Positions 1 to 64,000 are shown, counted from the first letter of the stretch. The stretch: 64,000 nt of DNA from Bdellovibrionota bacterium FG-1 (GCA_051382295.1 JBBCAW010000053.1:16593-80592); one strand, 5' to 3'. Notes: a model not told the origin generated them from the sequence alone. A program made the numbers and translations.

Positions 1-103
1 TTCCAGAGCCGGCCCCGGCAAGCACGATCAACGGACCTTCGGTAATCAGCACGGCCTCTCGCTGACGATCGTTGAGCTGATCAACAAAAGGGGGATTACT
101 CAC
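1..103 (-). CDS. UvrD/PcrA-family DNA helicase, N-terminus (runs off window)
   Basis: Not in ORF track. Hand translation from GTG at 103 gives MSNPPFVDQLNDRQREAVLITEGPLIVLAGAGSG(K), the Q-motif plus Walker A of SF1 helicases. The start overlaps the ClC stop (GTGA). Confidence 0.9.
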   Translation of the reverse strand, partial: MSNPPFVDQLNDRQREAVLITEGPLIVLAGAGSG

Positions 104-1788
104 TTCAACCTCTCACTTTCAATGGCCAACGATCTTCTGGCTACTTCACGTTCATAAGCTAAACGAACACCATGTACAAACAGAAGGCCCACCACCCGAT
201 GATCGTCGCTCAAAACCGGCACGCAGGGAATTAAATCGAACACTCCTTGCGTGGCACTCAAGCGATCATTCACTCGAACAGCAGGCGGTTTAACGCCCGA
301 TCGATAGAGCAGATCTTTGGCTTCAAGCAGCCCCGCGAGCGGTGAATTGGAGGTATCGGACTGCGCTGTCCACGCCGCTTGGATCACATCGACGGTCAAC
401 AGGCCTACATAGATATTTTTTGAGTTCACGACCGGCAGAAACGGATAACGGGACCGAATTAACCGCGCATAAATGGCCGAAACCGGCTCTTGCTCGTGAA
501 TCACCTCATGATCGGTGACCATCGCATCACGGACGGATACTGCCTCAAGGACGCTGGCCGAACGGCCCTGGATTAAAGCCATTCCCCGAGCCGCCAGATC
601 GTATTCAAAAAGAGTATCCGTCTTTAAAAGCTGACGAACTCGTTCAGCCAGCAGTCCTGCGATCAAACAGGGCACCATGACATTCAAATTTCCGGTCATT
701 TCATAGGCTAACACGCTGGCTGAGATCGGGGCTCCTAAGATCACTCCAAAAAATGCAGCGCCGCCAGCGAGGCCAGCAATCGAGGCCCCCCCTAATCCAT
801 GCAACAAAGACAGACTCAGGGCGTGCCCAAAAAAAACCCCAAGCACTAAAAGCGGTGAAAAGATCCCAAGCGAGCCAAACCCGGCAAGAATAATTGCCAA
901 GGACAACGAGCGGCTCACCAAAAGAAACCAAGTTTCGGAAAGTCCCCGTTGATTCGACATCACCTGTTCAAGCAAAGTCAAATAAGGAGCGTGCCCGGAC
1001 CGAAAAGTAAGAACCACCATAAAAAGTAAAACACCCGACGCGAGAATTCTCATCCACGTCTGAGTTTGAAAGAGATCCAATAAGCTCTCCTGCGTATAGC
1101 GAAAAGTTCGAATAAGTCCGGAGCCCAAGATGCCGGCGGCCACTCCAATCACGGCCGCGCTCACCGCAGCACTCAAAAAGGCAGGAAGACTGACCAGATC
1201 AACGTCGTAAAATGCCCCAGCAATGCTGGGGAAATGGAAGCCGACCCAGCTGGATAAGTATTTTCCCGTCAAAAATGCGGATAACGCCGAAATCACTGAA
1301 AGGATATGACGGCCCCCCACTCCCATTTCAAGGGGCAATAATACCGCTGCAAACGGCGAGGCAAAAGCCGCCGCGACCCCCGCCGAAATCACGGTAGAAG
1401 CATCCGTTCGTCGCCTTTGCTCAAACCAACGAGACATTCGGGATCGCGAACGAATCGCAAAGGCTTGCCCCCATTCAATGGCGGCTCCCTCGGACCCAAC
1501 GCCGCCCCCGCAAATGGTCAATAAAAACGAAATACAGCCACGCATGACCCATCGCAGAGGTGAATCCTGCGGGAACGGAGAGTGAATATGAATGAATAGA
1601 TCGGCAAGGCCGTCATAGGACCGACTTCCTGCCCTACGATCTAGAATAAAGCGTTGAAGGAGCATCGCAACGGCAGCGACTCCTAGAATCAATACCGGTG
1701 CAAATACAAAAGGAAGATGGGCTTGAATCCAGGGAGGAATCAGTACGACCACCGCGGCCAATACACCCAAAATCACCGCTCCCGTCAC
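100..1788 (-). CDS. ClC-family chloride channel/antiporter with C-terminal CBS pair
   Basis: Many TM helices; GSEGAA (GxEGP-like), GIFSP, APIS..VLAYEMTG motifs; CBS domains (VRDAMVTD, PVLSDDHRVVGLL). Confidence 0.85.
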   Translation of the reverse strand: MTGAVILGVLAAVVVLIPPWIQAHLPFVFAPVLILGVAAVAMLLQRFILDRRAGSRSYDGLADLFIHIHSPFPQDSPLRWVMRGCISFLLTICGGGVGSEGAAIEWGQAFAIRSRSRMSRWFEQRRRTDASTVISAGVAAAFASPFAAVLLPLEMGVGGRHILSVISALSAFLTGKYLSSWVGFHFPSIAGAFYDVDLVSLPAFLSAAVSAAVIGVAAGILGSGLIRTFRYTQESLLDLFQTQTWMRILASGVLLFMVVLTFRSGHAPYLTLLEQVMSNQRGLSETWFLLVSRSLSLAIILAGFGSLGIFSPLLVLGVFFGHALSLSLLHGLGGASIAGLAGGAAFFGVILGAPISASVLAYEMTGNLNVMVPCLIAGLLAERVRQLLKTDTLFEYDLAARGMALIQGRSASVLEAVSVRDAMVTDHEVIHEQEPVSAIYARLIRSRYPFLPVVNSKNIYVGLLTVDVIQAAWTAQSDTSNSPLAGLLEAKDLLYRSGVKPPAVRVNDRLSATQGVFDLIPCVPVLSDDHRVVGLLFVHGVRLAYEREVARRSLAIESERLK

Positions 1789-1798
1789 GGCGCCCCCC

Positions 1799-3682
1799 TC
1801 ACTCGACCGTCACGCTTTTGGCCAAATTACGAGGCTTATCCACGTCAGTGCCTTTGAGTGTCGCTAATTCATAACTCAACATCTGCACCGCGACGGTCGT
1901 CACAAAAGGCAAAAGGCTTTCATGGATGCCTCTGGAAAACTCCTCTGGCAACGGCACCCAGAAGTCGCACAAAGATTGAAGCTTCGAATCCCCCCAATCA
2001 CCAATGGCTAACACTTGAGCCCCTCGGGCCTTGACTTCCTCAAGATTGGAAATGGTTTTATCCCGCCAAGAATCATGAGGGGCTAGCACCACCACCGTCA
2101 TAGCTTGATCAATCATCGCAATGGGCCCGTGCTTCAATTCACCCCCCGCATAACCCTCGGCATGAAGATACGCGATCTCTTTCAATTTAAGCGCGCCTTC
2201 GAGAGCGATCGGAAACTGATAACCACGCCCGATAAAAAAGAAGCCCTTCGAAGAGGCCAAACCCTTGGCAGCCTTCTTGATACTGAGCGAGAAGGCCCCC
2301 CCCGCGTCCAAGCCTTGGGATAAAAAATGAGGAATATGGATCAAATCTTCAAAGGCCTTGGAAATTTCCTGAACTTTTTCGCCATTATTGCCTATATAAC
2401 GCTTCAGTCCCAGATACCCGGCCAACAAAAACAAGACCAACATCTGCGCAGTAAAGGTCTTGGTGGCCGCCACCCCAATTTCCGGGCCAGCCGCAGTATA
2501 AAACACCGCATCCGCTTCGCGCGAAAGAGAAGATCCTCGCACATTGGTAATTCCCAGAGTCGGTATTCCCTGAGCACGCACCTGACGAATGGCCGCCAAG
2601 GTATCAGCGGTTTCACCGGATTGAGTCACTCCGATCACCACATGACCAGGGCTCAATACCGGATCACGATACTTAAATTCGCTGGCAAGCTCAACACTCA
2701 CCGGAATTCGGGCAAATTTTTCGAGCCAATATTTCCCAATCAAGGCCGCGTGCCAAGAAGTGCCACAAGCAATCAAAGTGAGTTCTTTGGCTTGATCCAA
2801 TATTTGTACCGCAGGCTGACGGGCCAGCGGAAAAGGATCCGTGTGGGCACGATCCAATAAGGCATTCAGCGTATCGACAATCGTTACTGGCTGCTCATGG
2901 ATTTCCTTAAGCATGTAGGTCGCAAACCCCTGCTTATCCAATTTATCGAGCGACCATTCGAGGTGCGTCGACTGACGTTGAACCGGACAGCCCGTTTTAA
3001 GATCGTAAAACACCATTCCGTCACGTGTGCCGACCACCACATCGCCATGCTCCAAAAACACGACATCTCGAGTCACCTCAAGAATCGGCTGGCCATCGCT
3101 CGCCAGGATAACCCCGCCCTGAGGATCATTGGCTGCCACCATCGGAGAACCATTGCGAACTCCGATGATTTTACCTGGCTCGCGTTCGGACATCACGACG
3201 ATGCTGCACTGACCCTCGAGCTTGGAAAAGCTCTTTCGAACGGCCTCTAAAAGAGAAGCCCCGCTTTCCATCTCATCAAGCACCAAAAAGCCAAATAGTT
3301 CACTATCGGTTTCAGACTGCGGAAGATGGCCCCGCGCTAAAAGGTCTTTTTTAATTTCCAGGTAATTTTCAATAATTCCATTATGCACCAACACCACATG
3401 CCCCGCTCGGTGAGGATGGGCATTTTGCGTGGTAGGCTTTCCATGAGTCGCCCAACGGGTATGTCCAATGCCGCACCAGGAATCGCGAAACAGGGGGGCT
3501 TCTCCATTCAGAAGCTTTTCAATATTTTCAAGTCTTCCTTGGGATTTTCGAACTTCAATTTTTTCATTTTTAAAAAGGGCAACCCCTGCGGAATCATAGC
3601 CCCGATACTCAAGGCGTTTGAGGCCCTTGATCAAAATATCTACGACAGGCCGATTTCCGACATAACCTACTATTCCGCACAT
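1799..3682 (-). CDS. glmS: Glutamine-fructose-6-phosphate transaminase (isomerizing)
   Basis: MCGIVG N-terminus, LEYRGYDSAG, GHTRWATHG, C-terminal PRNLAKSVTVE. Confidence 0.98.
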   Translation of the reverse strand: MCGIVGYVGNRPVVDILIKGLKRLEYRGYDSAGVALFKNEKIEVRKSQGRLENIEKLLNGEAPLFRDSWCGIGHTRWATHGKPTTQNAHPHRAGHVVLVHNGIIENYLEIKKDLLARGHLPQSETDSELFGFLVLDEMESGASLLEAVRKSFSKLEGQCSIVVMSEREPGKIIGVRNGSPMVAANDPQGGVILASDGQPILEVTRDVVFLEHGDVVVGTRDGMVFYDLKTGCPVQRQSTHLEWSLDKLDKQGFATYMLKEIHEQPVTIVDTLNALLDRAHTDPFPLARQPAVQILDQAKELTLIACGTSWHAALIGKYWLEKFARIPVSVELASEFKYRDPVLSPGHVVIGVTQSGETADTLAAIRQVRAQGIPTLGITNVRGSSLSREADAVFYTAAGPEIGVAATKTFTAQMLVLFLLAGYLGLKRYIGNNGEKVQEISKAFEDLIHIPHFLSQGLDAGGAFSLSIKKAAKGLASSKGFFFIGRGYQFPIALEGALKLKEIAYLHAEGYAGGELKHGPIAMIDQAMTVVVLAPHDSWRDKTISNLEEVKARGAQVLAIGDWGDSKLQSLCDFWVPLPEEFSRGIHESLLPFVTTVAVQMLSYELATLKGTDVDKPRNLAKSVTVE

Positions 3683-5124
3683 ATCTTTTCACGCAGCTTT
3701 CGCGCGTACCCCTCTTTAGTAACCTGGCGCGCTCTTGCGATCGCCAGGGCGTCAGCTGGGACATCTTCGGTGATTGTCGACCCGGAAGCAACGTAAGAAC
3801 CTCGGCCCACGCGCACAGGAGCTACCGTTTGGCAATCGCTCCCCATAAAAACATCATCCTCAATGATGGTCCGATGCTTGCGTGCACCATCGATCACCCG
3901 TCCATCAAAATTACACGTCACGAAGCCACACCCGATATTCACATGATTTCCGACCGTAGCATCACCCAAGTAGGACAAGTGCGCAACACTAGTATGGTTG
4001 CCAATTTGAGTCTTTTTCAGTTCCACATAATTGCCAATTTTTGAGTCCGCCCCCACCACAGACTCCGGCCGCAGATGAGCGTAAGGCCCCACTTGAGCAC
4101 GAGGGCCGATCACGGACTTTTGGGCCACAGTCCCCGCCTTAAGATGAGCGCCCTCACCGACGTCGACGTCCTCAAGAATCACATGAGGTCCAATCGTGGC
4201 CATCGTGGCCACTCGCGTTTTCCCCGACAAGATGACGCCTGGACTCAAAGTCACTTCGACCGCAAGCTCAACTGAGGAATCCACCCAAGTACTGCCCGGA
4301 TCCAGGACATGAACCCCCTTAAGTGCCCACCCCTTCAACACCCGATCATTCAAAATTCGTCGCGCCTGAGCCAATTCCCATGGATCATTAATACCGCGAA
4401 GATCTTGTGGCTCAGACCAGGGCAAAACCTCGGTTTTCTTTTTGGCTTTGGAGGCCTGAGCTACTAAATCTGTAAGGTAATACTCACTTTGCGCATTTTT
4501 ATTAGAAAGTCGGTGCAAACCAAAACGCAAAAAAGCAGCTTGAAAGGTATAAATCGAAACAGCAACCTCACGGATCATTTTTTCGCGCAGATTAGCGTCT
4601 TTTTCTTCAACAATTCGTAAAACAGCACCTCGGGAGCCCCTTCGTACGACTCGTCCATAACCCTTAGGATCTTCAAGTTCGACCGTCAGCAATCGCATTG
4701 CATGTTTTTTACCAAGCGGCGCTAACATTTCTTGCACCAGTCGCGCCGAAATCAACGGCAAATCACCAGGCAGCACCAAAACACTGGCTCGTTCTTTGAT
4801 CCGGGCCTCACCCCAAGGCGAATCCATCGCGCAACGAGCCGCATGTCCGGTTCCTCGTTGTTCGGGTTGATGGATAAACGTGATTTTCATGCCAGAAAAA
4901 GCGACCTCTGCGCGTACGACCGCCTCCACTTGCTCACGCCCGTGTCCTACCACAATCGCCACAGGACACAGAGGCGCGATTTCGCGGACCCGCTGAAGAA
5001 TATGGAACAACAGCGGCGCCCCGCCCATCTGGTGCATGACCTTGGGCAAAGAAGACTGCATCCGCTTGCCCTGGCCCGCCGCCAAAACCATGACCCCAAA
5101 AGAGAGCGCTTCGTGTTTTGCCAT
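3670..5124 (-). CDS. glmU: Bifunctional UDP-GlcNAc pyrophosphorylase/glucosamine-1-P acetyltransferase
   Basis: LAAGQGKRMQSSLPKVMH, EYYLTD, hexapeptide repeats, HLSYLGDA. Adjacent to glmS. Start moved to ATG 5124. Confidence 0.97.
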   Translation of the reverse strand: MAKHEALSFGVMVLAAGQGKRMQSSLPKVMHQMGGAPLLFHILQRVREIAPLCPVAIVVGHGREQVEAVVRAEVAFSGMKITFIHQPEQRGTGHAARCAMDSPWGEARIKERASVLVLPGDLPLISARLVQEMLAPLGKKHAMRLLTVELEDPKGYGRVVRRGSRGAVLRIVEEKDANLREKMIREVAVSIYTFQAAFLRFGLHRLSNKNAQSEYYLTDLVAQASKAKKKTEVLPWSEPQDLRGINDPWELAQARRILNDRVLKGWALKGVHVLDPGSTWVDSSVELAVEVTLSPGVILSGKTRVATMATIGPHVILEDVDVGEGAHLKAGTVAQKSVIGPRAQVGPYAHLRPESVVGADSKIGNYVELKKTQIGNHTSVAHLSYLGDATVGNHVNIGCGFVTCNFDGRVIDGARKHRTIIEDDVFMGSDCQTVAPVRVGRGSYVASGSTITEDVPADALAIARARQVTKEGYARKLREKICAE

Positions 5125-5417
5125 GATCAAAATGGGGTAACAGGAAAGACGCCCCCGCTGCAAGCCCCAGTTTTTCAGACTGGTAGTCAAAACTTTGTCA
5201 ATCTGTGTCCGCTACTACCCCCCCTCGGTTCCCCTTTTTTGACCTTCCAACGAGTGTTTCTCCAACCCGCATCATTTTTCTTGCAGGTTCTTATAAAAAC
5301 TTATAAAAAATCTCCTCACCGCTAAGGATTGCGGTAAACTAGGTAGTCAGGTGGCCTACGCCCCGCGTAAAAGCAGGGCTTCAATAAAGAGTGACCCAGA
5401 TTGACGAGGAGACTCAC

Positions 5418-5780
5418 ATGGATGCGAAGAATTTAGCTAGATATCGCAAGTTACTACTCGATGAAAAACAGCGGATTTTGAATAACGCAAAAAACGCGCT
5501 CAAAAACGAATTGGCGATTTCAACCGATGACCTTTTTGACGAAACAGACTTGGCCGCCAGCGAGGTCAATCAAAATTTAGTTTTTAAACTTCGAGACCGA
5601 GAACGTCTCTTGCTTTCAAAAATCGCTGAAGCCATGGCCCGGATCGAAGAGGGCACTTTCGGCGCTTGCACAGACTGTGAAGAGCCCATTGAAGTGCGAA
5701 GGCTCGAAGCACGCCCGATGTCTGATCTTTGCATCGCCTGCAAAGAAAAGCAGGAGCACCGCGAAAAGATCTACGCCTAA
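5418..5780 (+). CDS. dksA: DksA/TraR C4-type zinc finger RNA polymerase-binding protein
   Basis: DETDLA coiled-coil tip, CTDC...CIAC zinc finger, GAGGAG RBS before ATG 5418. Confidence 0.88.
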   Translation: MDAKNLARYRKLLLDEKQRILNNAKNALKNELAISTDDLFDETDLAASEVNQNLVFKLRDRERLLLSKIAEAMARIEEGTFGACTDCEEPIEVRRLEARPMSDLCIACKEKQEHREKIYA

Positions 5781-5799
5781 GCCGACGACGCTTCGGACT

Positions 5800-6276
5800 A
5801 TGAATAGGCCACTCTGGATCCTACTCATCATCTTAAGTGGAACGATCCCGCTTGGGTTTCAATCACCCGTGGGCTGGGCAGCAGACCCAGCCCTAAAGCT
5901 GAAAGAAATCCAAGAAGCTCAGACTCAAGCCGAGGAAAAGCACCGCCGCGAACTTCAGGAACTCGAACGCGGAGTTTCTGCCAATACCATCGACGCTGAC
6001 CGGGCTAGCGAAAAGAGATTCAAGATCGAGCAGGAATACCGCCAACACTCGGAAGGCCTTGCAAAGGCGCAAAAAGACGCCATTCAAAATCTCGATACCT
6101 CAGGCCCCAATCCCCCTGCTCCGGCAGCAAAGCCTGTAATAGGTATCCACATCCCCTCACAATCAGTAATCACCTATCCGGTGACCGATCCATCCATCCC
6201 ACAAACCGAAGAGCACCCGAGCAACGAAGGCGATGGAAAAAATGTAGGTTTAGGAGTCAAAGAACTCGAGTTTTAG
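5800..6276 (+). CDS. Hypothetical secreted coiled-coil protein
   Basis: Signal-peptide-like MNRPLWILLIILSG..WA, followed by charged helical and Pro-rich regions. Confidence 0.6.
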   Translation: MNRPLWILLIILSGTIPLGFQSPVGWAADPALKLKEIQEAQTQAEEKHRRELQELERGVSANTIDADRASEKRFKIEQEYRQHSEGLAKAQKDAIQNLDTSGPNPPAPAAKPVIGIHIPSQSVITYPVTDPSIPQTEEHPSNEGDGKNVGLGVKELEF

Positions 6277-6926
6277 TGAGTCCCTTCAGGGGTAAGGGTA
6301 ACCGGGGCATCCACCGAAACCTCCACCTCGTTGGCCATCGTAATTCCGGCAAACGTGGGAAGGTTAATCTGATAATCCGTAACTAATAACGTGAAATCAG
6401 CGTGAACCTGAGGCTGAGCCTCGTTCATGCTGATTGTCAACTTCCCCTGCACGGGATGATCCACTCCGTGAAACTTCAAGGAGCCTTGAAAGGGCAAGGC
6501 CTCAATATTCCTTTTCGCCCTCAATGCCTCATACGTCACATCCAGCTTTTGAATCGCTAAGACCGCTTCAGGAAATTTAGCGATTTCCAAATATCGCTCC
6601 TTCATATGCCTATCGCGCATTCCGATTCCGGAATCCAAGGTCTCCAACTTAAAGGAAATCAAACCAGACCACCCGGCCGCGCTCCAAAGTAAATCGCCCT
6701 GAGGCGTTCCGCCAATACCCACAATTTTGATGGCGCTGGGTTTTCCGATCGCCTTAAATCCCACTTTTCCGCCTTCGCCACCCACGTGAATTTTCCAGAA
6801 CATATCCGACAGAACCGCCGTACTGGGTGTCGGACTAGGTGCACCAAAAACTAAAGAACCAGGCAGGAACCCGAAAAAAAGCCCCACTACCCCTACTGCA
6901 AAGATCTTGAATGGACACCTGAACAT
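6273..6926 (-). CDS. YceI-family lipid/polyisoprenoid-binding periplasmic protein
   Basis: LDSGIGMRDRHMK..YLE..KFPEA and G.LKFHGV.HPV motifs; signal peptide. Confidence 0.88.
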   Translation of the reverse strand: MFRCPFKIFAVGVVGLFFGFLPGSLVFGAPSPTPSTAVLSDMFWKIHVGGEGGKVGFKAIGKPSAIKIVGIGGTPQGDLLWSAAGWSGLISFKLETLDSGIGMRDRHMKERYLEIAKFPEAVLAIQKLDVTYEALRAKRNIEALPFQGSLKFHGVDHPVQGKLTISMNEAQPQVHADFTLLVTDYQINLPTFAGITMANEVEVSVDAPVTLTPEGTH

Positions 6927-6937
6927 CACTCCCCCTT

Positions 6938-8044
6938 TTACAAATAAAAGTGCAACATAGCCCAACCCATCTGACTCCAATGAGTTTGATCGATCGGATT
7001 TTGTTCGTAAGACCACTTAAAATCCAGCTCCCAGTGAGGGCGAGGAAAAGCTTGAAAACCCACCCCATAACGGGCGATCCGCGTGCTTGAATCGCCGAAA
7101 TCAGGTCTCGCCCATTCCTGGGTTAAATAGGCATGCAACCCCTGGATGAACTCCCAATCGAGCCGCTGATAATCAAATGCACCCCATTGACTCTGATATT
7201 GAAAATCAAGCTCGGCTAACCAATACAAACGAGAGGTCAAACCTAGCACAGCGTGCGACCCTAAAACGTGCCGTCCGCCAGAATCATTTTTTCCATAAAA
7301 ATAGCCACCACCGACCTCAAAATGATCGGTCGGGTACACCGAGCCACGAAACGCCACCCCTCTTTCAGCGACTCCCTGAGTCCCGATCGTGAGCCCATTG
7401 GATTTAGTTTCCACTCGTTCAAACTTTCCGAGAACCGCGGTACCATAAACACTGTAATCATCCCTCAGACGTGAGTACTCAAGATTGTAGGTATCGCTGC
7501 CCTCGTCCCAACCCAGATTGCGACGAGTGACCACCGTATGTTCGGGAATATTGACCCCGAAGGCCGGGAAAAATTTGCCGAGCCGTAAATTTGAATCTTG
7601 ATCCAAACGAAACATCACAAAATGGCGCGAATCCACTTCGCCGTCCACAAAACCCAGCTCAAGATCAAAAACCCAAGTTCCCAACTCGTAGGAGGCCTCC
7701 AGGTCTGACTGCATCAAGAACAAACGTTTTTCGCGGTACCTGGGATTATCCTTATAGGTACCCATAAGACGGGTATCCCCACCAAACAAAAGTTTTTCCG
7801 GGATCGTATCTTTGAATAAACCATAGATCAATTTACCCTCATGCTCTCCCGATGCGGTGCTCAGAATCTCTTGAGACAGTTCCCGTCCATAGGCCGTCAG
7901 CACCCCTCCCCCCGTCGGCGCCAAATGGCAGGAAGTACAGTTCACATACCCATGCCGGATCATCCCAGGAAAAGCCCAGCTCGGCATAGGAAGCGCCCAA
8001 CAAACCACCGCCAGAAAAAAAATCTGAATAGGATGCTTTGTCAT
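6938..8044 (-). CDS. Outer-membrane beta-barrel with N-terminal monoheme c motif (cytochrome-porin fusion)
   Basis: Signal peptide, CTSCH...GGGVLTAYGR, then alternating aromatic beta-strands ending LHFYL. Confidence 0.7.
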   Translation of the reverse strand: MTKHPIQIFFLAVVCWALPMPSWAFPGMIRHGYVNCTSCHLAPTGGGVLTAYGRELSQEILSTASGEHEGKLIYGLFKDTIPEKLLFGGDTRLMGTYKDNPRYREKRLFLMQSDLEASYELGTWVFDLELGFVDGEVDSRHFVMFRLDQDSNLRLGKFFPAFGVNIPEHTVVTRRNLGWDEGSDTYNLEYSRLRDDYSVYGTAVLGKFERVETKSNGLTIGTQGVAERGVAFRGSVYPTDHFEVGGGYFYGKNDSGGRHVLGSHAVLGLTSRLYWLAELDFQYQSQWGAFDYQRLDWEFIQGLHAYLTQEWARPDFGDSSTRIARYGVGFQAFPRPHWELDFKWSYEQNPIDQTHWSQMGWAMLHFYL

Positions 8045-8364
8045 TAATTTTCCAGCGCCCCCGCCTGAATCCAATCATGAATGGCCTGAATTTCCACATC
8101 CGAAAGTTTGGGAGAGCGCGCAGGCATGCTACCCGAGCTCACCTCCCGATAAAATTGACTCGCCTCAGGGTTTCCTTTACGAACGATATCCAACGTTCCG
8201 GCATAAGTTGCCAGGGACGTATGACATTGCAAGCACTTAGGCTGAATCGTATTTTGCAAAATGGACGAAAACGTCGGATCCACCGGAACCTTGAACTCTC
8301 GCGAGCCGCAAGCTTGCGTCAAAAAACCTGCAGTCACCCACACAAGAATAGCCAAATTTTTCAC
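8044..8364 (-). CDS. Small monoheme cytochrome c, probable lipoprotein
   Basis: Lipobox-like TQAC, CLQCH, distal MP, and I..WI..GA C-terminal helix. Confidence 0.75.
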   Translation of the reverse strand: MKNLAILVWVTAGFLTQACGSREFKVPVDPTFSSILQNTIQPKCLQCHTSLATYAGTLDIVRKGNPEASQFYREVSSGSMPARSPKLSDVEIQAIHDWIQAGALEN

Positions 8365-8446
8365 AGCTCCCGATCCTACGCCCTGAGGTAAAAAACTCAA
8401 ACAAAATCAACCCTTCAAATCAAACTGTCGTTTTCCCCAAAAAGAC

Positions 8447-8473
8447 CTCAAGGGTCCCTGAATTTCGGCCGAA
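8447..8473 (+). promoter_or_regulatory. Putative sigma28 (FliA) promoter of lon
   Basis: CTCAAG-N15-GCCGAA about 50 bp upstream of the lon start. Confidence 0.45.
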
Positions 8474-8525
8474 TCGTTCCTTGAGAGTAAATTGCAGCTT
8501 ATCATCTGCCTGAGGAGGCAATGGA

Positions 8526-10985
8526 ATGGTTACCAACTACGACGGCGAACAAGTTGAAATCCCACAAAATCTTCCAATGTTACCGGTGAGAGACATCGTT
8601 GTTTTCCCCTATATGATTATCCCGCTTTTTGTCGGGCGCGATTCATCCATCAAGAGCGTCGAGGAAGCCCTTTCTCGCTCTGACCGGTTGATTTTGCTCG
8701 CCTCACAAAAAGAGATTAGTGATGAGCATCCTGCTCCCGAGGGAATTTATAAAACGGGCACTGTTGCCATGATCATGCGGATGCGCAAGCTCCCCGATGG
8801 TCGCATCAAGATCCTCACTCAGGGACTATGCAAGGCGAACATCGAAAAATTCACCCAAACAGAACCCTTCTACGAATGTAAAATTGATCGCATTCCCGAG
8901 CCAACAGCACCGAGCCGCACCGAGGCCGAAGCCCTCATGCGCACAGTGCGTGAACAACTGGAACGCGTCATTGGATTAGGCAAAGTCCTCACCCCAGACA
9001 TTCTCATGGTTTTAGATGATATCCATGACCCAGGCCGCTTGGCTGATCTCGTCGCTTCCAACTTAGGTCTAAAAGTCGCTGACGCCCAAGCCATCCTTGA
9101 AACACATGACTCTGTTTTGAGATTGCAGAAAATTAACGACATTTTGACCAAAGAAGTCGAAGTTCTTTCGATTCAGGCCAAAATCAGGTCTCAGGCAAAA
9201 GACGAGATGACCAAATCGCAAAAGGAGTATTTCCTTCGCGAACAAATTCGAGCCATCAAAAACGAGCTAGGGGATAACGACCAAAAAGGCGAAGAACTCG
9301 GTGAACTCAAGGAAAAAATCGTCAATTGCAAAATGCCTCCCGAAGTTGAAACCGAGGCCTTTAAGCAACTGGGACGCCTTGAACGCATGCATCCCGATGC
9401 CTCCGAGGCCTCCATGCTGCGCACTTACATTGATTGGTTGATCGAAACTCCGTGGAGCAAGCAAACCGCGGACAACCTGGACCTGACTCGCGCAAAACAA
9501 ATATTGGACGAGGACCATTACAACCTCGACAAGATCAAAGAACGCGTTTTAGAATATTTGGCCGTGCGCAAGCTGAAGGACAAAATGAAAGGTCCGATCA
9601 TTTGCTTTGCGGGCCCGCCGGGGGTCGGCAAGACCTCCTTGGGTAAATCCATCGCACGGGCACTCGGACGCGAATTCGTCCGCATCTCGCTCGGAGGAGT
9701 CAAAGACGAAGCCGAAATCCGCGGGCATCGCCGCACCTATGTGGGTGCACTTCCCGGCCGAATCATTCAGGGAATCAAGCAAGCCGGTACCAATAATCCG
9801 GTCTTTGTTCTAGACGAAATTGACAAGCTCGGCAGCGATTTCAGAGGCGACCCCTCGGCCGCTTTGCTCGAAGTTCTCGACCCCGAGCAAAACTACTCTT
9901 TCCGTGATCACTACTTAAACGTACCGTTTGACCTGACTAACGTCATGTTTATTGCGACTTGTAATGATCTATCGACGATTCCGTCGGCCCTTCGCGACCG
10001 CATGGAAATCATCCATCTGTCTGGTTACACGCAGGAAGAAAAGCAGTTTATCGCGAATAGATATTTGATACCCAAACAAATCGTTGAAAATGGGATTACG
10101 CCAAACCAGATCGAGTTTTTACCCGACGCAATCAAATCGATGGTTGATGGATACACCCGAGAAGCTGGCCTGCGTAGTCTTGAACGCCTTGTCGCAACGG
10201 CCTGCCGAAAAACGGCACGACTGGTTGCGGAAGGAAAAACAGAGAAAACGACCATTAACCTTGAGCAAGTCTACAAATTTCTGGGACCAGCTCCCTTCTC
10301 CCGCGAAGAGGAGCAAGAGCGGGATGAAGTAGGCATTGCCACCGGACTGGCCTGGACTGCCGTAGGAGGAGAAATCCTCTACGTCGAAACCACGACTATG
10401 AAGGGAAAAGGCAGCATCATTCTCACCGGACAGCTTGGCGACGTCATGAAGGAATCCGCCCATGCGGCCATGGGTCTGATTCGATCGCGCGCGCAGGACT
10501 TTGGAATCGACGATGAACTGTTCTCCACACGGGACATTCATATTCACTTTCCTCAAGGGGCCATCCCAAAAGACGGGCCTTCTGCCGGAATCACCATGGC
10601 TTCGGCCATCATTTCGAGTCTGACGGGCATTCCGATCCGCAAGGATGTTGCCATGACCGGCGAAATTACCCTGACGGGTAAGGTTCTCCCGATTGGTGGC
10701 CTCAAAGAAAAAGCGCTCGCCGCGATGAGACATGGGATCAAAACCGTGGTCATTCCGGACCGGAACAAAAAAGACCTCGAGGACATCCCCCAGGAGTTCA
10801 GGGACAAGCTTACCTTTATCCCTGTCAAGACGATTGACGATGTTCTTAATGTGGTACTCACGGATAAGTTGGTCACCAACAAGCCGCGACACCCCGCTGG
10901 CGCCACCAGCGGACGTGACCAGCGGGAAGGAACAGTGCCCAACACGAAAAATCGCAAAAAGGTTGCCGCCGCGGCAGCGGCCTGA
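8526..10985 (+). CDS. lon: ATP-dependent Lon protease
   Basis: LON N-domain, GPPGVGKTS, DEIDK, catalytic PKDGPSAG and GGLKEK. Confidence 0.98.
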   Translation: MVTNYDGEQVEIPQNLPMLPVRDIVVFPYMIIPLFVGRDSSIKSVEEALSRSDRLILLASQKEISDEHPAPEGIYKTGTVAMIMRMRKLPDGRIKILTQGLCKANIEKFTQTEPFYECKIDRIPEPTAPSRTEAEALMRTVREQLERVIGLGKVLTPDILMVLDDIHDPGRLADLVASNLGLKVADAQAILETHDSVLRLQKINDILTKEVEVLSIQAKIRSQAKDEMTKSQKEYFLREQIRAIKNELGDNDQKGEELGELKEKIVNCKMPPEVETEAFKQLGRLERMHPDASEASMLRTYIDWLIETPWSKQTADNLDLTRAKQILDEDHYNLDKIKERVLEYLAVRKLKDKMKGPIICFAGPPGVGKTSLGKSIARALGREFVRISLGGVKDEAEIRGHRRTYVGALPGRIIQGIKQAGTNNPVFVLDEIDKLGSDFRGDPSAALLEVLDPEQNYSFRDHYLNVPFDLTNVMFIATCNDLSTIPSALRDRMEIIHLSGYTQEEKQFIANRYLIPKQIVENGITPNQIEFLPDAIKSMVDGYTREAGLRSLERLVATACRKTARLVAEGKTEKTTINLEQVYKFLGPAPFSREEEQERDEVGIATGLAWTAVGGEILYVETTTMKGKGSIILTGQLGDVMKESAHAAMGLIRSRAQDFGIDDELFSTRDIHIHFPQGAIPKDGPSAGITMASAIISSLTGIPIRKDVAMTGEITLTGKVLPIGGLKEKALAAMRHGIKTVVIPDRNKKDLEDIPQEFRDKLTFIPVKTIDDVLNVVLTDKLVTNKPRHPAGATSGRDQREGTVPNTKNRKKVAAAAAA

Positions 10986-10991
10986 CCCCCC

Positions 10992-12074
10992 GTGAGCGCA
11001 GTGGAGTTCGTAATTTGCGCAGTGCTGGTGTTTACGGCCAGCTATCTTTCTTCTGCGGAGATTGCGCTCTTTAGTTTGTCGCGGTTTCAACTTCGTTCAC
11101 TCAAGGAGCGATTTCGACCCGCACATCGAAAAATCAAACGACTGCTGGCCGACCCCGGCGGGCTATTAGTGACGATTTTGGTCGTTAATGAAATCGTGAA
11201 TATCGCGCTTTCATCGATTATTACAAAAACGGTTTCGGCAATGCCACTGCCGGCGTTTTTGCTCTCACTGCATATTCGCCCATGGGTCCTGACCACGGTA
11301 CTCGGGATGCTCCTCACGGCGCCGATTATTCTTTTTCTCTGTGAAATCACGCCAAAAATAATTGCCGCTAGCGCCAATCGCCTCATTGCGCCCCTCACCG
11401 TGGGTCCCCTTTCGTTAGTCTACGACGCCCTGAAGCCCATTCGATGGCTTCTCAAATGGATCATCGCTGCGGTGGGCCGTTGGAATAACCAGCCTTCCCT
11501 GATCTTGCCAACACAAAATGGGGCACACCCAGAAGAAGAAACGCTTTTGCGTGAATCGGACTTTTTATTGATGTTAGAAGAAGGACTTAAAGAAGGGGCA
11601 ATCCAACAAGGTGAATTGGATTTGATCAAAAACGTTTTTGAGCTCGATGACCTCTCCGTTCAGGATATCTTTACGCCCCTCTCCCAAACCCTATCGCTGC
11701 CAGAAAAAACCACACTGAAGGTTGCGCTTGCAACTATGCGCAGCCAGAAATTTTCAAGAATTCCTATCACTGGAACCCACCGAAAAAACGTAGTTGGCAT
11801 TCTTTACTCCAAGGATCTCCTACGGGCCAAGCTTGAAACGGATTTAATGACCCACACCATTGACACCCTCATGCGCAAGCCCATGTTCGTCCCCCCAACC
11901 CTGCGGCTCAACGCGCTTTTCAGAAGGTTCAAGCAACACAAGACCCATATGGGGGTGGTGCACGGAGATACGGGCGAAGCCATAGGCATTGTTACCATGA
12001 GTGACGTACTTGAGGCCCTTTTTGAAGATTTCCTTCCAGATGAGGATGAAGAGCTGGGCGAGGAGGAACTCTAA
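10992..12074 (+). CDS. CNNM/DUF21-CBS (hemolysin-family) membrane protein
   Basis: SSAEIALFSL, CEITPK, tandem CBS domains. Confidence 0.88.
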   Translation: MSAVEFVICAVLVFTASYLSSAEIALFSLSRFQLRSLKERFRPAHRKIKRLLADPGGLLVTILVVNEIVNIALSSIITKTVSAMPLPAFLLSLHIRPWVLTTVLGMLLTAPIILFLCEITPKIIAASANRLIAPLTVGPLSLVYDALKPIRWLLKWIIAAVGRWNNQPSLILPTQNGAHPEEETLLRESDFLLMLEEGLKEGAIQQGELDLIKNVFELDDLSVQDIFTPLSQTLSLPEKTTLKVALATMRSQKFSRIPITGTHRKNVVGILYSKDLLRAKLETDLMTHTIDTLMRKPMFVPPTLRLNALFRRFKQHKTHMGVVHGDTGEAIGIVTMSDVLEALFEDFLPDEDEELGEEEL

Positions 12075-13363
12075 TGCCGGAAAGTAGCCTCACACTCACC
12101 CATCTCTTAACTCTCGTTCCGCCCTTGCTTCTCATCGAGGGATTTTACTCTGGCTCTGAAATTGCTCTCCTATCAGCGGACAAACTCGCCCTCAAGAGAC
12201 AAGCACGGCAAGGGTCGCATCGAGCAGGGCTAGCCATCGAACTAGCCGCCCATCCTGAACGCATTTTCTCTGCCACACTCCTTCTCACCAGTCTTTGCGT
12301 CATCGTAATTTCAGCTCTTACAGCGTTGTTTTTTTTGGAACGCCATCAGGAACATTCAGATCTTTTGGCAATATTAGTCACTTCACCCCTCGTGGTGATT
12401 TTGGGTGAACTCATTCCAAAAACCCTTTACCAACGCAACGCCACACTCCTCGCCCCGTGGGTCGCCCTACCCATCCATTGGACTTATTGGATTTTCTATC
12501 CCCTCACTCGCATTCTTTCACTTTACACTTCTAAACTTTCTCGAATGATCGGCCCCATCGAAGAGCTTTTAACCGGAAAACATCACACTACCCGCGAGGA
12601 TCTTGAATCGCTTCTTTCGTACAATCGCCGTGAATCCGATTTGAAGCTGAGCGAAAAGCAAATGATTCGCCGGATTCTAGATTTTCGCGAATCGATGGCC
12701 CGAAATGCGCTCATTCCGCTGGTGCAAGTCGATGCGATCGAGGACACCGCTACCGTGCGTGAAGCCCTCGAACAGTTTGAACGCCACCGTCATTCGCGCA
12801 TGCCCGTGTACCATGAGCGAATCGATAATATCGTGGGGGTGCTTGAAACCGCTGATCTTTTTGTAGCCACCGACCTAGACCAGCCTGTGCGTCACTACGT
12901 CACCAGCGCTCATTATGTCGCGGAAACCCAAGCGCTCCCTGACCTCTTACTCGAGATGCACCGCGAAGATGATGAAATGGTCGTGGTCGTTGATGAGCAT
13001 GGAGGCGCCGTCGGCGTCATTACTTTTGAAGATATTGCGGAAGAAATCGTGGGCGAAATCAACGACGAGTACGACACCGAATCGCTCCCCTACAAAGAGC
13101 TTTCCGCGCAAAGCTGGTTGGTTCAGGCTCGAATGGAAATTCCGCTCATCAACGAACAGCTCAACTTCGAGCTTCCTCAGGGGGAGTATGAAACTTTGAG
13201 TGGATTTTTGCTGCAACAGTTTGGCAGAATCCCAGAACATCGGGACGAACTCTTCTTCAACACCCCTCGGGGGCAATTTAAATTTACGATCCGCAAAGCC
13301 ACGGCGCGTCATATCGAACTGGTATTGATTGAAAAAATCGCTGAAAGTACGTCAGAAGGTTGA
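12074..13363 (+). CDS. CNNM/DUF21-CBS-CorC (hemolysin-family) membrane protein
   Basis: SGSEIALLS, GELIPK, HSRMPVY, VVDEHGG, EEIVGEINDEYD, ETLSGF. Confidence 0.92.
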   Translation: MPESSLTLTHLLTLVPPLLLIEGFYSGSEIALLSADKLALKRQARQGSHRAGLAIELAAHPERIFSATLLLTSLCVIVISALTALFFLERHQEHSDLLAILVTSPLVVILGELIPKTLYQRNATLLAPWVALPIHWTYWIFYPLTRILSLYTSKLSRMIGPIEELLTGKHHTTREDLESLLSYNRRESDLKLSEKQMIRRILDFRESMARNALIPLVQVDAIEDTATVREALEQFERHRHSRMPVYHERIDNIVGVLETADLFVATDLDQPVRHYVTSAHYVAETQALPDLLLEMHREDDEMVVVVDEHGGAVGVITFEDIAEEIVGEINDEYDTESLPYKELSAQSWLVQARMEIPLINEQLNFELPQGEYETLSGFLLQQFGRIPEHRDELFFNTPRGQFKFTIRKATARHIELVLIEKIAESTSEG

Positions 13364-13438
13364 CGTTTTTGACGGTTCTTTGATTTTTTCGCCTTTTTTT
13401 TGGGAAGTCGTTACACTCTACCCAGGGAGAATGGCTCT

Positions 13439-13849
13439 GTGGCAAAAAGTGTATTAATTGTTGATGATGTTCCCTTTGTCCGTCAGACCCTCAGGGAGAT
13501 CCTCACGGCTGCTCACTATCAAGTCGTGGGTGAGGCCGCCAATGGCCTCGAGGCCATTGAGATGTATGCAACGCTCAGACCTGATCTCGTCACCATGGAC
13601 ATCGTCATGCCCAAGATGACGGGAATGGATGCCACTCGCAGAATCTGCGCTATGGACCCCAACGCGAGGATCGTGATTATTTCGGCTATGGGGCAAGAAA
13701 ATCTCGTCATGGAAGCGATTGCCGCCGGCGCCAAGGACTATGTCCTCAAACCTTTTAGCGCCCTCGAAGTAGTCAAGACTTTGGAGCGCGCACTTCAAAC
13801 CAACGCTGACAACCCACACCTTTTCAGAGAAGGGCCTCAAACAGGTTAG
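13439..13849 (+). CDS. CheY-like single-domain response regulator
   Basis: LIVDD, MDIVMP, SAMG, YVLKPF. Confidence 0.9.
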   Translation: MAKSVLIVDDVPFVRQTLREILTAAHYQVVGEAANGLEAIEMYATLRPDLVTMDIVMPKMTGMDATRRICAMDPNARIVIISAMGQENLVMEAIAAGAKDYVLKPFSALEVVKTLERALQTNADNPHLFREGPQTG

Positions 13850-13852
13850 TGC

Positions 13853-14299
13853 ATGCCATCCAATCACCTATTCGGACACTTGATTGAGTCCCTTCCGAAG
13901 CAGTTCTCCTTCTATCATTTGGGCGAAGTCCGCCTGACACCGAGCGTGAGTGTCCCTTCGGATGAGACCACCCTTCCAAAAAATCCGGTCGCGGTGGCCT
14001 TTTCGGTCGAAGGCGATGTGCGCGGGTCGATGCTTTTATTGTTCGAGGAAGGATTGGACGTGTCTGTTTATTCTGAAATGGGCAACGTCATCGCCAGCCA
14101 AATGGTCACTTCGCTTGCCGAAAAAGAAGGAGTGGACCTGTATATTTCGCCCCCAAAAATCCTCTCTTCCGTGCAACTATCGACGATCTTAAAAAATCAG
14201 CACGGCGTTGCCCGCACATACTTACATCAACCCCCCAACGCCCCCAGCATTTTACTTCAGGCCCTCGTCATTCCAACGGAGACACATGGTTATGCTTAG
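13853..14299 (+). CDS. CheC/CheX-like phosphatase
   Basis: SEMGNVIAS (ExxN) and ISPP motifs; located next to cheY. Confidence 0.7.
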   Translation: MPSNHLFGHLIESLPKQFSFYHLGEVRLTPSVSVPSDETTLPKNPVAVAFSVEGDVRGSMLLLFEEGLDVSVYSEMGNVIASQMVTSLAEKEGVDLYISPPKILSSVQLSTILKNQHGVARTYLHQPPNAPSILLQALVIPTETHGYA

Positions 14300-14648
14300 A
14301 ACCGTAGGGTTTGTCATTAAGGCCGTTCTCTTTTCCGTCTTTGTGATTTGGATCAGCAATTGGGTCCGGTGGGACGGAAAAACCGTCTCCGAACATGTGA
14401 TGAATACGGCAAACCATATCGAAAAATCCAACATCACTCAGCAAGCACGCACCTGGGCACGCAAGATTACCGTTGACGCTCGCGAAGGCGTGGCGAAAAA
14501 ATCCCACCGCCACAATGAGGTCAATTCCGATCGCACCGAAACCGAGGCAGCGGCCCCGTCTCGATCTGAAGACCAGATCCCCTCATCTGAGCGGCAAAAA
14601 CTTCGCGAGCTGATTCGTGAACTCAATCACTCACGAACCCAGGATTAA
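14292..14648 (+). CDS. Hypothetical single-TM protein
   Basis: N-terminal hydrophobic segment, C-terminal ERQKLRELIRELN helix; coupled to the upstream gene. Confidence 0.65.
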   Translation: MLRTVGFVIKAVLFSVFVIWISNWVRWDGKTVSEHVMNTANHIEKSNITQQARTWARKITVDAREGVAKKSHRHNEVNSDRTETEAAAPSRSEDQIPSSERQKLRELIRELNHSRTQD

Positions 14649-14651
14649 GGC

Positions 14652-14915
14652 TTATTGAATCGCCGCAGAGCCCGCTGTGCCCTGAGTTGCAGCCGCGCCT
14701 TCAGCTTGGAACTCCTGTATTTGCTTTTCGACTACCGCAAATTTACATTGAATTGCCAAAGCGTTCACTTCGTCATCAGCCCCCTCACCTAAATGAGCCA
14801 TCGGCAGACGGTTTGGGCTGACGTTTTTGAATGGCCTTTCCGTAGATGCAAACACGGAAGGTACCATCAAAACGCTCACTACTAAAATGATCCACAGTCG
14901 TTTGATTTTTTTCAT
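14652..14915 (-). CDS. Small secreted hypothetical protein
   Basis: AGGAG RBS, signal peptide MKKIKRLWIILVVSVLMVPSVFA, upstream sigma54 promoter. Confidence 0.7.
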   Translation of the reverse strand: MKKIKRLWIILVVSVLMVPSVFASTERPFKNVSPNRLPMAHLGEGADDEVNALAIQCKFAVVEKQIQEFQAEGAAATQGTAGSAAIQ

Positions 14916-15019
14916 AACTACTCCTACTCAACAACAACATTCACAATTGCCACAGTAACAACAGACTGACTCCTCAGTTCCACTGATCAAATCAGTCATC
15001 TCTCACAGAAGGGAGTTAG

Positions 15020-15036
15020 TGCAACCCGGGTGCCAG
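15020..15036 (-). promoter_or_regulatory. sigma54 -24/-12 promoter
   Basis: TGGCAC-CCGGG-TTGCA on minus strand, perfect consensus. Confidence 0.75.
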
Positions 15037-15297
15037 AATGTGTCACCGCAGCACTACCCCAGTAACACTTCGTTTATATTGAAATTTCCAGTTCCACCCG
15101 CCATCCCCTTTTTCTAAGACACTGTGGCAATCCAAACACAGGGGTGACGGGTGTTTAATTCTTAGGCAGGGAAAAGGCTCTCTCGGACTGAACTCAATCT
15201 CATACACATCCATCATCTACTCTGCCACTCTGTACTCATTTTCATACAGCCCAAACTCCCCAACTAGCCCCTGATGCCCCTCCCAGGCCTTTACGCA

Positions 15298-15313
15298 TGG
15301 CATCTCAATTGCT
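15298..15313 (+). promoter_or_regulatory. sigma54 -24/-12 promoter
   Basis: TGGCAT-CTCAA-TTGCT upstream of the CAP-domain gene. Confidence 0.6.
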
Positions 15314-15327
15314 CAGCTACCTGCACA

Positions 15328-15978
15328 ATGAAAGAAAATTCACGCCAAGCTCAGGGATTGATCCTATTTCTCGCCATTGCACTCTCAGCCACTTCATGTG
15401 GAGAAGCCGTTCCAACCCCGGAGCCGATGGCAATGACTCCGACGTCAGAGGCCGCCCTGCCTGCCTCCCTACCTCAAACGCCGATCGTGTCTATCCAAAA
15501 CCCCAGTCCTCATCCAATACCTTCATCACCGCACCCGACACTGCCCCCCACCACACCCTTACTCACGGGTTCGGCTGCGCTAGATGCTGAAGAACTCGTA
15601 TTTTTCAGTTTGATCAACGATTATCGAGTTCAAAACGGCGCAGCCAAACTCTTGGTTTCGGTCACACTCACCGTATCCAGCGATTGGATGAGCCAAGATA
15701 TGGCCGTGAAGAATTACTTCAGTCACACCGACAGTCTTGGGCGCGATCCGTTCACAAGAATGGCAGATTTTGACTATGTCAACGCGAATTCGAGCGGAGA
15801 AAATATCGCGGCGGGTAACGCCACAGGACAGGCCACTTTCACACAATGGAAGAACTCTCCCGCTCACAACGCCAATATGCTGAATTCATCCTACCGCGTG
15901 ATTGGAATAGGACGAGCTTCAAACTCTGGTTCAACCTACTCATGGTATTGGACAACTGACTTTGGATCTGCGGAATAA
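15328..15978 (+). CDS. CAP/SCP-domain lipoprotein
   Basis: Lipobox ATSC, Pro-rich linker, INDYR, YFSH, ENIAAG, WKNSPAHNANML, YWTTDFG. Confidence 0.88.
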   Translation: MKENSRQAQGLILFLAIALSATSCGEAVPTPEPMAMTPTSEAALPASLPQTPIVSIQNPSPHPIPSSPHPTLPPTTPLLTGSAALDAEELVFFSLINDYRVQNGAAKLLVSVTLTVSSDWMSQDMAVKNYFSHTDSLGRDPFTRMADFDYVNANSSGENIAAGNATGQATFTQWKNSPAHNANMLNSSYRVIGIGRASNSGSTYSWYWTTDFGSAE

Positions 15979-16011
15979 AAAAACCCGCATTCCTCATGAA
16001 AGAAATGCGGG
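15977..16011 (-). terminator. Rho-independent terminator of the HU gene
   Basis: CCCGCATT...AATGCGGG stem followed by a T-run on the minus strand. Confidence 0.75.
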
Positions 16012-16046
16012 CCCTGATTACCCAATAAGATGGGAATCTTTAAACT

Positions 16047-16319
16047 TTAGCGAACAATGTCTTTAAATTCACGACCAGCGCGGAACTTGGGAACCGTCAT
16101 CGCTGGAATTTTGATTTCTTTTCCAGTCTGTGGGTTACGACCAAGACGAGCCTTACGCTTGGACTTGGTGAAAGTACCGAAACCGATCAGGGTCACATCA
16201 TCACCCTTCTTGACAGACTTCTTGATGGTATCAAGAGCAGTGTTGAGCACGTTTTCGGCATCTACCTTGGTCACTTTTGCTGCCTTCGCTACTGCTTCGA
16301 TTAACTGAGCTTTATTCAT
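16047..16319 (-). CDS. hup: HU histone-like DNA-binding protein
   Basis: MNKAQLI, LIGFGTF, GRNPQTG, PKFRAG. Confidence 0.95.
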   Translation of the reverse strand: MNKAQLIEAVAKAAKVTKVDAENVLNTALDTIKKSVKKGDDVTLIGFGTFTKSKRKARLGRNPQTGKEIKIPAMTVPKFRAGREFKDIVR

Positions 16320-16448
16320 CTTCTTCTCCTTTTAGAATTTTTTCCTATCCCTTCAGAGGCAAGGGAACCGTCTTAACTTGTTGTTTTGAAGATAAGCGCG
16401 ATGATGACGAAATCCTCTCACGCTGTCAATGCACTTCGCACATAACTT

Positions 16449-17006
16449 TTAAGATTCTCGCACAACCTTAAGCGATACGATTCCGACTTCTTGCTGCGGA
16501 CGATCTTGAGACCCAGTTGGAGTGTTGCCTAATGCGGCAAGAACATCTTCGCCTTTTACAATCCGCCCAAAAACCGAATGGTGACCATCCAGCCAAGGCG
16601 TCGCAACTAAAGTAATGAAGAACTGACTCCCATTGGTATTGGGCCCTGCATTAGCCATCGAAAGAATCCCTGGCCCCGAGTGCTTGAGTGACGCATGAAA
16701 TTCGTCTTTAAAGCGATACCCCGGCCCGCCCGTTCCAAGACCCATCCGATCACCGGCCTGAATCATAAAATTTTTGATGATTCGATGAAAAATGGTCCCA
16801 TCATAAAAGGGTTCACTCGACTTTTGACCGGTGCGTGGATCCACATATTCTTTTTCACCGGTAGCAAGACCCACAAAGTTTTTTACAGTTTCTGGAGTTT
16901 TTTCTTCCTCCAAAACGCAAATCATCTGACCTTGAGTGGTTTCAAACACTGCATAAAGGCCTTTTCCTAGTCCCAAATTTTCTTCAACAATCGGTCTGAT
17001 CGGCAT
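16449..17006 (-). CDS. Cyclophilin-type peptidyl-prolyl isomerase
   Basis: FHRIIKNFMIQAGD, LSMANAGPNTNGSQFFIT, WLDGHHSVFG. Confidence 0.95.
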   Translation of the reverse strand: MPIRPIVEENLGLGKGLYAVFETTQGQMICVLEEEKTPETVKNFVGLATGEKEYVDPRTGQKSSEPFYDGTIFHRIIKNFMIQAGDRMGLGTGGPGYRFKDEFHASLKHSGPGILSMANAGPNTNGSQFFITLVATPWLDGHHSVFGRIVKGEDVLAALGNTPTGSQDRPQQEVGIVSLKVVRES

Positions 17007-17031
17007 CTCAATGACTTCCCTATTGCATTCT

Positions 17032-17838
17032 TTAAAAGTGAAAACCCAGTCCAGCTAAAACTGAAACATGAGTGGGCGCCCCCGAGTTAATCCCAGTTAA
17101 GACCCCAGCCTCCACATATCCACTCAAGTGCGCACCAGAATCCAGAGAAAAAGGATAATCCACCCCAAAATTTCCACCCACGACCAAGGACGAAGAGTTC
17201 AGCCCCTGACCAAAACGAACCCGAACTTCCGGTTCTACCCTGCTCCCTGAGTAGATTCGATAAATAAAAGACCCCATGAGAGAGGTATCTGTCCAAAGTG
17301 ACTCCACGGCTACGCCGAGGGAAAGCATGCGATGACGGTAACCATGCGAAAAAGGAAGTAACGAGACAGAAAACTCTCCGTCAAACCCTGCCTCAAATCC
17401 GTCCGAAGTAAACTCATATCCGCCCACCCCCATGGCACGAATCAAAAAAATAGAAGGCAGACGTCCCTCATTCACTGGCTCCGACTGTTTAACGCTCAAC
17501 GGCTGGTGGCCGGTGCCTTTCAACGCTTCATCAAGCTTTTCGGGAGCCACATCCTTAGCTTGCACGTAACCCAAGACGCCGCTCTCCATACGCATTTTGT
17601 ACCAATATTCGCCGTGAGCATCCTTGAGTAATCCCGAGCTAATCTTAAGAGCTGTGTCTCGAGCCAGAACACCCAAAACGGGAGAATTTAAACCCGCCAT
17701 TTGATGGACTTCGGAGGCATCCACCATCACTTTGGCATTTTGAACCGCATAAGCCGGGGATGTGATCAGCCCCGCTCCCAGTATTGCAAATAGGATCACC
17801 GAAAATACCGCCTTCAAAAAAATGCGAAACAAAATCAT
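17032..17838 (-). CDS. Secreted protein with SH3-like domain and C-terminal outer-membrane beta-barrel
   Basis: Signal peptide, EYWYKM...GVLGYV SH3b-like segment, terminal AGLGFHF strand. Confidence 0.6.
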   Translation of the reverse strand: MILFRIFLKAVFSVILFAILGAGLITSPAYAVQNAKVMVDASEVHQMAGLNSPVLGVLARDTALKISSGLLKDAHGEYWYKMRMESGVLGYVQAKDVAPEKLDEALKGTGHQPLSVKQSEPVNEGRLPSIFLIRAMGVGGYEFTSDGFEAGFDGEFSVSLLPFSHGYRHRMLSLGVAVESLWTDTSLMGSFIYRIYSGSRVEPEVRVRFGQGLNSSSLVVGGNFGVDYPFSLDSGAHLSGYVEAGVLTGINSGAPTHVSVLAGLGFHF

Positions 17839-18302
17839 GAGTTCTCTCCCCATTTTTCAAGGCGTTTGAGCAAGCGACTCAGACCTTCCAAGTTGGATGC
17901 ATGCCGAATCAAGCGCCGACCTTCTTCGTGGGCCTGGTCAGCTCGCACCCAGCAAAAATCAGTGTGCTCATGAGAATCCAGACGAACGAGAGGACTTTGA
18001 CTTGCAGGTACAGCCTGGAAAGCAAAAACGTGCTCTTCAAAAATTTGCCCCCGCGCCTGGAATTCAAAATGATAATCTAGACTAATCGGGCTTCCAAGAA
18101 AAGGAAGACTCGTTTCTTCATTGGCCTCTCGAAGTGCGGCATCATGAACGGCTTCATTAAATTCGACGCCACCCGTCACTGGTTGCCAAAAACCGCCGCG
18201 TTCGGGGGTGAGTAAAAGAAACAAAATCTCAAACTGAGGTGGAGATGAGGGTGCGGAGGGAACAACCCGGTAAATCCACACCTGAACTTTGAGTTTTTTC
18301 AT
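17835..18302 (-). CDS. Nudix hydrolase (NudB-like)
   Basis: FWQPVTGGVEFNE..DAALREANEETS Nudix box and EH..F.W. Confidence 0.85.
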   Translation of the reverse strand: MKKLKVQVWIYRVVPSAPSSPPQFEILFLLLTPERGGFWQPVTGGVEFNEAVHDAALREANEETSLPFLGSPISLDYHFEFQARGQIFEEHVFAFQAVPASQSPLVRLDSHEHTDFCWVRADQAHEEGRRLIRHASNLEGLSRLLKRLEKWGENS

Positions 18303-18466
18303 ATAATGAGAGGTCCTTGATTTCAAAATCATACTTGGAAAGGAAATGCTTGGTAAGTCTTTGGTTTTACGATAGTAAATCTTTGACTCGTGAACGCCGT
18401 TTTCGAGTAGACTCAGATGGATTGCAATGTTACAAACTATTGAAATCCATCAGTAATTTATAGTAT

Positions 18467-18542
18467 GCCGATGTAGCTCAGTTGGTAGAGCAACGCTTTC
18501 GTAAAGCGTAGGTCAGCGGTTCGAGTCCGCTCATCGGCTCCA
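18467..18542 (+). tRNA. tRNA-Thr (anticodon CGT)
   Basis: 76 nt cloverleaf GCCGATG...CATCGGC-T-CCA; anticodon arm ACGCT-TTCGTAA-AGCGT; GGTTCGAGTCC T-arm. Confidence 0.97.
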
Positions 18543-18543
18543 T

Positions 18544-18563
18544 AAAGGTACTCCGTACCTTTT
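18544..18563 (+). terminator. Hairpin immediately after the tRNA (possible terminator)
   Basis: AAAGGTAC-TCC-GTACCTTT(T). Confidence 0.4.
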
Positions 18564-18586
18564 GGTAGAGGACTGCGTCATACGAG

Positions 18587-19585
18587 GTGTCATGCCCGAC
18601 TCGATTCTTGACCAGATGTCCGAAGAAACCGGTGAACACTCTGGGCAGGATACAATTGAAAATCGTCGGCAAAGAACTAGTCGCCCAAATGCTCAGCAAG
18701 AATGAAAGCTCCTCTCGGGTCCTCATCCCCGTAAACTGCGGTGCCATTTCCGAAAACCTCATTGAGAGCGAATTATTTGGCCATTGCCGAGGCGCCTTTA
18801 CCGGAGCCGTAAAGGACCGAATCGGAAAATTCGAACTCGCACACCATGGCGATCTTTTTCTCGACGAAATTGGGGACCTCCCCCTAGCCGCCCAGGTCAA
18901 ACTTCTGCGCGTACTCCAAGAGGGCGAAATCACCCGCGTCGGCGAAACCAGCTCCCGTCGGGTTTCAGTTCGAATCATCGCCGCCACCAACAGAAATCTC
19001 CTAGCCATGGTCGAAAACGGAACCTTTCGAACCGATCTGTACTACCGCCTCAACGTCATCCCCATTCAAACCACCCCGTTGCGCGAAAGGCCGAGCGACA
19101 TCCCAGATATCGCGCGTTTTCTCCTGACCATTTTAGCCAAAGGAAAAATCCGCCTAGACGACCGCGCCCTTGATCTACTCGTCAGGCAATCCTGGCCGGG
19201 AAATATCCGAGAACTGCGAAACACAATTGAACGCGCCATCATCGAGGCCCAAATTCGCCACTCCGACACGATCGAAACTCGCGATTTAGACTTCCTCTCC
19301 GAAGAACGACAAAAAAGCCACCCCGGACAAATCAGCCTCCCCTCCCTACTCACCGAGATCTCCATGGAATCATGGGACGGTTACGTCCGTCAGGCTGAGC
19401 GCGAATACCTCCTCAAAGCCATGGCATTATTTGAGGACAACGTCGAAGCTCTCGCACGCCACATGAGCTACGGGCGCAGCACCCTGTTCAAACGACTTTC
19501 GGCTTTGGGACTAAGCCGACGCAAGCCTGGCCTCACCACCTTTGTCGAAAAGGAGGCGGTCGATGACCAAGCAACTCATTATTAA
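18587..19585 (+). pseudogene. N-terminally truncated sigma54-dependent (NtrC/Fis-family) activator
   Basis: [36 protein letters not shown] and an HTH are present. Only VGKELVA of Walker A remains, with no receiver domain or RBS. Confidence 0.75.
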
Positions 19586-19603
19586 CGCCGTAGGGAGACC
19601 GGG

Positions 19604-21105
19604 ATGAGTTTTCGAGCGGCACTCCTTTTTTCGCTCCTTTTGGTGCAGGCGCTGGCCATAACCAACGAAGCCCAATCTGCACCCCCCTCAGTATGGAAAA
19701 CCGATTGGCGGTATTCCGCAACAAATGGGGAGACTTCAACAACCGCCCGAAATTGGAAACCGACCTCCGTTCCTTGCGTCCTAGCTGACCCAAAAATTAC
19801 CAGTTCCCTTTGGTTTGCGGCGCCCTTACCAGCAACCGTGATTCCTAACCCCATCCTCTACATTCGAGCCATGGCAAACCCATTTCGGGTCTACCTAGGG
19901 GATCGCGTGCTCTATGAATTTGGGTATGATGGCGGAATGCCTACCAGCCGATTTATGGGCTTTCCTTGGCATATGATCTCTCTTCCTGAAGATTCAGCCG
20001 GAAAAGAGCTTCGATTCGTCACAAATGTAACCCAGGCAAAATCCGGCTTTTGCTCGGAGATGTCCATCGGCCCCGCCGTGGGATTCACCGCAAGGCTCGC
20101 CATTGATGGAATCGATCGATCCTTGGCTGCGCTCTTTGCCCTTTTGTGCGGGATCGCAGGAGTCATCGTCTTCGCTGCTACAAACCCCTCGCAGTCGTCG
20201 AAGACGATCTTTCACTCTGTGCCCGCCAATATGGCGTTGAGTGGGATATGGTCATTCCAAAGTGGGCCTATCGAACCTTTATACCGACCAAAGCCATCGA
20301 CCTGCACCGTATTCTCAGTAATTTAGGCGAAAATGCGATTCACGCGGCCGGGCACCGGGGGCGGCGGATCGTCATCTCTTTTGAACGGGTCAGTGGACGT
20401 GTCCAAGTCGTGATCCGTGATTTCGGAAACGGCTTTTCAGATCAAGCCCTCGCCGCCTTTCAAAAGGGCGAAGTCTTTACGACCAAGACCGAAGGAACTG
20501 GACGCGGACTTCTTTCGGCGCGGGATCTTGTGAGCGCGGCGAAGGGCACTCTCCAAATTCTATCCGACCAAACTGGAGCCGTTGCAACCGTCGAACTCCC
20601 CGTTTGCGAAGCTCCCGAATGGTACTTTGACGTTAGCGCGAACCAACTCGACGCCGTATTCGTTCTCGATGATGACGAGGAGATCGCCTCGAAGCTTGCG
20701 CGGGCATTGCCTCAGACCAAAATCACCAGTTTTTCGGAAGAGACTGAATTCTTGCAGGCGGCTCGTGCCAATCCCGGCATTTTCCTTTTTGTGGATTACG
20801 GCTATGCCGGCCGCCGAACCGGCCTCGATTTAATTCGGGCCGAAGGGCTGGCCGATCGAGCCGTCCTGTTTACCGGCCGCGCCCACTTCGATGGCGATAT
20901 TCAAGCCCGTGCGATGGCGGCAGGGATTCGGATTTTGCCAAAGGAGTGTGTGATTTTGCGGGGGAATGGGCGAGACAGTACTCCTGATAAAAGGTCTCTT
21001 ACCGGACCTTTAGCCGTCGAACAGTTTCATCATGAGGCACAAACGTCGCCCGCGACCGTAAGCGCTCAATCGTTGTTTCAGTCCCAGCAAGAAAGTCACC
21101 AATAA
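19604..21105 (+). pseudogene. Sensor histidine kinase with internal deletion/frameshift
   Basis: One frame has a signal peptide, extracellular domain and one TM. Another frame from about 20185 has a HATPase (SNLGENA, IRDFGNG, FTTKTEGTGRGL) and a receiver-like LDDD. No HisKA is seen. Confidence 0.7.
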
Positions 21106-21502
21106 TCTGCTTCAAGGTATCGTCAAACAGCGGATCCACAGGATTTTCCCCTGTCTTGTAACGAGTAAGCGTGCTCCGCTCCTTTCCGACCGCCTTGGCT
21201 AATTCATTTTGCGAGTAAGGAAGCACGGAAAAGCTAAACTGAAGTTCAACAGCAGAAATGACGCCCACCTTCTTGGAAATCGATTCCAAAACAAGGCGGT
21301 TCCAGCGGTCAATCAAATCGCCGGGGACAAATACCTCGCGGCAGCTTCTGCATTCCTCCAGGCGACTGTCTCCCTCGATCACAACAATACCCATCGGAGT
21401 CCGATACTCATAATCCTTAACGACCTGAATCCCAAGGGTCATTTCGCCGCAGGTCGGGCAGCGCTTCAACTTCGTTAGAGTGGCATGCTCTTTCATTGTC
21501 AT
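20999..21502 (-). CDS. MqsA-like antitoxin (zinc ribbon + Cro/C1 HTH)
   Basis: CPTCG...CRSC, followed by SQNELAKAVGKERSTLTRYKTG. Confidence 0.75.
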   Translation of the reverse strand: MTMKEHATLTKLKRCPTCGEMTLGIQVVKDYEYRTPMGIVVIEGDSRLEECRSCREVFVPGDLIDRWNRLVLESISKKVGVISAVELQFSFSVLPYSQNELAKAVGKERSTLTRYKTGENPVDPLFDDTLKQIIGDFLAGTETTIERLRSRATFVPHDETVRRLKVR

Positions 21503-21507
21503 TTCTC

Positions 21508-21882
21508 CTATTTGTCCTTTTCAGCGGCTAGGCCAACCTGATCTTCAGCGTGATAACGTTCAGCCTGCTTTTCTGTCGCCTCTGCTGCTGAGACCACTAC
21601 TGTTTGGTCCTCGATGATTACAATCAGGCGCAGTACACGGTCTTTTTGATCCTCACCAAACCATCGATAGCGATCATTCCCAGAATACTTGTACTGACCG
21701 CCAATTTCTCGTAGCTCGAGGGCTACCGCGCTTCCAATTTTCAGGCATTCCAAAATATCAACTGCGGTAATCAGCCGCTCCGGATGGTCATTCATGACAT
21801 GTTGGCTGATCAAGTACTGCTGCGCTCTCACCAACCGCTTTGCCTTAGCTGTCAACTCCACAAGTTCGTCTGACGTCACCAT
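21508..21882 (-). CDS. DUF4258/RelE-like putative toxin
   Basis: ISQHV..RLITAVDILECL..G, RYRWFG, LRLIVII..VVVSA; located upstream of the MqsA-like gene. Confidence 0.65.
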   Translation of the reverse strand: MVTSDELVELTAKAKRLVRAQQYLISQHVMNDHPERLITAVDILECLKIGSAVALELREIGGQYKYSGNDRYRWFGEDQKDRVLRLIVIIEDQTVVVSAAEATEKQAERYHAEDQVGLAAEKDK

Positions 21883-21900
21883 TTGATCTTACTCCATGAC

Positions 21901-21915
21901 GTTGATTTAATCAAC
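21901..21915. promoter_or_regulatory. Palindromic operator upstream of the TA operon
   Basis: GTTGATT-T-AATCAAC perfect inverted repeat 19 bp upstream of the toxin start. Confidence 0.55.
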
Positions 21916-21984
21916 ACAACTATATCTACTTGAATTAACAGCTAAATTATACGCAAAATAACACTACTGCAAGTAACAGAACCG

Positions 21985-22284
21985 TCAATTACCCTTTCCT
22001 ATATTTTTAAGGGATGACCACCACTTCCCAATTCCAAACGTCCTGGCCGCCTCGCCCCTGAGCGGAAAAGGCATCCCGGCGCAAAGCCCAGAAATCACCT
22101 CCTGCTGCTGCTCCGGTGTCGGAAACGCCCGACTAAATGCCTGTTCCTTGGCCGCCCATTCGCGCGCCTCCTTCGCAGTTTCGTCCTGCTCGCGCTTGAA
22201 GACTTCCGCCCGCCGCCGCTCCTGTTCAACGCGAAATTGATTTTTGCAAAAATATTCATGTTGCCCACCTATCCCGTAGCACAT
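21985..22284 (-). pseudogene. Probable C-terminal gene fragment of unknown function
   Basis: Helical C-terminal-like sequence (EQERRRAE...FPTPEQQQE) with no convincing start or RBS. Confidence 0.35.
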
Positions 22285-22469
22285 TGATCCTGTCGGATCT
22301 GGTGGGTTTGTGCCTTCGAGATAGGTCTAAAGGACCATCGAGAAAATACTACCGGACCAGGTCCAATCTAAAATGGTTCGCTCCGCCAGGGTCGTCGTCC
22401 ATCGTTTCTCCTAAAGGTTCACCTCATTTGTGCTGACTACGGCTAAAAACAAAAAAGCCTCGTAGGTTA

Positions 22470-23015
22470 TTGTCCCACGAAGGCATAAAGCTCGCTGCCT
22501 TCCGGCCCGACTGCGCCTCCGATGCCATTGGAGACCGTCTGATCAAACTCAGTTTCAAGCCACCTAAAGTGGCGGACGGAGTCGCTAACCAAGATATGGC
22601 GCTTTGGCCGACGAACTTAGGTTTGAATGTCTTTCGGTTTCGCGTCCTGCGGGATTTTAATAAACAAATTCGGGTCGGCATGACCTGGGTGCCGATTTCG
22701 CATTCCATACCCGAAGGGGTTGCCAGTGGCTTGAATGAGTTTGTCGAGTATTTTCCGTTGGGCTCGTCTGAAGCGACTCATCATCCCAAACCCTTCGTTG
22801 CCGCCGGCTTGGCGCATGCCGCAAGTTTTTCGGGATCTCCTACCTTTAATATTCAAGGTGGATTTACGGTGGGATCTCACTTTGACGAAGCGCATACCCA
22901 TGATGCCCGGATAGTGGTGGGCTATTATACCGGTACGGATCCTCGTTCTAAATATTCTGAATTTCTCGGAGGAACGTCGAAATTCACTTACTTGGGCCTT
23001 ATGTTCAATCTTTGA
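22470..23015 (+). pseudogene. C-terminal fragment of an outer-membrane beta-barrel (DUF1207-like)
   Basis: RIVVGYYTG.DP....F......YLGLMFNL terminal strands. No signal peptide, and the N-terminus looks non-homologous. Confidence 0.4.
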
Positions 23016-23074
23016 ACCTTGCACTTCTCGCTCTCTTGGGTAAAAATCAGGACTCATCCAGGAGAAATCGAACC

Positions 23075-23467
23075 ATGGGCTTAGAAGAGAAACGAAAGAT
23101 CAAAGAATATACGGACAAGACCATCCCGGAACGAACCCAGGAATTGGCCGAAATCTGCGGGTGCCCGATTCCCTATGAAATCGCCTGGGAAACATTCTCG
23201 GATGACGCCGAGGCCTTGCGGTTCTTGGATAATGCATCATTTCACCGGACGAATATGGCCTTCCGCGTGATTTGTGCCGACACTCTTGGCAAAGAGGCCG
23301 TCAAAGAAGGGTTAACCCTCATCAAATTACGCAACGTGAAGAACCGCGAAGAAATGAAGATTTCATTCGAGAACAAAGTCCTCGAAATGCACTGCGCCTA
23401 TGCAATCGGAGCGCAGGGCATGTGGTCGGATAACGAAATTCGCGAAGCCGTGCTCAAAAAACTCTGA
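23075..23467 (+). CDS. Conserved-looking hypothetical cytoplasmic protein
   Basis: AGGAG RBS before ATG 23075 (MGLEEKRKIKE...ICADTLGKEAVKEGL). Confidence 0.75.
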   Translation: MGLEEKRKIKEYTDKTIPERTQELAEICGCPIPYEIAWETFSDDAEALRFLDNASFHRTNMAFRVICADTLGKEAVKEGLTLIKLRNVKNREEMKISFENKVLEMHCAYAIGAQGMWSDNEIREAVLKKL

Positions 23468-23483
23468 GCCAAAGCTCAAAGAA

Positions 23484-24788
23484 TTACGAAATTCTCCTCA
23501 CTGCATACAGGGGTAAATTTTGGAGCCGATCATCTCGTTTGAAACCCCTCGATGAAATCCGAACCATTCGCTCCGGACTAAATCGCTTCTCGTATTTTTT
23601 CAAGCTCGTCTTTCGCTTATTTTCTCCGGCTTTGACTTCAACCGGAAAAATTCCCTGCTCTTGCTCTTTTTGCTGAAGGACAAAATCGACCTCCGCCCTA
23701 GAAGAGTCCGTCCAATAATACAAAGGTGCCAAATCATTTGCGGTAAGCTCCTGGGCCACCAGATTTTCCGCAAGTGCGCCCTTAAATTCGGTGAAGAGGG
23801 CACTGGGTGACAACACCTGTTTGATATCGAGTCGAGCCATTGCCCCGAGCAGCCCAACATCGAGACAATACGCTTTAAAGGCATCAGGCTCCTGGTAAGC
23901 GGCCAAAGGGAGCTGAGGTTTCTTGAGCGAATAAACCTGAAGTATAAGTCCCGCATCACTTAACCACTGAATGGCCCGCTCATATTCGCGACCGCGAGCT
24001 GATTTACCTAAAAGACTATACGTGAATTTTCTATACTCACGCGCAAGCTGCGCCGGCAAGGATTGCCAGACCGCACTGATCTTCAACGTTTCGGTGGGCT
24101 CGGCGTATTTTGAAAAATCGAGTCGATACGCCTGCAGGATATTTTCTTGCACTTCCCGACATTGAAGGAGATCTCGAGTGTCAATATAAACCTTAACCGC
24201 CTCTGGCATGCCCCCTACGACGAGATAGGTCCGTAAAAGATCCATGAGTTCATTGTGAAATATTTCGTCCAAAGGGACGGTGACATCGTGCTTCTGTAAA
24301 AGTTCTCGGTAACCCGACTTCCCGATGGCATCCAAAAACTCTTGAAAATGCATCGGATACAGATGCATGAACTGAACTTTTCCAACGGGGAAAGACCGGG
24401 CACCACTCATCACCACCCCAAGCAAGGAGCCAGCGGCCGCGACATGAAGCTCGGGAAGTTCCTCCGCAAAGTATTTGAGCGACACTAAAGCATTTGGAGC
24501 AGCCTGAATTTCATCAAAAAAAAGCAGAGTTTTACCAACCTCAATCTGAACCTCAAGAAGGATAGAGAGCTTCTCGATGAGGTGCTTGGGATCTTTCGAT
24601 CGTTCAAAAATGGAATGGGCCTCGGGCATTCGTTCAAAATTGATATAAGCTAATCGCTCGAAATGTTCTCGACCGAAGGCCCGCAAAAGATGAGTCTTGC
24701 CAACCTGCCGTGCGCCCTGAAGGAGCAAAGGCTTTCGATTCGATGCCTGTTTCCAATTCAACAAAGAGGTGACAAAATGTCTATTCAT
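23484..24788 (-). CDS. AAA_14 ATPase with DUF4143 and PD-(D/E)xK-like C-terminus
   Basis: GARQVGKT, FFDEIQ, AAGSLLG, YLVVGGMPEAV, EVDFV...PVEVKAG. Confidence 0.9.
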   Translation of the reverse strand: MNRHFVTSLLNWKQASNRKPLLLQGARQVGKTHLLRAFGREHFERLAYINFERMPEAHSIFERSKDPKHLIEKLSILLEVQIEVGKTLLFFDEIQAAPNALVSLKYFAEELPELHVAAAGSLLGVVMSGARSFPVGKVQFMHLYPMHFQEFLDAIGKSGYRELLQKHDVTVPLDEIFHNELMDLLRTYLVVGGMPEAVKVYIDTRDLLQCREVQENILQAYRLDFSKYAEPTETLKISAVWQSLPAQLAREYRKFTYSLLGKSARGREYERAIQWLSDAGLILQVYSLKKPQLPLAAYQEPDAFKAYCLDVGLLGAMARLDIKQVLSPSALFTEFKGALAENLVAQELTANDLAPLYYWTDSSRAEVDFVLQQKEQEQGIFPVEVKAGENKRKTSLKKYEKRFSPERMVRISSRGFKRDDRLQNLPLYAVRRIS

Positions 24789-24807
24789 TTCAATATAATA
24801 ACAAAAA

Positions 24808-24855
24808 CGTGATTTTAATCACATATTAAATCAAAAAAACGTGATTTAGATCTCA
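24808..24855. promoter_or_regulatory. Two CRP-like sites in direct repeat
   Basis: CGTGA-N6-TCACA (24808-24823) and CGTGA-N6-TCTCA (24840-24855), each preceded by AAAAA. Confidence 0.5.
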
Positions 24856-24953
24856 AATTATGTATAATGTTGAAGTTATTCAGTAAATTACCGTAATCAC
24901 GGGCCAATTGCGGAATAACTTTTTTAATTCGCAAAAAATAAGGAAGCAACAAA

Positions 24954-25373
24954 ATGAAAGTAACGCGGACAAATCTTACATTCGGTTTTCTTTTAATCAT
25001 CGCAACAGCGGCCTCCACTCGTCACGCCACCGCCGCAAACAAAACCCTCACTATTCAGCTCCCACCTCAGCCCTCCGAGTATTTTCAAATCCTATCGCCT
25101 CCCACTAGCGTCACCATGCGCTCAGGCCTCGTTACTCTCGAACCCGGCAAACGGGTTGGCAGGCATCCCACCGGGCAGTTCGAAGAAATGGTCATTCCCC
25201 TCGAAGGTGCGGGCGAAATGGACGTCACTGGAAAAGGCAAAACCCACTTCAAACAAGGACAAGTTCTTTACGCCCCCCCGGGCACGGAACACGATGTGGA
25301 AAACATCGGAAAGACCACGCTTCGTTATATTTATGTGGTCGCAAAAACGCCAACCACTCCCGATAAAAAGTGA
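24954..25373 (+). CDS. Secreted cupin-domain protein
   Basis: Signal peptide; LEPG..VGRH.T...EEM..LEG.G and PPGTEHDVEN motifs. Confidence 0.88.
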   Translation: MKVTRTNLTFGFLLIIATAASTRHATAANKTLTIQLPPQPSEYFQILSPPTSVTMRSGLVTLEPGKRVGRHPTGQFEEMVIPLEGAGEMDVTGKGKTHFKQGQVLYAPPGTEHDVENIGKTTLRYIYVVAKTPTTPDKK

Positions 25374-26242
25374 CTCACCGCCTAGTCCATTTCAAAAACG
25401 GCACGACCTCGGTCCAAGCAACTGAATCTCAAGAAGCCATGCACTCCTCCATTGGACCTTGGACTGAATCGCAGCAAGTCTATATGGCCCCGTCAAACCT
25501 CAACCGACGCCTCAACCATCCCATTCAAAATCCACTGGTACTCCCACTGGTACTCCCACTGGTACTCTATGATGTCGGAATGGGCCTAGCCACCAATGCC
25601 TTAGCTGCGCTTGAATGTTTTTGGCAAAGCCCACGGCCCAGAGACCTGGTACTCATCAGCTTTGAAAATCAGCTCGAGGGCCTTCAAACCGCCCTCCAAA
25701 ATGAAGCCCATTTTCCATTTCTAAGCCAACACCGCCAAACTCTCGATACCCTCATCCGCGACGGACAATGGACATCGAAACCCAATCTCCATGGAAATAA
25801 AATCAGCTGGCAACTGGTCCTAGAAAACTTTGCAACGATCGATCTATCCAAATATCCCGCTCCCGAAGTGATTTTTTTTGATTTCTATTCTCCCAAAGAA
25901 TCTCCAGAACTCTGGACCCTGAACACCTTTCGCCGTCTCTACCAAGCCTGCGCGACTCTCACCGAAATCGGGCAAGAGACAGTACTTTGCACCTACAGCG
26001 CCGCTACTGCCGTTCGCTCTGCCCTACTGCTAGCAGGCTTTTCAGTCGGCAAAGGGGCGCCGACAGGACTCAAAAGCGAAACCACCCTCGCCTCCACTCA
26101 ACTAAAAACCCTTGCATCACCGCTGGATTTACGTTGGCTCGAAAAACTAGCGCGCTCGGACAAACCCTTTCCACCGGATTGGGAGGGCTCGCCTGAAGAA
26201 GGACTGCGCCTAGTTCGAAACCACCTTCAATTCAAAACCTGA
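25370..26242 (+). CDS. MnmC/MnmD-like SAM-dependent methyltransferase
   Basis: MHSSIGPWTES, DVGMGLATN, FFDFYSPKESPELW, TYSAATAVRSALLLAGF. Confidence 0.8.
   Translation: MTHRLVHFKNGTTSVQATESQEAMHSSIGPWTESQQVYMAPSNLNRRLNHPIQNPLVLPLVLPLVLYDVGMGLATNALAALECFWQSPRPRDLVLISFENQLEGLQTALQNEAHFPFLSQHRQTLDTLIRDGQWTSKPNLHGNKISWQLVLENFATIDLSKYPAPEVIFFDFYSPKESPELWTLNTFRRLYQACATLTEIGQETVLCTYSAATAVRSALLLAGFSVGKGAPTGLKSETTLASTQLKTLASPLDLRWLEKLARSDKPFPPDWEGSPEEGLRLVRNHLQFKT
25532..25567 (+). repeat. Perfect 3 x 12 bp tandem repeat (CCACTGGTACTC)
   Basis: Read directly; encodes PLVL x3 in frame. Confidence 0.95.
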
Positions 26243-27426
26243 CTCAACGTCGTGGCAATAAAATCAATTTGCTCCCGCCCGATAATCAACGGAGGCGCGA
26301 GCCGGATCGTCTGATCATGAGTTTCTTTGGCCAATAATCCCAGCGCCATCAGTCGCTCACAGAAAGGCCGGGCGGGCCCGGACGACTTTTTGATCTCGAT
26401 GCCGATAAACAAGCCCTGACCTCGCACCTCTTGAATATGGGGCGACGAAATCGCGCGCAATTGTTCGATCAAAATCTGGCCCATTTCGCGTGATTTTTCA
26501 GCCAATTTTTCATCGATCAGCACGGCAAGCGACTCAATTGCCACGGCAGCGGCCAAAGGATTGCCTCCGAAAGTACTCCCATGGTCGCCCGGCTTGAAGA
26601 CCCCTAAGACTTCCCGAGACGCCCCGACCGCCGAAACGGGATACACGCCCCCACCCAAAGCCTTACCTACAATCACCATGTCGGGTTTGGCATCCGATTC
26701 ATGCTGATAGGCAAACATCTTCCCGGTTCGTCCTAAGCCCGTCTGAATTTCGTCGAGCACAAAAAGAACGCGGTTTTTGCGGCAAAGACGACGAGCCTCG
26801 TTAAGATACCCCGCCGGAGGCACTAAAATCCCCGCCTCGCCCTGAATGGGTTCAACCAAAAAGGCCACCGTGTGAGGCGTAATCGCTTGCTCCAGTTGCT
26901 TGGCATCTCCAAAGTCGATGAGTTTAAAGCCCGGAGTAAACGGACCAAATCCATCCCGATACTGAGACTCGGACGAAAAACCCACGATCGTCGTCGTACG
27001 CCCGTGAAAATTATTACGACAAACAATAATCTCTGCCTGATCAGCGGGTACGCCTTTGACCTGATAGCCCCACTTGCGCGCCGCTTTGATCGCGGTTTCA
27101 ACCGCCTCGGCGCCCGTATTCATCGGCAAGGCCATCTCCATCTCCGAAACTTCACAAAAACGGCGCAAAAACCCGCCCATTTTGTCATTATGAAAAGCCC
27201 GTGAAGTCAGGGTTATCTGTGAAGCTTGGTCCACCAAGGCGCGAATAATCCGAGGATGCCGGTGCCCCTGATTGAGGGCCGAATAAGCGCTTAAACAATC
27301 GAGGTACTTGCGCCCCTCGACGTCCCAAACCCAAACCCCTTCGCCTCGAGCGATCACCAAAGGCAATGGCTTGTAGTTGGCAGCACTATACTTTTCAGTT
27401 TGAAGAATGATTTCTTGGGTTTTCAT
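26227..27426 (-). CDS. rocD: Ornithine-oxo-acid transaminase
   Basis: CLSAYSALNQGHRHP, PMNTGAEAVETA, EPIQGEAG, DEIQTGLGRTG, GKALGGG, HGSTFGGNP. Confidence 0.95.
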   Translation of the reverse strand: MKTQEIILQTEKYSAANYKPLPLVIARGEGVWVWDVEGRKYLDCLSAYSALNQGHRHPRIIRALVDQASQITLTSRAFHNDKMGGFLRRFCEVSEMEMALPMNTGAEAVETAIKAARKWGYQVKGVPADQAEIIVCRNNFHGRTTTIVGFSSESQYRDGFGPFTPGFKLIDFGDAKQLEQAITPHTVAFLVEPIQGEAGILVPPAGYLNEARRLCRKNRVLFVLDEIQTGLGRTGKMFAYQHESDAKPDMVIVGKALGGGVYPVSAVGASREVLGVFKPGDHGSTFGGNPLAAAVAIESLAVLIDEKLAEKSREMGQILIEQLRAISSPHIQEVRGQGLFIGIEIKKSSGPARPFCERLMALGLLAKETHDQTIRLAPPLIIGREQIDFIATTLSQVLN

Positions 27427-27435
27427 GGGTTTTTT

Positions 27436-28425
27436 TTACCGTACTGGATTTCGAGACAAAATTTGTTTTCCGAAAATACTTTCGACCAATTCAACGGCTA
27501 ACTCGGCCGTTTTATTGTGAAGATCAAAGGCGGGGTTCACTTCGACAATATCAAGCGAGCCAATCAACCCAGAATCATGGATCATTTCCATGCAAAGCTG
27601 CGCTTCACGATAATTGACGCCGCCCGAGACCGTGGTGGGCACTCCAGGCGCAATCGTGGGATCCAAAAAATCCACATCAAAACTCACATGAAGATGTACA
27701 TTTTCGCGTTTAGCGTGATTCAGGGCTTTTTCCATGACCGCGCGCATACCGATTTCATCGATCTGGCGCATATCATAAACAATCACGCCACTCTCACCGA
27801 CCTTAATTTTTTCGTGAGCATCGACCGAGCGAATCCCGATTTGAATGATATTCGATGCTTCAATAATCGGGCGTTTAAAACCAATATCCAAAAGCCGCGG
27901 ATGCCCATACCCAGCAAGAACGGCGGCGGGCATGCCATGAATATTTCCCGAAGGCGAAGTCTCCGGCGTATTGAAATCGGCGTGAGCATCCAACCAAAAA
28001 ACCACCAACTGTTTTTGGGTTTCGGCGCAGTACCGAGAAACCCCGGCGATCGAACCAATGGCCATAGCGTGATCGCCACCCATCAACACCGGAAATTCGC
28101 CGGCGCAAAGAGTGTCGTACACTGCATCCCGAACCTTCTCGAGCCAAATCAAAGTTCCATTCAAATTGCGATAGCCACCTTGAGGAGGTTCCATCGGATT
28201 AGAGGGGCCTAAAAGATTACCTCGATCAATGACTTGATGCCCCAGGCTTCGAAGCGCAGCCTCAAAACAAGCGACGCGCAAAGCCTCGGGCCCCATCGCC
28301 CCCCCCCGGGCTCCCGCACCAATATCAGTTGGGGCGCCAATGAGCGTAATCGGGCGTTTGACAGACGAAGATAGGGATTTAGATGGATTGAGAGAGGGTG
28401 TGGACATAGGCCTATTTTCTCTCAT
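27436..28425 (-). CDS. rocF: Arginase
   Basis: GGDH, WLDAHADFNTPETSPSGNIHGMP, SFDVDFLDP, VEVNP. Confidence 0.95.
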   Translation of the reverse strand: MRENRPMSTPSLNPSKSLSSSVKRPITLIGAPTDIGAGARGGAMGPEALRVACFEAALRSLGHQVIDRGNLLGPSNPMEPPQGGYRNLNGTLIWLEKVRDAVYDTLCAGEFPVLMGGDHAMAIGSIAGVSRYCAETQKQLVVFWLDAHADFNTPETSPSGNIHGMPAAVLAGYGHPRLLDIGFKRPIIEASNIIQIGIRSVDAHEKIKVGESGVIVYDMRQIDEIGMRAVMEKALNHAKRENVHLHVSFDVDFLDPTIAPGVPTTVSGGVNYREAQLCMEMIHDSGLIGSLDIVEVNPAFDLHNKTAELAVELVESIFGKQILSRNPVR

Positions 28426-28484
28426 ATCCGAGAGACGGGCTCAAGACATTGAGTATGACTCAGAGCTTCAAAATTCAGATATAT

Positions 28485-30164
28485 TTAAAACCTAAAGATT
28501 TTTGCGCCAAACGTGTCTTGCGCCGCCTCTTGCGTGGCCCGCGCAAGTAATTGTGGATCCGTGAAATGCTGCCCCGAACTCCCGACCCATCCTCGAAGCG
28601 CTGCCTCCCCTTGGGTCAGCCGATCAAGGGTCATGGCAAGTTGGAGCCGTTTAGAGCCCAAACTAGCCTTCACAAAAGCGACTTCTTTGTTGTGCGGATC
28701 ATTAAGGTCGGCGCTCGGAAAGGTGGCTAATTTTTTGGCCAACTCGGCGGCCGCATCGAGATCGGAGGACAAGCGAATTCGCCAATTGAGCAGATCGTGT
28801 TTAAGAACATCGACCTGAGTGCCCGGGTTGAGTTCCAGACTCGCCATGCCTCGCGAAGAATGAAGCACACCATCATAAGCATAAGTCATCAACCCTTTGA
28901 TATGTCCTGAAAGGTCACTGATCGCCCCAAAAACCTGGGCCTCCATTCGACAATCCGGAAGCACGGTCAAGGATCCGCTACCAAAAACGATCGCGCCAGA
29001 ATTCGTTCGAGTGTTGACGCCGGCATTTACGGTCGCACCCTGACCACCCGGCCTTTGACTCGAAGGGTCGCCCGCCGTCCTATTGATACTCACAACTCCA
29101 GAAAACACCGTACTGGGTCCGCTTCTCTTGAAACCCGTCAAACCGACCGACCCGTTCCAATCCTGATTTTTACCCCCATTAGCCCCATCTGCGCGGCGTT
29201 CCTCGCCCGCACTCACAAAGTAGCCAATGTTATCCACAAAAGCGCTCACGCTCGCACCTCGATCATAACCCGCCCCTGGCGCGAACGGATTCACCGAGAC
29301 ACTCGACTGAGGCTGATGATAGACGCTCAAATCAAGACCCACGATCCCATACCGTCCCGCAAGTGAACTCGCATAACGCGGTTCGAGCCGGTGATCCAGC
29401 TGCGTGAACTCATTCGTTAAAGCAACCATGCCCTTTGAACCTTTTGAATACCCAAAAACCAGACGACCACGTCCCTTAGGGTCTAACGAAAAACCCAAAT
29501 CCGTAGCATGGCCGGAAAGATCTAAAACAAAACCTTTGTTTTGCCGCGGGGACAAAATAGGGGCATTCAAATCCACCGCACCCGCATCACTCGCCGCCAC
29601 CGCGGCCGCCCCGCCCAGCCCGCCTAAAACGATCGCTTCCTTTTGATGCTGCGACGAAAGGTTGAGGCGCCCAATCGTCCCATACGCCACTAAATCAGCC
29701 GTCTCATAAAGTTCCGGTATTTTAACCGCCACGTTGTTCAATTGTCCCAACGCCGTGATTGCAGTCGCCGGTTTGGAGTCCTTAACTGGAACCTCTAACG
29801 CCATTGTTCCATTTTCAGTGTAGAATTGCCCACCTTCGTGGGAGAGCTGAGTCATACTGCTCCCCATCGCGCGAATCCATGACCCAGGCAAAAGCTCAAA
29901 AGCGCGCACCGTGCTCGGGCGAAGGGTTTTCGGATCTCCTACGGTATCAAAAATAAAACCCCAGGGACTCGTGCTTCGATCACTTTCCCACTCCCCCCGT
30001 AAATTGGGATAAACCGAGCTAAATAGAAAGGGGGGTGGGTATGTTGATGAAAATGAACTCTCGGCAAAATCGTCCGCCCTGGCCTCAGTCCAAGAAATCA
30101 AAACCAATCCACAGGACAGAAAAAAGAAGCCGAGGCTTTTTAAGAGAGTGCGGAAATAGCTCAT
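28485..30164 (-). CDS. Hypothetical secreted protein (Gly/Ser-rich beta region, helical C-terminus)
   Basis: Long ORF with signal peptide (..WTEARA) and its own sigma54 promoter; no motif recognised. Confidence 0.7.
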   Translation of the reverse strand: MSYFRTLLKSLGFFFLSCGLVLISWTEARADDFAESSFSSTYPPPFLFSSVYPNLRGEWESDRSTSPWGFIFDTVGDPKTLRPSTVRAFELLPGSWIRAMGSSMTQLSHEGGQFYTENGTMALEVPVKDSKPATAITALGQLNNVAVKIPELYETADLVAYGTIGRLNLSSQHQKEAIVLGGLGGAAAVAASDAGAVDLNAPILSPRQNKGFVLDLSGHATDLGFSLDPKGRGRLVFGYSKGSKGMVALTNEFTQLDHRLEPRYASSLAGRYGIVGLDLSVYHQPQSSVSVNPFAPGAGYDRGASVSAFVDNIGYFVSAGEERRADGANGGKNQDWNGSVGLTGFKRSGPSTVFSGVVSINRTAGDPSSQRPGGQGATVNAGVNTRTNSGAIVFGSGSLTVLPDCRMEAQVFGAISDLSGHIKGLMTYAYDGVLHSSRGMASLELNPGTQVDVLKHDLLNWRIRLSSDLDAAAELAKKLATFPSADLNDPHNKEVAFVKASLGSKRLQLAMTLDRLTQGEAALRGWVGSSGQHFTDPQLLARATQEAAQDTFGAKIFRF

Positions 30165-30179
30165 TCAACCGATTAAGAA

Positions 30180-30196
30180 AGCAAATCCCGGACCAT
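30180..30196 (-). promoter_or_regulatory. sigma54 -24/-12 promoter
   Basis: TGGTCC-GGGAT-TTGCT (GG-N10-GC) just upstream of ATG 30164. Confidence 0.55.
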
Positions 30197-30305
30197 AAAT
30201 TGATCAACAAATTCAATGTCTTTTATTTAATATTGATCCATTCCCTGAACATGTAACAAAGAGGTGACTGATCTTTAGACACCCCAAAAAAAAAACACCA
30301 TTCAA

Positions 30306-30611
30306 TTAATGAGAGTTCTTGTCTCCAGGGTTGGTGCCGGCATTGATTTCGTCAATAGTGGAAACACCATCACCGTCGGAATCGAGCGCTTCAATCGCCT
30401 TAAAATCAAATTTATCGCCTGCCTTAGTTTTTTGCAAATCGATCCCGTAGCCATTCAACTGACTTCCCGATGTATGACAAACCTTGCAATTCACTGAAAG
30501 TTTAGTCGCTGGATAAGCCGCCTTAAAAGCCGTCATCTGCTGAGGCTTGGCAAAGGACATCGAAGGCGCAAAAACAAAAACTAACGCCAAAACAGTAATT
30601 AAGTTTTTCAT
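30306..30611 (-). CDS. Small monoheme cytochrome c with DSDGDG Ca-binding-type motif
   Basis: Signal peptide (..SMSFA), CKVCH..LNGYG, LDSDGDGVSTIDEINAGTNPGD. Confidence 0.8.
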   Translation of the reverse strand: MKNLITVLALVFVFAPSMSFAKPQQMTAFKAAYPATKLSVNCKVCHTSGSQLNGYGIDLQKTKAGDKFDFKAIEALDSDGDGVSTIDEINAGTNPGDKNSH

Positions 30612-30805
30612 ATCATTTCTCACTTTCTTGATGAGGTCTTTAGCAAATAAGATTTCGCCGCACAATATGACATTAAATTGATTTTCATCCCTGGGAATTT
30701 TTGTCCCACCAGACGGAACCCATGAGCCAGTTAGTCCATTTTAACGCCAACGCTTCTTGAGTCAGACCTAGTCGCACTGCATGCCCCATGTTAATATGAA
30801 AGATC

Positions 30806-31528
30806 ATGCGGAAAATGAAAACTCACCTCCCCCGCCTTTTTAAACTTTCCGCCTATGCGGTCATTAGTTTTTGTGCACTGGTTCCACTGACCTTTATCGG
30901 GGTTTTCCAACAAACACGTCTCGCGCAAGACACCGTGAATACGTTGGCCCTCAACCTCGCAACACTTTCTAATCAAGCAAGACACGGTGAAATTTCGCCG
31001 GCAGTTGCGGTAACCTGGATTCGAAACCATGAGCTGGTCCTGTGGGCAAACTACCTTAAACAGAATCAAATAGTCGCCCACGCCGGATTTTCTCCGCGCT
31101 TGATCAACTCCACTCACACCCAAGATATTCAACTCGATCCAGATCGGTCCTTTCAGAAACAATTACCCAAACCCCATTTCCAACTCAATCCTCGGTCGGA
31201 ATACCGGTTCATCCTCCCCATTTCCTGGAACCCGCAGCAAGAAGAACGACTTGAACTCGGCGCATCCTACGGAACCCTGTTCTCCGCCGCCAAGGATGCC
31301 TTCGTTCTCTCATCGGCTCTTTTTACGGCGGCATTCATCTTTCTTTTTGGCACCGTCATATTTGTCGATGCTTATGTTTCCAGTTTTACCTTACGAGTGA
31401 TTCGCGCAATCCGAACCCATTCGTCACCCGCCGATTTTTCGAAGGACCTTGGAATTCCGCAGGACCTTTCCCCCACTTTCAGTTCACTCATGGAAACCCT
31501 GGAACATCGCACGGAGTGTGCCCCATGA
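30806..31528 (+). pseudogene. Two-TM periplasmic sensor module, C-terminally truncated (no output domain)
   Basis: TM-periplasmic-TM-HAMP-like layout ending where it collides with the opposite-strand cytochrome ORF. Confidence 0.5.
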
Positions 31529-32019
31529 CAATCGAAACACAACGGAGCATGCTTATCGCCCAGCATCGCTTTTCTAAAATGGATCGATTGCTCGAACTCA
31601 CTTGGAACATGGGGGGCGAATAAAAAGACCTTCGCGATGGTCTGGTCTTGGTGACAACGCATACAGGGCACATCCACGGGGTGAATCACGGCCGGGATCA
31701 GATCGGCTTTTGCGACATTCTGTGGATTATTGACAAAGTGGTTACTCTCGTGACAAGTGAGGCACACGGCTCCTTCGGGAAGGTTCTTCAATAACCCTGC
31801 TTGACCGTGAATACTGGCATTGAGATCTCGGAGCTGATCCACGTGACACCCAACACACTTGGGGGCTAATGTTCCGTGAATCGCAAGGTGAGGAAATCTG
31901 CCCAAAATGGCCTGATCAACCGCTTGCATCTCCACCGCGGTGGGTGCCGGGGCGGCCGTTACGAGGGTCGCCCCCAGACTCATGAACAAACAGAGACCCA
32001 TCATGATGCAAATTCTCAT
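31372..32019 (-). CDS. Multiheme cytochrome c (4 CxxCH), probably truncated
   Basis: Signal peptide; CVGCH, CLTCH, CMRCH, CFDCH. After HGAHSVR it reads antisense to the sensor gene. Confidence 0.75.
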   Translation of the reverse strand: MRICIMMGLCLFMSLGATLVTAAPAPTAVEMQAVDQAILGRFPHLAIHGTLAPKCVGCHVDQLRDLNASIHGQAGLLKNLPEGAVCLTCHESNHFVNNPQNVAKADLIPAVIHPVDVPCMRCHQDQTIAKVFLFAPHVPSEFEQSIHFRKAMLGDKHAPLCFDCHGAHSVRCSRVSMSELKVGERSCGIPRSFEKSAGDEWVRIARITRKVKLET

Positions 32020-32026
32020 ACCTACC

Positions 32027-32647
32027 TCAACGTTGGCGATGCATTGCAAGTTCTACTGTCGCTGATAATAGGCTTCCAGAGACGATTCCTGCAATCGCAA
32101 ACAAGAACCCCACCGCTAAAAATCCAGTGGCGGCCGCATAGGCATGACTGAGATCGAAGTCGAAGATTCCGCCCATGCTGATGACCAGTTGACCCGGAAA
32201 CAGATGCTCCACACGTTTGGTCAAAGAATGGATCGGGGTGTTTCCCTGATAAACAAACAGGGCCAAGGCCCCCACCGCTCCAATGAGCGCGCCGATATTG
32301 GTTTTCTGGCACGCTTCGAGTTTCAGATTTTTTCCGGTCATTACGGCAAGCACCCGGGAGACTGTTTCCTGAATGTGAAGTTGCCGGAGCGCCCAGCCCG
32401 CAAAATAACTGACTGAGAGTCCAAGAAGGATGCCCTGAAAAAATGTCAGGACGGTGGCTGCGCCAAGAATGGCCAATTTGACAGTCAGGGCAAGGACCGG
32501 GGTCTGAATCGCTTCAGAAAAAAGAGTAGCAGGAACCGCCGCCATGAACAGCGAGACGGGAAGCATAACAAAAGTCAGCAAGGTCCCTACGAAAAGTCCC
32601 ATACGATCTGTTCCATTCAATCCTTTGGTCAATCCTTCGGTTTTCAT
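32027..32647 (-). CDS. Hypothetical polytopic membrane protein
   Basis: CAGGAG RBS before ATG 32647; about 4 hydrophobic segments. Confidence 0.7.
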   Translation of the reverse strand: MKTEGLTKGLNGTDRMGLFVGTLLTFVMLPVSLFMAAVPATLFSEAIQTPVLALTVKLAILGAATVLTFFQGILLGLSVSYFAGWALRQLHIQETVSRVLAVMTGKNLKLEACQKTNIGALIGAVGALALFVYQGNTPIHSLTKRVEHLFPGQLVISMGGIFDFDLSHAYAAATGFLAVGFLFAIAGIVSGSLLSATVELAMHRQR

Positions 32648-32686
32648 AAAATTACTCCTGTTTGTTGTTGTCACACCTAGACATAA

Positions 32687-32703
32687 AGCAACCGGCGTGC
32701 CGC
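32687..32703 (-). promoter_or_regulatory. sigma54 -24/-12 promoter
   Basis: CGGCAC-GCCGG-TTGCT on minus strand, 40 bp upstream of ATG 32647. Confidence 0.7.
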
Positions 32704-32916
32704 AGTAATTTCACTTAAATTTCAATAAGTTATAACGTCTTCTTTCTTGTAAAGAGGTTTTTCCGCCAAAATCTAAGAAAAAAGAACCAAAGTGGGACTC
32801 AAGTGTCCCAGTTTAAGATCGCATCAATCAATAATTAATATTAATTTCGAAAAGTTACCTCAGATAATACCAGAATGCACAAAAAGGGCACCGCTGTCGC
32901 AGCAGCAAACCGCGTG

Positions 32917-33675
32917 TTAAGGGCCGGTTTCAACCATAAACTCAAGAAAATGACAGTTGCGACATCCGAAAGTCGTCTGGACTTGAGTATGTGCAAACTT
33001 CGCGGGCAAAGCATTATGGCATCGAACACAGGCCACATCGGTCGCACCAAAATTATGAGCGCGGTTAGCAATGCCGCCGTGGCAATCGATGCACATGATC
33101 GGTCTTGCTTGCCAGACGGTCTTATCCGCATCGGCACCGTGCCCCAACATAGAATCCTCAATCCACTTGCCCTTCAGAGCGGCGCCCAAATGCTGCTGCT
33201 GAGGAAAGGGGAGCTTCACCTCTTTTGAGAGATGGAGTTTATGAAGCCGGGTATTACTCACCTTAGGAATATCTTTGAGCGCATGAGAACTCAATGGACC
33301 CGCCACATCCGCATGCCCTGAATGACCAAAGTCCCAGTGACAGCCCTCACAGAGGTGCTTTTCGACGTGCGGCACATGTTTCATGTCTAAAGGAAATCTA
33401 GGCTTCTTTGTCACCAACGCTACGGCTTCTTCGAAATACTGAACCAAGGGTTGGTGATGACAATCATGGCAAGTGGTGATTTTTCCATGGATGCTCTTTT
33501 TCCAAGATACATTGGCATAATCATGGATATGGCACTTCGTGCAAAAACCCGAATCCACCCAAGTATACTGGAAAGCCTTATAGCCAGGATACGTTCCGAC
33601 TACGCCACCGATCACCAGAGCCGGGAGCATAAACACCAAGTAAGGTTTTGCGGCATTCAACAAGCGCTTTACCAT
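32917..33675 (-). CDS. Membrane-anchored NapC/NirT-like hexaheme cytochrome c
   Basis: N-terminal TM, FCTKCH...W..SIH...CHDCH (NapC-like), plus CEGCH, CIDCH, CVRCH, CRNCH. Confidence 0.8.
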   Translation of the reverse strand: MVKRLLNAAKPYLVFMLPALVIGGVVGTYPGYKAFQYTWVDSGFCTKCHIHDYANVSWKKSIHGKITTCHDCHHQPLVQYFEEAVALVTKKPRFPLDMKHVPHVEKHLCEGCHWDFGHSGHADVAGPLSSHALKDIPKVSNTRLHKLHLSKEVKLPFPQQQHLGAALKGKWIEDSMLGHGADADKTVWQARPIMCIDCHGGIANRAHNFGATDVACVRCHNALPAKFAHTQVQTTFGCRNCHFLEFMVETGP

Positions 33676-33827
33676 AGTCCACCGCTCCGCAAAGTCGTGT
33701 ACAGAAAGAAAACCTGAAACACGAGAAAGGCTGAAGCAACGACGCCAAAAACAAATCCAGCAAAATTAAAGAAAGCCCGACCCCACTTTCGCTGTAAAAT
33801 AGTAGGCAATTCTGGGTGATTTACCAC
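33669..33827 (-). CDS. Unannotated 52-aa single-TM protein
   Basis: AAGGAG 8 nt before GTG. Translation MVNHPELPTILQRKWGRAFFNFAGFVFGVVASAFLVFQVFFLYTTLRSGGLW; its stop lies within the first codons of the NapC-like gene (ATGGTAA). Confidence 0.7.
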   Translation of the reverse strand: MVNHPELPTILQRKWGRAFFNFAGFVFGVVASAFLVFQVFFLYTTLRSGGLW

Positions 33828-33832
33828 GACAT

Positions 33833-35950
33833 TCACTCCTTTTCCTTCGCTTTGCCTTTTTGGCCGCGCTTCGAGTGATAAGTTTCCACAAACTGCATGT
33901 TCGCGGATTCAGCCGTATGGCAGGCCGAGGTACAAACCGGAAGCAGGGACTGCAGATTGGGCCGCAGAAGCGACCTTTGGGTGGAAGGAGCATGAGGATC
34001 ATGACAAGTCGAACAGGTCAGCCATCCATCTGAAAGATGGATATTGGGCGGAAGTGGAAGTCGGGCCATTGCAAAAAGTTGATCAATCCTTTTGTCGTGA
34101 CTCTTTTTGACTCGATCCTGATGACAGCTGACACAGATCAGTGAAACACGTTTCTTGTCCTGATGTGGATCGTGGCAATTCAAACAAAAAGACGCGTCAT
34201 CAGCCCATTGCACTCTCTGACGAAGCTGAGGGCTTGCCTTGAGATGCTCATTTTTTTCGATCAAAAGAATACGGTCCTTGTGACAATTCAAGCACGAGCC
34301 CGCGGAATCCTTGGATTTATGACGACTAAAATGAGCGGCCTTTTCAGACCCATGAACGGAGTGACAAGACAAACAGGTCACCTGAACCTCATTTTTATCG
34401 AGCTTAGCAAAGCCAAACGGATGACTTTTGGGCTTGCGCGCTTGTCCGTGGCACGAAATGCACAAATCCGAAACTGTCTTGCGAAGCTGTCGCGGTTCGG
34501 CCGAATGCATCTGATGACATTGCGAGCAGGATTTGACCTGAATCTTAAATTTCTGCAACTTCGTGGATGAAAGACCGAGATGATTATGTTCGACCGATTC
34601 CTTGTCCTTGTGACAAGTCAGACATAACTCTTTAAAGGGCTTTCTCAACATGAAGGGAACTTGCTTGACGGTATGTTCTTCTCCAAATTGCCCAGTAACC
34701 ACACCTGAAAGCGATTGATGATGGTTCTGATGGCAGGTAAAGCAATCGATCTTATGTCCTTCCGCTAACTTCAGATCCACCGTGATTTTCACCTCGACCC
34801 CAACAGGATGGTGCTTTTTCTCCAATATGAATTTGTCCAGGCTAAATTTCTCAAGTCCGTCATGACAGTTCAAACAACGAACCATCGCATAGGTTTTTTG
34901 AGTATCCGGATTTCTAAAAAGGTCATTTTCGGCAAAAGAGGTTTTATCTAAGGCAATTAAATCAGGATTGTCTGCTCCTGCCGAAAGCGTCCCCATATTC
35001 ACTTTAAAAGCCAGAATTCGATTACCAAAATAATCCGCAACATAAAGCCGATCCTGCCAACTCGCGAGACCCAGCGGATAACCAAAACGCGCCGTCCCCG
35101 CATCGCTTCCGATCGAACCAATGTAATTACCGAGACGATCGTAGAAAAAAACCAGCTTTAATCCCACATCCGAAATCGCCACCCAACGGTCCGATACCAT
35201 CGCAATGGACTTAGCGAACATCAGGGTGCCGTTTCGGGTTCCCCAACGGCCCCATCGGTAGCCCGAATCCTTGCCGAAAAAAACCACATGAGAACGAAAA
35301 GGATCCAACAACATCAAACTTCCGTCTTCTAACGGCTCAAGACGTGAATACCGCCCCTGCGAAATCAAAAACCCTTCTTGCCAATCAGCAAAGGGGTTTT
35401 TGCTCAAATCCAAATCTTTAGGGGGGATCGATTGAGAAAATGGAATCGCTAAAGGAGTCCAATGTAGACAATCGGTACTTTTATAGGTCGAGTTTTGAAC
35501 GAGAAAAAAGGTATTTCTCAGAACTTCCAAATCTCTCACCAGGGCATCTTCAGGCAGAATCAGGCGCTCAGCCCCTTGCAAAGACTGATTGTTGCCGGGA
35601 ATCGCAACTCGAAAAAGCGAAAAAACAGACTTTTGAAGTTTTTCTGACCCCTCATACTTTTGGATCGTCGCAAGAAAAAAAGAGGACCGATTACAAGCGA
35701 GGGAGGTGATCAACTGCCCCGGCAGAATCGCCCCTAGGGACTGAGTCGAAAGAAGCTTGCCATCATTTGGATCTAACGCTCTCAACTCACCCAGCTCCAC
35801 GCTGTAGGTCCAAACACGATCGCCGCAGACTCGAACCAAAGTTGGCGCCGATATCTTGGCCTCAAATAATGGGGTTGCGAGCCGCTCCTGGGCTAATGCC
35901 GGGGGCGACAACAAAAACAGGGTAAAGATGAACGGGAAAAAACGCTTCAT
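33833..35950 (-). CDS. NHL/beta-propeller plus multiheme cytochrome c fusion (10 CxxCH + 1 CX3CH)
   Basis: Signal peptide; NHL repeats (WGRWGTRNGTLMFAKSIA, FGYPLGLA..RLYVADYFGNRI); 11 heme motifs in the C-terminal half. Confidence 0.85.
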   Translation of the reverse strand: MKRFFPFIFTLFLLSPPALAQERLATPLFEAKISAPTLVRVCGDRVWTYSVELGELRALDPNDGKLLSTQSLGAILPGQLITSLACNRSSFFLATIQKYEGSEKLQKSVFSLFRVAIPGNNQSLQGAERLILPEDALVRDLEVLRNTFFLVQNSTYKSTDCLHWTPLAIPFSQSIPPKDLDLSKNPFADWQEGFLISQGRYSRLEPLEDGSLMLLDPFRSHVVFFGKDSGYRWGRWGTRNGTLMFAKSIAMVSDRWVAISDVGLKLVFFYDRLGNYIGSIGSDAGTARFGYPLGLASWQDRLYVADYFGNRILAFKVNMGTLSAGADNPDLIALDKTSFAENDLFRNPDTQKTYAMVRCLNCHDGLEKFSLDKFILEKKHHPVGVEVKITVDLKLAEGHKIDCFTCHQNHHQSLSGVVTGQFGEEHTVKQVPFMLRKPFKELCLTCHKDKESVEHNHLGLSSTKLQKFKIQVKSCSQCHQMHSAEPRQLRKTVSDLCISCHGQARKPKSHPFGFAKLDKNEVQVTCLSCHSVHGSEKAAHFSRHKSKDSAGSCLNCHKDRILLIEKNEHLKASPQLRQRVQWADDASFCLNCHDPHQDKKRVSLICVSCHQDRVKKSHDKRIDQLFAMARLPLPPNIHLSDGWLTCSTCHDPHAPSTQRSLLRPNLQSLLPVCTSACHTAESANMQFVETYHSKRGQKGKAKEKE

Positions 35951-36036
35951 GTGGGGTTCACTTTTCAAAACATCAGCACCCTTTCTCGGAGAGCAGACAG
36001 CGTCTCTCAAAGAAAAGGTGCTGACTTTATCCTCAA

Positions 36037-37353
36037 TTACAACTTACGGCCGCCTTCGGCGGCCCATTTTTCAAGCATCTCGGTGGTGACGGATTTTGGA
36101 CGCTCCAAAGCGTAGCCCAAAGCACGATCCCACACGATATTGGTCAAAACACCAATCGCACGGCCCACACCAAAGAGCACGGTGTAGAAATCGTATTCAG
36201 TCAAGCCATAATGCCATTGAATCACGCCGGACTGCGCGTCCACGTTCGGAAATGGGTTTTTGGTTTTACCATGCTCGGTCAAAACCCCCGGAGCGACCTT
36301 GTAGACCATATTCACAAACTTAAACATCGTGTCATCAGGCAAGTGCTTCTGACAGAATTCCATCTGCGACGTATATCGCGGATCGGTCTTTCGCAGAACG
36401 GCATGACCATATCCAGGCACCACTTGTCCGGCCTTTAAGGTTTCCCACAAAAACGCTTTCATCTGCCCTTCGTTCGGGACCTTGCCATCCATTTTTTTCA
36501 TTACCCCTTGGATCCAACGCAAGACTTCTTGATTGGCCAAGCCATGAAGGGGTCCCGCCAGCGCGGCCATCCCTGCGGCAAAAGAGTGGTAACAGTCGGC
36601 AAGCGTGGAGGCGACCAGATGGGTGGCGTGCGCTGAGGCATTTCCGGATTCGTGATCGGAATGCAAAATAAAATACATGCGCGCGACATCATCATAGGGC
36701 TTTTTCATCCCCATCATGTGGGCGAAGTTACCACCCATATCCAGATTTTTATCGGGCGCGATCTGATTATCATTTTTGTATTTCAAGCGATAAATAAACG
36801 CGGCCAACTGAGGCAGACGTGCCATGAGATTGCAGGCATCTTCGTACATGGGATCCCAGTACTCATCCTTTTTCATGCCCTGCTCGTAGCGTTTGGCAAA
36901 AACGGATTCCCGCTCCATGGTCGTTACACCGGCCGCAAGCATCGCCATCGGATGTGAATCCCTGGGCATGGCACGAAGCACGTCAAATACATACTTAGGA
37001 ACCTCGCTCCGAGTACGGAAATCATTTACGACTCCAAGCGTCTGTTCCACGGTTGGAATCTCGCCCGTCATCAAAAAATACCAAAAGCCTTCAACGTAAG
37101 GGTATTCGGCGCCTGGAACCTTAGGAAGCGCCGCAAAGGTTTCCGGAATCGTTTTTCCACGGAAGCGAATGCCTTCTTGAGGATCGAGATAAGAAATATC
37201 CGTCACTAAGCAACGAACATCGCGCGCCCCACCGATACATTGCTCAATGGTAACTTTGTCAATCATGACCTCGCCGTGTTCTTTCATGAGTTTTTGAACG
37301 CGGGGGCGATGGGCTTTGATTTTTTCGTGGAGTGTTTCCTTCAGTGTCGCCAT
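36037..37353 (-). CDS. gltA: Citrate synthase, eukaryote-like/Geobacter type
   Basis: GGARDVRCLVTDISYLDPQEGIRFRG, HSDHESGN, LAGPLHGLANQE, PGYGHAVLRKTDPR, PNVDAQSG, ERPKS. Confidence 0.95.
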   Translation of the reverse strand: MATLKETLHEKIKAHRPRVQKLMKEHGEVMIDKVTIEQCIGGARDVRCLVTDISYLDPQEGIRFRGKTIPETFAALPKVPGAEYPYVEGFWYFLMTGEIPTVEQTLGVVNDFRTRSEVPKYVFDVLRAMPRDSHPMAMLAAGVTTMERESVFAKRYEQGMKKDEYWDPMYEDACNLMARLPQLAAFIYRLKYKNDNQIAPDKNLDMGGNFAHMMGMKKPYDDVARMYFILHSDHESGNASAHATHLVASTLADCYHSFAAGMAALAGPLHGLANQEVLRWIQGVMKKMDGKVPNEGQMKAFLWETLKAGQVVPGYGHAVLRKTDPRYTSQMEFCQKHLPDDTMFKFVNMVYKVAPGVLTEHGKTKNPFPNVDAQSGVIQWHYGLTEYDFYTVLFGVGRAIGVLTNIVWDRALGYALERPKSVTTEMLEKWAAEGGRKL

Positions 37354-37488
37354 GAACTTACTTTCCTTTCAATTTTTTAAATTCCAGTGCGCTTGAATCT
37401 AACTCGTTTTGAATCATGACAAAAGCATAAATACAGTCGATATTACACTTACCGTATCGCATGAGACAAAATGACCCAGATCAAAAGC

Positions 37489-38817
37489 TTAAACTGCGGC
37501 TTCCAGTTTTTTAAACGTGGCTTCAAACAAAGAAAGGGCATGATCCACCTCTTTACGGGAGATGTTCAACACGGGACGAAGCCGAACGCTGCGTTCGCCG
37601 CAGACCAACACCAAAAGGCCCAAATCCCAGGCCATTCTTCGGTAATCGTTGCGCTCTTTTTCAGTTGGGAGATCAAAGGCGATCAAAAGACCCCGCCCGC
37701 GAATATTGGTCATGCGCGGGAATTTTAAAGCCAACTTTTTGAGCGACTCCAAAATATAATCACCTTGAATTTGCGCATTTTCGAGAAGCTTTTCTTCTTC
37801 GATGATTTTCAAAAACTGATTTGAGCGAACCATATCAGTAAGGTTGCCACCAAACGTCGAGTTAATTCGACTCGAAACCTTAAAGACAGAATCCACATCA
37901 TCAATTCTTGCGCTGGCGGCAATCCCGCCGACCTGAACTTTTTTGCCAAAACACACGATGTCAGGTTTGACACCAAAATGCTCCCAGCACCAAAACTTGC
38001 CCGTCAGGCCTACTCCGGTTTGCACCTCGTCAAAAATCAACAAGGCTTCACGCTCATCCGCAATCTTGCGCAGCTCGGCTAAAAACTCACCCCTAAAATG
38101 ATTATCTCCGCCTTCAGATTGAATCGGCTCAATCAAGATGGCTGCGATATCATCTGGATTACGGTCAAAAGCTTGATGGATTTGGGCGAGAGCCTTTTTT
38201 TCTCGAGCCTCGACGTCCTTCAAGGCTGCAGCGTCCACGGGAAAATGCAGCATGGGATTGGTGATCCGAGGCCAAGTAAACTTTGGAAAATACATGGTTT
38301 TTTTGGGATCATGGGTATTTGTGACCGAAAGCGTATAGCCCGATCGCCCGTGAAAGGCCTGTTCGAAGTGAAGGATCTGATAGCCCTTTTCACCCTTCCC
38401 CGCGGCAAGATTTTTGCGAACCTTCCAGTCAAAAGCCGTTTTCATCGCGTTTTCAACGGCTAGCGCACCGCCTTCTACGAAGAAATAATGGGTAAAATGC
38501 CCGCGATTCGAAAGCCGTGCAAAGCGGTCCACAAATTCAGCATATTCTGGGGTATAGACGTCCGCCAAAACGGGTTTGACCTTGGCAATCCGGTCAAGGG
38601 TCCGGGTAAAATCAGGATCTTTCATTCGAGGATGATTAAAGCCGATCGGATTGCTGGCAAAAAAGCTGAAAAAATCGAAAAACTTTCGATCATGAGCTGC
38701 ATCATGAAGATAAGAACCCTCGCTTTTTTCGAAATCCACGACAATCGGAAAGCCATCCACCAGAATATGCTTTTTTAAGATGTCCATGGTGTTTGACGCC
38801 GTGTACTTCGTTTCCAT
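37489..38817 (-). CDS. lat: L-lysine 6-transaminase
   Basis: HILVDG, FFVEGGALAVENAMKTAFDWK, AFHGRSGYTLS.TNT, FPKF.WPRI, EGGDNHFR, FGKK.Q, SSRINSTFGGNL. Confidence 0.9.
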   Translation of the reverse strand: METKYTASNTMDILKKHILVDGFPIVVDFEKSEGSYLHDAAHDRKFFDFFSFFASNPIGFNHPRMKDPDFTRTLDRIAKVKPVLADVYTPEYAEFVDRFARLSNRGHFTHYFFVEGGALAVENAMKTAFDWKVRKNLAAGKGEKGYQILHFEQAFHGRSGYTLSVTNTHDPKKTMYFPKFTWPRITNPMLHFPVDAAALKDVEAREKKALAQIHQAFDRNPDDIAAILIEPIQSEGGDNHFRGEFLAELRKIADEREALLIFDEVQTGVGLTGKFWCWEHFGVKPDIVCFGKKVQVGGIAASARIDDVDSVFKVSSRINSTFGGNLTDMVRSNQFLKIIEEEKLLENAQIQGDYILESLKKLALKFPRMTNIRGRGLLIAFDLPTEKERNDYRRMAWDLGLLVLVCGERSVRLRPVLNISRKEVDHALSLFEATFKKLEAAV

Positions 38818-38914
38818 AGGGAACCTCTCTTTTTTTGACCGAAGTTAACCACTTCAGCCTTTATTCTGCAACGCCTGTCATTATAAGGTGACCACAATCA
38901 TATCGGGGGAAAAA

Positions 38915-40456
38915 ATGGAAATCAAAGGACTTCAAGACACTCTTCGCGCGCTCGAGATTCAAAACACGAACCCAGGGGTTTGCGACGGCGAAAGCTGGTT
39001 TGGCTCGGGTTCAGAGATTGAGGTTCGAAGCCCAATCAACGGCCAGGTCATTGCCCACGTCAAACAAGGCACTCCCGCCGATTATGAAAAAGTCATGGCC
39101 GCTTCGTTGCGCGCCTTCAAAACCTGGCGTGAAGTCCCCGCCCCCAAACGTGGAGAAGTCGTCCGTCAGCTCGGCGATGCGCTCCGCGCATTAAAAGAGC
39201 CGCTGGGCAGGCTCGTCTCGATTGAAATGGGCAAAATCTACCAAGAAGGTCTAGGCGAAGTTCAGGAAATGATCGACATCTGCGACATGGCGTGCGGCCA
39301 ATCGCGCATGCTTCATGGAGTTCAAACCCATAGCGAAAGACCTCGCCATCGAATGTACGAGCAATGGCATCCGATTGGGGTAGTCGGAATTATTTCAGCC
39401 TTTAACTTTCCGGTCGCAGTCTGGAGTTGGAATGCGACGATCGCCCTGATTGCTGGCGACACCTGTGTTTGGAAACCCGCCAGCACCACCCCTCTGACCG
39501 CGATTGCTTGTCAAAAAATCATCCAAAAAGTGCTTCGAAACAATGGAGTGGATCCGGCCGTAGCGACACTCATTACAGGCAAGGGAAGCGAAGTCGGTGA
39601 ACTCTTTAACCAAGATCACCGTATGCCGCTGGTGAGCTATACGGGTTCGACTCGTCTGGGCAAGCACATCGGCAAAGTAGTCGGCGAGCGCCTTGGTCGC
39701 ACCATTCTCGAACTCGGGGGCAACAACGCGATCATCATCACCAAGAACGCCGACTTGGCCCTCGCCACGGGCAGTGTGTTCTTTGGTGCGATCGGTACGG
39801 CCGGCCAACGCTGCACGAGCACCCGCCGCGTGATTGTTGAAGAGTCGGTTTACAATGATTTTCGAGATCGCCTCAACCGCGCCTACGATCGCATCACGAT
39901 TGGAAGCTCACTGGACGAAAAGAACCTCATGGGCCCCCTGGCTGAAAAATCCTCGGTCGAAGCCTTTTTTACCTCGATCGAACAGGTCAAAAAACAAGGC
40001 GGAACTTTCTTGCGCCAAGGCGAACGTCTGAGTGGCCCGGGTTACGAAGGCGGCTGCTATGTGCGGCCAGCGATCGCCGAGGTCAACGGCAATCTTGCGA
40101 TTGTCCAAGAAGAAACCTTCGCTCCGCTTTTGTATCTGATGAAATACAGTGGCGCGCTCGAAAACGCGATTGCACTTCAGAATGAAGTCCCTCAGGGATT
40201 GAGTTCCGCGATCTTCACCAATGATATGCGCGAATCTGAGCTCTTTTTGAGCAGCGTGGGAAGCGACTGTGGCATTGCCAACGTGAATGTGGGCACGAGC
40301 GGCGCTGAAATCGGCCTCGCCTTTGGGGGCGAAAAGGAAACCGGCGGCGGCCGCGAAAGCGGTTCAGACGCCTGGAAAACTTATATGCGCCGTCAGACCA
40401 ACACCGTCAATTGGAGTGGCAAGACGATTTTAGCGCAGGGAGTGAAGTTCGAGTAA
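38915..40456 (+). CDS. pcd: ALDH7-family piperideine-6-carboxylate/alpha-aminoadipate semialdehyde dehydrogenase
   Basis: EGLGEVQEMIDICD, ISAFNFPVAVWSWN, LELGGNNA, GTAGQRCT, SDCGIANVN, GGGRESGSDAWK.YMRRQT. Divergent from lat. Confidence 0.88.
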   Translation: MEIKGLQDTLRALEIQNTNPGVCDGESWFGSGSEIEVRSPINGQVIAHVKQGTPADYEKVMAASLRAFKTWREVPAPKRGEVVRQLGDALRALKEPLGRLVSIEMGKIYQEGLGEVQEMIDICDMACGQSRMLHGVQTHSERPRHRMYEQWHPIGVVGIISAFNFPVAVWSWNATIALIAGDTCVWKPASTTPLTAIACQKIIQKVLRNNGVDPAVATLITGKGSEVGELFNQDHRMPLVSYTGSTRLGKHIGKVVGERLGRTILELGGNNAIIITKNADLALATGSVFFGAIGTAGQRCTSTRRVIVEESVYNDFRDRLNRAYDRITIGSSLDEKNLMGPLAEKSSVEAFFTSIEQVKKQGGTFLRQGERLSGPGYEGGCYVRPAIAEVNGNLAIVQEETFAPLLYLMKYSGALENAIALQNEVPQGLSSAIFTNDMRESELFLSSVGSDCGIANVNVGTSGAEIGLAFGGEKETGGGRESGSDAWKTYMRRQTNTVNWSGKTILAQGVKFE

Positions 40457-40458
40457 CC

Positions 40459-42045
40459 TCACCGCTTCGCGGGCGACTGATGCGGCCACGCCCCAGGTTC
40501 ACCCTTGCCGCCAGCCTTGAATGTTTCGTCGATTCGCGACAATGCGTTCTCAACCCAGGTATTGCCATGACACTGCGTACAGGCGTCAAACATGGCGTCG
40601 CGACGAGCATCCGCGCCTTCTCTTTGCGCAGGCTTTTTGCCCGACTGCCAAGAAAGTCGGGAAGTCACATCATGCGTGTGCTTATTCGAAGGCGTCGACG
40701 CCATATGACAGGTGACACAACCCGGAGTTTTGACTAAATCGCGATCACTAGGATCGCGATAAACGGCACCGTGAGCTGAATGCTTCCACGCATCCGCGCT
40801 TCCATCGCTGTCGTGACAAGACATACAGACTTCAGGCCGTCTCGCCGACGCCGCTGAAAAATTATGTCGCGCATGACAGATGGTGCAGGAACCCACACCC
40901 CCGTCGGGATAAGTGCGACCGATTCCGGGCAAGGGCCAGGTTTTAGGATCGGGCTTGCCGCCCTCGACCTTGATCTCGCGCCCCGCGATGGCCATTCCGT
41001 GCGAAGTTTTAGCCATCTCAGCGACGGCGTCTTTATGACACTTTTCGCAGACTTTCGGGCTGACGATCATCGAAATTTGCGCGTCGTGATGACCGTAACC
41101 ACCGGGCGTGCCCTTAGCGACACCATGACAGGTGAGGCAATTCACGCCAATCTGCGCATGTAAAGACTCTTGCCAGCCTTTAACGATCTCGGGTGAACCC
41201 TTGGTATGGCACTCAACACACTCTTGGGCATCTTTCGCGATGCCGGGAGGAGCACTGAAATTAAAGGTCCCCTCTCTTAAAAGCTTGGCCCAGCGGCTCC
41301 CGTGCGGATTGTGACAGCCGGAACACTCACTGTGGAGCAGGCTTTTATGATTTGGAACCTCTCCCGGCCGGTTGATGGTGATATTTTTAACCAGATGCCC
41401 ATCAGCGGCCTTTTGTTCCTTATCATGACACTTCAAGCAAAGCTCCGGCTGCTGAAGTTTGAGCAAATGCTCATGCTCCGAACTATGTTGATCATGGCAG
41501 CCCAGGCAGGAATCCTTTTCCATGACGACTTTGTAATGAGAAGACTTGTCGACAAGCTCATTTTGAATGTCTTGATGACAACGTAAGCAACAATCTGGAG
41601 CGCGTTTGTCGTTCAATAAAGCCTTATGGGATGACGAATGCGGATTATGGCAGGCGACGCAAGAACGATCCGTAATGGGCTTATGCACGGATTGCCGATG
41701 AGCGACGGCGCTATCAAGCTTATCTTTGACGTCATCGTGACAGACCAAACAGACTTCATTGATGCCCCTATTCGACAAGGCAATCACGCGGGGATGTTTA
41801 GGATGCCCGGTCACCGCCCGCCCCTGAGCACCCGTTTTGTGACAGACCTCGCAGCCCTTGGATCCCACCGCTGACCTTACCGGACCGTGAATGACCTTTT
41901 GTTTTCGAAAGTCCGAATGGCACTGAGAAGTTGAACAAGTGATGCCTTCCGCGAAAGCCACTTGCGGGATAGGGGAGTTCAAGAACAAACCCACTAAGCC
42001 ACCCAAAAAAATCCTCGAACTCAAATTTTTATGCCGATGAATCAT
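40459..42045 (-). CDS. 15-heme cytochrome c: paired-CxxCH N-domain fused to an HAO-family heme scaffold
   Basis: Signal peptide; 1 CX4CH + 14 CxxCH. The C-half has VSPK.C..CH, WP..GIGR..PDG..GSC..CH.RH.FS and THDV..RLSW. Confidence 0.85.
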   Translation of the reverse strand: MIHRHKNLSSRIFLGGLVGLFLNSPIPQVAFAEGITCSTSQCHSDFRKQKVIHGPVRSAVGSKGCEVCHKTGAQGRAVTGHPKHPRVIALSNRGINEVCLVCHDDVKDKLDSAVAHRQSVHKPITDRSCVACHNPHSSSHKALLNDKRAPDCCLRCHQDIQNELVDKSSHYKVVMEKDSCLGCHDQHSSEHEHLLKLQQPELCLKCHDKEQKAADGHLVKNITINRPGEVPNHKSLLHSECSGCHNPHGSRWAKLLREGTFNFSAPPGIAKDAQECVECHTKGSPEIVKGWQESLHAQIGVNCLTCHGVAKGTPGGYGHHDAQISMIVSPKVCEKCHKDAVAEMAKTSHGMAIAGREIKVEGGKPDPKTWPLPGIGRTYPDGGVGSCTICHARHNFSAASARRPEVCMSCHDSDGSADAWKHSAHGAVYRDPSDRDLVKTPGCVTCHMASTPSNKHTHDVTSRLSWQSGKKPAQREGADARRDAMFDACTQCHGNTWVENALSRIDETFKAGGKGEPGAWPHQSPAKR

Positions 42046-42142
42046 AAAGACCCAACCCCGTTTAATGATCAAGTTAACAAAGCCTGTCTCAATAATTGTA
42101 CCCGAGAAGACCGACCATGCACCGCAAATCTTCCATCAAAAC

Positions 42143-42180
42143 AAAAAGAAAAAGGCCGTGATTCCAGCGGAACCACGGCC
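42143..42180 (-). terminator. Rho-independent terminator after the mtrB-like gene
   Basis: GGCCGTGGTTCC-GCT-GGAATCACGGCC followed by TTTTTCTTTTT on minus strand. Confidence 0.85.
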
Positions 42181-42212
42181 TCGTCCTACATTATTTTTAA
42201 GCGCCTAAAAAC

Positions 42213-44399
42213 TTACAGCCGATAGGATGCCGACAGATAGTACATCTGAGCGGTGTAATTAAGGTCAGCCCCCGCGCCAGTCAGCAAGCCAGGGCTGGCT
42301 GCCGTACTGATCGCTGGCCGGTCCGTGTAACCATCCCAAGCATCATCAGAATAAGTGAGCTGATCAAACCCAAAGCCCACCGTCGCACTCAACTTCGTGT
42401 TCACGCGGTAAGTGCCGTGAATATCCGCAAGGGAATGCCGTGCACCCTCTAGGTTGTTCAGATCCCAGAGAGGGACACCGTTGGCAGGCTGGCCCGCATT
42501 AAAGGCCATGCTACCACTCGATACGTTTTGGCTCCATGAAGCAACCAAATCAAGCTGCTCCAACACCGGCACTACGACATTAAAACCATAACCCCAAGTG
42601 AGGTTATTGGTGTTTTCATCGAAGTTAAACGCATAGTTGCCAGCCGTCGTGCTGTTGGTTGGATCGACCGGAGGAGTACTTGGATCCTTCGGAGTAATCG
42701 ATCCACTTATGTAACGACGAGTGGTATTATAGAGGGTCCCTTCGGCGTCAGCAAACGCATTAAAACGAATTTTCTTGATAGTGTAACCGACGTCGAAGAA
42801 CACTTCGTTGGTTTGGTCCCATTTTCGTCCAAGAGTAGTGGCAGTGTACTTATTGCTCCGCCAGCCATAATCCACTCCAAAATCAAGATCAGGCACCAAA
42901 TCACTGAAGCTCAGTCCCGTCTCCAACTTCCACATGGTTTTGTCAGCCACATCAAAGGGACGGGCATAAGCACCGAAAGGAACATCTGGAGCCAAAGCTC
43001 CACCTTCGAAATCGGAGGCGCGAGCCAAATAGTCCATTTTGGCTTTGAAACCCAGCCAATCAAGAGTGTTGTTCGTCACCTTCGCGAAATAATGGTTGTC
43101 ATTCGTCGTCAACGCATCAGCGCGGTCACGATGCACCAGAAGGTGATTATATCCGCCCCGAAGTTTCGTACTGAAAGGCAGACGATAGCCTGCTTCTAAT
43201 CCTGCATCCGCCTTACGGTAACTAAAGGTCTCGGTTTGATACCACGTTGCCGTCGACGCCCCTGCCGCAGTCACAACAGTTTTGTTGTAATTGAAGGTGT
43301 CCGAGTCATTGCGCTTGTCGAGATAATCAAAAAACAAGCGCGTATCGAGATCGGAGATGGGTCTCGAAGTGAGACTCGTATCAAACGAGCTGTAGCCGAT
43401 CTTTCCATTAAAGGAATTGCCTGCGGCACTCCAGGTGGTTACACCAGAGGTAGCATAGGAAAGAGGCTGTACTTGCGGATCAATGGTATCCGAAAGCCAG
43501 GCCATCCCACCGCGCAAACCGAAACTCGAATTGAGAGGTAGCTCGCCGATGGCAGCCTGTAATCCGACACGGTTATAGATACTCGTCGGAGCAATGGTAA
43601 CAACGTCAGCCCCATTATTAGCGACAGTAGCCGAGGTCGCAATCACAGGATCCATGAAGCTCATATACTGATTATCCGTACTGAAGCTACTCAAATCATA
43701 CCGAAGGGACACTGCGATATTGTCCTGACGGAAGGCAAGATCAGCATACACCATCGTGGTTTTTGCATCCACGGGCGCAGGCAACTCGAACCCTTGGCCT
43801 TGTGCGACACCGATCGGACGCAAACCGGTGCGGGACTCTTGATTCACCCCAAAATCCAAAAAGAAGGGACTCAGCATATTCACTGAGAAATCGCCCCCGA
43901 ACTTTTTGCGTGTAATCGTGTAATCAAACCCATTGGTCCAACCACCCAACGTGCGCCAAGGCTCACTGCCTGCGGTGGTGTCATAGGTCAGATTATTTGT
44001 TCCAACCCCAGCATAGAAGGTCGAAGCATTAAACGACAAATTATGAATAATCTGATCAAAATAAAGTTTGTATTTGAAGGCGTTGTATTTACCTCCATCC
44101 ACAACGTACTTTTGATCTTTTCGAGCGACATCACTCAGCAAGAGACCCGTGTAATACCCGTCTCCCACCGCGCGAACATCCCCATTGAGTACTGGACCCG
44201 TGGTCCAATCCCGATACTCATTGAATTTGGCGCTTTGATGGCTGTTATTGACCCAGATAAAACCGAGATCAGCGCCTCCCGTCAAATCAAAAGACCCTAA
44301 CTTAAATCCTTGGTCTTCTGCGATAGCCGCTGCTGAGAGAAAAACACACCCCAACACGACACTCCAGTAACTGACCTTAATGGCTTTTTGTAATTTCAT
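42213..44399 (-). CDS. mtrB: MtrB/PioB-family outer-membrane beta-barrel
   Basis: Signal peptide, SAKFNEYRD, ELPAPVD..T, about 730 aa of aromatic beta-strands ending YYLSASYRL; directly follows a decaheme gene. Confidence 0.88.
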   Translation of the reverse strand: MKLQKAIKVSYWSVVLGCVFLSAAAIAEDQGFKLGSFDLTGGADLGFIWVNNSHQSAKFNEYRDWTTGPVLNGDVRAVGDGYYTGLLLSDVARKDQKYVVDGGKYNAFKYKLYFDQIIHNLSFNASTFYAGVGTNNLTYDTTAGSEPWRTLGGWTNGFDYTITRKKFGGDFSVNMLSPFFLDFGVNQESRTGLRPIGVAQGQGFELPAPVDAKTTMVYADLAFRQDNIAVSLRYDLSSFSTDNQYMSFMDPVIATSATVANNGADVVTIAPTSIYNRVGLQAAIGELPLNSSFGLRGGMAWLSDTIDPQVQPLSYATSGVTTWSAAGNSFNGKIGYSSFDTSLTSRPISDLDTRLFFDYLDKRNDSDTFNYNKTVVTAAGASTATWYQTETFSYRKADAGLEAGYRLPFSTKLRGGYNHLLVHRDRADALTTNDNHYFAKVTNNTLDWLGFKAKMDYLARASDFEGGALAPDVPFGAYARPFDVADKTMWKLETGLSFSDLVPDLDFGVDYGWRSNKYTATTLGRKWDQTNEVFFDVGYTIKKIRFNAFADAEGTLYNTTRRYISGSITPKDPSTPPVDPTNSTTAGNYAFNFDENTNNLTWGYGFNVVVPVLEQLDLVASWSQNVSSGSMAFNAGQPANGVPLWDLNNLEGARHSLADIHGTYRVNTKLSATVGFGFDQLTYSDDAWDGYTDRPAISTAASPGLLTGAGADLNYTAQMYYLSASYRL

Positions 44400-44417
44400 G
44401 TTTGTTTCCTCATTCAC

Positions 44418-45353
44418 TTAGCGGCCAAACACGGGGCCAAGCGAAGTAATCGTATTAGATCCATGGATATTGCCATGGCAATTCAAACAGCTACGGCCCC
44501 AAAGCCGTGGACTAGACTTCCATATCGCATTTGCAGTGGGACCGCCAAATCCGGCATGACCATCAAATGGGTTGGTTGGGTGACCTTTCGCAGTTGCATG
44601 ACAATCTTGACAGAGGCTAGGAGCCCTGCGAACCAAGAGCTTTTCATGCTGACTGCCGTGAGACTTATGGCAGTTCATGCAATTTTCTTCCACTGGGGGG
44701 TGTTCAAAAATGAAAGGTCCACGCTTGTCGGCATGGCACTTATAGCAAAGCTGATTGATGTTATCGGCCTTGAGATTACCGTGGCCCAGCGTTCCATGAG
44801 GATTGTGGCAATCAGCGCAGGTGACCTTACCTTCGATGATCGGATGATGTGAGAATTTTTTGACGTCCGACTGAACATCCTTATGACAAGCAAAGCAGGT
44901 TTCTGCCTTAGGCTTGATCGAGGCCTGTCCATCGTGCATCTTGTGACAGTTCGCGCACGAAACATCGTTGCGACTATGAATTCCTTGCTTCCAATACATC
45001 AAGGATCCCGTCTGAGTGGAGTGACAGGTCAAGCATTGCTTGGCCAGCATCTGGGCATCCTGCTTGGTTCCTTTATTGAAGCTGATAATCGAACTCGCTT
45101 CACGATCCTTCATGTGCTTATCGCCAGGACCATGACAGGTCTCGCAGCTAAAGGACCCTTCTTTGGTTTCCCATGCTTTTGAGTGGGGATTGCCAACGAA
45201 AAAGCTGTTTACCGCTTTCTCATGGCACTCCTTACAGCGATTAACGGAGCCTTTGTCAACGCCTGCGACGCTGACGCCCCCTCCTAACCATCCTATTGAA
45301 CTGGCAAGTAATGTTGCCAGAATCAGCCTTCTAACGTGTTGTGTTTTTTTCAT
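44418..45353 (-). CDS. mtrA: MtrA/DmsE-family periplasmic decaheme cytochrome c
   Basis: 10 CxxCH; CETCHGPG..H, SHHPI.EGKV.C.DCHNPHG, CHADKRGPFIFEHPPVEENC, C.NCH..IHGSN. Confidence 0.92.
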   Translation of the reverse strand: MKKTQHVRRLILATLLASSIGWLGGGVSVAGVDKGSVNRCKECHEKAVNSFFVGNPHSKAWETKEGSFSCETCHGPGDKHMKDREASSIISFNKGTKQDAQMLAKQCLTCHSTQTGSLMYWKQGIHSRNDVSCANCHKMHDGQASIKPKAETCFACHKDVQSDVKKFSHHPIIEGKVTCADCHNPHGTLGHGNLKADNINQLCYKCHADKRGPFIFEHPPVEENCMNCHKSHGSQHEKLLVRRAPSLCQDCHATAKGHPTNPFDGHAGFGGPTANAIWKSSPRLWGRSCLNCHGNIHGSNTITSLGPVFGR

Positions 45354-45771
45354 AAAATGTCGGTTTCTCCGGGTAAAAAGCCGAAAACTCTGCTTTCTAA
45401 ATTCACGTTTCCAGAGGTTTAACTTTAGAAACGTTCAATCATTTAAAAATCCTAACTATTGATATCACGATAAGCCGGTTGGCCTTTTTCGCAACAGCAA
45501 AGACGCTCTGACATTAATTTTTTTTTATTCTCCTTTTTTTGGAGAACAAAAAGCGACAGAACAACCCAACTTTTAACGAGCGTGGGACATTTTTTCCAAT
45601 ACATATTTCAGATGCACGTTTAACAGGCAAGGTATTGACACCAAGCAATACTGTTTAAACGCTGAAAAATACAAAACCAACCTCCACCGGGTCAGTGGAA
45701 TTATTTTGGAATGGTTATTGATAGTAATGCTCGCAGCTTTCCATTTTTTGTTTATGATAGAAAAAGTCCCG

Positions 45772-45787
45772 TGGAGTTCATTTTGCA
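45772..45787 (+). promoter_or_regulatory. Possible sigma54 promoter of the monoheme cytochrome
   Basis: TGGAGT-TCATT-TTGCA (GG-N10-GC, degenerate -24). Confidence 0.3.
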
Positions 45788-45848
45788 CACTTCAAGGGAT
45801 TGCATTTCACTATTACAATTACATTCCCCTTAAGGAGGACTTGAAATC

Positions 45849-46214
45849 ATGAAGAGAAGTTTGTTACTCGCGTTTACAGGTATCATCGTCGGAAGCTGGC
45901 TCAGCCACGCTGCCCATGCCGAGTTTAAGCCCGCTGACTTCTACGCCGAAAAGTGCGCTAAATGTCACGGCAAGGAAGGCAAAGGGGATGGACGCTCCGC
46001 GAAGAAGCTCAACAAAACCCCTACTGACTTTGCTGATGGCAAGGCCTTTACCGAAAAGAAGGGTCTCGACATGAGCCCCGAAGACCGCATGATTAAGGCA
46101 ATCAAAGAGGGCGGTCCCGCTGTCAAGCAGGGCAAGGAAATGGATAAGTTTGACGATCTTAAGCCCGAAGAAGTAAAAGCTCTCGTCGAATACCTGAAGA
46201 CTTTTAAAAAGTAA
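45849..46214 (+). CDS. Periplasmic class I monoheme cytochrome c
   Basis: AAGGAGG RBS, signal peptide AHA, CAKCHG.EGKGDG, distal Met, ALVEYLKTF. Confidence 0.92.
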   Translation: MKRSLLLAFTGIIVGSWLSHAAHAEFKPADFYAEKCAKCHGKEGKGDGRSAKKLNKTPTDFADGKAFTEKKGLDMSPEDRMIKAIKEGGPAVKQGKEMDKFDDLKPEEVKALVEYLKTFKK

Positions 46215-46228
46215 TTCTTTCAACTTGG

Positions 46229-46263
46229 CCCGGCACGAAATTTTCGTGTCGGGTTTTTTTTTT
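46229..46263 (+). terminator. Rho-independent terminator
   Basis: CCCGGCACGAA...TTCGTGTCGGG followed by T10. Confidence 0.9.
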
Positions 46264-46371
46264 GGCTTCACTTAATCTATTGCAAAGACTCCGGCTTGTG
46301 ATTACCTTTTGTTTCGCGCTTTCCTCACCTCTTTCAATGCAAGATTAGCCATCAAAAGCGGGGAACAAAGA

Positions 46372-48261
46372 ATGGAACGAGACTCTCGAGAGTGGTTGCA
46401 AACGAATCAACTCGGTTCTTATGCAATGGGAACAGTTGATCGCGTTCCACACCGCAAATACCACTCTCTCTTAGCTATTCGCGAGCCAGGTCATGGCGAC
46501 CCCCTGAATGTTTTGCTCGAAGTAGGCGAATACATCCAAACCGAGCACCACCTCTACATGCTCCATGGTTTTGAGTTCGAAGATCGAACGGAACCCAAAG
46601 GATTTGGACACCTCAGTCGGTTTTCGCACCTCCCACACCCCCAGTGGACTTATCAGCTCTCCGAAGCCGGACATCCTTTCGAGATCACCCGCAGTCTTGA
46701 AATGGACCCAGAAAATGACCGAGTTTTTTTGCGTTACCAAATTTCTGGGGTGAGTGCGCCATTCCAACTTCGTCTGCGACCGTTTCTTCCTTACCGCCCC
46801 ATCCATCATCTCACTCGAGCCAACTCAGCACTTAATGGTGCTCTTTTGCCAAGCGCAGGGGCGTGGTCGATTGAACCCTATGCAGGACTTCCACGAGTCC
46901 ATTTCAAAATCAATGGCGCCGAATCCCACTTTGTCGGTGATGGCCAATGGGTACAAGGAATTCTCTATCGAACAGAACGCGAGCGCGGCTACCCTTCAAC
47001 CGAAGACTGCTTTACCCCGGGTGATTTTGAAATCACGATCAAAAAGGATGGCGCCTTCACCTTTGAAATCGGAACCGAGAAGAGGGGCACCAAAATCGGC
47101 AATTCTCTGACTCCCCCATCTGATCCTCTGGAGAGAGCTGGAAACCAGTTTTTAATCCAAAGACGGGATGGCTTTCACTCCATTATAGCGGGATATCCCT
47201 GGTTCGGAAGCTGGGGCCGAGACACTCTCATTTCGGTCACGGGCCTGTGCATGACAACAGGACGCCTCAAACTCGCTGAAGCCATCCTCACGAGCTATGC
47301 TCAAGCTTTGACCTCCGGCCTTAAGAATACTGGTTTGGTTTGCGCTGATCCCAAAACCGGCCTCATCATGACCGGTGTCGACACGCCCCTTCTCTTCATT
47401 CGCGCGGTTCAAGCTCTCGAAGAGGCCGATCCCAAAAGTAACAAACTAAAAGAACTCATGCCCATCGTTTGCGACCTCATTACCGAACTCAAGCGAACCC
47501 GCGATGGGCGCGTGAAATACCACAGAGGCGGTCTTTTTGTTGAACATGGCCCCTGGGCCCTCACCTGGATGGATGTTTTAATGGATGGGGCACCCGTCAC
47601 ACCCCGGACCGGCTATGCGGTCGAGATCAACGCCCTTTTCTACAACGCCGTTTGTTTCGGGATAAAATGGGCAAAAAAATATAATCCCGCTTTCTTTGAA
47701 CACTGGAATCCTCTCGTACCAGAGATGGAAAAAGCTTTTTTATCTCGCTTTTGGATCGCCGCAAAAGGTTACCTGGCCGACTGCGAAGGCGACCAAAGTC
47801 TTCGACCAAATCAACTCTGGGCCCTTGGGGTTCCCATTTCACCGCTTGGACCAACCACCAGCCAAGCCTTTAAAGAAATGGGCAAGAGCATTCTGAAATA
47901 TGTCAAAACCGATCTGGTCACCCCCGTGGGCCTCCGTACGCTCTCTCCACGAGACCCCCGCTACCATCCTCGTTATCGTGGCGGACAGCGTGAGCGAGAC
48001 TTAGCCTATCACCAAGGAACGGTATGGCCTTGGCTGCTTGGAATCTACGGGGACGCTGTTTTGAATGTGGAAGGAATGGATGGCCTCAGGCACGAGTTCT
48101 TACCCATCCTAGGCCGATTAGCACAACATCGGGAAAATGAAGCCTGCTTAGGCCAAATTTCAGAAGTTTTCGATGGAGACTCGCCCCATTCCCCCGGAGG
48201 AACTCCCGCGCAAGCCTGGAGTGTCTCAGAAATTTTACGCATCTCGAGAAAATTAAAATGA
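46372..48261 (+). CDS. Glycogen debranching enzyme (amylo-alpha-1,6-glucosidase)
   Basis: REWLQTNQLGSYA, IIAGYPWFGSWGRDT, TWMD, LRPNQ, YHQGTVWPWL, QAWSV.E. Confidence 0.92.
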   Translation: MERDSREWLQTNQLGSYAMGTVDRVPHRKYHSLLAIREPGHGDPLNVLLEVGEYIQTEHHLYMLHGFEFEDRTEPKGFGHLSRFSHLPHPQWTYQLSEAGHPFEITRSLEMDPENDRVFLRYQISGVSAPFQLRLRPFLPYRPIHHLTRANSALNGALLPSAGAWSIEPYAGLPRVHFKINGAESHFVGDGQWVQGILYRTERERGYPSTEDCFTPGDFEITIKKDGAFTFEIGTEKRGTKIGNSLTPPSDPLERAGNQFLIQRRDGFHSIIAGYPWFGSWGRDTLISVTGLCMTTGRLKLAEAILTSYAQALTSGLKNTGLVCADPKTGLIMTGVDTPLLFIRAVQALEEADPKSNKLKELMPIVCDLITELKRTRDGRVKYHRGGLFVEHGPWALTWMDVLMDGAPVTPRTGYAVEINALFYNAVCFGIKWAKKYNPAFFEHWNPLVPEMEKAFLSRFWIAAKGYLADCEGDQSLRPNQLWALGVPISPLGPTTSQAFKEMGKSILKYVKTDLVTPVGLRTLSPRDPRYHPRYRGGQRERDLAYHQGTVWPWLLGIYGDAVLNVEGMDGLRHEFLPILGRLAQHRENEACLGQISEVFDGDSPHSPGGTPAQAWSVSEILRISRKLK

Positions 48262-49673
48262 AAGTCCTGATGCTCGGGTGGGAGTACCCCCCTCATATCA
48301 GCGGCGGATTAGGAACAGCGTGCGAAGGTTTAACCCGTGGACTCGCACGGCAAGGCATCTCCATCGACTTTGTCGTACCCCACGTCTACGGCGGCGAGAA
48401 GGCCTCCCACATGAACTTGTCAGAACCCCCCAAGGACGTTGGGCCCAAAGACGTTGGGATGGCGCAACGTAGTTCGAGCGCTCCTTTTCAAGACGAGGGC
48501 ACAAACTCCGAGCCGACTCTTGCGCCCACAGCCTTGGACCTCAAGCGACTCGAAATCGAAATTCAAAAAATACCCTCTTTTTTACAGCCTTATTTACGAG
48601 ATTTTCGTATTCTTCGAAAAAATCGCCCCACTTTGCCGCTCGGCTTGTCTGCCGAGAAAGCACGAAACCTGCCTGAGGTGGTCTCTTCTCTTTTTTGGAT
48701 CAGCCCTGAACTCAAAAACTCGGATGGCCACTACCACGGCGACCTTTTTGATGAAGTCGCACGCTTCACTTTTTTGGCCGCCTCGGCCAACCAAAATACC
48801 CAGGCCGACCTGATTCACGCCCACGACTGGATGACTTTTCCAGCGGCGATCGTTCTCAAAGCCCTAACCGGTCTGCCACTCGTCCTCCACGTTCATAGTC
48901 TCGAAATGGACCGCACAGGCGGAAGTGGCAATCCTCGAATTGAAGAAATCGAAAAAGCCGGCCTTCACGCCGCCGACCGAGTCATCGCCGTGAGTTATTA
49001 TACAAGACAGCTCATTCATGAGCGGTATGGCATTCCACTTGAAAAAATCAGCGTCGTCCACAATGGCGTTTATGTGCGCGAGTTGGTCGAAAATTATCGA
49101 AAAGAAGCGACTTTACCTTCTAAGATCGTTTTGTTCCTCGGACGAATCACTTTTCAAAAGGGACCGGACTATTTCGTCGAGGCGGCCGCCAAGGTGATCC
49201 CCCATGTCCCTGACGTGCTTTTTGTCATGGCGGGTTCAGGAGACATGCTCCCTCGAATGATGGAGCGGGTCAGCGAGCTGGGAATCAACAAGAATTTCTT
49301 GTTTACTGGTTTTCTCAAAGGCCAAGATGTCGAAAAAATGTTTTCGCTCGCCAGTCTTTACGTCATGCCCTCGGTATCTGAGCCCTTTGGGATCGCGCCA
49401 CTGGAAGCCATCAGTTTTCACACCCCCACCATCATCTCAAAACAGTCGGGGGTATCCGAAGTCTTAAAGCATTCGCTTAAAGTCGACTTCTGGGACGTCG
49501 AAAATCTCGCCAACATGATCATCGCCGCCCTCAAATACCCCGCCCTTCAACAGGATATCGTCGCCTTGGCAAGCGAGGAAATTAAGAGCCTCCACTGGGA
49601 TGCGGCCGCTCAAAATACCGTTAAAGCTTATTTACAGACACTGGGGCAATTGACCCCCGATTCGAGGACTTGA
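48258..49673 (+). CDS. GT4 glycosyltransferase (glycogen operon)
   Basis: MLGWEYPPHISGGLG.AC, HAHDWMT, FLGRITFQKGP, PSVSEPFGIAPLEA. Confidence 0.92.
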   Translation: MKVLMLGWEYPPHISGGLGTACEGLTRGLARQGISIDFVVPHVYGGEKASHMNLSEPPKDVGPKDVGMAQRSSSAPFQDEGTNSEPTLAPTALDLKRLEIEIQKIPSFLQPYLRDFRILRKNRPTLPLGLSAEKARNLPEVVSSLFWISPELKNSDGHYHGDLFDEVARFTFLAASANQNTQADLIHAHDWMTFPAAIVLKALTGLPLVLHVHSLEMDRTGGSGNPRIEEIEKAGLHAADRVIAVSYYTRQLIHERYGIPLEKISVVHNGVYVRELVENYRKEATLPSKIVLFLGRITFQKGPDYFVEAAAKVIPHVPDVLFVMAGSGDMLPRMMERVSELGINKNFLFTGFLKGQDVEKMFSLASLYVMPSVSEPFGIAPLEAISFHTPTIISKQSGVSEVLKHSLKVDFWDVENLANMIIAALKYPALQQDIVALASEEIKSLHWDAAAQNTVKAYLQTLGQLTPDSRT

Positions 49674-49675
49674 TT

Positions 49676-50893
49676 ATGCCGTCGGTTTGTTTTTATTTTC
49701 AGGTGCACCAACCCAATCGCCTCAAACCCTACTCGTTTTTCAAAATCGGGAAAGAACATCATTACTTTGACGACAAAGCCAATGGTGAAATTTTAAGAAA
49801 AGTCGCCCAAAAATGCTACCTCCCCACAAACCGGGCCATGCTCAATCTCATCCGGCGCTTTGAGGGGCGTTTTCGAGTCGCGTATTCGCTCACCGGCATT
49901 GCCATCGAACAAATGAAGAAGTTTTGCCCCGAAGTCCTCGACAGCTTTATCGAGCTCGCTCAAACGGGTTGCGTCGAATTTTTGGCGGAAACCTATTATC
50001 ATTCCCTCGCCTCGATTTATGATGAAGTGGAGTTTGAGGACCAAGTCAAAAAGCACGGCGCCCTTGTCCAAGAGCTTTTCGGACAGACCCCCAAAGTTTT
50101 TCGAAATACCGAACTCATCTACAGCGATCGTATTGGCAAAAAAGTGGCCGCGCTCGGCTACCAAGGCATGTTAGCAGAGGGTGCTGACGACATTTTGGAC
50201 TGGCGCAGCCCCAATTTCGTCTATGACTCCACCACCTCCGGATTGCGGCTTTTGCTCAAGAATTACAAACTTTCGGATGATGTGGCCTTTCGTTTTTCAA
50301 ACAAAGGCTGGGCGGAGTTTCCCCTGACCGCCCCCAAGTTCGCAGACTGGGTTCATCGCGTTTCCGGCAATGGCGATGTAATCAATCTTTTCATGGATTA
50401 TGAGACCTTTGGCGAACACCAATGGGAGTCGACCGGTATCTTTCAATTTCTTGACCATTTACCGAGCGAGATCCTGAAACACTCGGACTGGAACTTCAAA
50501 ACTCCGTCTGAAGTGCTGGCCAGCTACCCAGCAGTCGCCCCGATTTCGTTTGAGCGCGTGGTTTCTTGGGCAGACGTGAATCGGGATCTCACCGCCTGGC
50601 AAGGCAATCAGATGCAGAAAAGTGCCCTTCAAGACATTTACGAAATGGGCCGCGAAATCCATCAAAGAAACAACCCCTATGCGCTAGATCTTTGGCGCAA
50701 ACTTCAGACTTCCGACCATTTTTATTACATGTGCACGAAATGGTTTGCAGATGGCGACGTCCACGCTTACTTTAGTCCTTATAAGAGTCCCTATGAGGCC
50801 TTCATCACTTACATGAATGTACTCACTGACCTTCGACAAACCTTGAATCCATTAGAGAGACAACCAGAATTGAAAAGGGTGGCCGGTCTATGA
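49676..50893 (+). CDS. GH57 alpha-amylase-family glycoside hydrolase
   Basis: FYFQVHQP, ETYYHSL, FRNTELIY, DYETFGEHQW, LQTSDHFYYM. Confidence 0.92.
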   Translation: MPSVCFYFQVHQPNRLKPYSFFKIGKEHHYFDDKANGEILRKVAQKCYLPTNRAMLNLIRRFEGRFRVAYSLTGIAIEQMKKFCPEVLDSFIELAQTGCVEFLAETYYHSLASIYDEVEFEDQVKKHGALVQELFGQTPKVFRNTELIYSDRIGKKVAALGYQGMLAEGADDILDWRSPNFVYDSTTSGLRLLLKNYKLSDDVAFRFSNKGWAEFPLTAPKFADWVHRVSGNGDVINLFMDYETFGEHQWESTGIFQFLDHLPSEILKHSDWNFKTPSEVLASYPAVAPISFERVVSWADVNRDLTAWQGNQMQKSALQDIYEMGREIHQRNNPYALDLWRKLQTSDHFYYMCTKWFADGDVHAYFSPYKSPYEAFITYMNVLTDLRQTLNPLERQPELKRVAGL

Positions 50894-53800
50894 AGCCAAA
50901 ACGAATGCTGTTTGAAGTATCCTGGGAAGTCTGCAACATGGTGGGCGGGATTCACACCGTCATTGCCACCAAAGTTAAGAAAATGCAGGAACTTTACGAG
51001 GACAATTACATCGTCGTCGGACCCGATTTCTCACAGAATCGGGCTTTAGAAGGGGTTTTCGAAGACGATGTCTGGGATGAGGAGATGCAAAAAAGCCTCT
51101 CCACCCTCCCCGTTAAAACGCGAATGGGTCGCTGGCTTGTTCCAGGCAATCCGAAATGTTTGTTAGTTGAATTTGGCGCCATTTTTAAGGATAAAGATCA
51201 GATTTTAGCCGGATATTGGGAACGCTTTGGCCTAAACTCTCTTTCGGGCGGTTACGACTACCTAGAACCTGTTATGTTTGCCCAAGCAGCCGGGATGGCA
51301 ATCGAGCGCTTATTTTATAGCTCGCTCTTTCCACGCGGGGTCGAAGTCGTTGCTCACTGCCACGAATGGCTAGCCTGCGCGCTTATGCTCTATCTCAAGG
51401 AGCGAACTCCCGAGATCGGGACCGTATTTACCACCCATGCTACAACATTGGGCCGCGCGCTTTCGTCCAGACACATCGACTTCGAAGAGCTCGCACTCCG
51501 GGGAGCGCTCGACCCCGATCGCCTCGCCCACGATTACCAAGTCGTAGCCAAGCATTCCCTTGAGGTCGTTTCGGCCCGCATTGCGGATACTTTTACGACC
51601 GTGAGCCCTATCACCGCGAGCGAATGTGAACTCTTTTTGGGAACCAAACCCAAACTCCTGACCCTCAACGGGATGGACGATGCCACGCCTGATCCTCAAT
51701 TCTTGGAACCTGCCAGAGTCCTTAAGACGCGCCATCGCCTGCTAGAACTTGCCACCCGGATGACCGGCAGCACCTATGACGAAGAACGAACGACTTTGCT
51801 CCTCAGCTCCGGACGCTATGAATTCGAAAACAAGGGTATTGACGTCACGCTCGAAGCGCTCGCTCGGTTGAACCAAAAGCTTTCTGAAAGTCCGATTTGG
51901 GATCCTCGAGATCGAGTCATTTCGTTTCTCATGTTCCCCGCTGGTCACACGGGACCCCGCGAGGCTGGCGTGCACTCCATCAGTACTCATGGCTTAAGCG
52001 ATGAAGCCCATGACCCGATCATGCGGCGCTGCGATGTTTTGGGCCTCAAAAACTTGCCTCAGTCGCGGGTTCACGTGATTTTTGTCCCTATTTATCTCAA
52101 TGGTAACGACCCGCTCATTCATGAAACATATTATGAGTTACTTGCGGGCGCGGATATGACCCTTTTCCCTTCATTTTACGAGCCCTGGGGCTACACCCCG
52201 ATGGAAAGCGCCGCCGCAGGAGTACCCACGATCACATCCGATCTCGCCGGCTTTGGGATCTGGGCCTCGCGCTTTGGCGACTGGACCGCTAGCGGCGTTC
52301 ATGTCCTGAAACGCAAAGGAATTCGCCCCGAAGTTTCCCGCGAAGAGCTTTGCGATCGAATCGTTCGGTTCATCAACCTCACCCGCGCCCAAAAAGACAA
52401 GTTGAAAGAAGCGATTTTAGAAACCAGCCGGAAAGCGCGCTGGAGTGCGTTTGGGCAGGCCTATCAAGACGCTCATACTCATGCGACAGCCAAAGCAGAA
52501 GAGCGTATGGAGTCGGCAACCTATGATCGATTTCGAGCCTTTTCTCACGGCCAAACCCTCTCCCCCACGGAAGGAGTCACTACGGCCGCTCACGCCCGCC
52601 ATTTTACCGTCAAAAACAAAATGCCGGCCCAACTCGTATCCCTGAAAAAACTCATTTCTCACAATCTTTGGTGGTCCTGGAATCAAGATGTGAGCGAGCT
52701 CCTTTCGGAGCTCAATCCGACGCTTTGGACCGCCTGCCGGCAAGACCCTCTCAAGTTTTTTGAACAAATCGATTATCAGCTCCTTGAGAGCGCCGCTCGT
52801 TCGAAGAGTTTTTTGAGTCGTGTTGAAAAAATCCTTGCACGATTTAATGGCGAAATGAGTTCAAAGCAAAAGCCGGAAATCGCCTATTTTTGCATGGAAT
52901 ACGGAATCAGCCACCTTCTCCGAAACTACTCCGGTGGACTAGGAATTCTGGCAGGCGACCATCTCAAATCAGCCAGCGACACCGGCACGCCACTTTGCGC
53001 CATTGGTATGGCGTATCACTATGGGTATTTTCAACAAAGAATCACTTCAGAGGGCAAACAACATTCCCTCGATGAAGCGATTTCATTTTCGAATTCACCC
53101 ATGCAACCCGTGCTCACCGCCGATGGCGAACGCCTCCGGATTGAAGTTGAGGCCCCGGGCCGCACAATCTGGTGCCAAGTCTGGCAGGTCTCCGTTGGCC
53201 GCGTCGACCTTTACCTTTTAGATACGGACCTAGCGGAAAACACCCCTGAAGACCGTGGCATTTCAGATCGCCTCTACGGCGGCGGATCCGAGCACCGGCT
53301 CAAGCAAGAGTTCGTTTTAGCCCTAGGAGGGCATGCGCTGCTCGGCGTTCTCAAGCTGTCCCCAAAAGTTTTTCATATGAATGAGGGGCACACCGCCTTT
53401 TTGGTACTCGCACGAATTGCCGAGCTGATGCGCGACCAAAAGCTTCGCTACTCCGAAGCGCTTGAATACGTTCGTCATTCCATGGTCTTCACGACGCATA
53501 CACCCGTACCGGCGGGACATGATCAATTTCCAGACGAGATGGTGGCACCTTTCCTGGCCCTTTTTGAAAAAACTATCGGTCAGGGCGTTCCTCGAGCTTT
53601 AGGGCGCGGACTCGATCGCAATCGCGATTTTCAGTTTTCCATGACCGGGTTAGCGGTTCGCGGAAGTATTCATATCAACGGTGTGAGTCGAATTCACGGA
53701 GACGTGTCGAGAAGGATGTTCCATTCCCTCACGCCACAGCTCCACCCCTATGAAGTTCCAGTTTTGAGTATCACCAATGGCGTGCACGCGCCCACCTGGG

Positions 53801-55110
53801 TATCCAACGAGTGGCAAAAGCTTTTTCAAAGCAAGCTCGGCTCCGACTGGAAAGCCCGCCTCGTAGATAAAGACTTTTGGTCGACGATGCATGAGTTGGA
53901 TGCCGAGGCCGTATGGAACACCCATCTCAGCGCCAAACGAACCCTGGTGCAATGGCTCAGGGGACATCTGCGCGAAAGCTGGACCCGCCGCAAGGAAAAT
54001 CCAGCCCACCTCGCCACGGCAATCGCAAATTTAAATGAGCAAACTTTTATTGCCACTTTTGCCAGAAGATTCGCGCCCTATAAGCGAGCCAATCTTCTTT
54101 TCAGCGATCCTGCCCGACTCGCGAAAATGCTCTCTGGACCCACCCCGATCGTTCTTTTATTTTCGGGTAAAGCCCATCCCTCGGATACTCTGGGGCAAAA
54201 CCTCATCACCAACGTAATCGAATTTGCCAGACGTCCGGAGTTTGTCGGCAAGATCATTTTTGTCGAAAACTACGAAATCGACGTCGCGAAATTACTGGTT
54301 TCAGGTTCAGACATTTGGATCAATAATCCGCTACGCCCGCTCGAAGCTTCTGGAACCTCGGGAATGAAGGCCGCCATGAATGGCTGCCTCAACTTGAGTG
54401 TCCCCGATGGCTGGTGGGCGGAAGGCTATAACGGCAAAAACGGTTGGGTGATTGGTGATGAGTCCATGACCGAATCGCCAGACTACCAAGACACTTTTGA
54501 TAGTGCGCAACTCTATGCTTTGTTTGAGCAGGAGATTCTTCCGCGCTTCAACCGCCGGAATGCCCAGGACATTCCTGAGTCTTGGGTCGACATGATGAAG
54601 GACTCCATTGCCTCGATCTTGCCCGCATTCAACACGGAACGAATGATCTCAGAATACCGCGACAATTTTTATGTTCCTGCCTCCCAGCAAGCCGAGGGAT
54701 TGCAAGCAGAACAGTTTCGCGAAGCCAAGCAATTGTCTTCGTCTCGATCGCGCCTCCTTGAGCATTGGAACTCCATCGCTTTTGCGGATATCGATGTCCA
54801 GGGCCTGGATGGAAATGAAGTTCCACTGGGGAGCTCGCTCAAAATGCGCGTCCGGATGACTCACCAGCACATCCAGCCGCAAGATTTACAAGTGCAAGCC
54901 GTGGTTTCACTTGAGAACAATGAGCAAACTCCTCAGGCGTTCCTGATGCAATGCCTAACGAACGATGAGCGGCGAGGTGAAAGCGTCTGGGAAGGCAATG
55001 TCGCATTGGGCAAGGCTGGCCCCCAGCTCATGGGCGTCCGAGTGACCCCTCGGGCCTGCCATGCAACGCACCCCATGGATCTGACGCTCGATCTCGTTAA
55101 GTGGCTATAG
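50890..55110 (+). CDS. Fused GT3 glycogen synthase - alpha-glucan phosphorylase
   Basis: N-half: FEVSWEVCNMVGGIHTV, GRYEFENKG, PSFYEPWGYTPMES. C-half: AYFCMEYG..YSGGLG.LAGDH, HMNEGH, EASGTSGMKA (PLP Lys). Confidence 0.93.
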   Translation: MKPKRMLFEVSWEVCNMVGGIHTVIATKVKKMQELYEDNYIVVGPDFSQNRALEGVFEDDVWDEEMQKSLSTLPVKTRMGRWLVPGNPKCLLVEFGAIFKDKDQILAGYWERFGLNSLSGGYDYLEPVMFAQAAGMAIERLFYSSLFPRGVEVVAHCHEWLACALMLYLKERTPEIGTVFTTHATTLGRALSSRHIDFEELALRGALDPDRLAHDYQVVAKHSLEVVSARIADTFTTVSPITASECELFLGTKPKLLTLNGMDDATPDPQFLEPARVLKTRHRLLELATRMTGSTYDEERTTLLLSSGRYEFENKGIDVTLEALARLNQKLSESPIWDPRDRVISFLMFPAGHTGPREAGVHSISTHGLSDEAHDPIMRRCDVLGLKNLPQSRVHVIFVPIYLNGNDPLIHETYYELLAGADMTLFPSFYEPWGYTPMESAAAGVPTITSDLAGFGIWASRFGDWTASGVHVLKRKGIRPEVSREELCDRIVRFINLTRAQKDKLKEAILETSRKARWSAFGQAYQDAHTHATAKAEERMESATYDRFRAFSHGQTLSPTEGVTTAAHARHFTVKNKMPAQLVSLKKLISHNLWWSWNQDVSELLSELNPTLWTACRQDPLKFFEQIDYQLLESAARSKSFLSRVEKILARFNGEMSSKQKPEIAYFCMEYGISHLLRNYSGGLGILAGDHLKSASDTGTPLCAIGMAYHYGYFQQRITSEGKQHSLDEAISFSNSPMQPVLTADGERLRIEVEAPGRTIWCQVWQVSVGRVDLYLLDTDLAENTPEDRGISDRLYGGGSEHRLKQEFVLALGGHALLGVLKLSPKVFHMNEGHTAFLVLARIAELMRDQKLRYSEALEYVRHSMVFTTHTPVPAGHDQFPDEMVAPFLALFEKTIGQGVPRALGRGLDRNRDFQFSMTGLAVRGSIHINGVSRIHGDVSRRMFHSLTPQLHPYEVPVLSITNGVHAPTWVSNEWQKLFQSKLGSDWKARLVDKDFWSTMHELDAEAVWNTHLSAKRTLVQWLRGHLRESWTRRKENPAHLATAIANLNEQTFIATFARRFAPYKRANLLFSDPARLAKMLSGPTPIVLLFSGKAHPSDTLGQNLITNVIEFARRPEFVGKIIFVENYEIDVAKLLVSGSDIWINNPLRPLEASGTSGMKAAMNGCLNLSVPDGWWAEGYNGKNGWVIGDESMTESPDYQDTFDSAQLYALFEQEILPRFNRRNAQDIPESWVDMMKDSIASILPAFNTERMISEYRDNFYVPASQQAEGLQAEQFREAKQLSSSRSRLLEHWNSIAFADIDVQGLDGNEVPLGSSLKMRVRMTHQHIQPQDLQVQAVVSLENNEQTPQAFLMQCLTNDERRGESVWEGNVALGKAGPQLMGVRVTPRACHATHPMDLTLDLVKWL

Positions 55111-55145
55111 TGCATATTATCGACATTTCTCGTCGAAGCGACACG

Positions 55146-55270
55146 GGTATATCGTCAAAATTGCTTGCAGACGAGGCCGCAGGTCGGCTCGCTCCCGCAG
55201 CGCACTCCCCGTGCGCTGCGGGAGCGAGCCGACCGAGAACGACGTATGCGGGCAATCTTGACGATGTACC
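55146..55270. repeat. 125-bp palindromic REP/MITE-like element
   Basis: Perfect 24-bp inner stem (55182-55205/55211-55234, loop TCCCC) inside imperfect 28-bp terminal inverted repeats. Confidence 0.8.
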
Positions 55271-55271
55271 T

Positions 55272-56678
55272 TTAGCTCAGCCAACGAATCGCGAGCTGGA
55301 TCAGACTCCGTACGCGCGAAGTGTACGGAGGATAAAATAACTGCAAAGTGTCGATGCATCCCTGCCTGAGAACTGCCCGTTCGTGAGAAAGAGCCCGAAA
55401 CCCAAAAAATCCGTGGTAACTTCCCATCCCGCTATTGCCGACTCCGCCAAAGGGGAGATCTGGATTAGCTAGATGAAGAATCAGCGAATTCACGCAAGTG
55501 CCACCCGCGGTCGTATTCTGAAGAACGTGTTCAATCGAATCAGTACTGGAACTAAAGATGTAAAGCGCCAGCGGCTTTTCTTTGCCTTGGATGATCCGGA
55601 TGGCTTCATCCAGGGTCTTAAAAGTGATCATCGGTAAAATGGGTCCAAAGATCTCCTCTTTCATGATTGCTGACTTCTCATTCACATTGGAAAGAAGTGT
55701 CGGCGCAAGATAGCGCTGCTCGGGATTGCTAAATCCCCCCGTCTCTAGCTTGGCCCCCTGACTGAGGGTTTCGTCGAGTACCTTTTTCAAGCCCTCGAGA
55801 TGCCCTTGGCTCACCAATCTGCAAAAATCACTGCTCGCGCGCTGGGCCTCGTCGGTCTCGCCATACCGTTTGCCGATCACTTTCTTGGCCTCGCTCACAA
55901 ACTCCGCGATCTTGCTTTCATGAATCAGCAAATAATCCGGGGCCACGCAGGTTTGGCCGGCATTAATCAATTTGCCCCACATAATTCGCTGAGCGGCCTT
56001 ACAAATATCGGCCGTCTCATCGACAATCACCGGGGATTTTCCCCCCAACTCCAAAGTCACCGGCGTCAGGTGTTTGGCCGCCGCTTGCATCACCGTCTTG
56101 CCCACCCGAGGGCTTCCCGTAAAAAACACATGATCAAACGGAAACTCCAATAGGGCATCTGAAACTGCGGAACTCCCCTCAAAAACCGCAACTTCTTCCG
56201 GAGGAAAAAGATCGCCCAGAAAAGTTTTCAAAAACCTCGCGGTATGGGGCACCTTACTCGAAGGCTTCAAAATCACGCAATTTCCGGCCGCGAGCGCCGT
56301 CACCAAAGGATTGATGGACAGATTAAAAGGATAATTCCAAGGAGCCAGAACGAGCACCACACCCTTAGCCTCATACCTGAGCTCCGCCCGAGTGCCAAAC
56401 AATGCGAGAGGCGTTTTTACTCGATGAGGTTTCATCCAACGCTTCAAATGCCGGATCGTGTGATTGATCTCCGAAATAGTCGGAAAAATCTCAGTCAGGT
56501 CAACTTCGCCTCCCGTTTTTCTAAAGTCACTGTGGATGGCCTTTTTCAGTTCATCTTGTCGCGCGAGGATCGCGTCTCGGAGTTTCTTAAGCTGCGCAAT
56601 GCGCTCGTCAGCGGTGCTCACTGCCATCTTCCATCGATTGGCCCGTTGTTTCTCAAAAGCTGCCTTAAGATCTTCCAT
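55272..56678 (-). CDS. Aldehyde dehydrogenase (class 3/CalB-like)
   Basis: APWNYP, FFTGS, LELGGKSP, NAGQTCVAPDY, EEIFGP, PFGGVGNSGMGSYHG. Start moved to ATG 56678. Confidence 0.92.
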   Translation of the reverse strand: MEDLKAAFEKQRANRWKMAVSTADERIAQLKKLRDAILARQDELKKAIHSDFRKTGGEVDLTEIFPTISEINHTIRHLKRWMKPHRVKTPLALFGTRAELRYEAKGVVLVLAPWNYPFNLSINPLVTALAAGNCVILKPSSKVPHTARFLKTFLGDLFPPEEVAVFEGSSAVSDALLEFPFDHVFFTGSPRVGKTVMQAAAKHLTPVTLELGGKSPVIVDETADICKAAQRIMWGKLINAGQTCVAPDYLLIHESKIAEFVSEAKKVIGKRYGETDEAQRASSDFCRLVSQGHLEGLKKVLDETLSQGAKLETGGFSNPEQRYLAPTLLSNVNEKSAIMKEEIFGPILPMITFKTLDEAIRIIQGKEKPLALYIFSSSTDSIEHVLQNTTAGGTCVNSLILHLANPDLPFGGVGNSGMGSYHGFFGFRALSHERAVLRQGCIDTLQLFYPPYTSRVRSLIQLAIRWLS

Positions 56679-56683
56679 GAGCG

Positions 56684-57811
56684 CTAATCCTCTTTTTGCC
56701 GATCGCTCCAATATACTGCGGTTTTGGGGATGACCGTTTTCAGATAGGATACCACGGCAAAGTCTCCCGAAAACACCTGATCCACTTCCACGCCCTCGAG
56801 ATTTCGAAGACTCTGAACCACCCACTCCACCCGACGACGTTCAGGGGTGACAAACAGGAGCTGATCTCCCCGATTTAAGACGCAACCTTTGCCAAGGATC
56901 GCGATCACCGAATGACTATCTTTAGTAATTTCAACAACTTCTCCGACATAGCCCTCATCTTGCCTCTGAGTCTCATTATTTTTCAACTTTTTGAATAGAA
57001 CATCGGTCGCATTAGCTCGAAAGAAGCACTGCGTTACCGCAACCGGATGCTCGCCTTTTTGCCAACCGCCCCATGTTCCTCCGAGCCTCAAATCCACCCG
57101 GAGAGCGGCCAGTCCCATTTCGCGCAGCTCCTCGATTCGATCCAAAAGGCAATAATCCTTGGCATGGAAAACAAAAGTCCCATTTTCATTTTCGATGAGC
57201 CGAAACCCACTGTGTTGGGATTCTTCGCTAGAAGCCAAAGCCTCAATACGACGATCCATGTCGCCCCGGTCGCCCAACTGATTCGAAAGCAAATGCCGAG
57301 GAGTGTACAACAGCAGTATTGGACCCAAACCCAAAACCTCTACCGGCACCTTCGTCCCCCGGATCATCTCAGCCAGACTTGCGCGAGGAAGTTCAATCGA
57401 CAAAACCAATCTTTCGAGGCGAGAGCCGCCGAGTTCGCACCAACGCTGCACCCCAGCTAGATTGTGATTGCCGGTTTCAAGCACCAGTTGAATCGGATGC
57501 TCCGGGTAATGCTCCAATACCCACCCAAAAGCCCCTGGATCTTGAACCCGGATGGCCGAAAAAAGACTCAAATCGATTTCACGAAGGGCTGCCAGCGCCC
57601 GTTCAAAGGGCACCTCGGTCATCAAGATATCCCATTCTAAAACGGGTCTGAGCCCGCTCATCCGGGCTTGGCGCGCTAAACCTTCGAGTTCAGACAAACT
57701 CAACGTGCCCAGACGTGAAAGAGCCTGGCAGCCGAGTAAAACCTCAACTACCCCATGAGCAACCAATTCAGTCAATTCAGCCGCGTGACTCGCGTAGCCC
57801 ACCTGGATCAC
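56684..57811 (-). CDS. Peptidase U32-family protein (TrhP1/YrrN-like, lacks the Cys cluster motif)
   Basis: VQDPG, ERLVLSIEL, ENENGTFVF..KDYCL; C-terminal beta domain. Confidence 0.7.
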   Translation of the reverse strand: MIQVGYASHAAELTELVAHGVVEVLLGCQALSRLGTLSLSELEGLARQARMSGLRPVLEWDILMTEVPFERALAALREIDLSLFSAIRVQDPGAFGWVLEHYPEHPIQLVLETGNHNLAGVQRWCELGGSRLERLVLSIELPRASLAEMIRGTKVPVEVLGLGPILLLYTPRHLLSNQLGDRGDMDRRIEALASSEESQHSGFRLIENENGTFVFHAKDYCLLDRIEELREMGLAALRVDLRLGGTWGGWQKGEHPVAVTQCFFRANATDVLFKKLKNNETQRQDEGYVGEVVEITKDSHSVIAILGKGCVLNRGDQLLFVTPERRRVEWVVQSLRNLEGVEVDQVFSGDFAVVSYLKTVIPKTAVYWSDRQKED

Positions 57812-57822
57812 GGCTCAAGCCA

Positions 57823-58125
57823 CTAACACTTCTCAATCTCGATTTCAACAGCCCCCAGATAAACCACCATCTTCGACAGCGAATCTCGAATCAATTCCAG
57901 CTGAGCCTGCGCCGCCTGCTCCTCCATCAACCCCGCAAGCCGGGTCAGCTCCTCAAAACCATAGCCACCGGCACTGCCCTTGATTTTATGGGCTAGCTTC
58001 CGGATTTCACCACAATTGTGCTCGTCCGCCCACCGTTGAAAGGCCAGGAGATCCTTTTTGCGGTTTTCTAAATACTCGGGAATTAAATCCGCGAGATCCG
58101 GATCGACTTTGATCTTTATGGTCAT
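57823..58125 (-). CDS. Stand-alone Hpt phosphotransfer protein
   Basis: DLIPEYL, LAHKIKGSAGGYGF. Confidence 0.9.
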   Translation of the reverse strand: MTIKIKVDPDLADLIPEYLENRKKDLLAFQRWADEHNCGEIRKLAHKIKGSAGGYGFEELTRLAGLMEEQAAQAQLELIRDSLSKMVVYLGAVEIEIEKC

Positions 58126-58184
58126 ACCAGGGATTATAAAATTATTTCGACAGGATGCCTACTCCGACCTAAAATAGGAGCTAA

Positions 58185-58874
58185 ATGAAGTTCAGCGAAA
58201 AAACGATTCAAATTATTGACGATGACGACGACATCCGAAAACTTTTGAGAAAAGTCCTTGAAAACGTCGGAACCGTTGTTCACGATGCCTCTGACGTTAA
58301 AACCGGATTGCACTCCATTCAGACCCATCGACCGGATGCCGTCATCTTGGACCTCAACATGCCGGGCCACGATGGCTTCACCTTCCTCAAAGCACGTAAA
58401 AAGATGCCTTTATTGCTGGCCATACCGGTCATCGTCCTCAGCGGCGAAAAGGACAAAAAGTTAGTCGCCCAAGCGATCGCATTAGGCGCCGACCAATATC
58501 TCCAAAAACCGTTTGAAGCTAAGCTCATTCTCCAGAAGCTCCGTTATGTTTTTCATGTCAATGATTCAGACGATCAAAACCTGTCCTATTTTTTTCCTGC
58601 CGATCAGTTGCCCGAGCTGTGTTGCCAAGTGAACGCGAAAGTCATCGATGCCAGCGAGCTTCAGCTCCGAATTGAAAGTCCAGCGCGACTCAAACGATCC
58701 CTGCCCGTCCAGGTGGACCTCAAGACCATGAGCACAGCCGGAGGTGCCGCCCTCATTTGCAGAGTGGTCAGTCATTTTGTTGATATGCATCAAAAAATGT
58801 ATCGCCAAATCTTTCGGCTGGTCGACCTTTCCACTGAACAAAAAACACTTTATTCGCACTGGAGAAAAAAATGA
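58185..58874 (+). CDS. Response regulator (REC + PilZ-like C-terminal beta domain)
   Basis: IIDDD, LDLNMPG.DG, YLQKPF; C-terminal IDASE..LRI. Confidence 0.8.
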   Translation: MKFSEKTIQIIDDDDDIRKLLRKVLENVGTVVHDASDVKTGLHSIQTHRPDAVILDLNMPGHDGFTFLKARKKMPLLLAIPVIVLSGEKDKKLVAQAIALGADQYLQKPFEAKLILQKLRYVFHVNDSDDQNLSYFFPADQLPELCCQVNAKVIDASELQLRIESPARLKRSLPVQVDLKTMSTAGGAALICRVVSHFVDMHQKMYRQIFRLVDLSTEQKTLYSHWRKK

Positions 58875-59608
58875 CGTCTCCGAGCGATCCGTCCAATGAA
58901 ACAACAAAACTCGTCATTACCATCGATGACGACCCAGAATTTAATCGCCTAATGGAGCATCGCTTCTCGCAAATGGGCTTGAGAGTCCTGACCTTTACCG
59001 ATCCTGCCGAATTTCTATCCGCAGTCGTCAAAAGCCGACCGGCGCTGGTTTTGATCGATCTCAATCTGGGCGAAGGAATGTCGGGATTCGACCTGATTCA
59101 GCAACTTCGGGAAGTCTCCAATATCTCGGCCCCCATTCTGGTGTCCTCTGGAACTTCCGAAGAAAAAGCAATCATTCAGGCCCTCGAAATGGGGGCGGAT
59201 GACTACATCATTAAACCTCCTCATAAAGATGATTTTTCGAGGAAGGTGCTCGATCTGATCTCGGACGAGGGCGTCACGGATTTACTCGACTCCACCTATG
59301 CGCCCGTCGACGATGATATTAGCCTCGCCCGAGTGGGCTTCAGTATCCGTTTAAAAGAACTATCCTCGGTGGGGCTCAAACTGATCACCCCCCATCTCAT
59401 CCGAAAAGGGACCCTCATCATCCTCAAGGGTCCACTCATTGCCGAAATTTTTCCGGAACGCAGTTATATCAGTGCAACGGTGGTTGCAGCGAACGGGATA
59501 ATCAATGAAACCGAACGCGTCTTTCTCATCGCTGCGGAATTTGACGCCCATGATTTGGAACTTTCACAAAAAGCCAGAATCTGGGTTGCGACGAAGGTGC
59601 CCCATTGA
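58871..59608 (+). CDS. Response regulator (REC + PilZ-like C-terminal beta domain)
   Basis: TIDDD, IDLNL, GADDYIIKP; C-terminal ELSSVGLKL...GT.I.L...AAEF. Confidence 0.8.
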   Translation: MTSPSDPSNETTKLVITIDDDPEFNRLMEHRFSQMGLRVLTFTDPAEFLSAVVKSRPALVLIDLNLGEGMSGFDLIQQLREVSNISAPILVSSGTSEEKAIIQALEMGADDYIIKPPHKDDFSRKVLDLISDEGVTDLLDSTYAPVDDDISLARVGFSIRLKELSSVGLKLITPHLIRKGTLIILKGPLIAEIFPERSYISATVVAANGIINETERVFLIAAEFDAHDLELSQKARIWVATKVPH

Positions 59609-59973
59609 AAATCCTGCTCGTGGATGACTCCGAAGAAAGCAGGCTTCTGCTCAAGATGATGTTAAAGTCGAGCGGCCACGTGATCGAGACTGCCACGCAG
59701 GGGCAAGAGGCGATTGAAAAAACACGGACGACTGCCTACGATCTCGTTCTGATGGATATCGAAATGCCCGTCCTCGACGGGCTCGCGGCTACCTTAGCCA
59801 TTCGAAAACGGGAACGGGAGCAAGGGCGTCCAGCACTCCCCATTATCGCGCTCACGGCTCACGATACCGAAGAAGCCCGCAAAAAAACAGCAGATGCCGG
59901 ATGCCAGGCTCACCTTGTTAAACCCGTCAAAAAGACCGAGTTCCTCGAAACCATTCGGCGGCTGACTTCTTAG
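59605..59973 (+). CDS. Single-domain response regulator
   Basis: LLVDD, MDIEMPVLDG, ALTAH, LVKPV. Confidence 0.9.
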   Translation: MKILLVDDSEESRLLLKMMLKSSGHVIETATQGQEAIEKTRTTAYDLVLMDIEMPVLDGLAATLAIRKREREQGRPALPIIALTAHDTEEARKKTADAGCQAHLVKPVKKTEFLETIRRLTS

Positions 59974-62282
59974 GCGGCCAATTTTTTTTCGCCGTTGCCA
60001 AAGGTCTTCGAAAGCGCCATCGCTTCTGAAATGGCACCCTTCGCCAGGGGCAAAAGCCGCTCGATTTTCATCTTCAACTGCTCCGAATCCGTAATATTTT
60101 TGGTCATGGGCTCAATTTCCTTAGCCGCCTCACTGACCAGTTGAATTCCTAAGTAGCCAAAAGTGGATCTCATGTCATGAGCCGCACGACCCACCCTACG
60201 CCAATCGCTCTGATCCAAGCCTAACTGAAGCGATTCCACTAGTTTGGGGGCTTTATTCAAAAATAGCTCCAGCATCTGCCGGATCCCTTCGACATCATCC
60301 CCCAAGGTTTCCTTGAGATAGGCCAAATCTACCGAACTTTTCCGAATATCCTGCCGCTTATCCCTTCCAGTGACTTTGAGAATTTTTTGAAGAAGCACGT
60401 CTGCTCGAAAAGGCTTGGTCACACTATCATTCATGCCGGCCTTCAAGCACTCATCCAATTCATCCTTGGAGGCGTAGGCGGTCATCGCAAGAATCGGAAT
60501 GGTTGACATCGGAGACGGACACTCACTCCGAATCCTCCGGGTCGCAGTTAGACCATCCATTTGGGGCATTTGGACATCCATAATCACCAAATCAAACGGC
60601 TGTTTTTGAAGTTTTTCCAAAGCTACGTTTCCGTTTTCCGCCACCTCGACAGAGAAACCAAACCCTTGAAGAACTTTTTTGGCGATGAGTTGGTTAATAG
60701 GATTATCCTCAGCCAGCAAAATATTCATCGGTCCAATATTTTTGGCCACGACTGCCGCATCCGCTTTTTGCAAGACGGCCCCGGGTATGGCTTTTTTATA
60801 AGGAATCCTGACCTGAATCGTAGTTCCAACACCCACTTTGCTGGTCACCTGAATCGTGCCCTGATGTCGCTCCACCAGGTCCTTGACGATACTCAGTCCA
60901 AGTCCGGTGCCCCCATACTTGCGAGTCACGTCATCACTGGCCTGCGTGAAACTATCAAAAACAATTGCAACCTTATCCTCCGGAATCCCGATCCCCGTAT
61001 CCGCAATCTCAAACTCCAAAACCTGATTATCAGGAGTCTCGGACGCCACCCGTACCGAAACAGAAACCTTGCCGGACTCCGTAAATTTGATCGCATTCCC
61101 CAAGAGATTCGTGATGATTTGATTCATTCGGACCGGATCGCCCATGTGATAGGCGCTCATTTTAGGATCATAATATTTTTCGAGCGATATTTTTTTCTCG
61201 GACGAGCGGGGCAGCTGGAGTTCGATCACCAAATCAATGATGTCAGTGATCTTAAAGGGCACCCACTCCAGGGTCATTTTCCCAGCCTCTAACTTCTCAA
61301 AATCAAGAACATCGTTGATAATCACGAGGAGATTTTCAGCCGAATTTTTGATCGCGCTCAGATACTCGCGCTGTTCGGTGGTGAGCTCGGTTTTAAGCAA
61401 AAGATCCGTCAACCCCATTACGCCATTCATGGGGGTGCGAATTTCATGGCTGATGTTAGAAATAAACTTTTTCTTCAAGCCCAATGCTTCTTCTGCCGAT
61501 TTTTTAGCCGCGATCAATTCCTGCATTTCCTGCCGCAATGAAATATCGCGCGCGAACAAAAGCACCGAGGGAACACCTTCGAACTCCGTCAGCATGACCG
61601 CAATCTCGAACTGCACGATCTCACCCGACTTGGTCATCAGTCGAAACTCGCAAAGCCCCTCCGCCGCCGGTACCGAGGGCGCAAAGCGAGTCCTTTTTCT
61701 AAATCCCTCAAGATCTTCCGCCGCGACAATCGACGTCAGAGGTTGGTCGATCAGATCCACCACGCCGGCATATCCCAACACGGTGGCCATTCTGGGATTG
61801 GCATAAATCAGTCGCTCGCCGCTGAAGACACAAATGGCGTCGGGGGCGCCCTCGATGAGGCGACGAAACCGCAGTTCGGATTGCTTGAGCGCTTCCTCGG
61901 CGACTTTTCGCGCGGTAATATCGATGCCGATCACCAATAACTCACTGTGATTCTTGGAACGTTCAGCGATTAGAAGATGCCAGCGAATCTCTGAGTTGAA
62001 TTCAATCGGAATTTCCCTCGAGAAACGCGAATCTTTAGAGGCCCGGAACTCTTTCAGGACGGTTACAAAAATCGAATTGCCCTTGATAAAACCAATATCT
62101 TTACCCACAAAATCCTCGACGGCCAGGTTGTGAGCCGTAGCGAGGCGAGAGTTCACGCGGATATATTTGTCGTCTTCCGAAATCCACGAGACATAGGCCG
62201 GAATGGTCTCGATGACCTGAAGAAACTTGCCCTCATGCGAAATGGCGGAGGTGACAAAGGCTTTTATTTTTTTCAATGGCAT
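59970..62282 (-). CDS. Cytoplasmic hybrid histidine kinase (PAS-PAS-HisKA-HATPase-REC-Hpt)
   Basis: SHEIRTPMNG, NLLGNAIKFT, DTGIGI, GGTGLGL, LAEDN..MDVQMP, AHDMRS; no TM segment. Confidence 0.93.
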   Translation of the reverse strand: MPLKKIKAFVTSAISHEGKFLQVIETIPAYVSWISEDDKYIRVNSRLATAHNLAVEDFVGKDIGFIKGNSIFVTVLKEFRASKDSRFSREIPIEFNSEIRWHLLIAERSKNHSELLVIGIDITARKVAEEALKQSELRFRRLIEGAPDAICVFSGERLIYANPRMATVLGYAGVVDLIDQPLTSIVAAEDLEGFRKRTRFAPSVPAAEGLCEFRLMTKSGEIVQFEIAVMLTEFEGVPSVLLFARDISLRQEMQELIAAKKSAEEALGLKKKFISNISHEIRTPMNGVMGLTDLLLKTELTTEQREYLSAIKNSAENLLVIINDVLDFEKLEAGKMTLEWVPFKITDIIDLVIELQLPRSSEKKISLEKYYDPKMSAYHMGDPVRMNQIITNLLGNAIKFTESGKVSVSVRVASETPDNQVLEFEIADTGIGIPEDKVAIVFDSFTQASDDVTRKYGGTGLGLSIVKDLVERHQGTIQVTSKVGVGTTIQVRIPYKKAIPGAVLQKADAAVVAKNIGPMNILLAEDNPINQLIAKKVLQGFGFSVEVAENGNVALEKLQKQPFDLVIMDVQMPQMDGLTATRRIRSECPSPMSTIPILAMTAYASKDELDECLKAGMNDSVTKPFRADVLLQKILKVTGRDKRQDIRKSSVDLAYLKETLGDDVEGIRQMLELFLNKAPKLVESLQLGLDQSDWRRVGRAAHDMRSTFGYLGIQLVSEAAKEIEPMTKNITDSEQLKMKIERLLPLAKGAISEAMALSKTFGNGEKKLAA

Positions 62283-62306
62283 GGATCATTCTCCCCTACC
62301 TCATGC

Positions 62307-62335
62307 TGATCGGCATCGGGAAGGGGGTTAATGAG
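62307..62335 (-). promoter_or_regulatory. Putative sigma28 (FliA) promoter of the hybrid kinase
   Basis: CTCATT-N15-GCCGATCA upstream of the GGGGAG RBS. Confidence 0.4.
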
Positions 62336-62406
62336 AAAAAATGGGGGTAGTCTTCTTGGCTTCTGTGTCTCAGTAGACCACGTCAATGGGATGACACCCT
62401 AACCAC

Positions 62407-63618
62407 TCACTTCCCTAACTGCCGCATCAAATTGCCTACCGCCGCCTCAGCCCGATAAGGCAACCGCACCAGACTATTGACCCTCGCCTGCTCCAGAGGC
62501 TCCCCCAAAGAACTCGCTAAAGTCTCCACTCGAAATGGGAGAACCGGACCGCGAAAAGGAACCAACTCAATCATTTCATCCCGCTTAAAAGTGGTTTTAA
62601 CCTCGACCAACAGATACCGGTCGATCTCTATTTTTCGGATCCAACCCACAAATTCATAATGAGCTTCATCATCAAACGTACCCTGATCCAAGGTGCTTCC
62701 CTGGTCAGCCGGAGTATCCAGACTGCCACTCATATAGTCGCGATGCGGAAGCAGCTCCAACTCTTGATGCCACTCCTGTAGTTGCTGCTCAGTCAACGTG
62801 CGTTCACGCTCCACGGAATCAATAGCTTGGCGATGAATCCGCGAAATCAACCCCGCATAAAGGGCGCTTCGCATTCGCCCTTCAATTTTCACTGAATCGA
62901 TTTGCTGCTCAAAAAACCGGGGCAAAAGATTCAAGCCCATCAAGTCCTTCGAACTCATCAAATATCTATTACTTAACTTTTGCCCATCAGGAGTTTCGAG
63001 CGAATAACTAAACCGACAGCTTTGCGCACAGCCGCCCCGATTGCTATCCCGACCTTTGGTAAAATTGGAAATCGTGCAATTGCCCGAATACGCCATACAC
63101 ATGGAACCATGGATAAAGAGTTCGACCTCCAAGCCGGTCGCGACCTTAATCTTGCCCGCCTCTTCAATTGAGACTTCCCGCCCCAAGATCAGACGCTTCA
63201 CCCCCAGCTTCTTCCAAAGTAGAGCGGACTCTCGATTGAGACAACTGGCCTGAGTAGAAAGATGAATCGGAAGCGTTGTCTCACTGGAAACCACGGAGGA
63301 CACCACAGAAATAACGCCCATGTCCGAAGCAATCACCCCATCCACCCGGAGAGCCGCGATATCTCGCGCAAAAGCGCCGAGCCCCTCCATATCGCTTTGA
63401 TGAGGAAAACTATTCAAAACAACGTATACTTTAGCGCCGTGATCGCGCGCAAAACCCACGCCCTCTTCCAATTCATCGAGAGTAAAGTTCTCAGCGGCGG
63501 AGCGAAGTCCATATTTCTGGCCGGCCAGATAAACGGCATCCGCGCCGTAGCGGATGGCGGTTTTTAGCTTATCCAGACTACCAGCGGGCGAAAGAAGTTC
63601 AGGCCGCTTAAAGGGCAC
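62407..63618 (-). CDS. Peptidase U32-family Fe-S tRNA hydroxylation protein (TrhP/YrrO-like)
   Basis: PELLSPAG, YGADAVY, HLSTQA, HGSMCMAYSGNC..S....RDSNRGGCAQSCR, KIEGRM. Confidence 0.88.
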   Translation of the reverse strand: MPFKRPELLSPAGSLDKLKTAIRYGADAVYLAGQKYGLRSAAENFTLDELEEGVGFARDHGAKVYVVLNSFPHQSDMEGLGAFARDIAALRVDGVIASDMGVISVVSSVVSSETTLPIHLSTQASCLNRESALLWKKLGVKRLILGREVSIEEAGKIKVATGLEVELFIHGSMCMAYSGNCTISNFTKGRDSNRGGCAQSCRFSYSLETPDGQKLSNRYLMSSKDLMGLNLLPRFFEQQIDSVKIEGRMRSALYAGLISRIHRQAIDSVERERTLTEQQLQEWHQELELLPHRDYMSGSLDTPADQGSTLDQGTFDDEAHYEFVGWIRKIEIDRYLLVEVKTTFKRDEMIELVPFRGPVLPFRVETLASSLGEPLEQARVNSLVRLPYRAEAAVGNLMRQLGK

Positions 63619-64000
63619 GCGCTTCCACCGACTCAAGCCGTCGATTGAACTGTTCTGCCCGTAAAACCAAAGTCGAATAAGCTAACTCTGAAATCACGCC
63701 ATCATGGGCAGCCTCGGCCCATTGATCATGAATCAAACGCAAAGCCACGTCAGAATCAGTGATTCGCTGATCTGCAATTTGGCGCGCGATCGACTCCGAG
63801 ACGCCATTCATTCGGCCCAAGGCTCGATTGAAAGCCCGCATGCCGGCAGGAGTCGCGCCGATTTCGAGACGCTCTTGCTCGGTCATCGGAGCCATTTGAG
63901 TCGTAGGCGCGCCGCGATCATCGAGCATAATCACCCCGACCAACAATGCAATATAACTCGCGATCAAGATTCCGCGGGGCAACGTCCGAGTCGGAAAGGC
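63608..64000 (-). CDS. Hypothetical membrane protein, C-terminal part (starts beyond window)
   Basis: Frame stays open to the window edge; contains a TM segment ILIASYIALLVGVIML. Confidence 0.55.
   Translation of the reverse strand, partial: AFPTRTLPRGILIASYIALLVGVIMLDDRGAPTTQMAPMTEQERLEIGATPAGMRAFNRALGRMNGVSESIARQIADQRITDSDVALRLIHDQWAEAAHDGVISELAYSTLVLRAEQFNRRLESVEARAL

What the first reader, a model, noticed from the sequence alone, without database searches (positions are those of the whole stretch)
30306..46214. Complete-looking extracellular electron transfer locus (48 heme motifs) in a Bdellovibrionota-like genome
Seen: seven c-type cytochromes (1+4+6+11+15+10+1 motifs), an MtrB-type barrel and accessory membrane proteins within 16 kb. 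Together they could span every layer: quinol-proximal NapC-like protein, periplasmic carriers and an outer-membrane conduit. Known: CymA-MtrAB(C) and MtoAB-MtoD-CymA perform EET in Shewanella and Sideroxydans, while cultured Bdellovibrionota are known mainly as aerobic predators. Inference: an undescribed EET architecture in this lineage, used for mineral/humic respiration or possibly electron exchange with other cells.
Basis: partly seen in the sequence, partly recalled or inferred. Interest (0 to 1): 0.85.

Follow-up and report, generated by a model that had tools for sequence, protein, structure and literature searches.

The report
MtrAB conduit with disarmed-enzyme heme wire
Two separately inherited sets of heme-protein genes sit side by side in a probably magnetic Bdellovibrionota bacterium: one is a known kind of outer-membrane electron pore already reported for this group, here paired with a 15-heme protein whose second half is a nitrogen-cycle enzyme fold lacking its catalytic heme, so it likely works only as a wire.

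Summary
The seven cytochromes and 48 motifs are real (46 CxxCH plus two variants), but they are not one locus. Citrate synthase and two lysine-catabolism genes split the 16 kb into two modules that were never found together at 13 mtrAB and 7 NHL-cytochrome loci of relatives. Right module: monoheme, MtrA, MtrB, 15-heme protein, no MtrC; the same four genes occur in one other genome of the family. Left module: an NHL-propeller 11-heme and a membrane-anchored hexaheme, elsewhere part of a different porin-cytochrome operon. MtrAB in Bdellovibrionota class UBA1018, read as iron reduction, was published in 2026 (PMC13200544), so the headline is not new. The new part is the 15-heme protein: an 8-heme wire fused to an HAO/IhOCC fold (Z 20.2) that lacks catalytic heme 4 and the C-terminal helices. 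Twenty standalone relatives share the deletion; two close ones lie in a Rieske/cytochrome b operon. It likely bridges the periplasm to MtrA, parallel to archaeal MmcA. Direction and partners are untested. This scan noted a similar heme-4-less protein before on other DNA (e1-5049014).

The parts
45849..46214 (+). Class I monoheme cytochrome c with signal peptide, divergent from mtrA; part of the right module
   Evidence: PF00034 over cut-off; best PDB match is Kustc0457, partner of a reducing HAO (E 5e-10); a homologue lies at the same place in G018; 77% paralogue on contig C41
44418..45353 (-). MtrA/DmsE-family periplasmic decaheme
   Evidence: 10 CxxCH; TIGR03508 246.5 vs 192.2; 6R2Q_A E 3.9e-55
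42213..44417 (-). MtrB/PioB-family outer-membrane barrel, directly after mtrA; no Cys in the mature chain
   Evidence: PF11854 203.8 vs 23; TIGR03509 155.4, under 240.05; Cys count and C-terminal barrel-type end
42152..42182 (-). 14-pair hairpin with T-run between mtrB and the 15-heme gene (terminator-like); not present in the two G018 copies
41230..42072 (-). 15-heme protein, N-half: Sec-type signal peptide without lipobox, then 8 hemes (CX4CH + 7 CxxCH) in doubled-CxxCH repeats, MtrA-like wire
   Evidence: about 40% identical to the same half in G018
40459..41229 (-). 15-heme protein, C-half: HAO/IhOCC fold with 7 hemes; lacks the heme-4 segment (about 28 aa) and most of the C-terminal helices
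   Evidence: PDB sequence hits all HAO family; model pLDDT 88; 4QO5 Z 20.2, rmsd 2.1, 242 aligned; alignments and motif spacing
36037..40456 (.). Unrelated spacer: citrate synthase (36037-37353 -), L-lysine 6-transaminase (37489-38817 -), piperideine-6-carboxylate dehydrogenase (38888-40456 +)
   Evidence: NF007128, TIGR03251, NF050084 over cut-off; absent from all 20 related loci
33833..36010 (-). NHL-type beta-propeller (about residues 45-340) fused to an 11-heme domain; signal peptide, no lipobox; left module
   Evidence: model pLDDT 82 and Foldseek NHL hits; 53 clusters at E<=1e-30; 7 of 74 other family genomes
32917..33675 (-). Membrane-anchored hexaheme with NrfH/NapC-like N-terminus; always directly after the NHL gene
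   Evidence: PF03264 23.7 vs 24.1; NrfH 2J7A_C E 4.6e-05; adjacent at 7 of 7 NHL loci
32027..32674 (-). 215-aa membrane protein (at least 3 hydrophobic segments), no family, no homologue at related loci
31372..32049 (-). 4-heme ORF like the c-domain of cytochrome c/b561 fusions; homology stops at residue 180, tail overlaps a + strand ORF; likely a truncated gene
30806..31528 (+). 240-aa two-helix membrane ORF without family match, overlapping the 4-heme ORF by 157 nt
30306..30665 (-). Small secreted monoheme (weak GEGP-type match); 73% paralogue lies in the C38 porin-cytochrome cluster
   Evidence: a homologue lies by the NHL operon in 1 of 7 loci

Best explanation
The stretch holds two separately inherited cytochrome modules, and the right one (monoheme, MtrA, MtrB, 15-heme protein; no MtrC) likely forms an outer-membrane conduit in which the 15-heme protein is predicted to act as a non-catalytic periplasmic wire that would carry electrons from a quinol-oxidising complex encoded elsewhere to MtrA and on to soluble or chelated Fe(III) or humics under anoxia. 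Shown: gene content, the MtrA/MtrB identity, no MtrC, the HAO fold and the loss of the heme-4 motif and C-terminal helices. Inferred: bis-His ligation of the seven remaining hemes, periplasmic location, contact with MtrA, direction of flow, and the quinol-side donor (candidates: the left-module hexaheme, the NrfD/DsrP-type module on C66, the alternative-complex-III-like operon on C3). The left module (NHL 11-heme plus anchored hexaheme) is a displaced part of a second porin-cytochrome operon whose barrel, 7-heme and 2-heme genes lie on contig C38; it likely forms a membrane-anchored quinol-to-periplasm branch and could feed either conduit.
For: Two modules: 0 of 13 other mtrAB loci carry the NHL or hexaheme gene and 0 of 7 other NHL loci carry mtrA/mtrB; 6 of those 7 NHL loci start with a 410-430-aa barrel-like gene and 7-, 2- and 4-heme genes, three of which have homologues on C38 (HMM E 7e-17, 8e-38, 2e-13). 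Right cassette conserved in G018 in two copies. Non-catalytic: heme 4 is the 5-coordinate catalytic heme of HAOs (PMC8042395 passages); heme 3 to heme 5 spacing is 54-55 aa in all 22 full-length 7-heme domains against 81-82 in the octahemes printed, and the tail after the last heme is 24-66 aa against 136-188; seven further His are invariant, enough for distal ligands; the 16 seven-heme rows tested form one clade with heme-4 columns excluded (100). Wire role: the standalone form is the last gene of a monoheme-Rieske-cytochrome b operon in both genomes where it was found; MmcA is a tested precedent for loss of the catalytic heme giving a conduit (10.1101/2023.04.20.537704 passages). Shared physiology: 7 of 10 MtrB genomes of the family carry the NHL protein against 1 of 65 without MtrB (kin are not independent). 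Outward flow is the published reading for relatives from anoxic ferruginous sediment (PMC13200544).
Against: 11 of 13 other mtrAB loci have no 15-heme gene, so MtrAB does not need it. A strong terminator-like hairpin separates mtrB from the 15-heme gene here, though not in G018. G000 has no Rieske or cytochrome b match (97.7% complete), so the partner seen for the standalone form is missing. The two Rieske-operon genomes are 93% identical in this protein, one independent observation. Without MtrC and with a cbb3 oxidase, inward flow is as possible by gene content; MtoA/PioA do not separate from MtrA by function in trees (PMC8805035 passage). Loss of the Asp-His pocket is not diagnostic: 63 of 97 octahemes also lack it. 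No expression data.
Confidence: 0.55

Rival explanations
1. Same parts, opposite direction: an MtoAB/PioAB-like uptake conduit. Fe(II) or another outside donor reduces MtrA; the 15-heme protein and the monoheme pass electrons to the cbb3 oxidase or, by reverse flow, to the quinone pool, possibly also setting the Fe(II)/Fe(III) ratio for magnetite.
For: No MtrC over cut-off in 5 of 5 genomes searched; adjacent monoheme as in mto clusters (PMC8805035, PMC13390432); cbb3 oxidase present; mamA-Q-B-P-E-O-M-like cluster on C18; both genomes with the fusion are among the 4 of 75 with MamA.
Against: 7 of 10 MtrB genomes in the family have no MamA match; the monoheme did not match MtoD among PDB hits at E<=0.001; relatives were found in the anoxic zone (PMC13200544).
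Confidence: 0.25
2. One reading: the whole 16 kb is one co-regulated pathway in which the hexaheme is the dedicated CymA equivalent for this MtrAB.
For: Physical proximity in this genome; strong co-occurrence of the two modules at genome level (7 of 10 vs 1 of 65); NrfH-like anchored N-terminus.
Against: 4.4 kb of unrelated genes and three strand changes; never linked at 20 related loci, including G018 that has both modules; the hexaheme is under all NapC/NrfH cut-offs and has six hemes; two left-block ORFs look like debris.
Confidence: 0.1
3. The 15-heme protein is an electron store or a carrier for some other periplasmic route (for example to the NO reductase-like enzyme on C66) and only happens to lie after mtrB; MtrAB uses other carriers.
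For: Terminator-like hairpin and promoter-like site between mtrB and the gene; 25 multiheme ORFs with 168 motifs offer other carriers; most mtrAB loci lack it.
Against: Position after mtrB is kept at about 47% identity in both G018 copies with only 45-61 nt between the genes, and the fusion was found nowhere else in 127 genomes of the class.
Confidence: 0.1

Closest known systems
mtrAB operon of magnetotactic Bdellovibrionota FG-1/FG-2, class UBA1018 (PMC13200544; abstract, sections 19-20 and passages read; supplement not readable)
   Same: MtrA plus MtrB, no MtrC, a third gene whose N-terminal region resembles MtrA, cbb3 oxidase, magnetosome genes, same phylum.
   Different: The paper does not describe an HAO-derived domain, a monoheme or the NHL/hexaheme pair in the text read. 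It calls the third gene 'upstream'; here it follows mtrB. Whether it is an orthologue of the 15-heme protein stays open, as the sequences are in the unreadable supplement.
Shewanella MtrCAB with CymA (PDB 6R2Q; PMC8805035 passages)
   Same: Decaheme in an MtrB barrel; MtrA matches 6R2Q_A at E 3.9e-55.
   Different: No MtrC/OmcA; no tetraheme CymA in the cassette; a 15-heme protein follows mtrB.
Sideroxydans MtoAB with MtoD/PmcA/ImoA (PMC13390432 abstract; 10.1101/2022.01.10.475773 passage)
   Same: MtrAB homologues without MtrC and with an adjacent monoheme.
   Different: Monoheme is divergent and closest to Kustc0457 in the PDB; no NapC-type tetraheme in the cassette; host is not shown to oxidise iron.
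HAO family, closest IhOCC (PDB 4QO5) and epsilon-Hao-type octahemes (PMC8042395, PMC9250108, PMC5317091 passages)
   Same: Fold (Z 20.2, rmsd 2.1 over 242 residues), order and spacing of hemes 1-3 and 5-8; some relatives sit by Rieske/cytochrome b genes.
   Different: Catalytic heme 4 and its segment deleted, C-terminal oligomer helices mostly gone, fused behind an 8-heme wire.
MmcA of Methanosarcina (10.1101/2023.04.20.537704 passages)
   Same: Heptaheme conduit derived from an octaheme enzyme by loss of the catalytic heme.
   Different: MmcA derives from OTR (heme 2 lost) and works with Rnf in archaea; this one derives from the HAO/IhOCC clade (heme 4 lost), so an independent event.
NrfH/NapC/CymA quinol dehydrogenases (PDB 2J7A)
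   Same: N-terminal membrane anchor and first two heme motifs.
   Different: Six hemes, CxxCHxH in place of CxxCHxM, no match beyond residue ~75, fixed partner is an NHL-propeller 11-heme.

Membership tests
MtrCAB (Shewanella type) | Periplasmic decaheme MtrA | tested here: met
   TIGR03508 over cut-off; 6R2Q_A E 3.9e-55
MtrCAB (Shewanella type) | MtrB barrel gene next to mtrA | tested here: met
   PF11854 over cut-off, adjacent; TIGR03509 is under its cut-off
MtrCAB (Shewanella type) | Extracellular decaheme MtrC/OmcA in the cluster | tested here: not met
   TIGR03507 best 19.5 bits vs 209.3 in G000; no lipobox in the window's cytochromes
MtrCAB (Shewanella type) | Reduction of extracellular Fe(III)/Mn(IV) | not testable with these tools
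   needs bench work
MtoAB/PioAB uptake conduits | MtrAB homologues without MtrC | tested here: met
MtoAB/PioAB uptake conduits | Adjacent MtoD/PmcA-type monoheme | tested here: inconclusive
   a monoheme is adjacent, but its 3 PDB hits are Kuenenia cytochromes
MtoAB/PioAB uptake conduits | NapC-type tetraheme (ImoA/CymA) or MtoC in the cassette | tested here: not met
   the gene after mtrB is the 15-heme protein; the hexaheme lies 6.8 kb beyond it in another module
MtoAB/PioAB uptake conduits | Fe(II) oxidation | not testable with these tools
   needs bench work
HAO/IhOCC octaheme enzymes | HAO fold | tested here: met
   predicted model vs 4QO5 Z 20.2, 6M0P and 6H5L Z 13.9; the alignment used held octaheme relatives
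HAO/IhOCC octaheme enzymes | Eight hemes including 5-coordinate catalytic heme 4 | tested here: not met
   seven motifs; heme-4 segment absent
HAO/IhOCC octaheme enzymes | Three C-terminal oligomer-forming helices | tested here: not met
   35 aa after the last heme vs 136-188; one helix in the model
HAO/IhOCC octaheme enzymes | Nitrite/hydroxylamine turnover | not testable with these tools
   needs bench work
NapC/NrfH/CymA quinol dehydrogenases | N-terminal membrane anchor | tested here: met
   hydrophobic segment 8-26
NapC/NrfH/CymA quinol dehydrogenases | Tetraheme domain matched over its length | tested here: not met
   six motifs; PF03264 positions 8-73 of 174 only, 23.7 vs 24.1; TIGR03153 32 vs 134.2
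NapC/NrfH/CymA quinol dehydrogenases | Heme I CxxCHxM (NrfH; absent in CymA) | tested here: not met
   CxxCHxH invariant in 8 of 8 rows; feature
NapC/NrfH/CymA quinol dehydrogenases | Conserved quinol-site Lys and high-spin heme I | not tested
   the match to NrfH ends before the Lys
Bdellovibrionota host | Marker-gene placement | tested here: met
   genomes of the same phylum code group with a named Pseudobdellovibrionaceae RecA (98); the window's order is a clade of its own (98) whose deeper place is unresolved; class UBA1018 is inferred, not shown

The most novel reading that the evidence does not exclude
An unrecognised family of HAO-fold heptahemes lost the catalytic heme once, became the electron-output subunit of Rieske/cytochrome b complexes in Myxococcota-type bacteria, and in magnetotactic Bdellovibrionota was grafted behind an 8-heme chain and attached to MtrAB, where one 15-heme protein spans the periplasm in place of the small shuttles of Shewanella: a bacterial parallel to MmcA, and a handle on how magnetotactic predators use iron redox.
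Probability: 0.4. Interest if true: 0.7.

Novelty: new variant of a known kind. Interest (0 to 1): 0.5.

Why it matters
It corrects the picture of one all-in-one locus and narrows the novelty to a protein that can be made and tested. If the 7-heme domain is a pure wire, it is a second, independent case of an octaheme nitrogen/sulfur enzyme turned into a conduit by deleting its active-site heme, and some database entries named 'hydroxylamine dehydrogenase' (5 of the hits in this group) would be misannotated. The four-gene cassette is small enough to test in Shewanella whether MtrAB without MtrC in Bdellovibrionota moves electrons out or in, which the 2026 paper left open.

Tried and rejected
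Genome-collection scan with MtrB alone found no relative. RecA scan covered only 1 of 64 parts of the collection, so named references are sparse, and the careful tree did not finish; the quick tree was used. Metagenome scan with the 7-heme alignment returned 32 loci, none with the 7-heme form. The standalone form was rare in genomes: 1 of 251, 2 of 201, 1 of 351. Complex prediction of the 7-heme domain with the monoheme gave no answer. No sequencing run was listed. The cluster-member look-up could not be made, so lineages of most standalone relatives are unknown; one is labelled Myxococcaceae. Atlas search of the 215-aa membrane protein gave only leads under 0.9. Promoter-like sites were fewer than in shuffles (10 vs 15.2). 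No frameshifted continuation of the 4-heme ORF was seen in the other frames. No NrfA match in G000. Rejected: 15-heme as MtrC substitute (no lipobox, no MtrC match); 15-heme as nitrite reductase (no heme 4); contig chimerism; a strict link of MtrAB to magnetotaxis (7 of 10 MtrB genomes lack MamA). Literature: no paper describing a heme-4-less HAO fold or the NHL/hexaheme pair turned up in searches (open-access library only; most were seen as listings).


Full report
Observation. The seven cytochrome ORFs are at the stated places with 1, 4, 6, 11, 15, 10 and 1 motifs; 46 are CxxCH, one is CX3CH and one CX4CH, and shuffled proteins give 0.34 on average. 44418-45353 is an MtrA/DmsE decaheme (TIGR03508 246.5 vs 192.2; PDB 6R2Q_A E 3.9e-55) and 42213-44417 an MtrB-family barrel (PF11854 203.8 vs 23; TIGR03509 155.4, under 240.05). 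Between the cytochrome blocks lie citrate synthase, lysine 6-transaminase and piperideine-6-carboxylate dehydrogenase. GC and tetranucleotide profiles are slightly atypical but inside the genome's range.

Host. The genome has 4.44 Mb, 97.7% complete, 5.0% contaminated. In a quick RecA tree of 72 rows (chosen from 109 recovered: 38 best named loci, 5 added as outgroups, 29 handle genomes), genomes with the same phylum code group with a named Pseudobdellovibrionaceae sequence (98), and the window's order forms its own clade (98) with unresolved deeper position. Bdellovibrionota is therefore likely; class UBA1018 is my inference. Contig C18 carries a contiguous mamA, Q, B, P, E/O, M-like run, every match under its NCBIfam cut-off, with one magnetochrome domain over the Pfam cut-off. 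The genome has 25 multiheme ORFs with 168 motifs, ResB and CcsA, a cbb3 oxidase over cut-off, an alternative-complex-III-like operon (name recalled from gene order; Qrc-family matches under cut-off), an NrfD/DsrP-type module, and no match to Rieske, cytochrome b, NrfA or MtrC families.

Two modules. MtrB occurs in 10 of 75 genomes of the family including this one and, over the cut-off, in 1 of 261 sampled phylum genomes outside the family. At 13 other mtrAB loci (10 genomes; 5-20 kb each, three under 7 kb) no NHL or hexaheme orthologue was found; at 7 other NHL loci (16-18 kb) no mtrA or mtrB orthologue was found; the three spacer genes were at none of the 20. The NHL 11-heme gene is followed by the hexaheme gene at 7 of 7 loci, and at 6 of 7 the pair ends an operon that begins with a 410-430-aa barrel-like gene and 7-, 2- and 4-heme genes. 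The right block (monoheme, mtrA, mtrB, 15-heme) recurs in G018, in two copies, the monoheme being seen in one. At genome level the modules do co-occur: 7 of 10 MtrB genomes have the NHL protein against 1 of 65 others; kin are not independent. The 4-heme ORF matches the c-domain of a 517-aa cytochrome c/cytochrome b fusion of G013 up to residue 180 and then runs antisense into another ORF, so it is likely truncated.

The 15-heme protein. After a signal peptide without lipobox come eight hemes in doubled-CxxCH repeats with weak similarity to MtrA (E about 1e-14) and then a domain whose only PDB sequence hits are 8 HAO-family chains. Its model (pLDDT 88, from an alignment of 22 seven-heme and 45 octaheme rows) matches IhOCC 4QO5 at Z 20.2, rmsd 2.1 over 242 residues. 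It lacks the fourth HAO motif. [quoted passage not shown] Among the 120 listed hits of a profile search (258 in all), 23 lack heme 4 (this protein, one other fusion, 20 standalone 296-333-aa proteins with an N-terminal hydrophobic segment, one fragment) and 97 keep it; heme 3-5 spacing is 54-55 against 81-82 and the tail 24-66 against 136-188 residues in the rows printed. The Asp-His pocket is absent from all 23, but also from 63 of the 97 octahemes, so it does not discriminate. Seven non-motif His are invariant and one nearly so, enough for seven bis-His hemes (inferred). Sixteen seven-heme rows form one clade against 54 octahemes with heme-4 columns dropped (100; three loci skipped by the script). 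The fusion was found in 2 of 127 genomes of the class, both among the 4 of 75 family genomes with MamA.

What the standalone form does. In both genomes where it was found it ends a monoheme-Rieske-cytochrome b operon; these two are 93% identical, so this is one observation. Octaheme relatives lie by cytochrome b genes in 3 of 7 Myxococcota genomes with short flanks and related multihemes at 3 of 32 metagenome loci; such pairings are in print for Caldithrix and Kuenenia (PMC5317091, PMC12954380, passages). The window's monoheme is 30% identical to the one in that operon (pairwise E 2e-16) and its best PDB hit is Kustc0457, the cytochrome bound to a reducing HAO; this is a lead only. MmcA shows that deleting the catalytic heme of an octaheme enzyme can give a working conduit (10.1101/2023.04.20.537704, passages).

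Mechanism. Most likely (0.55) a quinol-oxidising complex encoded elsewhere reduces the 15-heme protein, directly or through the monoheme, which reduces MtrA in MtrB, and MtrA reduces soluble or chelated Fe(III) or humics outside. Gene content, fold and deletion are shown; location, ligation, partners and direction are inferred. Against: 11 of 13 other loci do without the protein, a terminator-like hairpin precedes its gene here, and the Rieske/cytochrome b partner is not found in this genome. Inward flow to cbb3 (0.25) fits the gene content equally; the one-pathway model (0.1) and a bystander role (0.1) fit less well.

Prior work and novelty. PMC13200544 (abstract, sections 19 and 20, passages; its supplement could not be read and bears on orthology of the third gene) reports mtrAB without mtrC plus a gene with an MtrA-like N-terminus in two magnetotactic UBA1018 genomes and proposes Fe(III) reduction. 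PMC8805035 (passages) describes MtrAB as a modular core with lineage-specific added cytochromes. Also seen: PMC13390432 (abstract), 10.1101/2022.01.10.475773, PMC11495043, 10.1101/2020.08.06.239558, PMC11492766, PMC12758564 (passages) and 10.1101/2025.05.29.656830 (part 1 of 4). No description of a heme-4-less HAO fold or of the NHL/hexaheme pair was found in searches. Verdict: a new variant of a known kind; interest 0.5.

Noticed in passing
G000:C18:9095-19423 (L226): Contiguous mamA, mamQ, mamB, magnetochrome-PDZ, mamE/O-like, mamM-like genes; all under NCBIfam cut-offs. MamA-like matches in 4 of 75 family genomes.
   Followed up: partly
G000:C38:18968-28237 (L021): Barrel-like gene with 9-, 7-, 2- and 11-heme cytochromes, resB, ccsA and a paralogue of the 30306 monoheme; homologous to the head of the NHL operon of relatives.
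   Followed up: partly
L194, L196, L197, L198 (G010, G006, G254, G003): Large multiheme genes (12-30 motifs) converge on the NHL/hexaheme operon; the operon lies next to a purF-like gene in G010, G350, G006 and G254.
   Followed up: no
G000:C66:28702-34649 (L023, L229): Tetraheme, NrfD/DsrP-type membrane protein (over the DsrP cut-off), tetraheme, 4Fe-4S protein, then a 751-aa heme-copper-family protein, probably an NO reductase (name recalled).
   Followed up: partly
G000:C59:15983-17593, C115:7085-8668, C139:362-1651: Further 20-, 14- (lipoprotein) and 13-heme cytochromes.
   Followed up: no
window 36037-37353: Citrate synthase of the eukaryote-like type (PRK09569 over cut-off; TIGR01793 577 vs 620), the kind known from Geobacteraceae (recalled).
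   Followed up: no
window 28485-30164: 559-aa secreted protein with no Pfam or NCBIfam match and no homologue in the genome or fetched loci.
   Followed up: no
window 46309-55110: Archaeal-type glycogen debranching enzyme followed by further glycogen-metabolism-like genes, one of 1406 aa.
   Followed up: no
proteins P0328-P0408: A large octaheme subgroup keeps heme 4 but reads GPDSP-like in place of GPDHP, so lacks the pocket His; several are named from sulfur-oxidising Gammaproteobacteria.
   Followed up: no
L203 (G013:C3): Full octaheme HAO-like gene, 7-heme cytochrome c/b fusion, 12-heme anchored and 20-heme genes side by side in a family genome without MamA.
   Followed up: no
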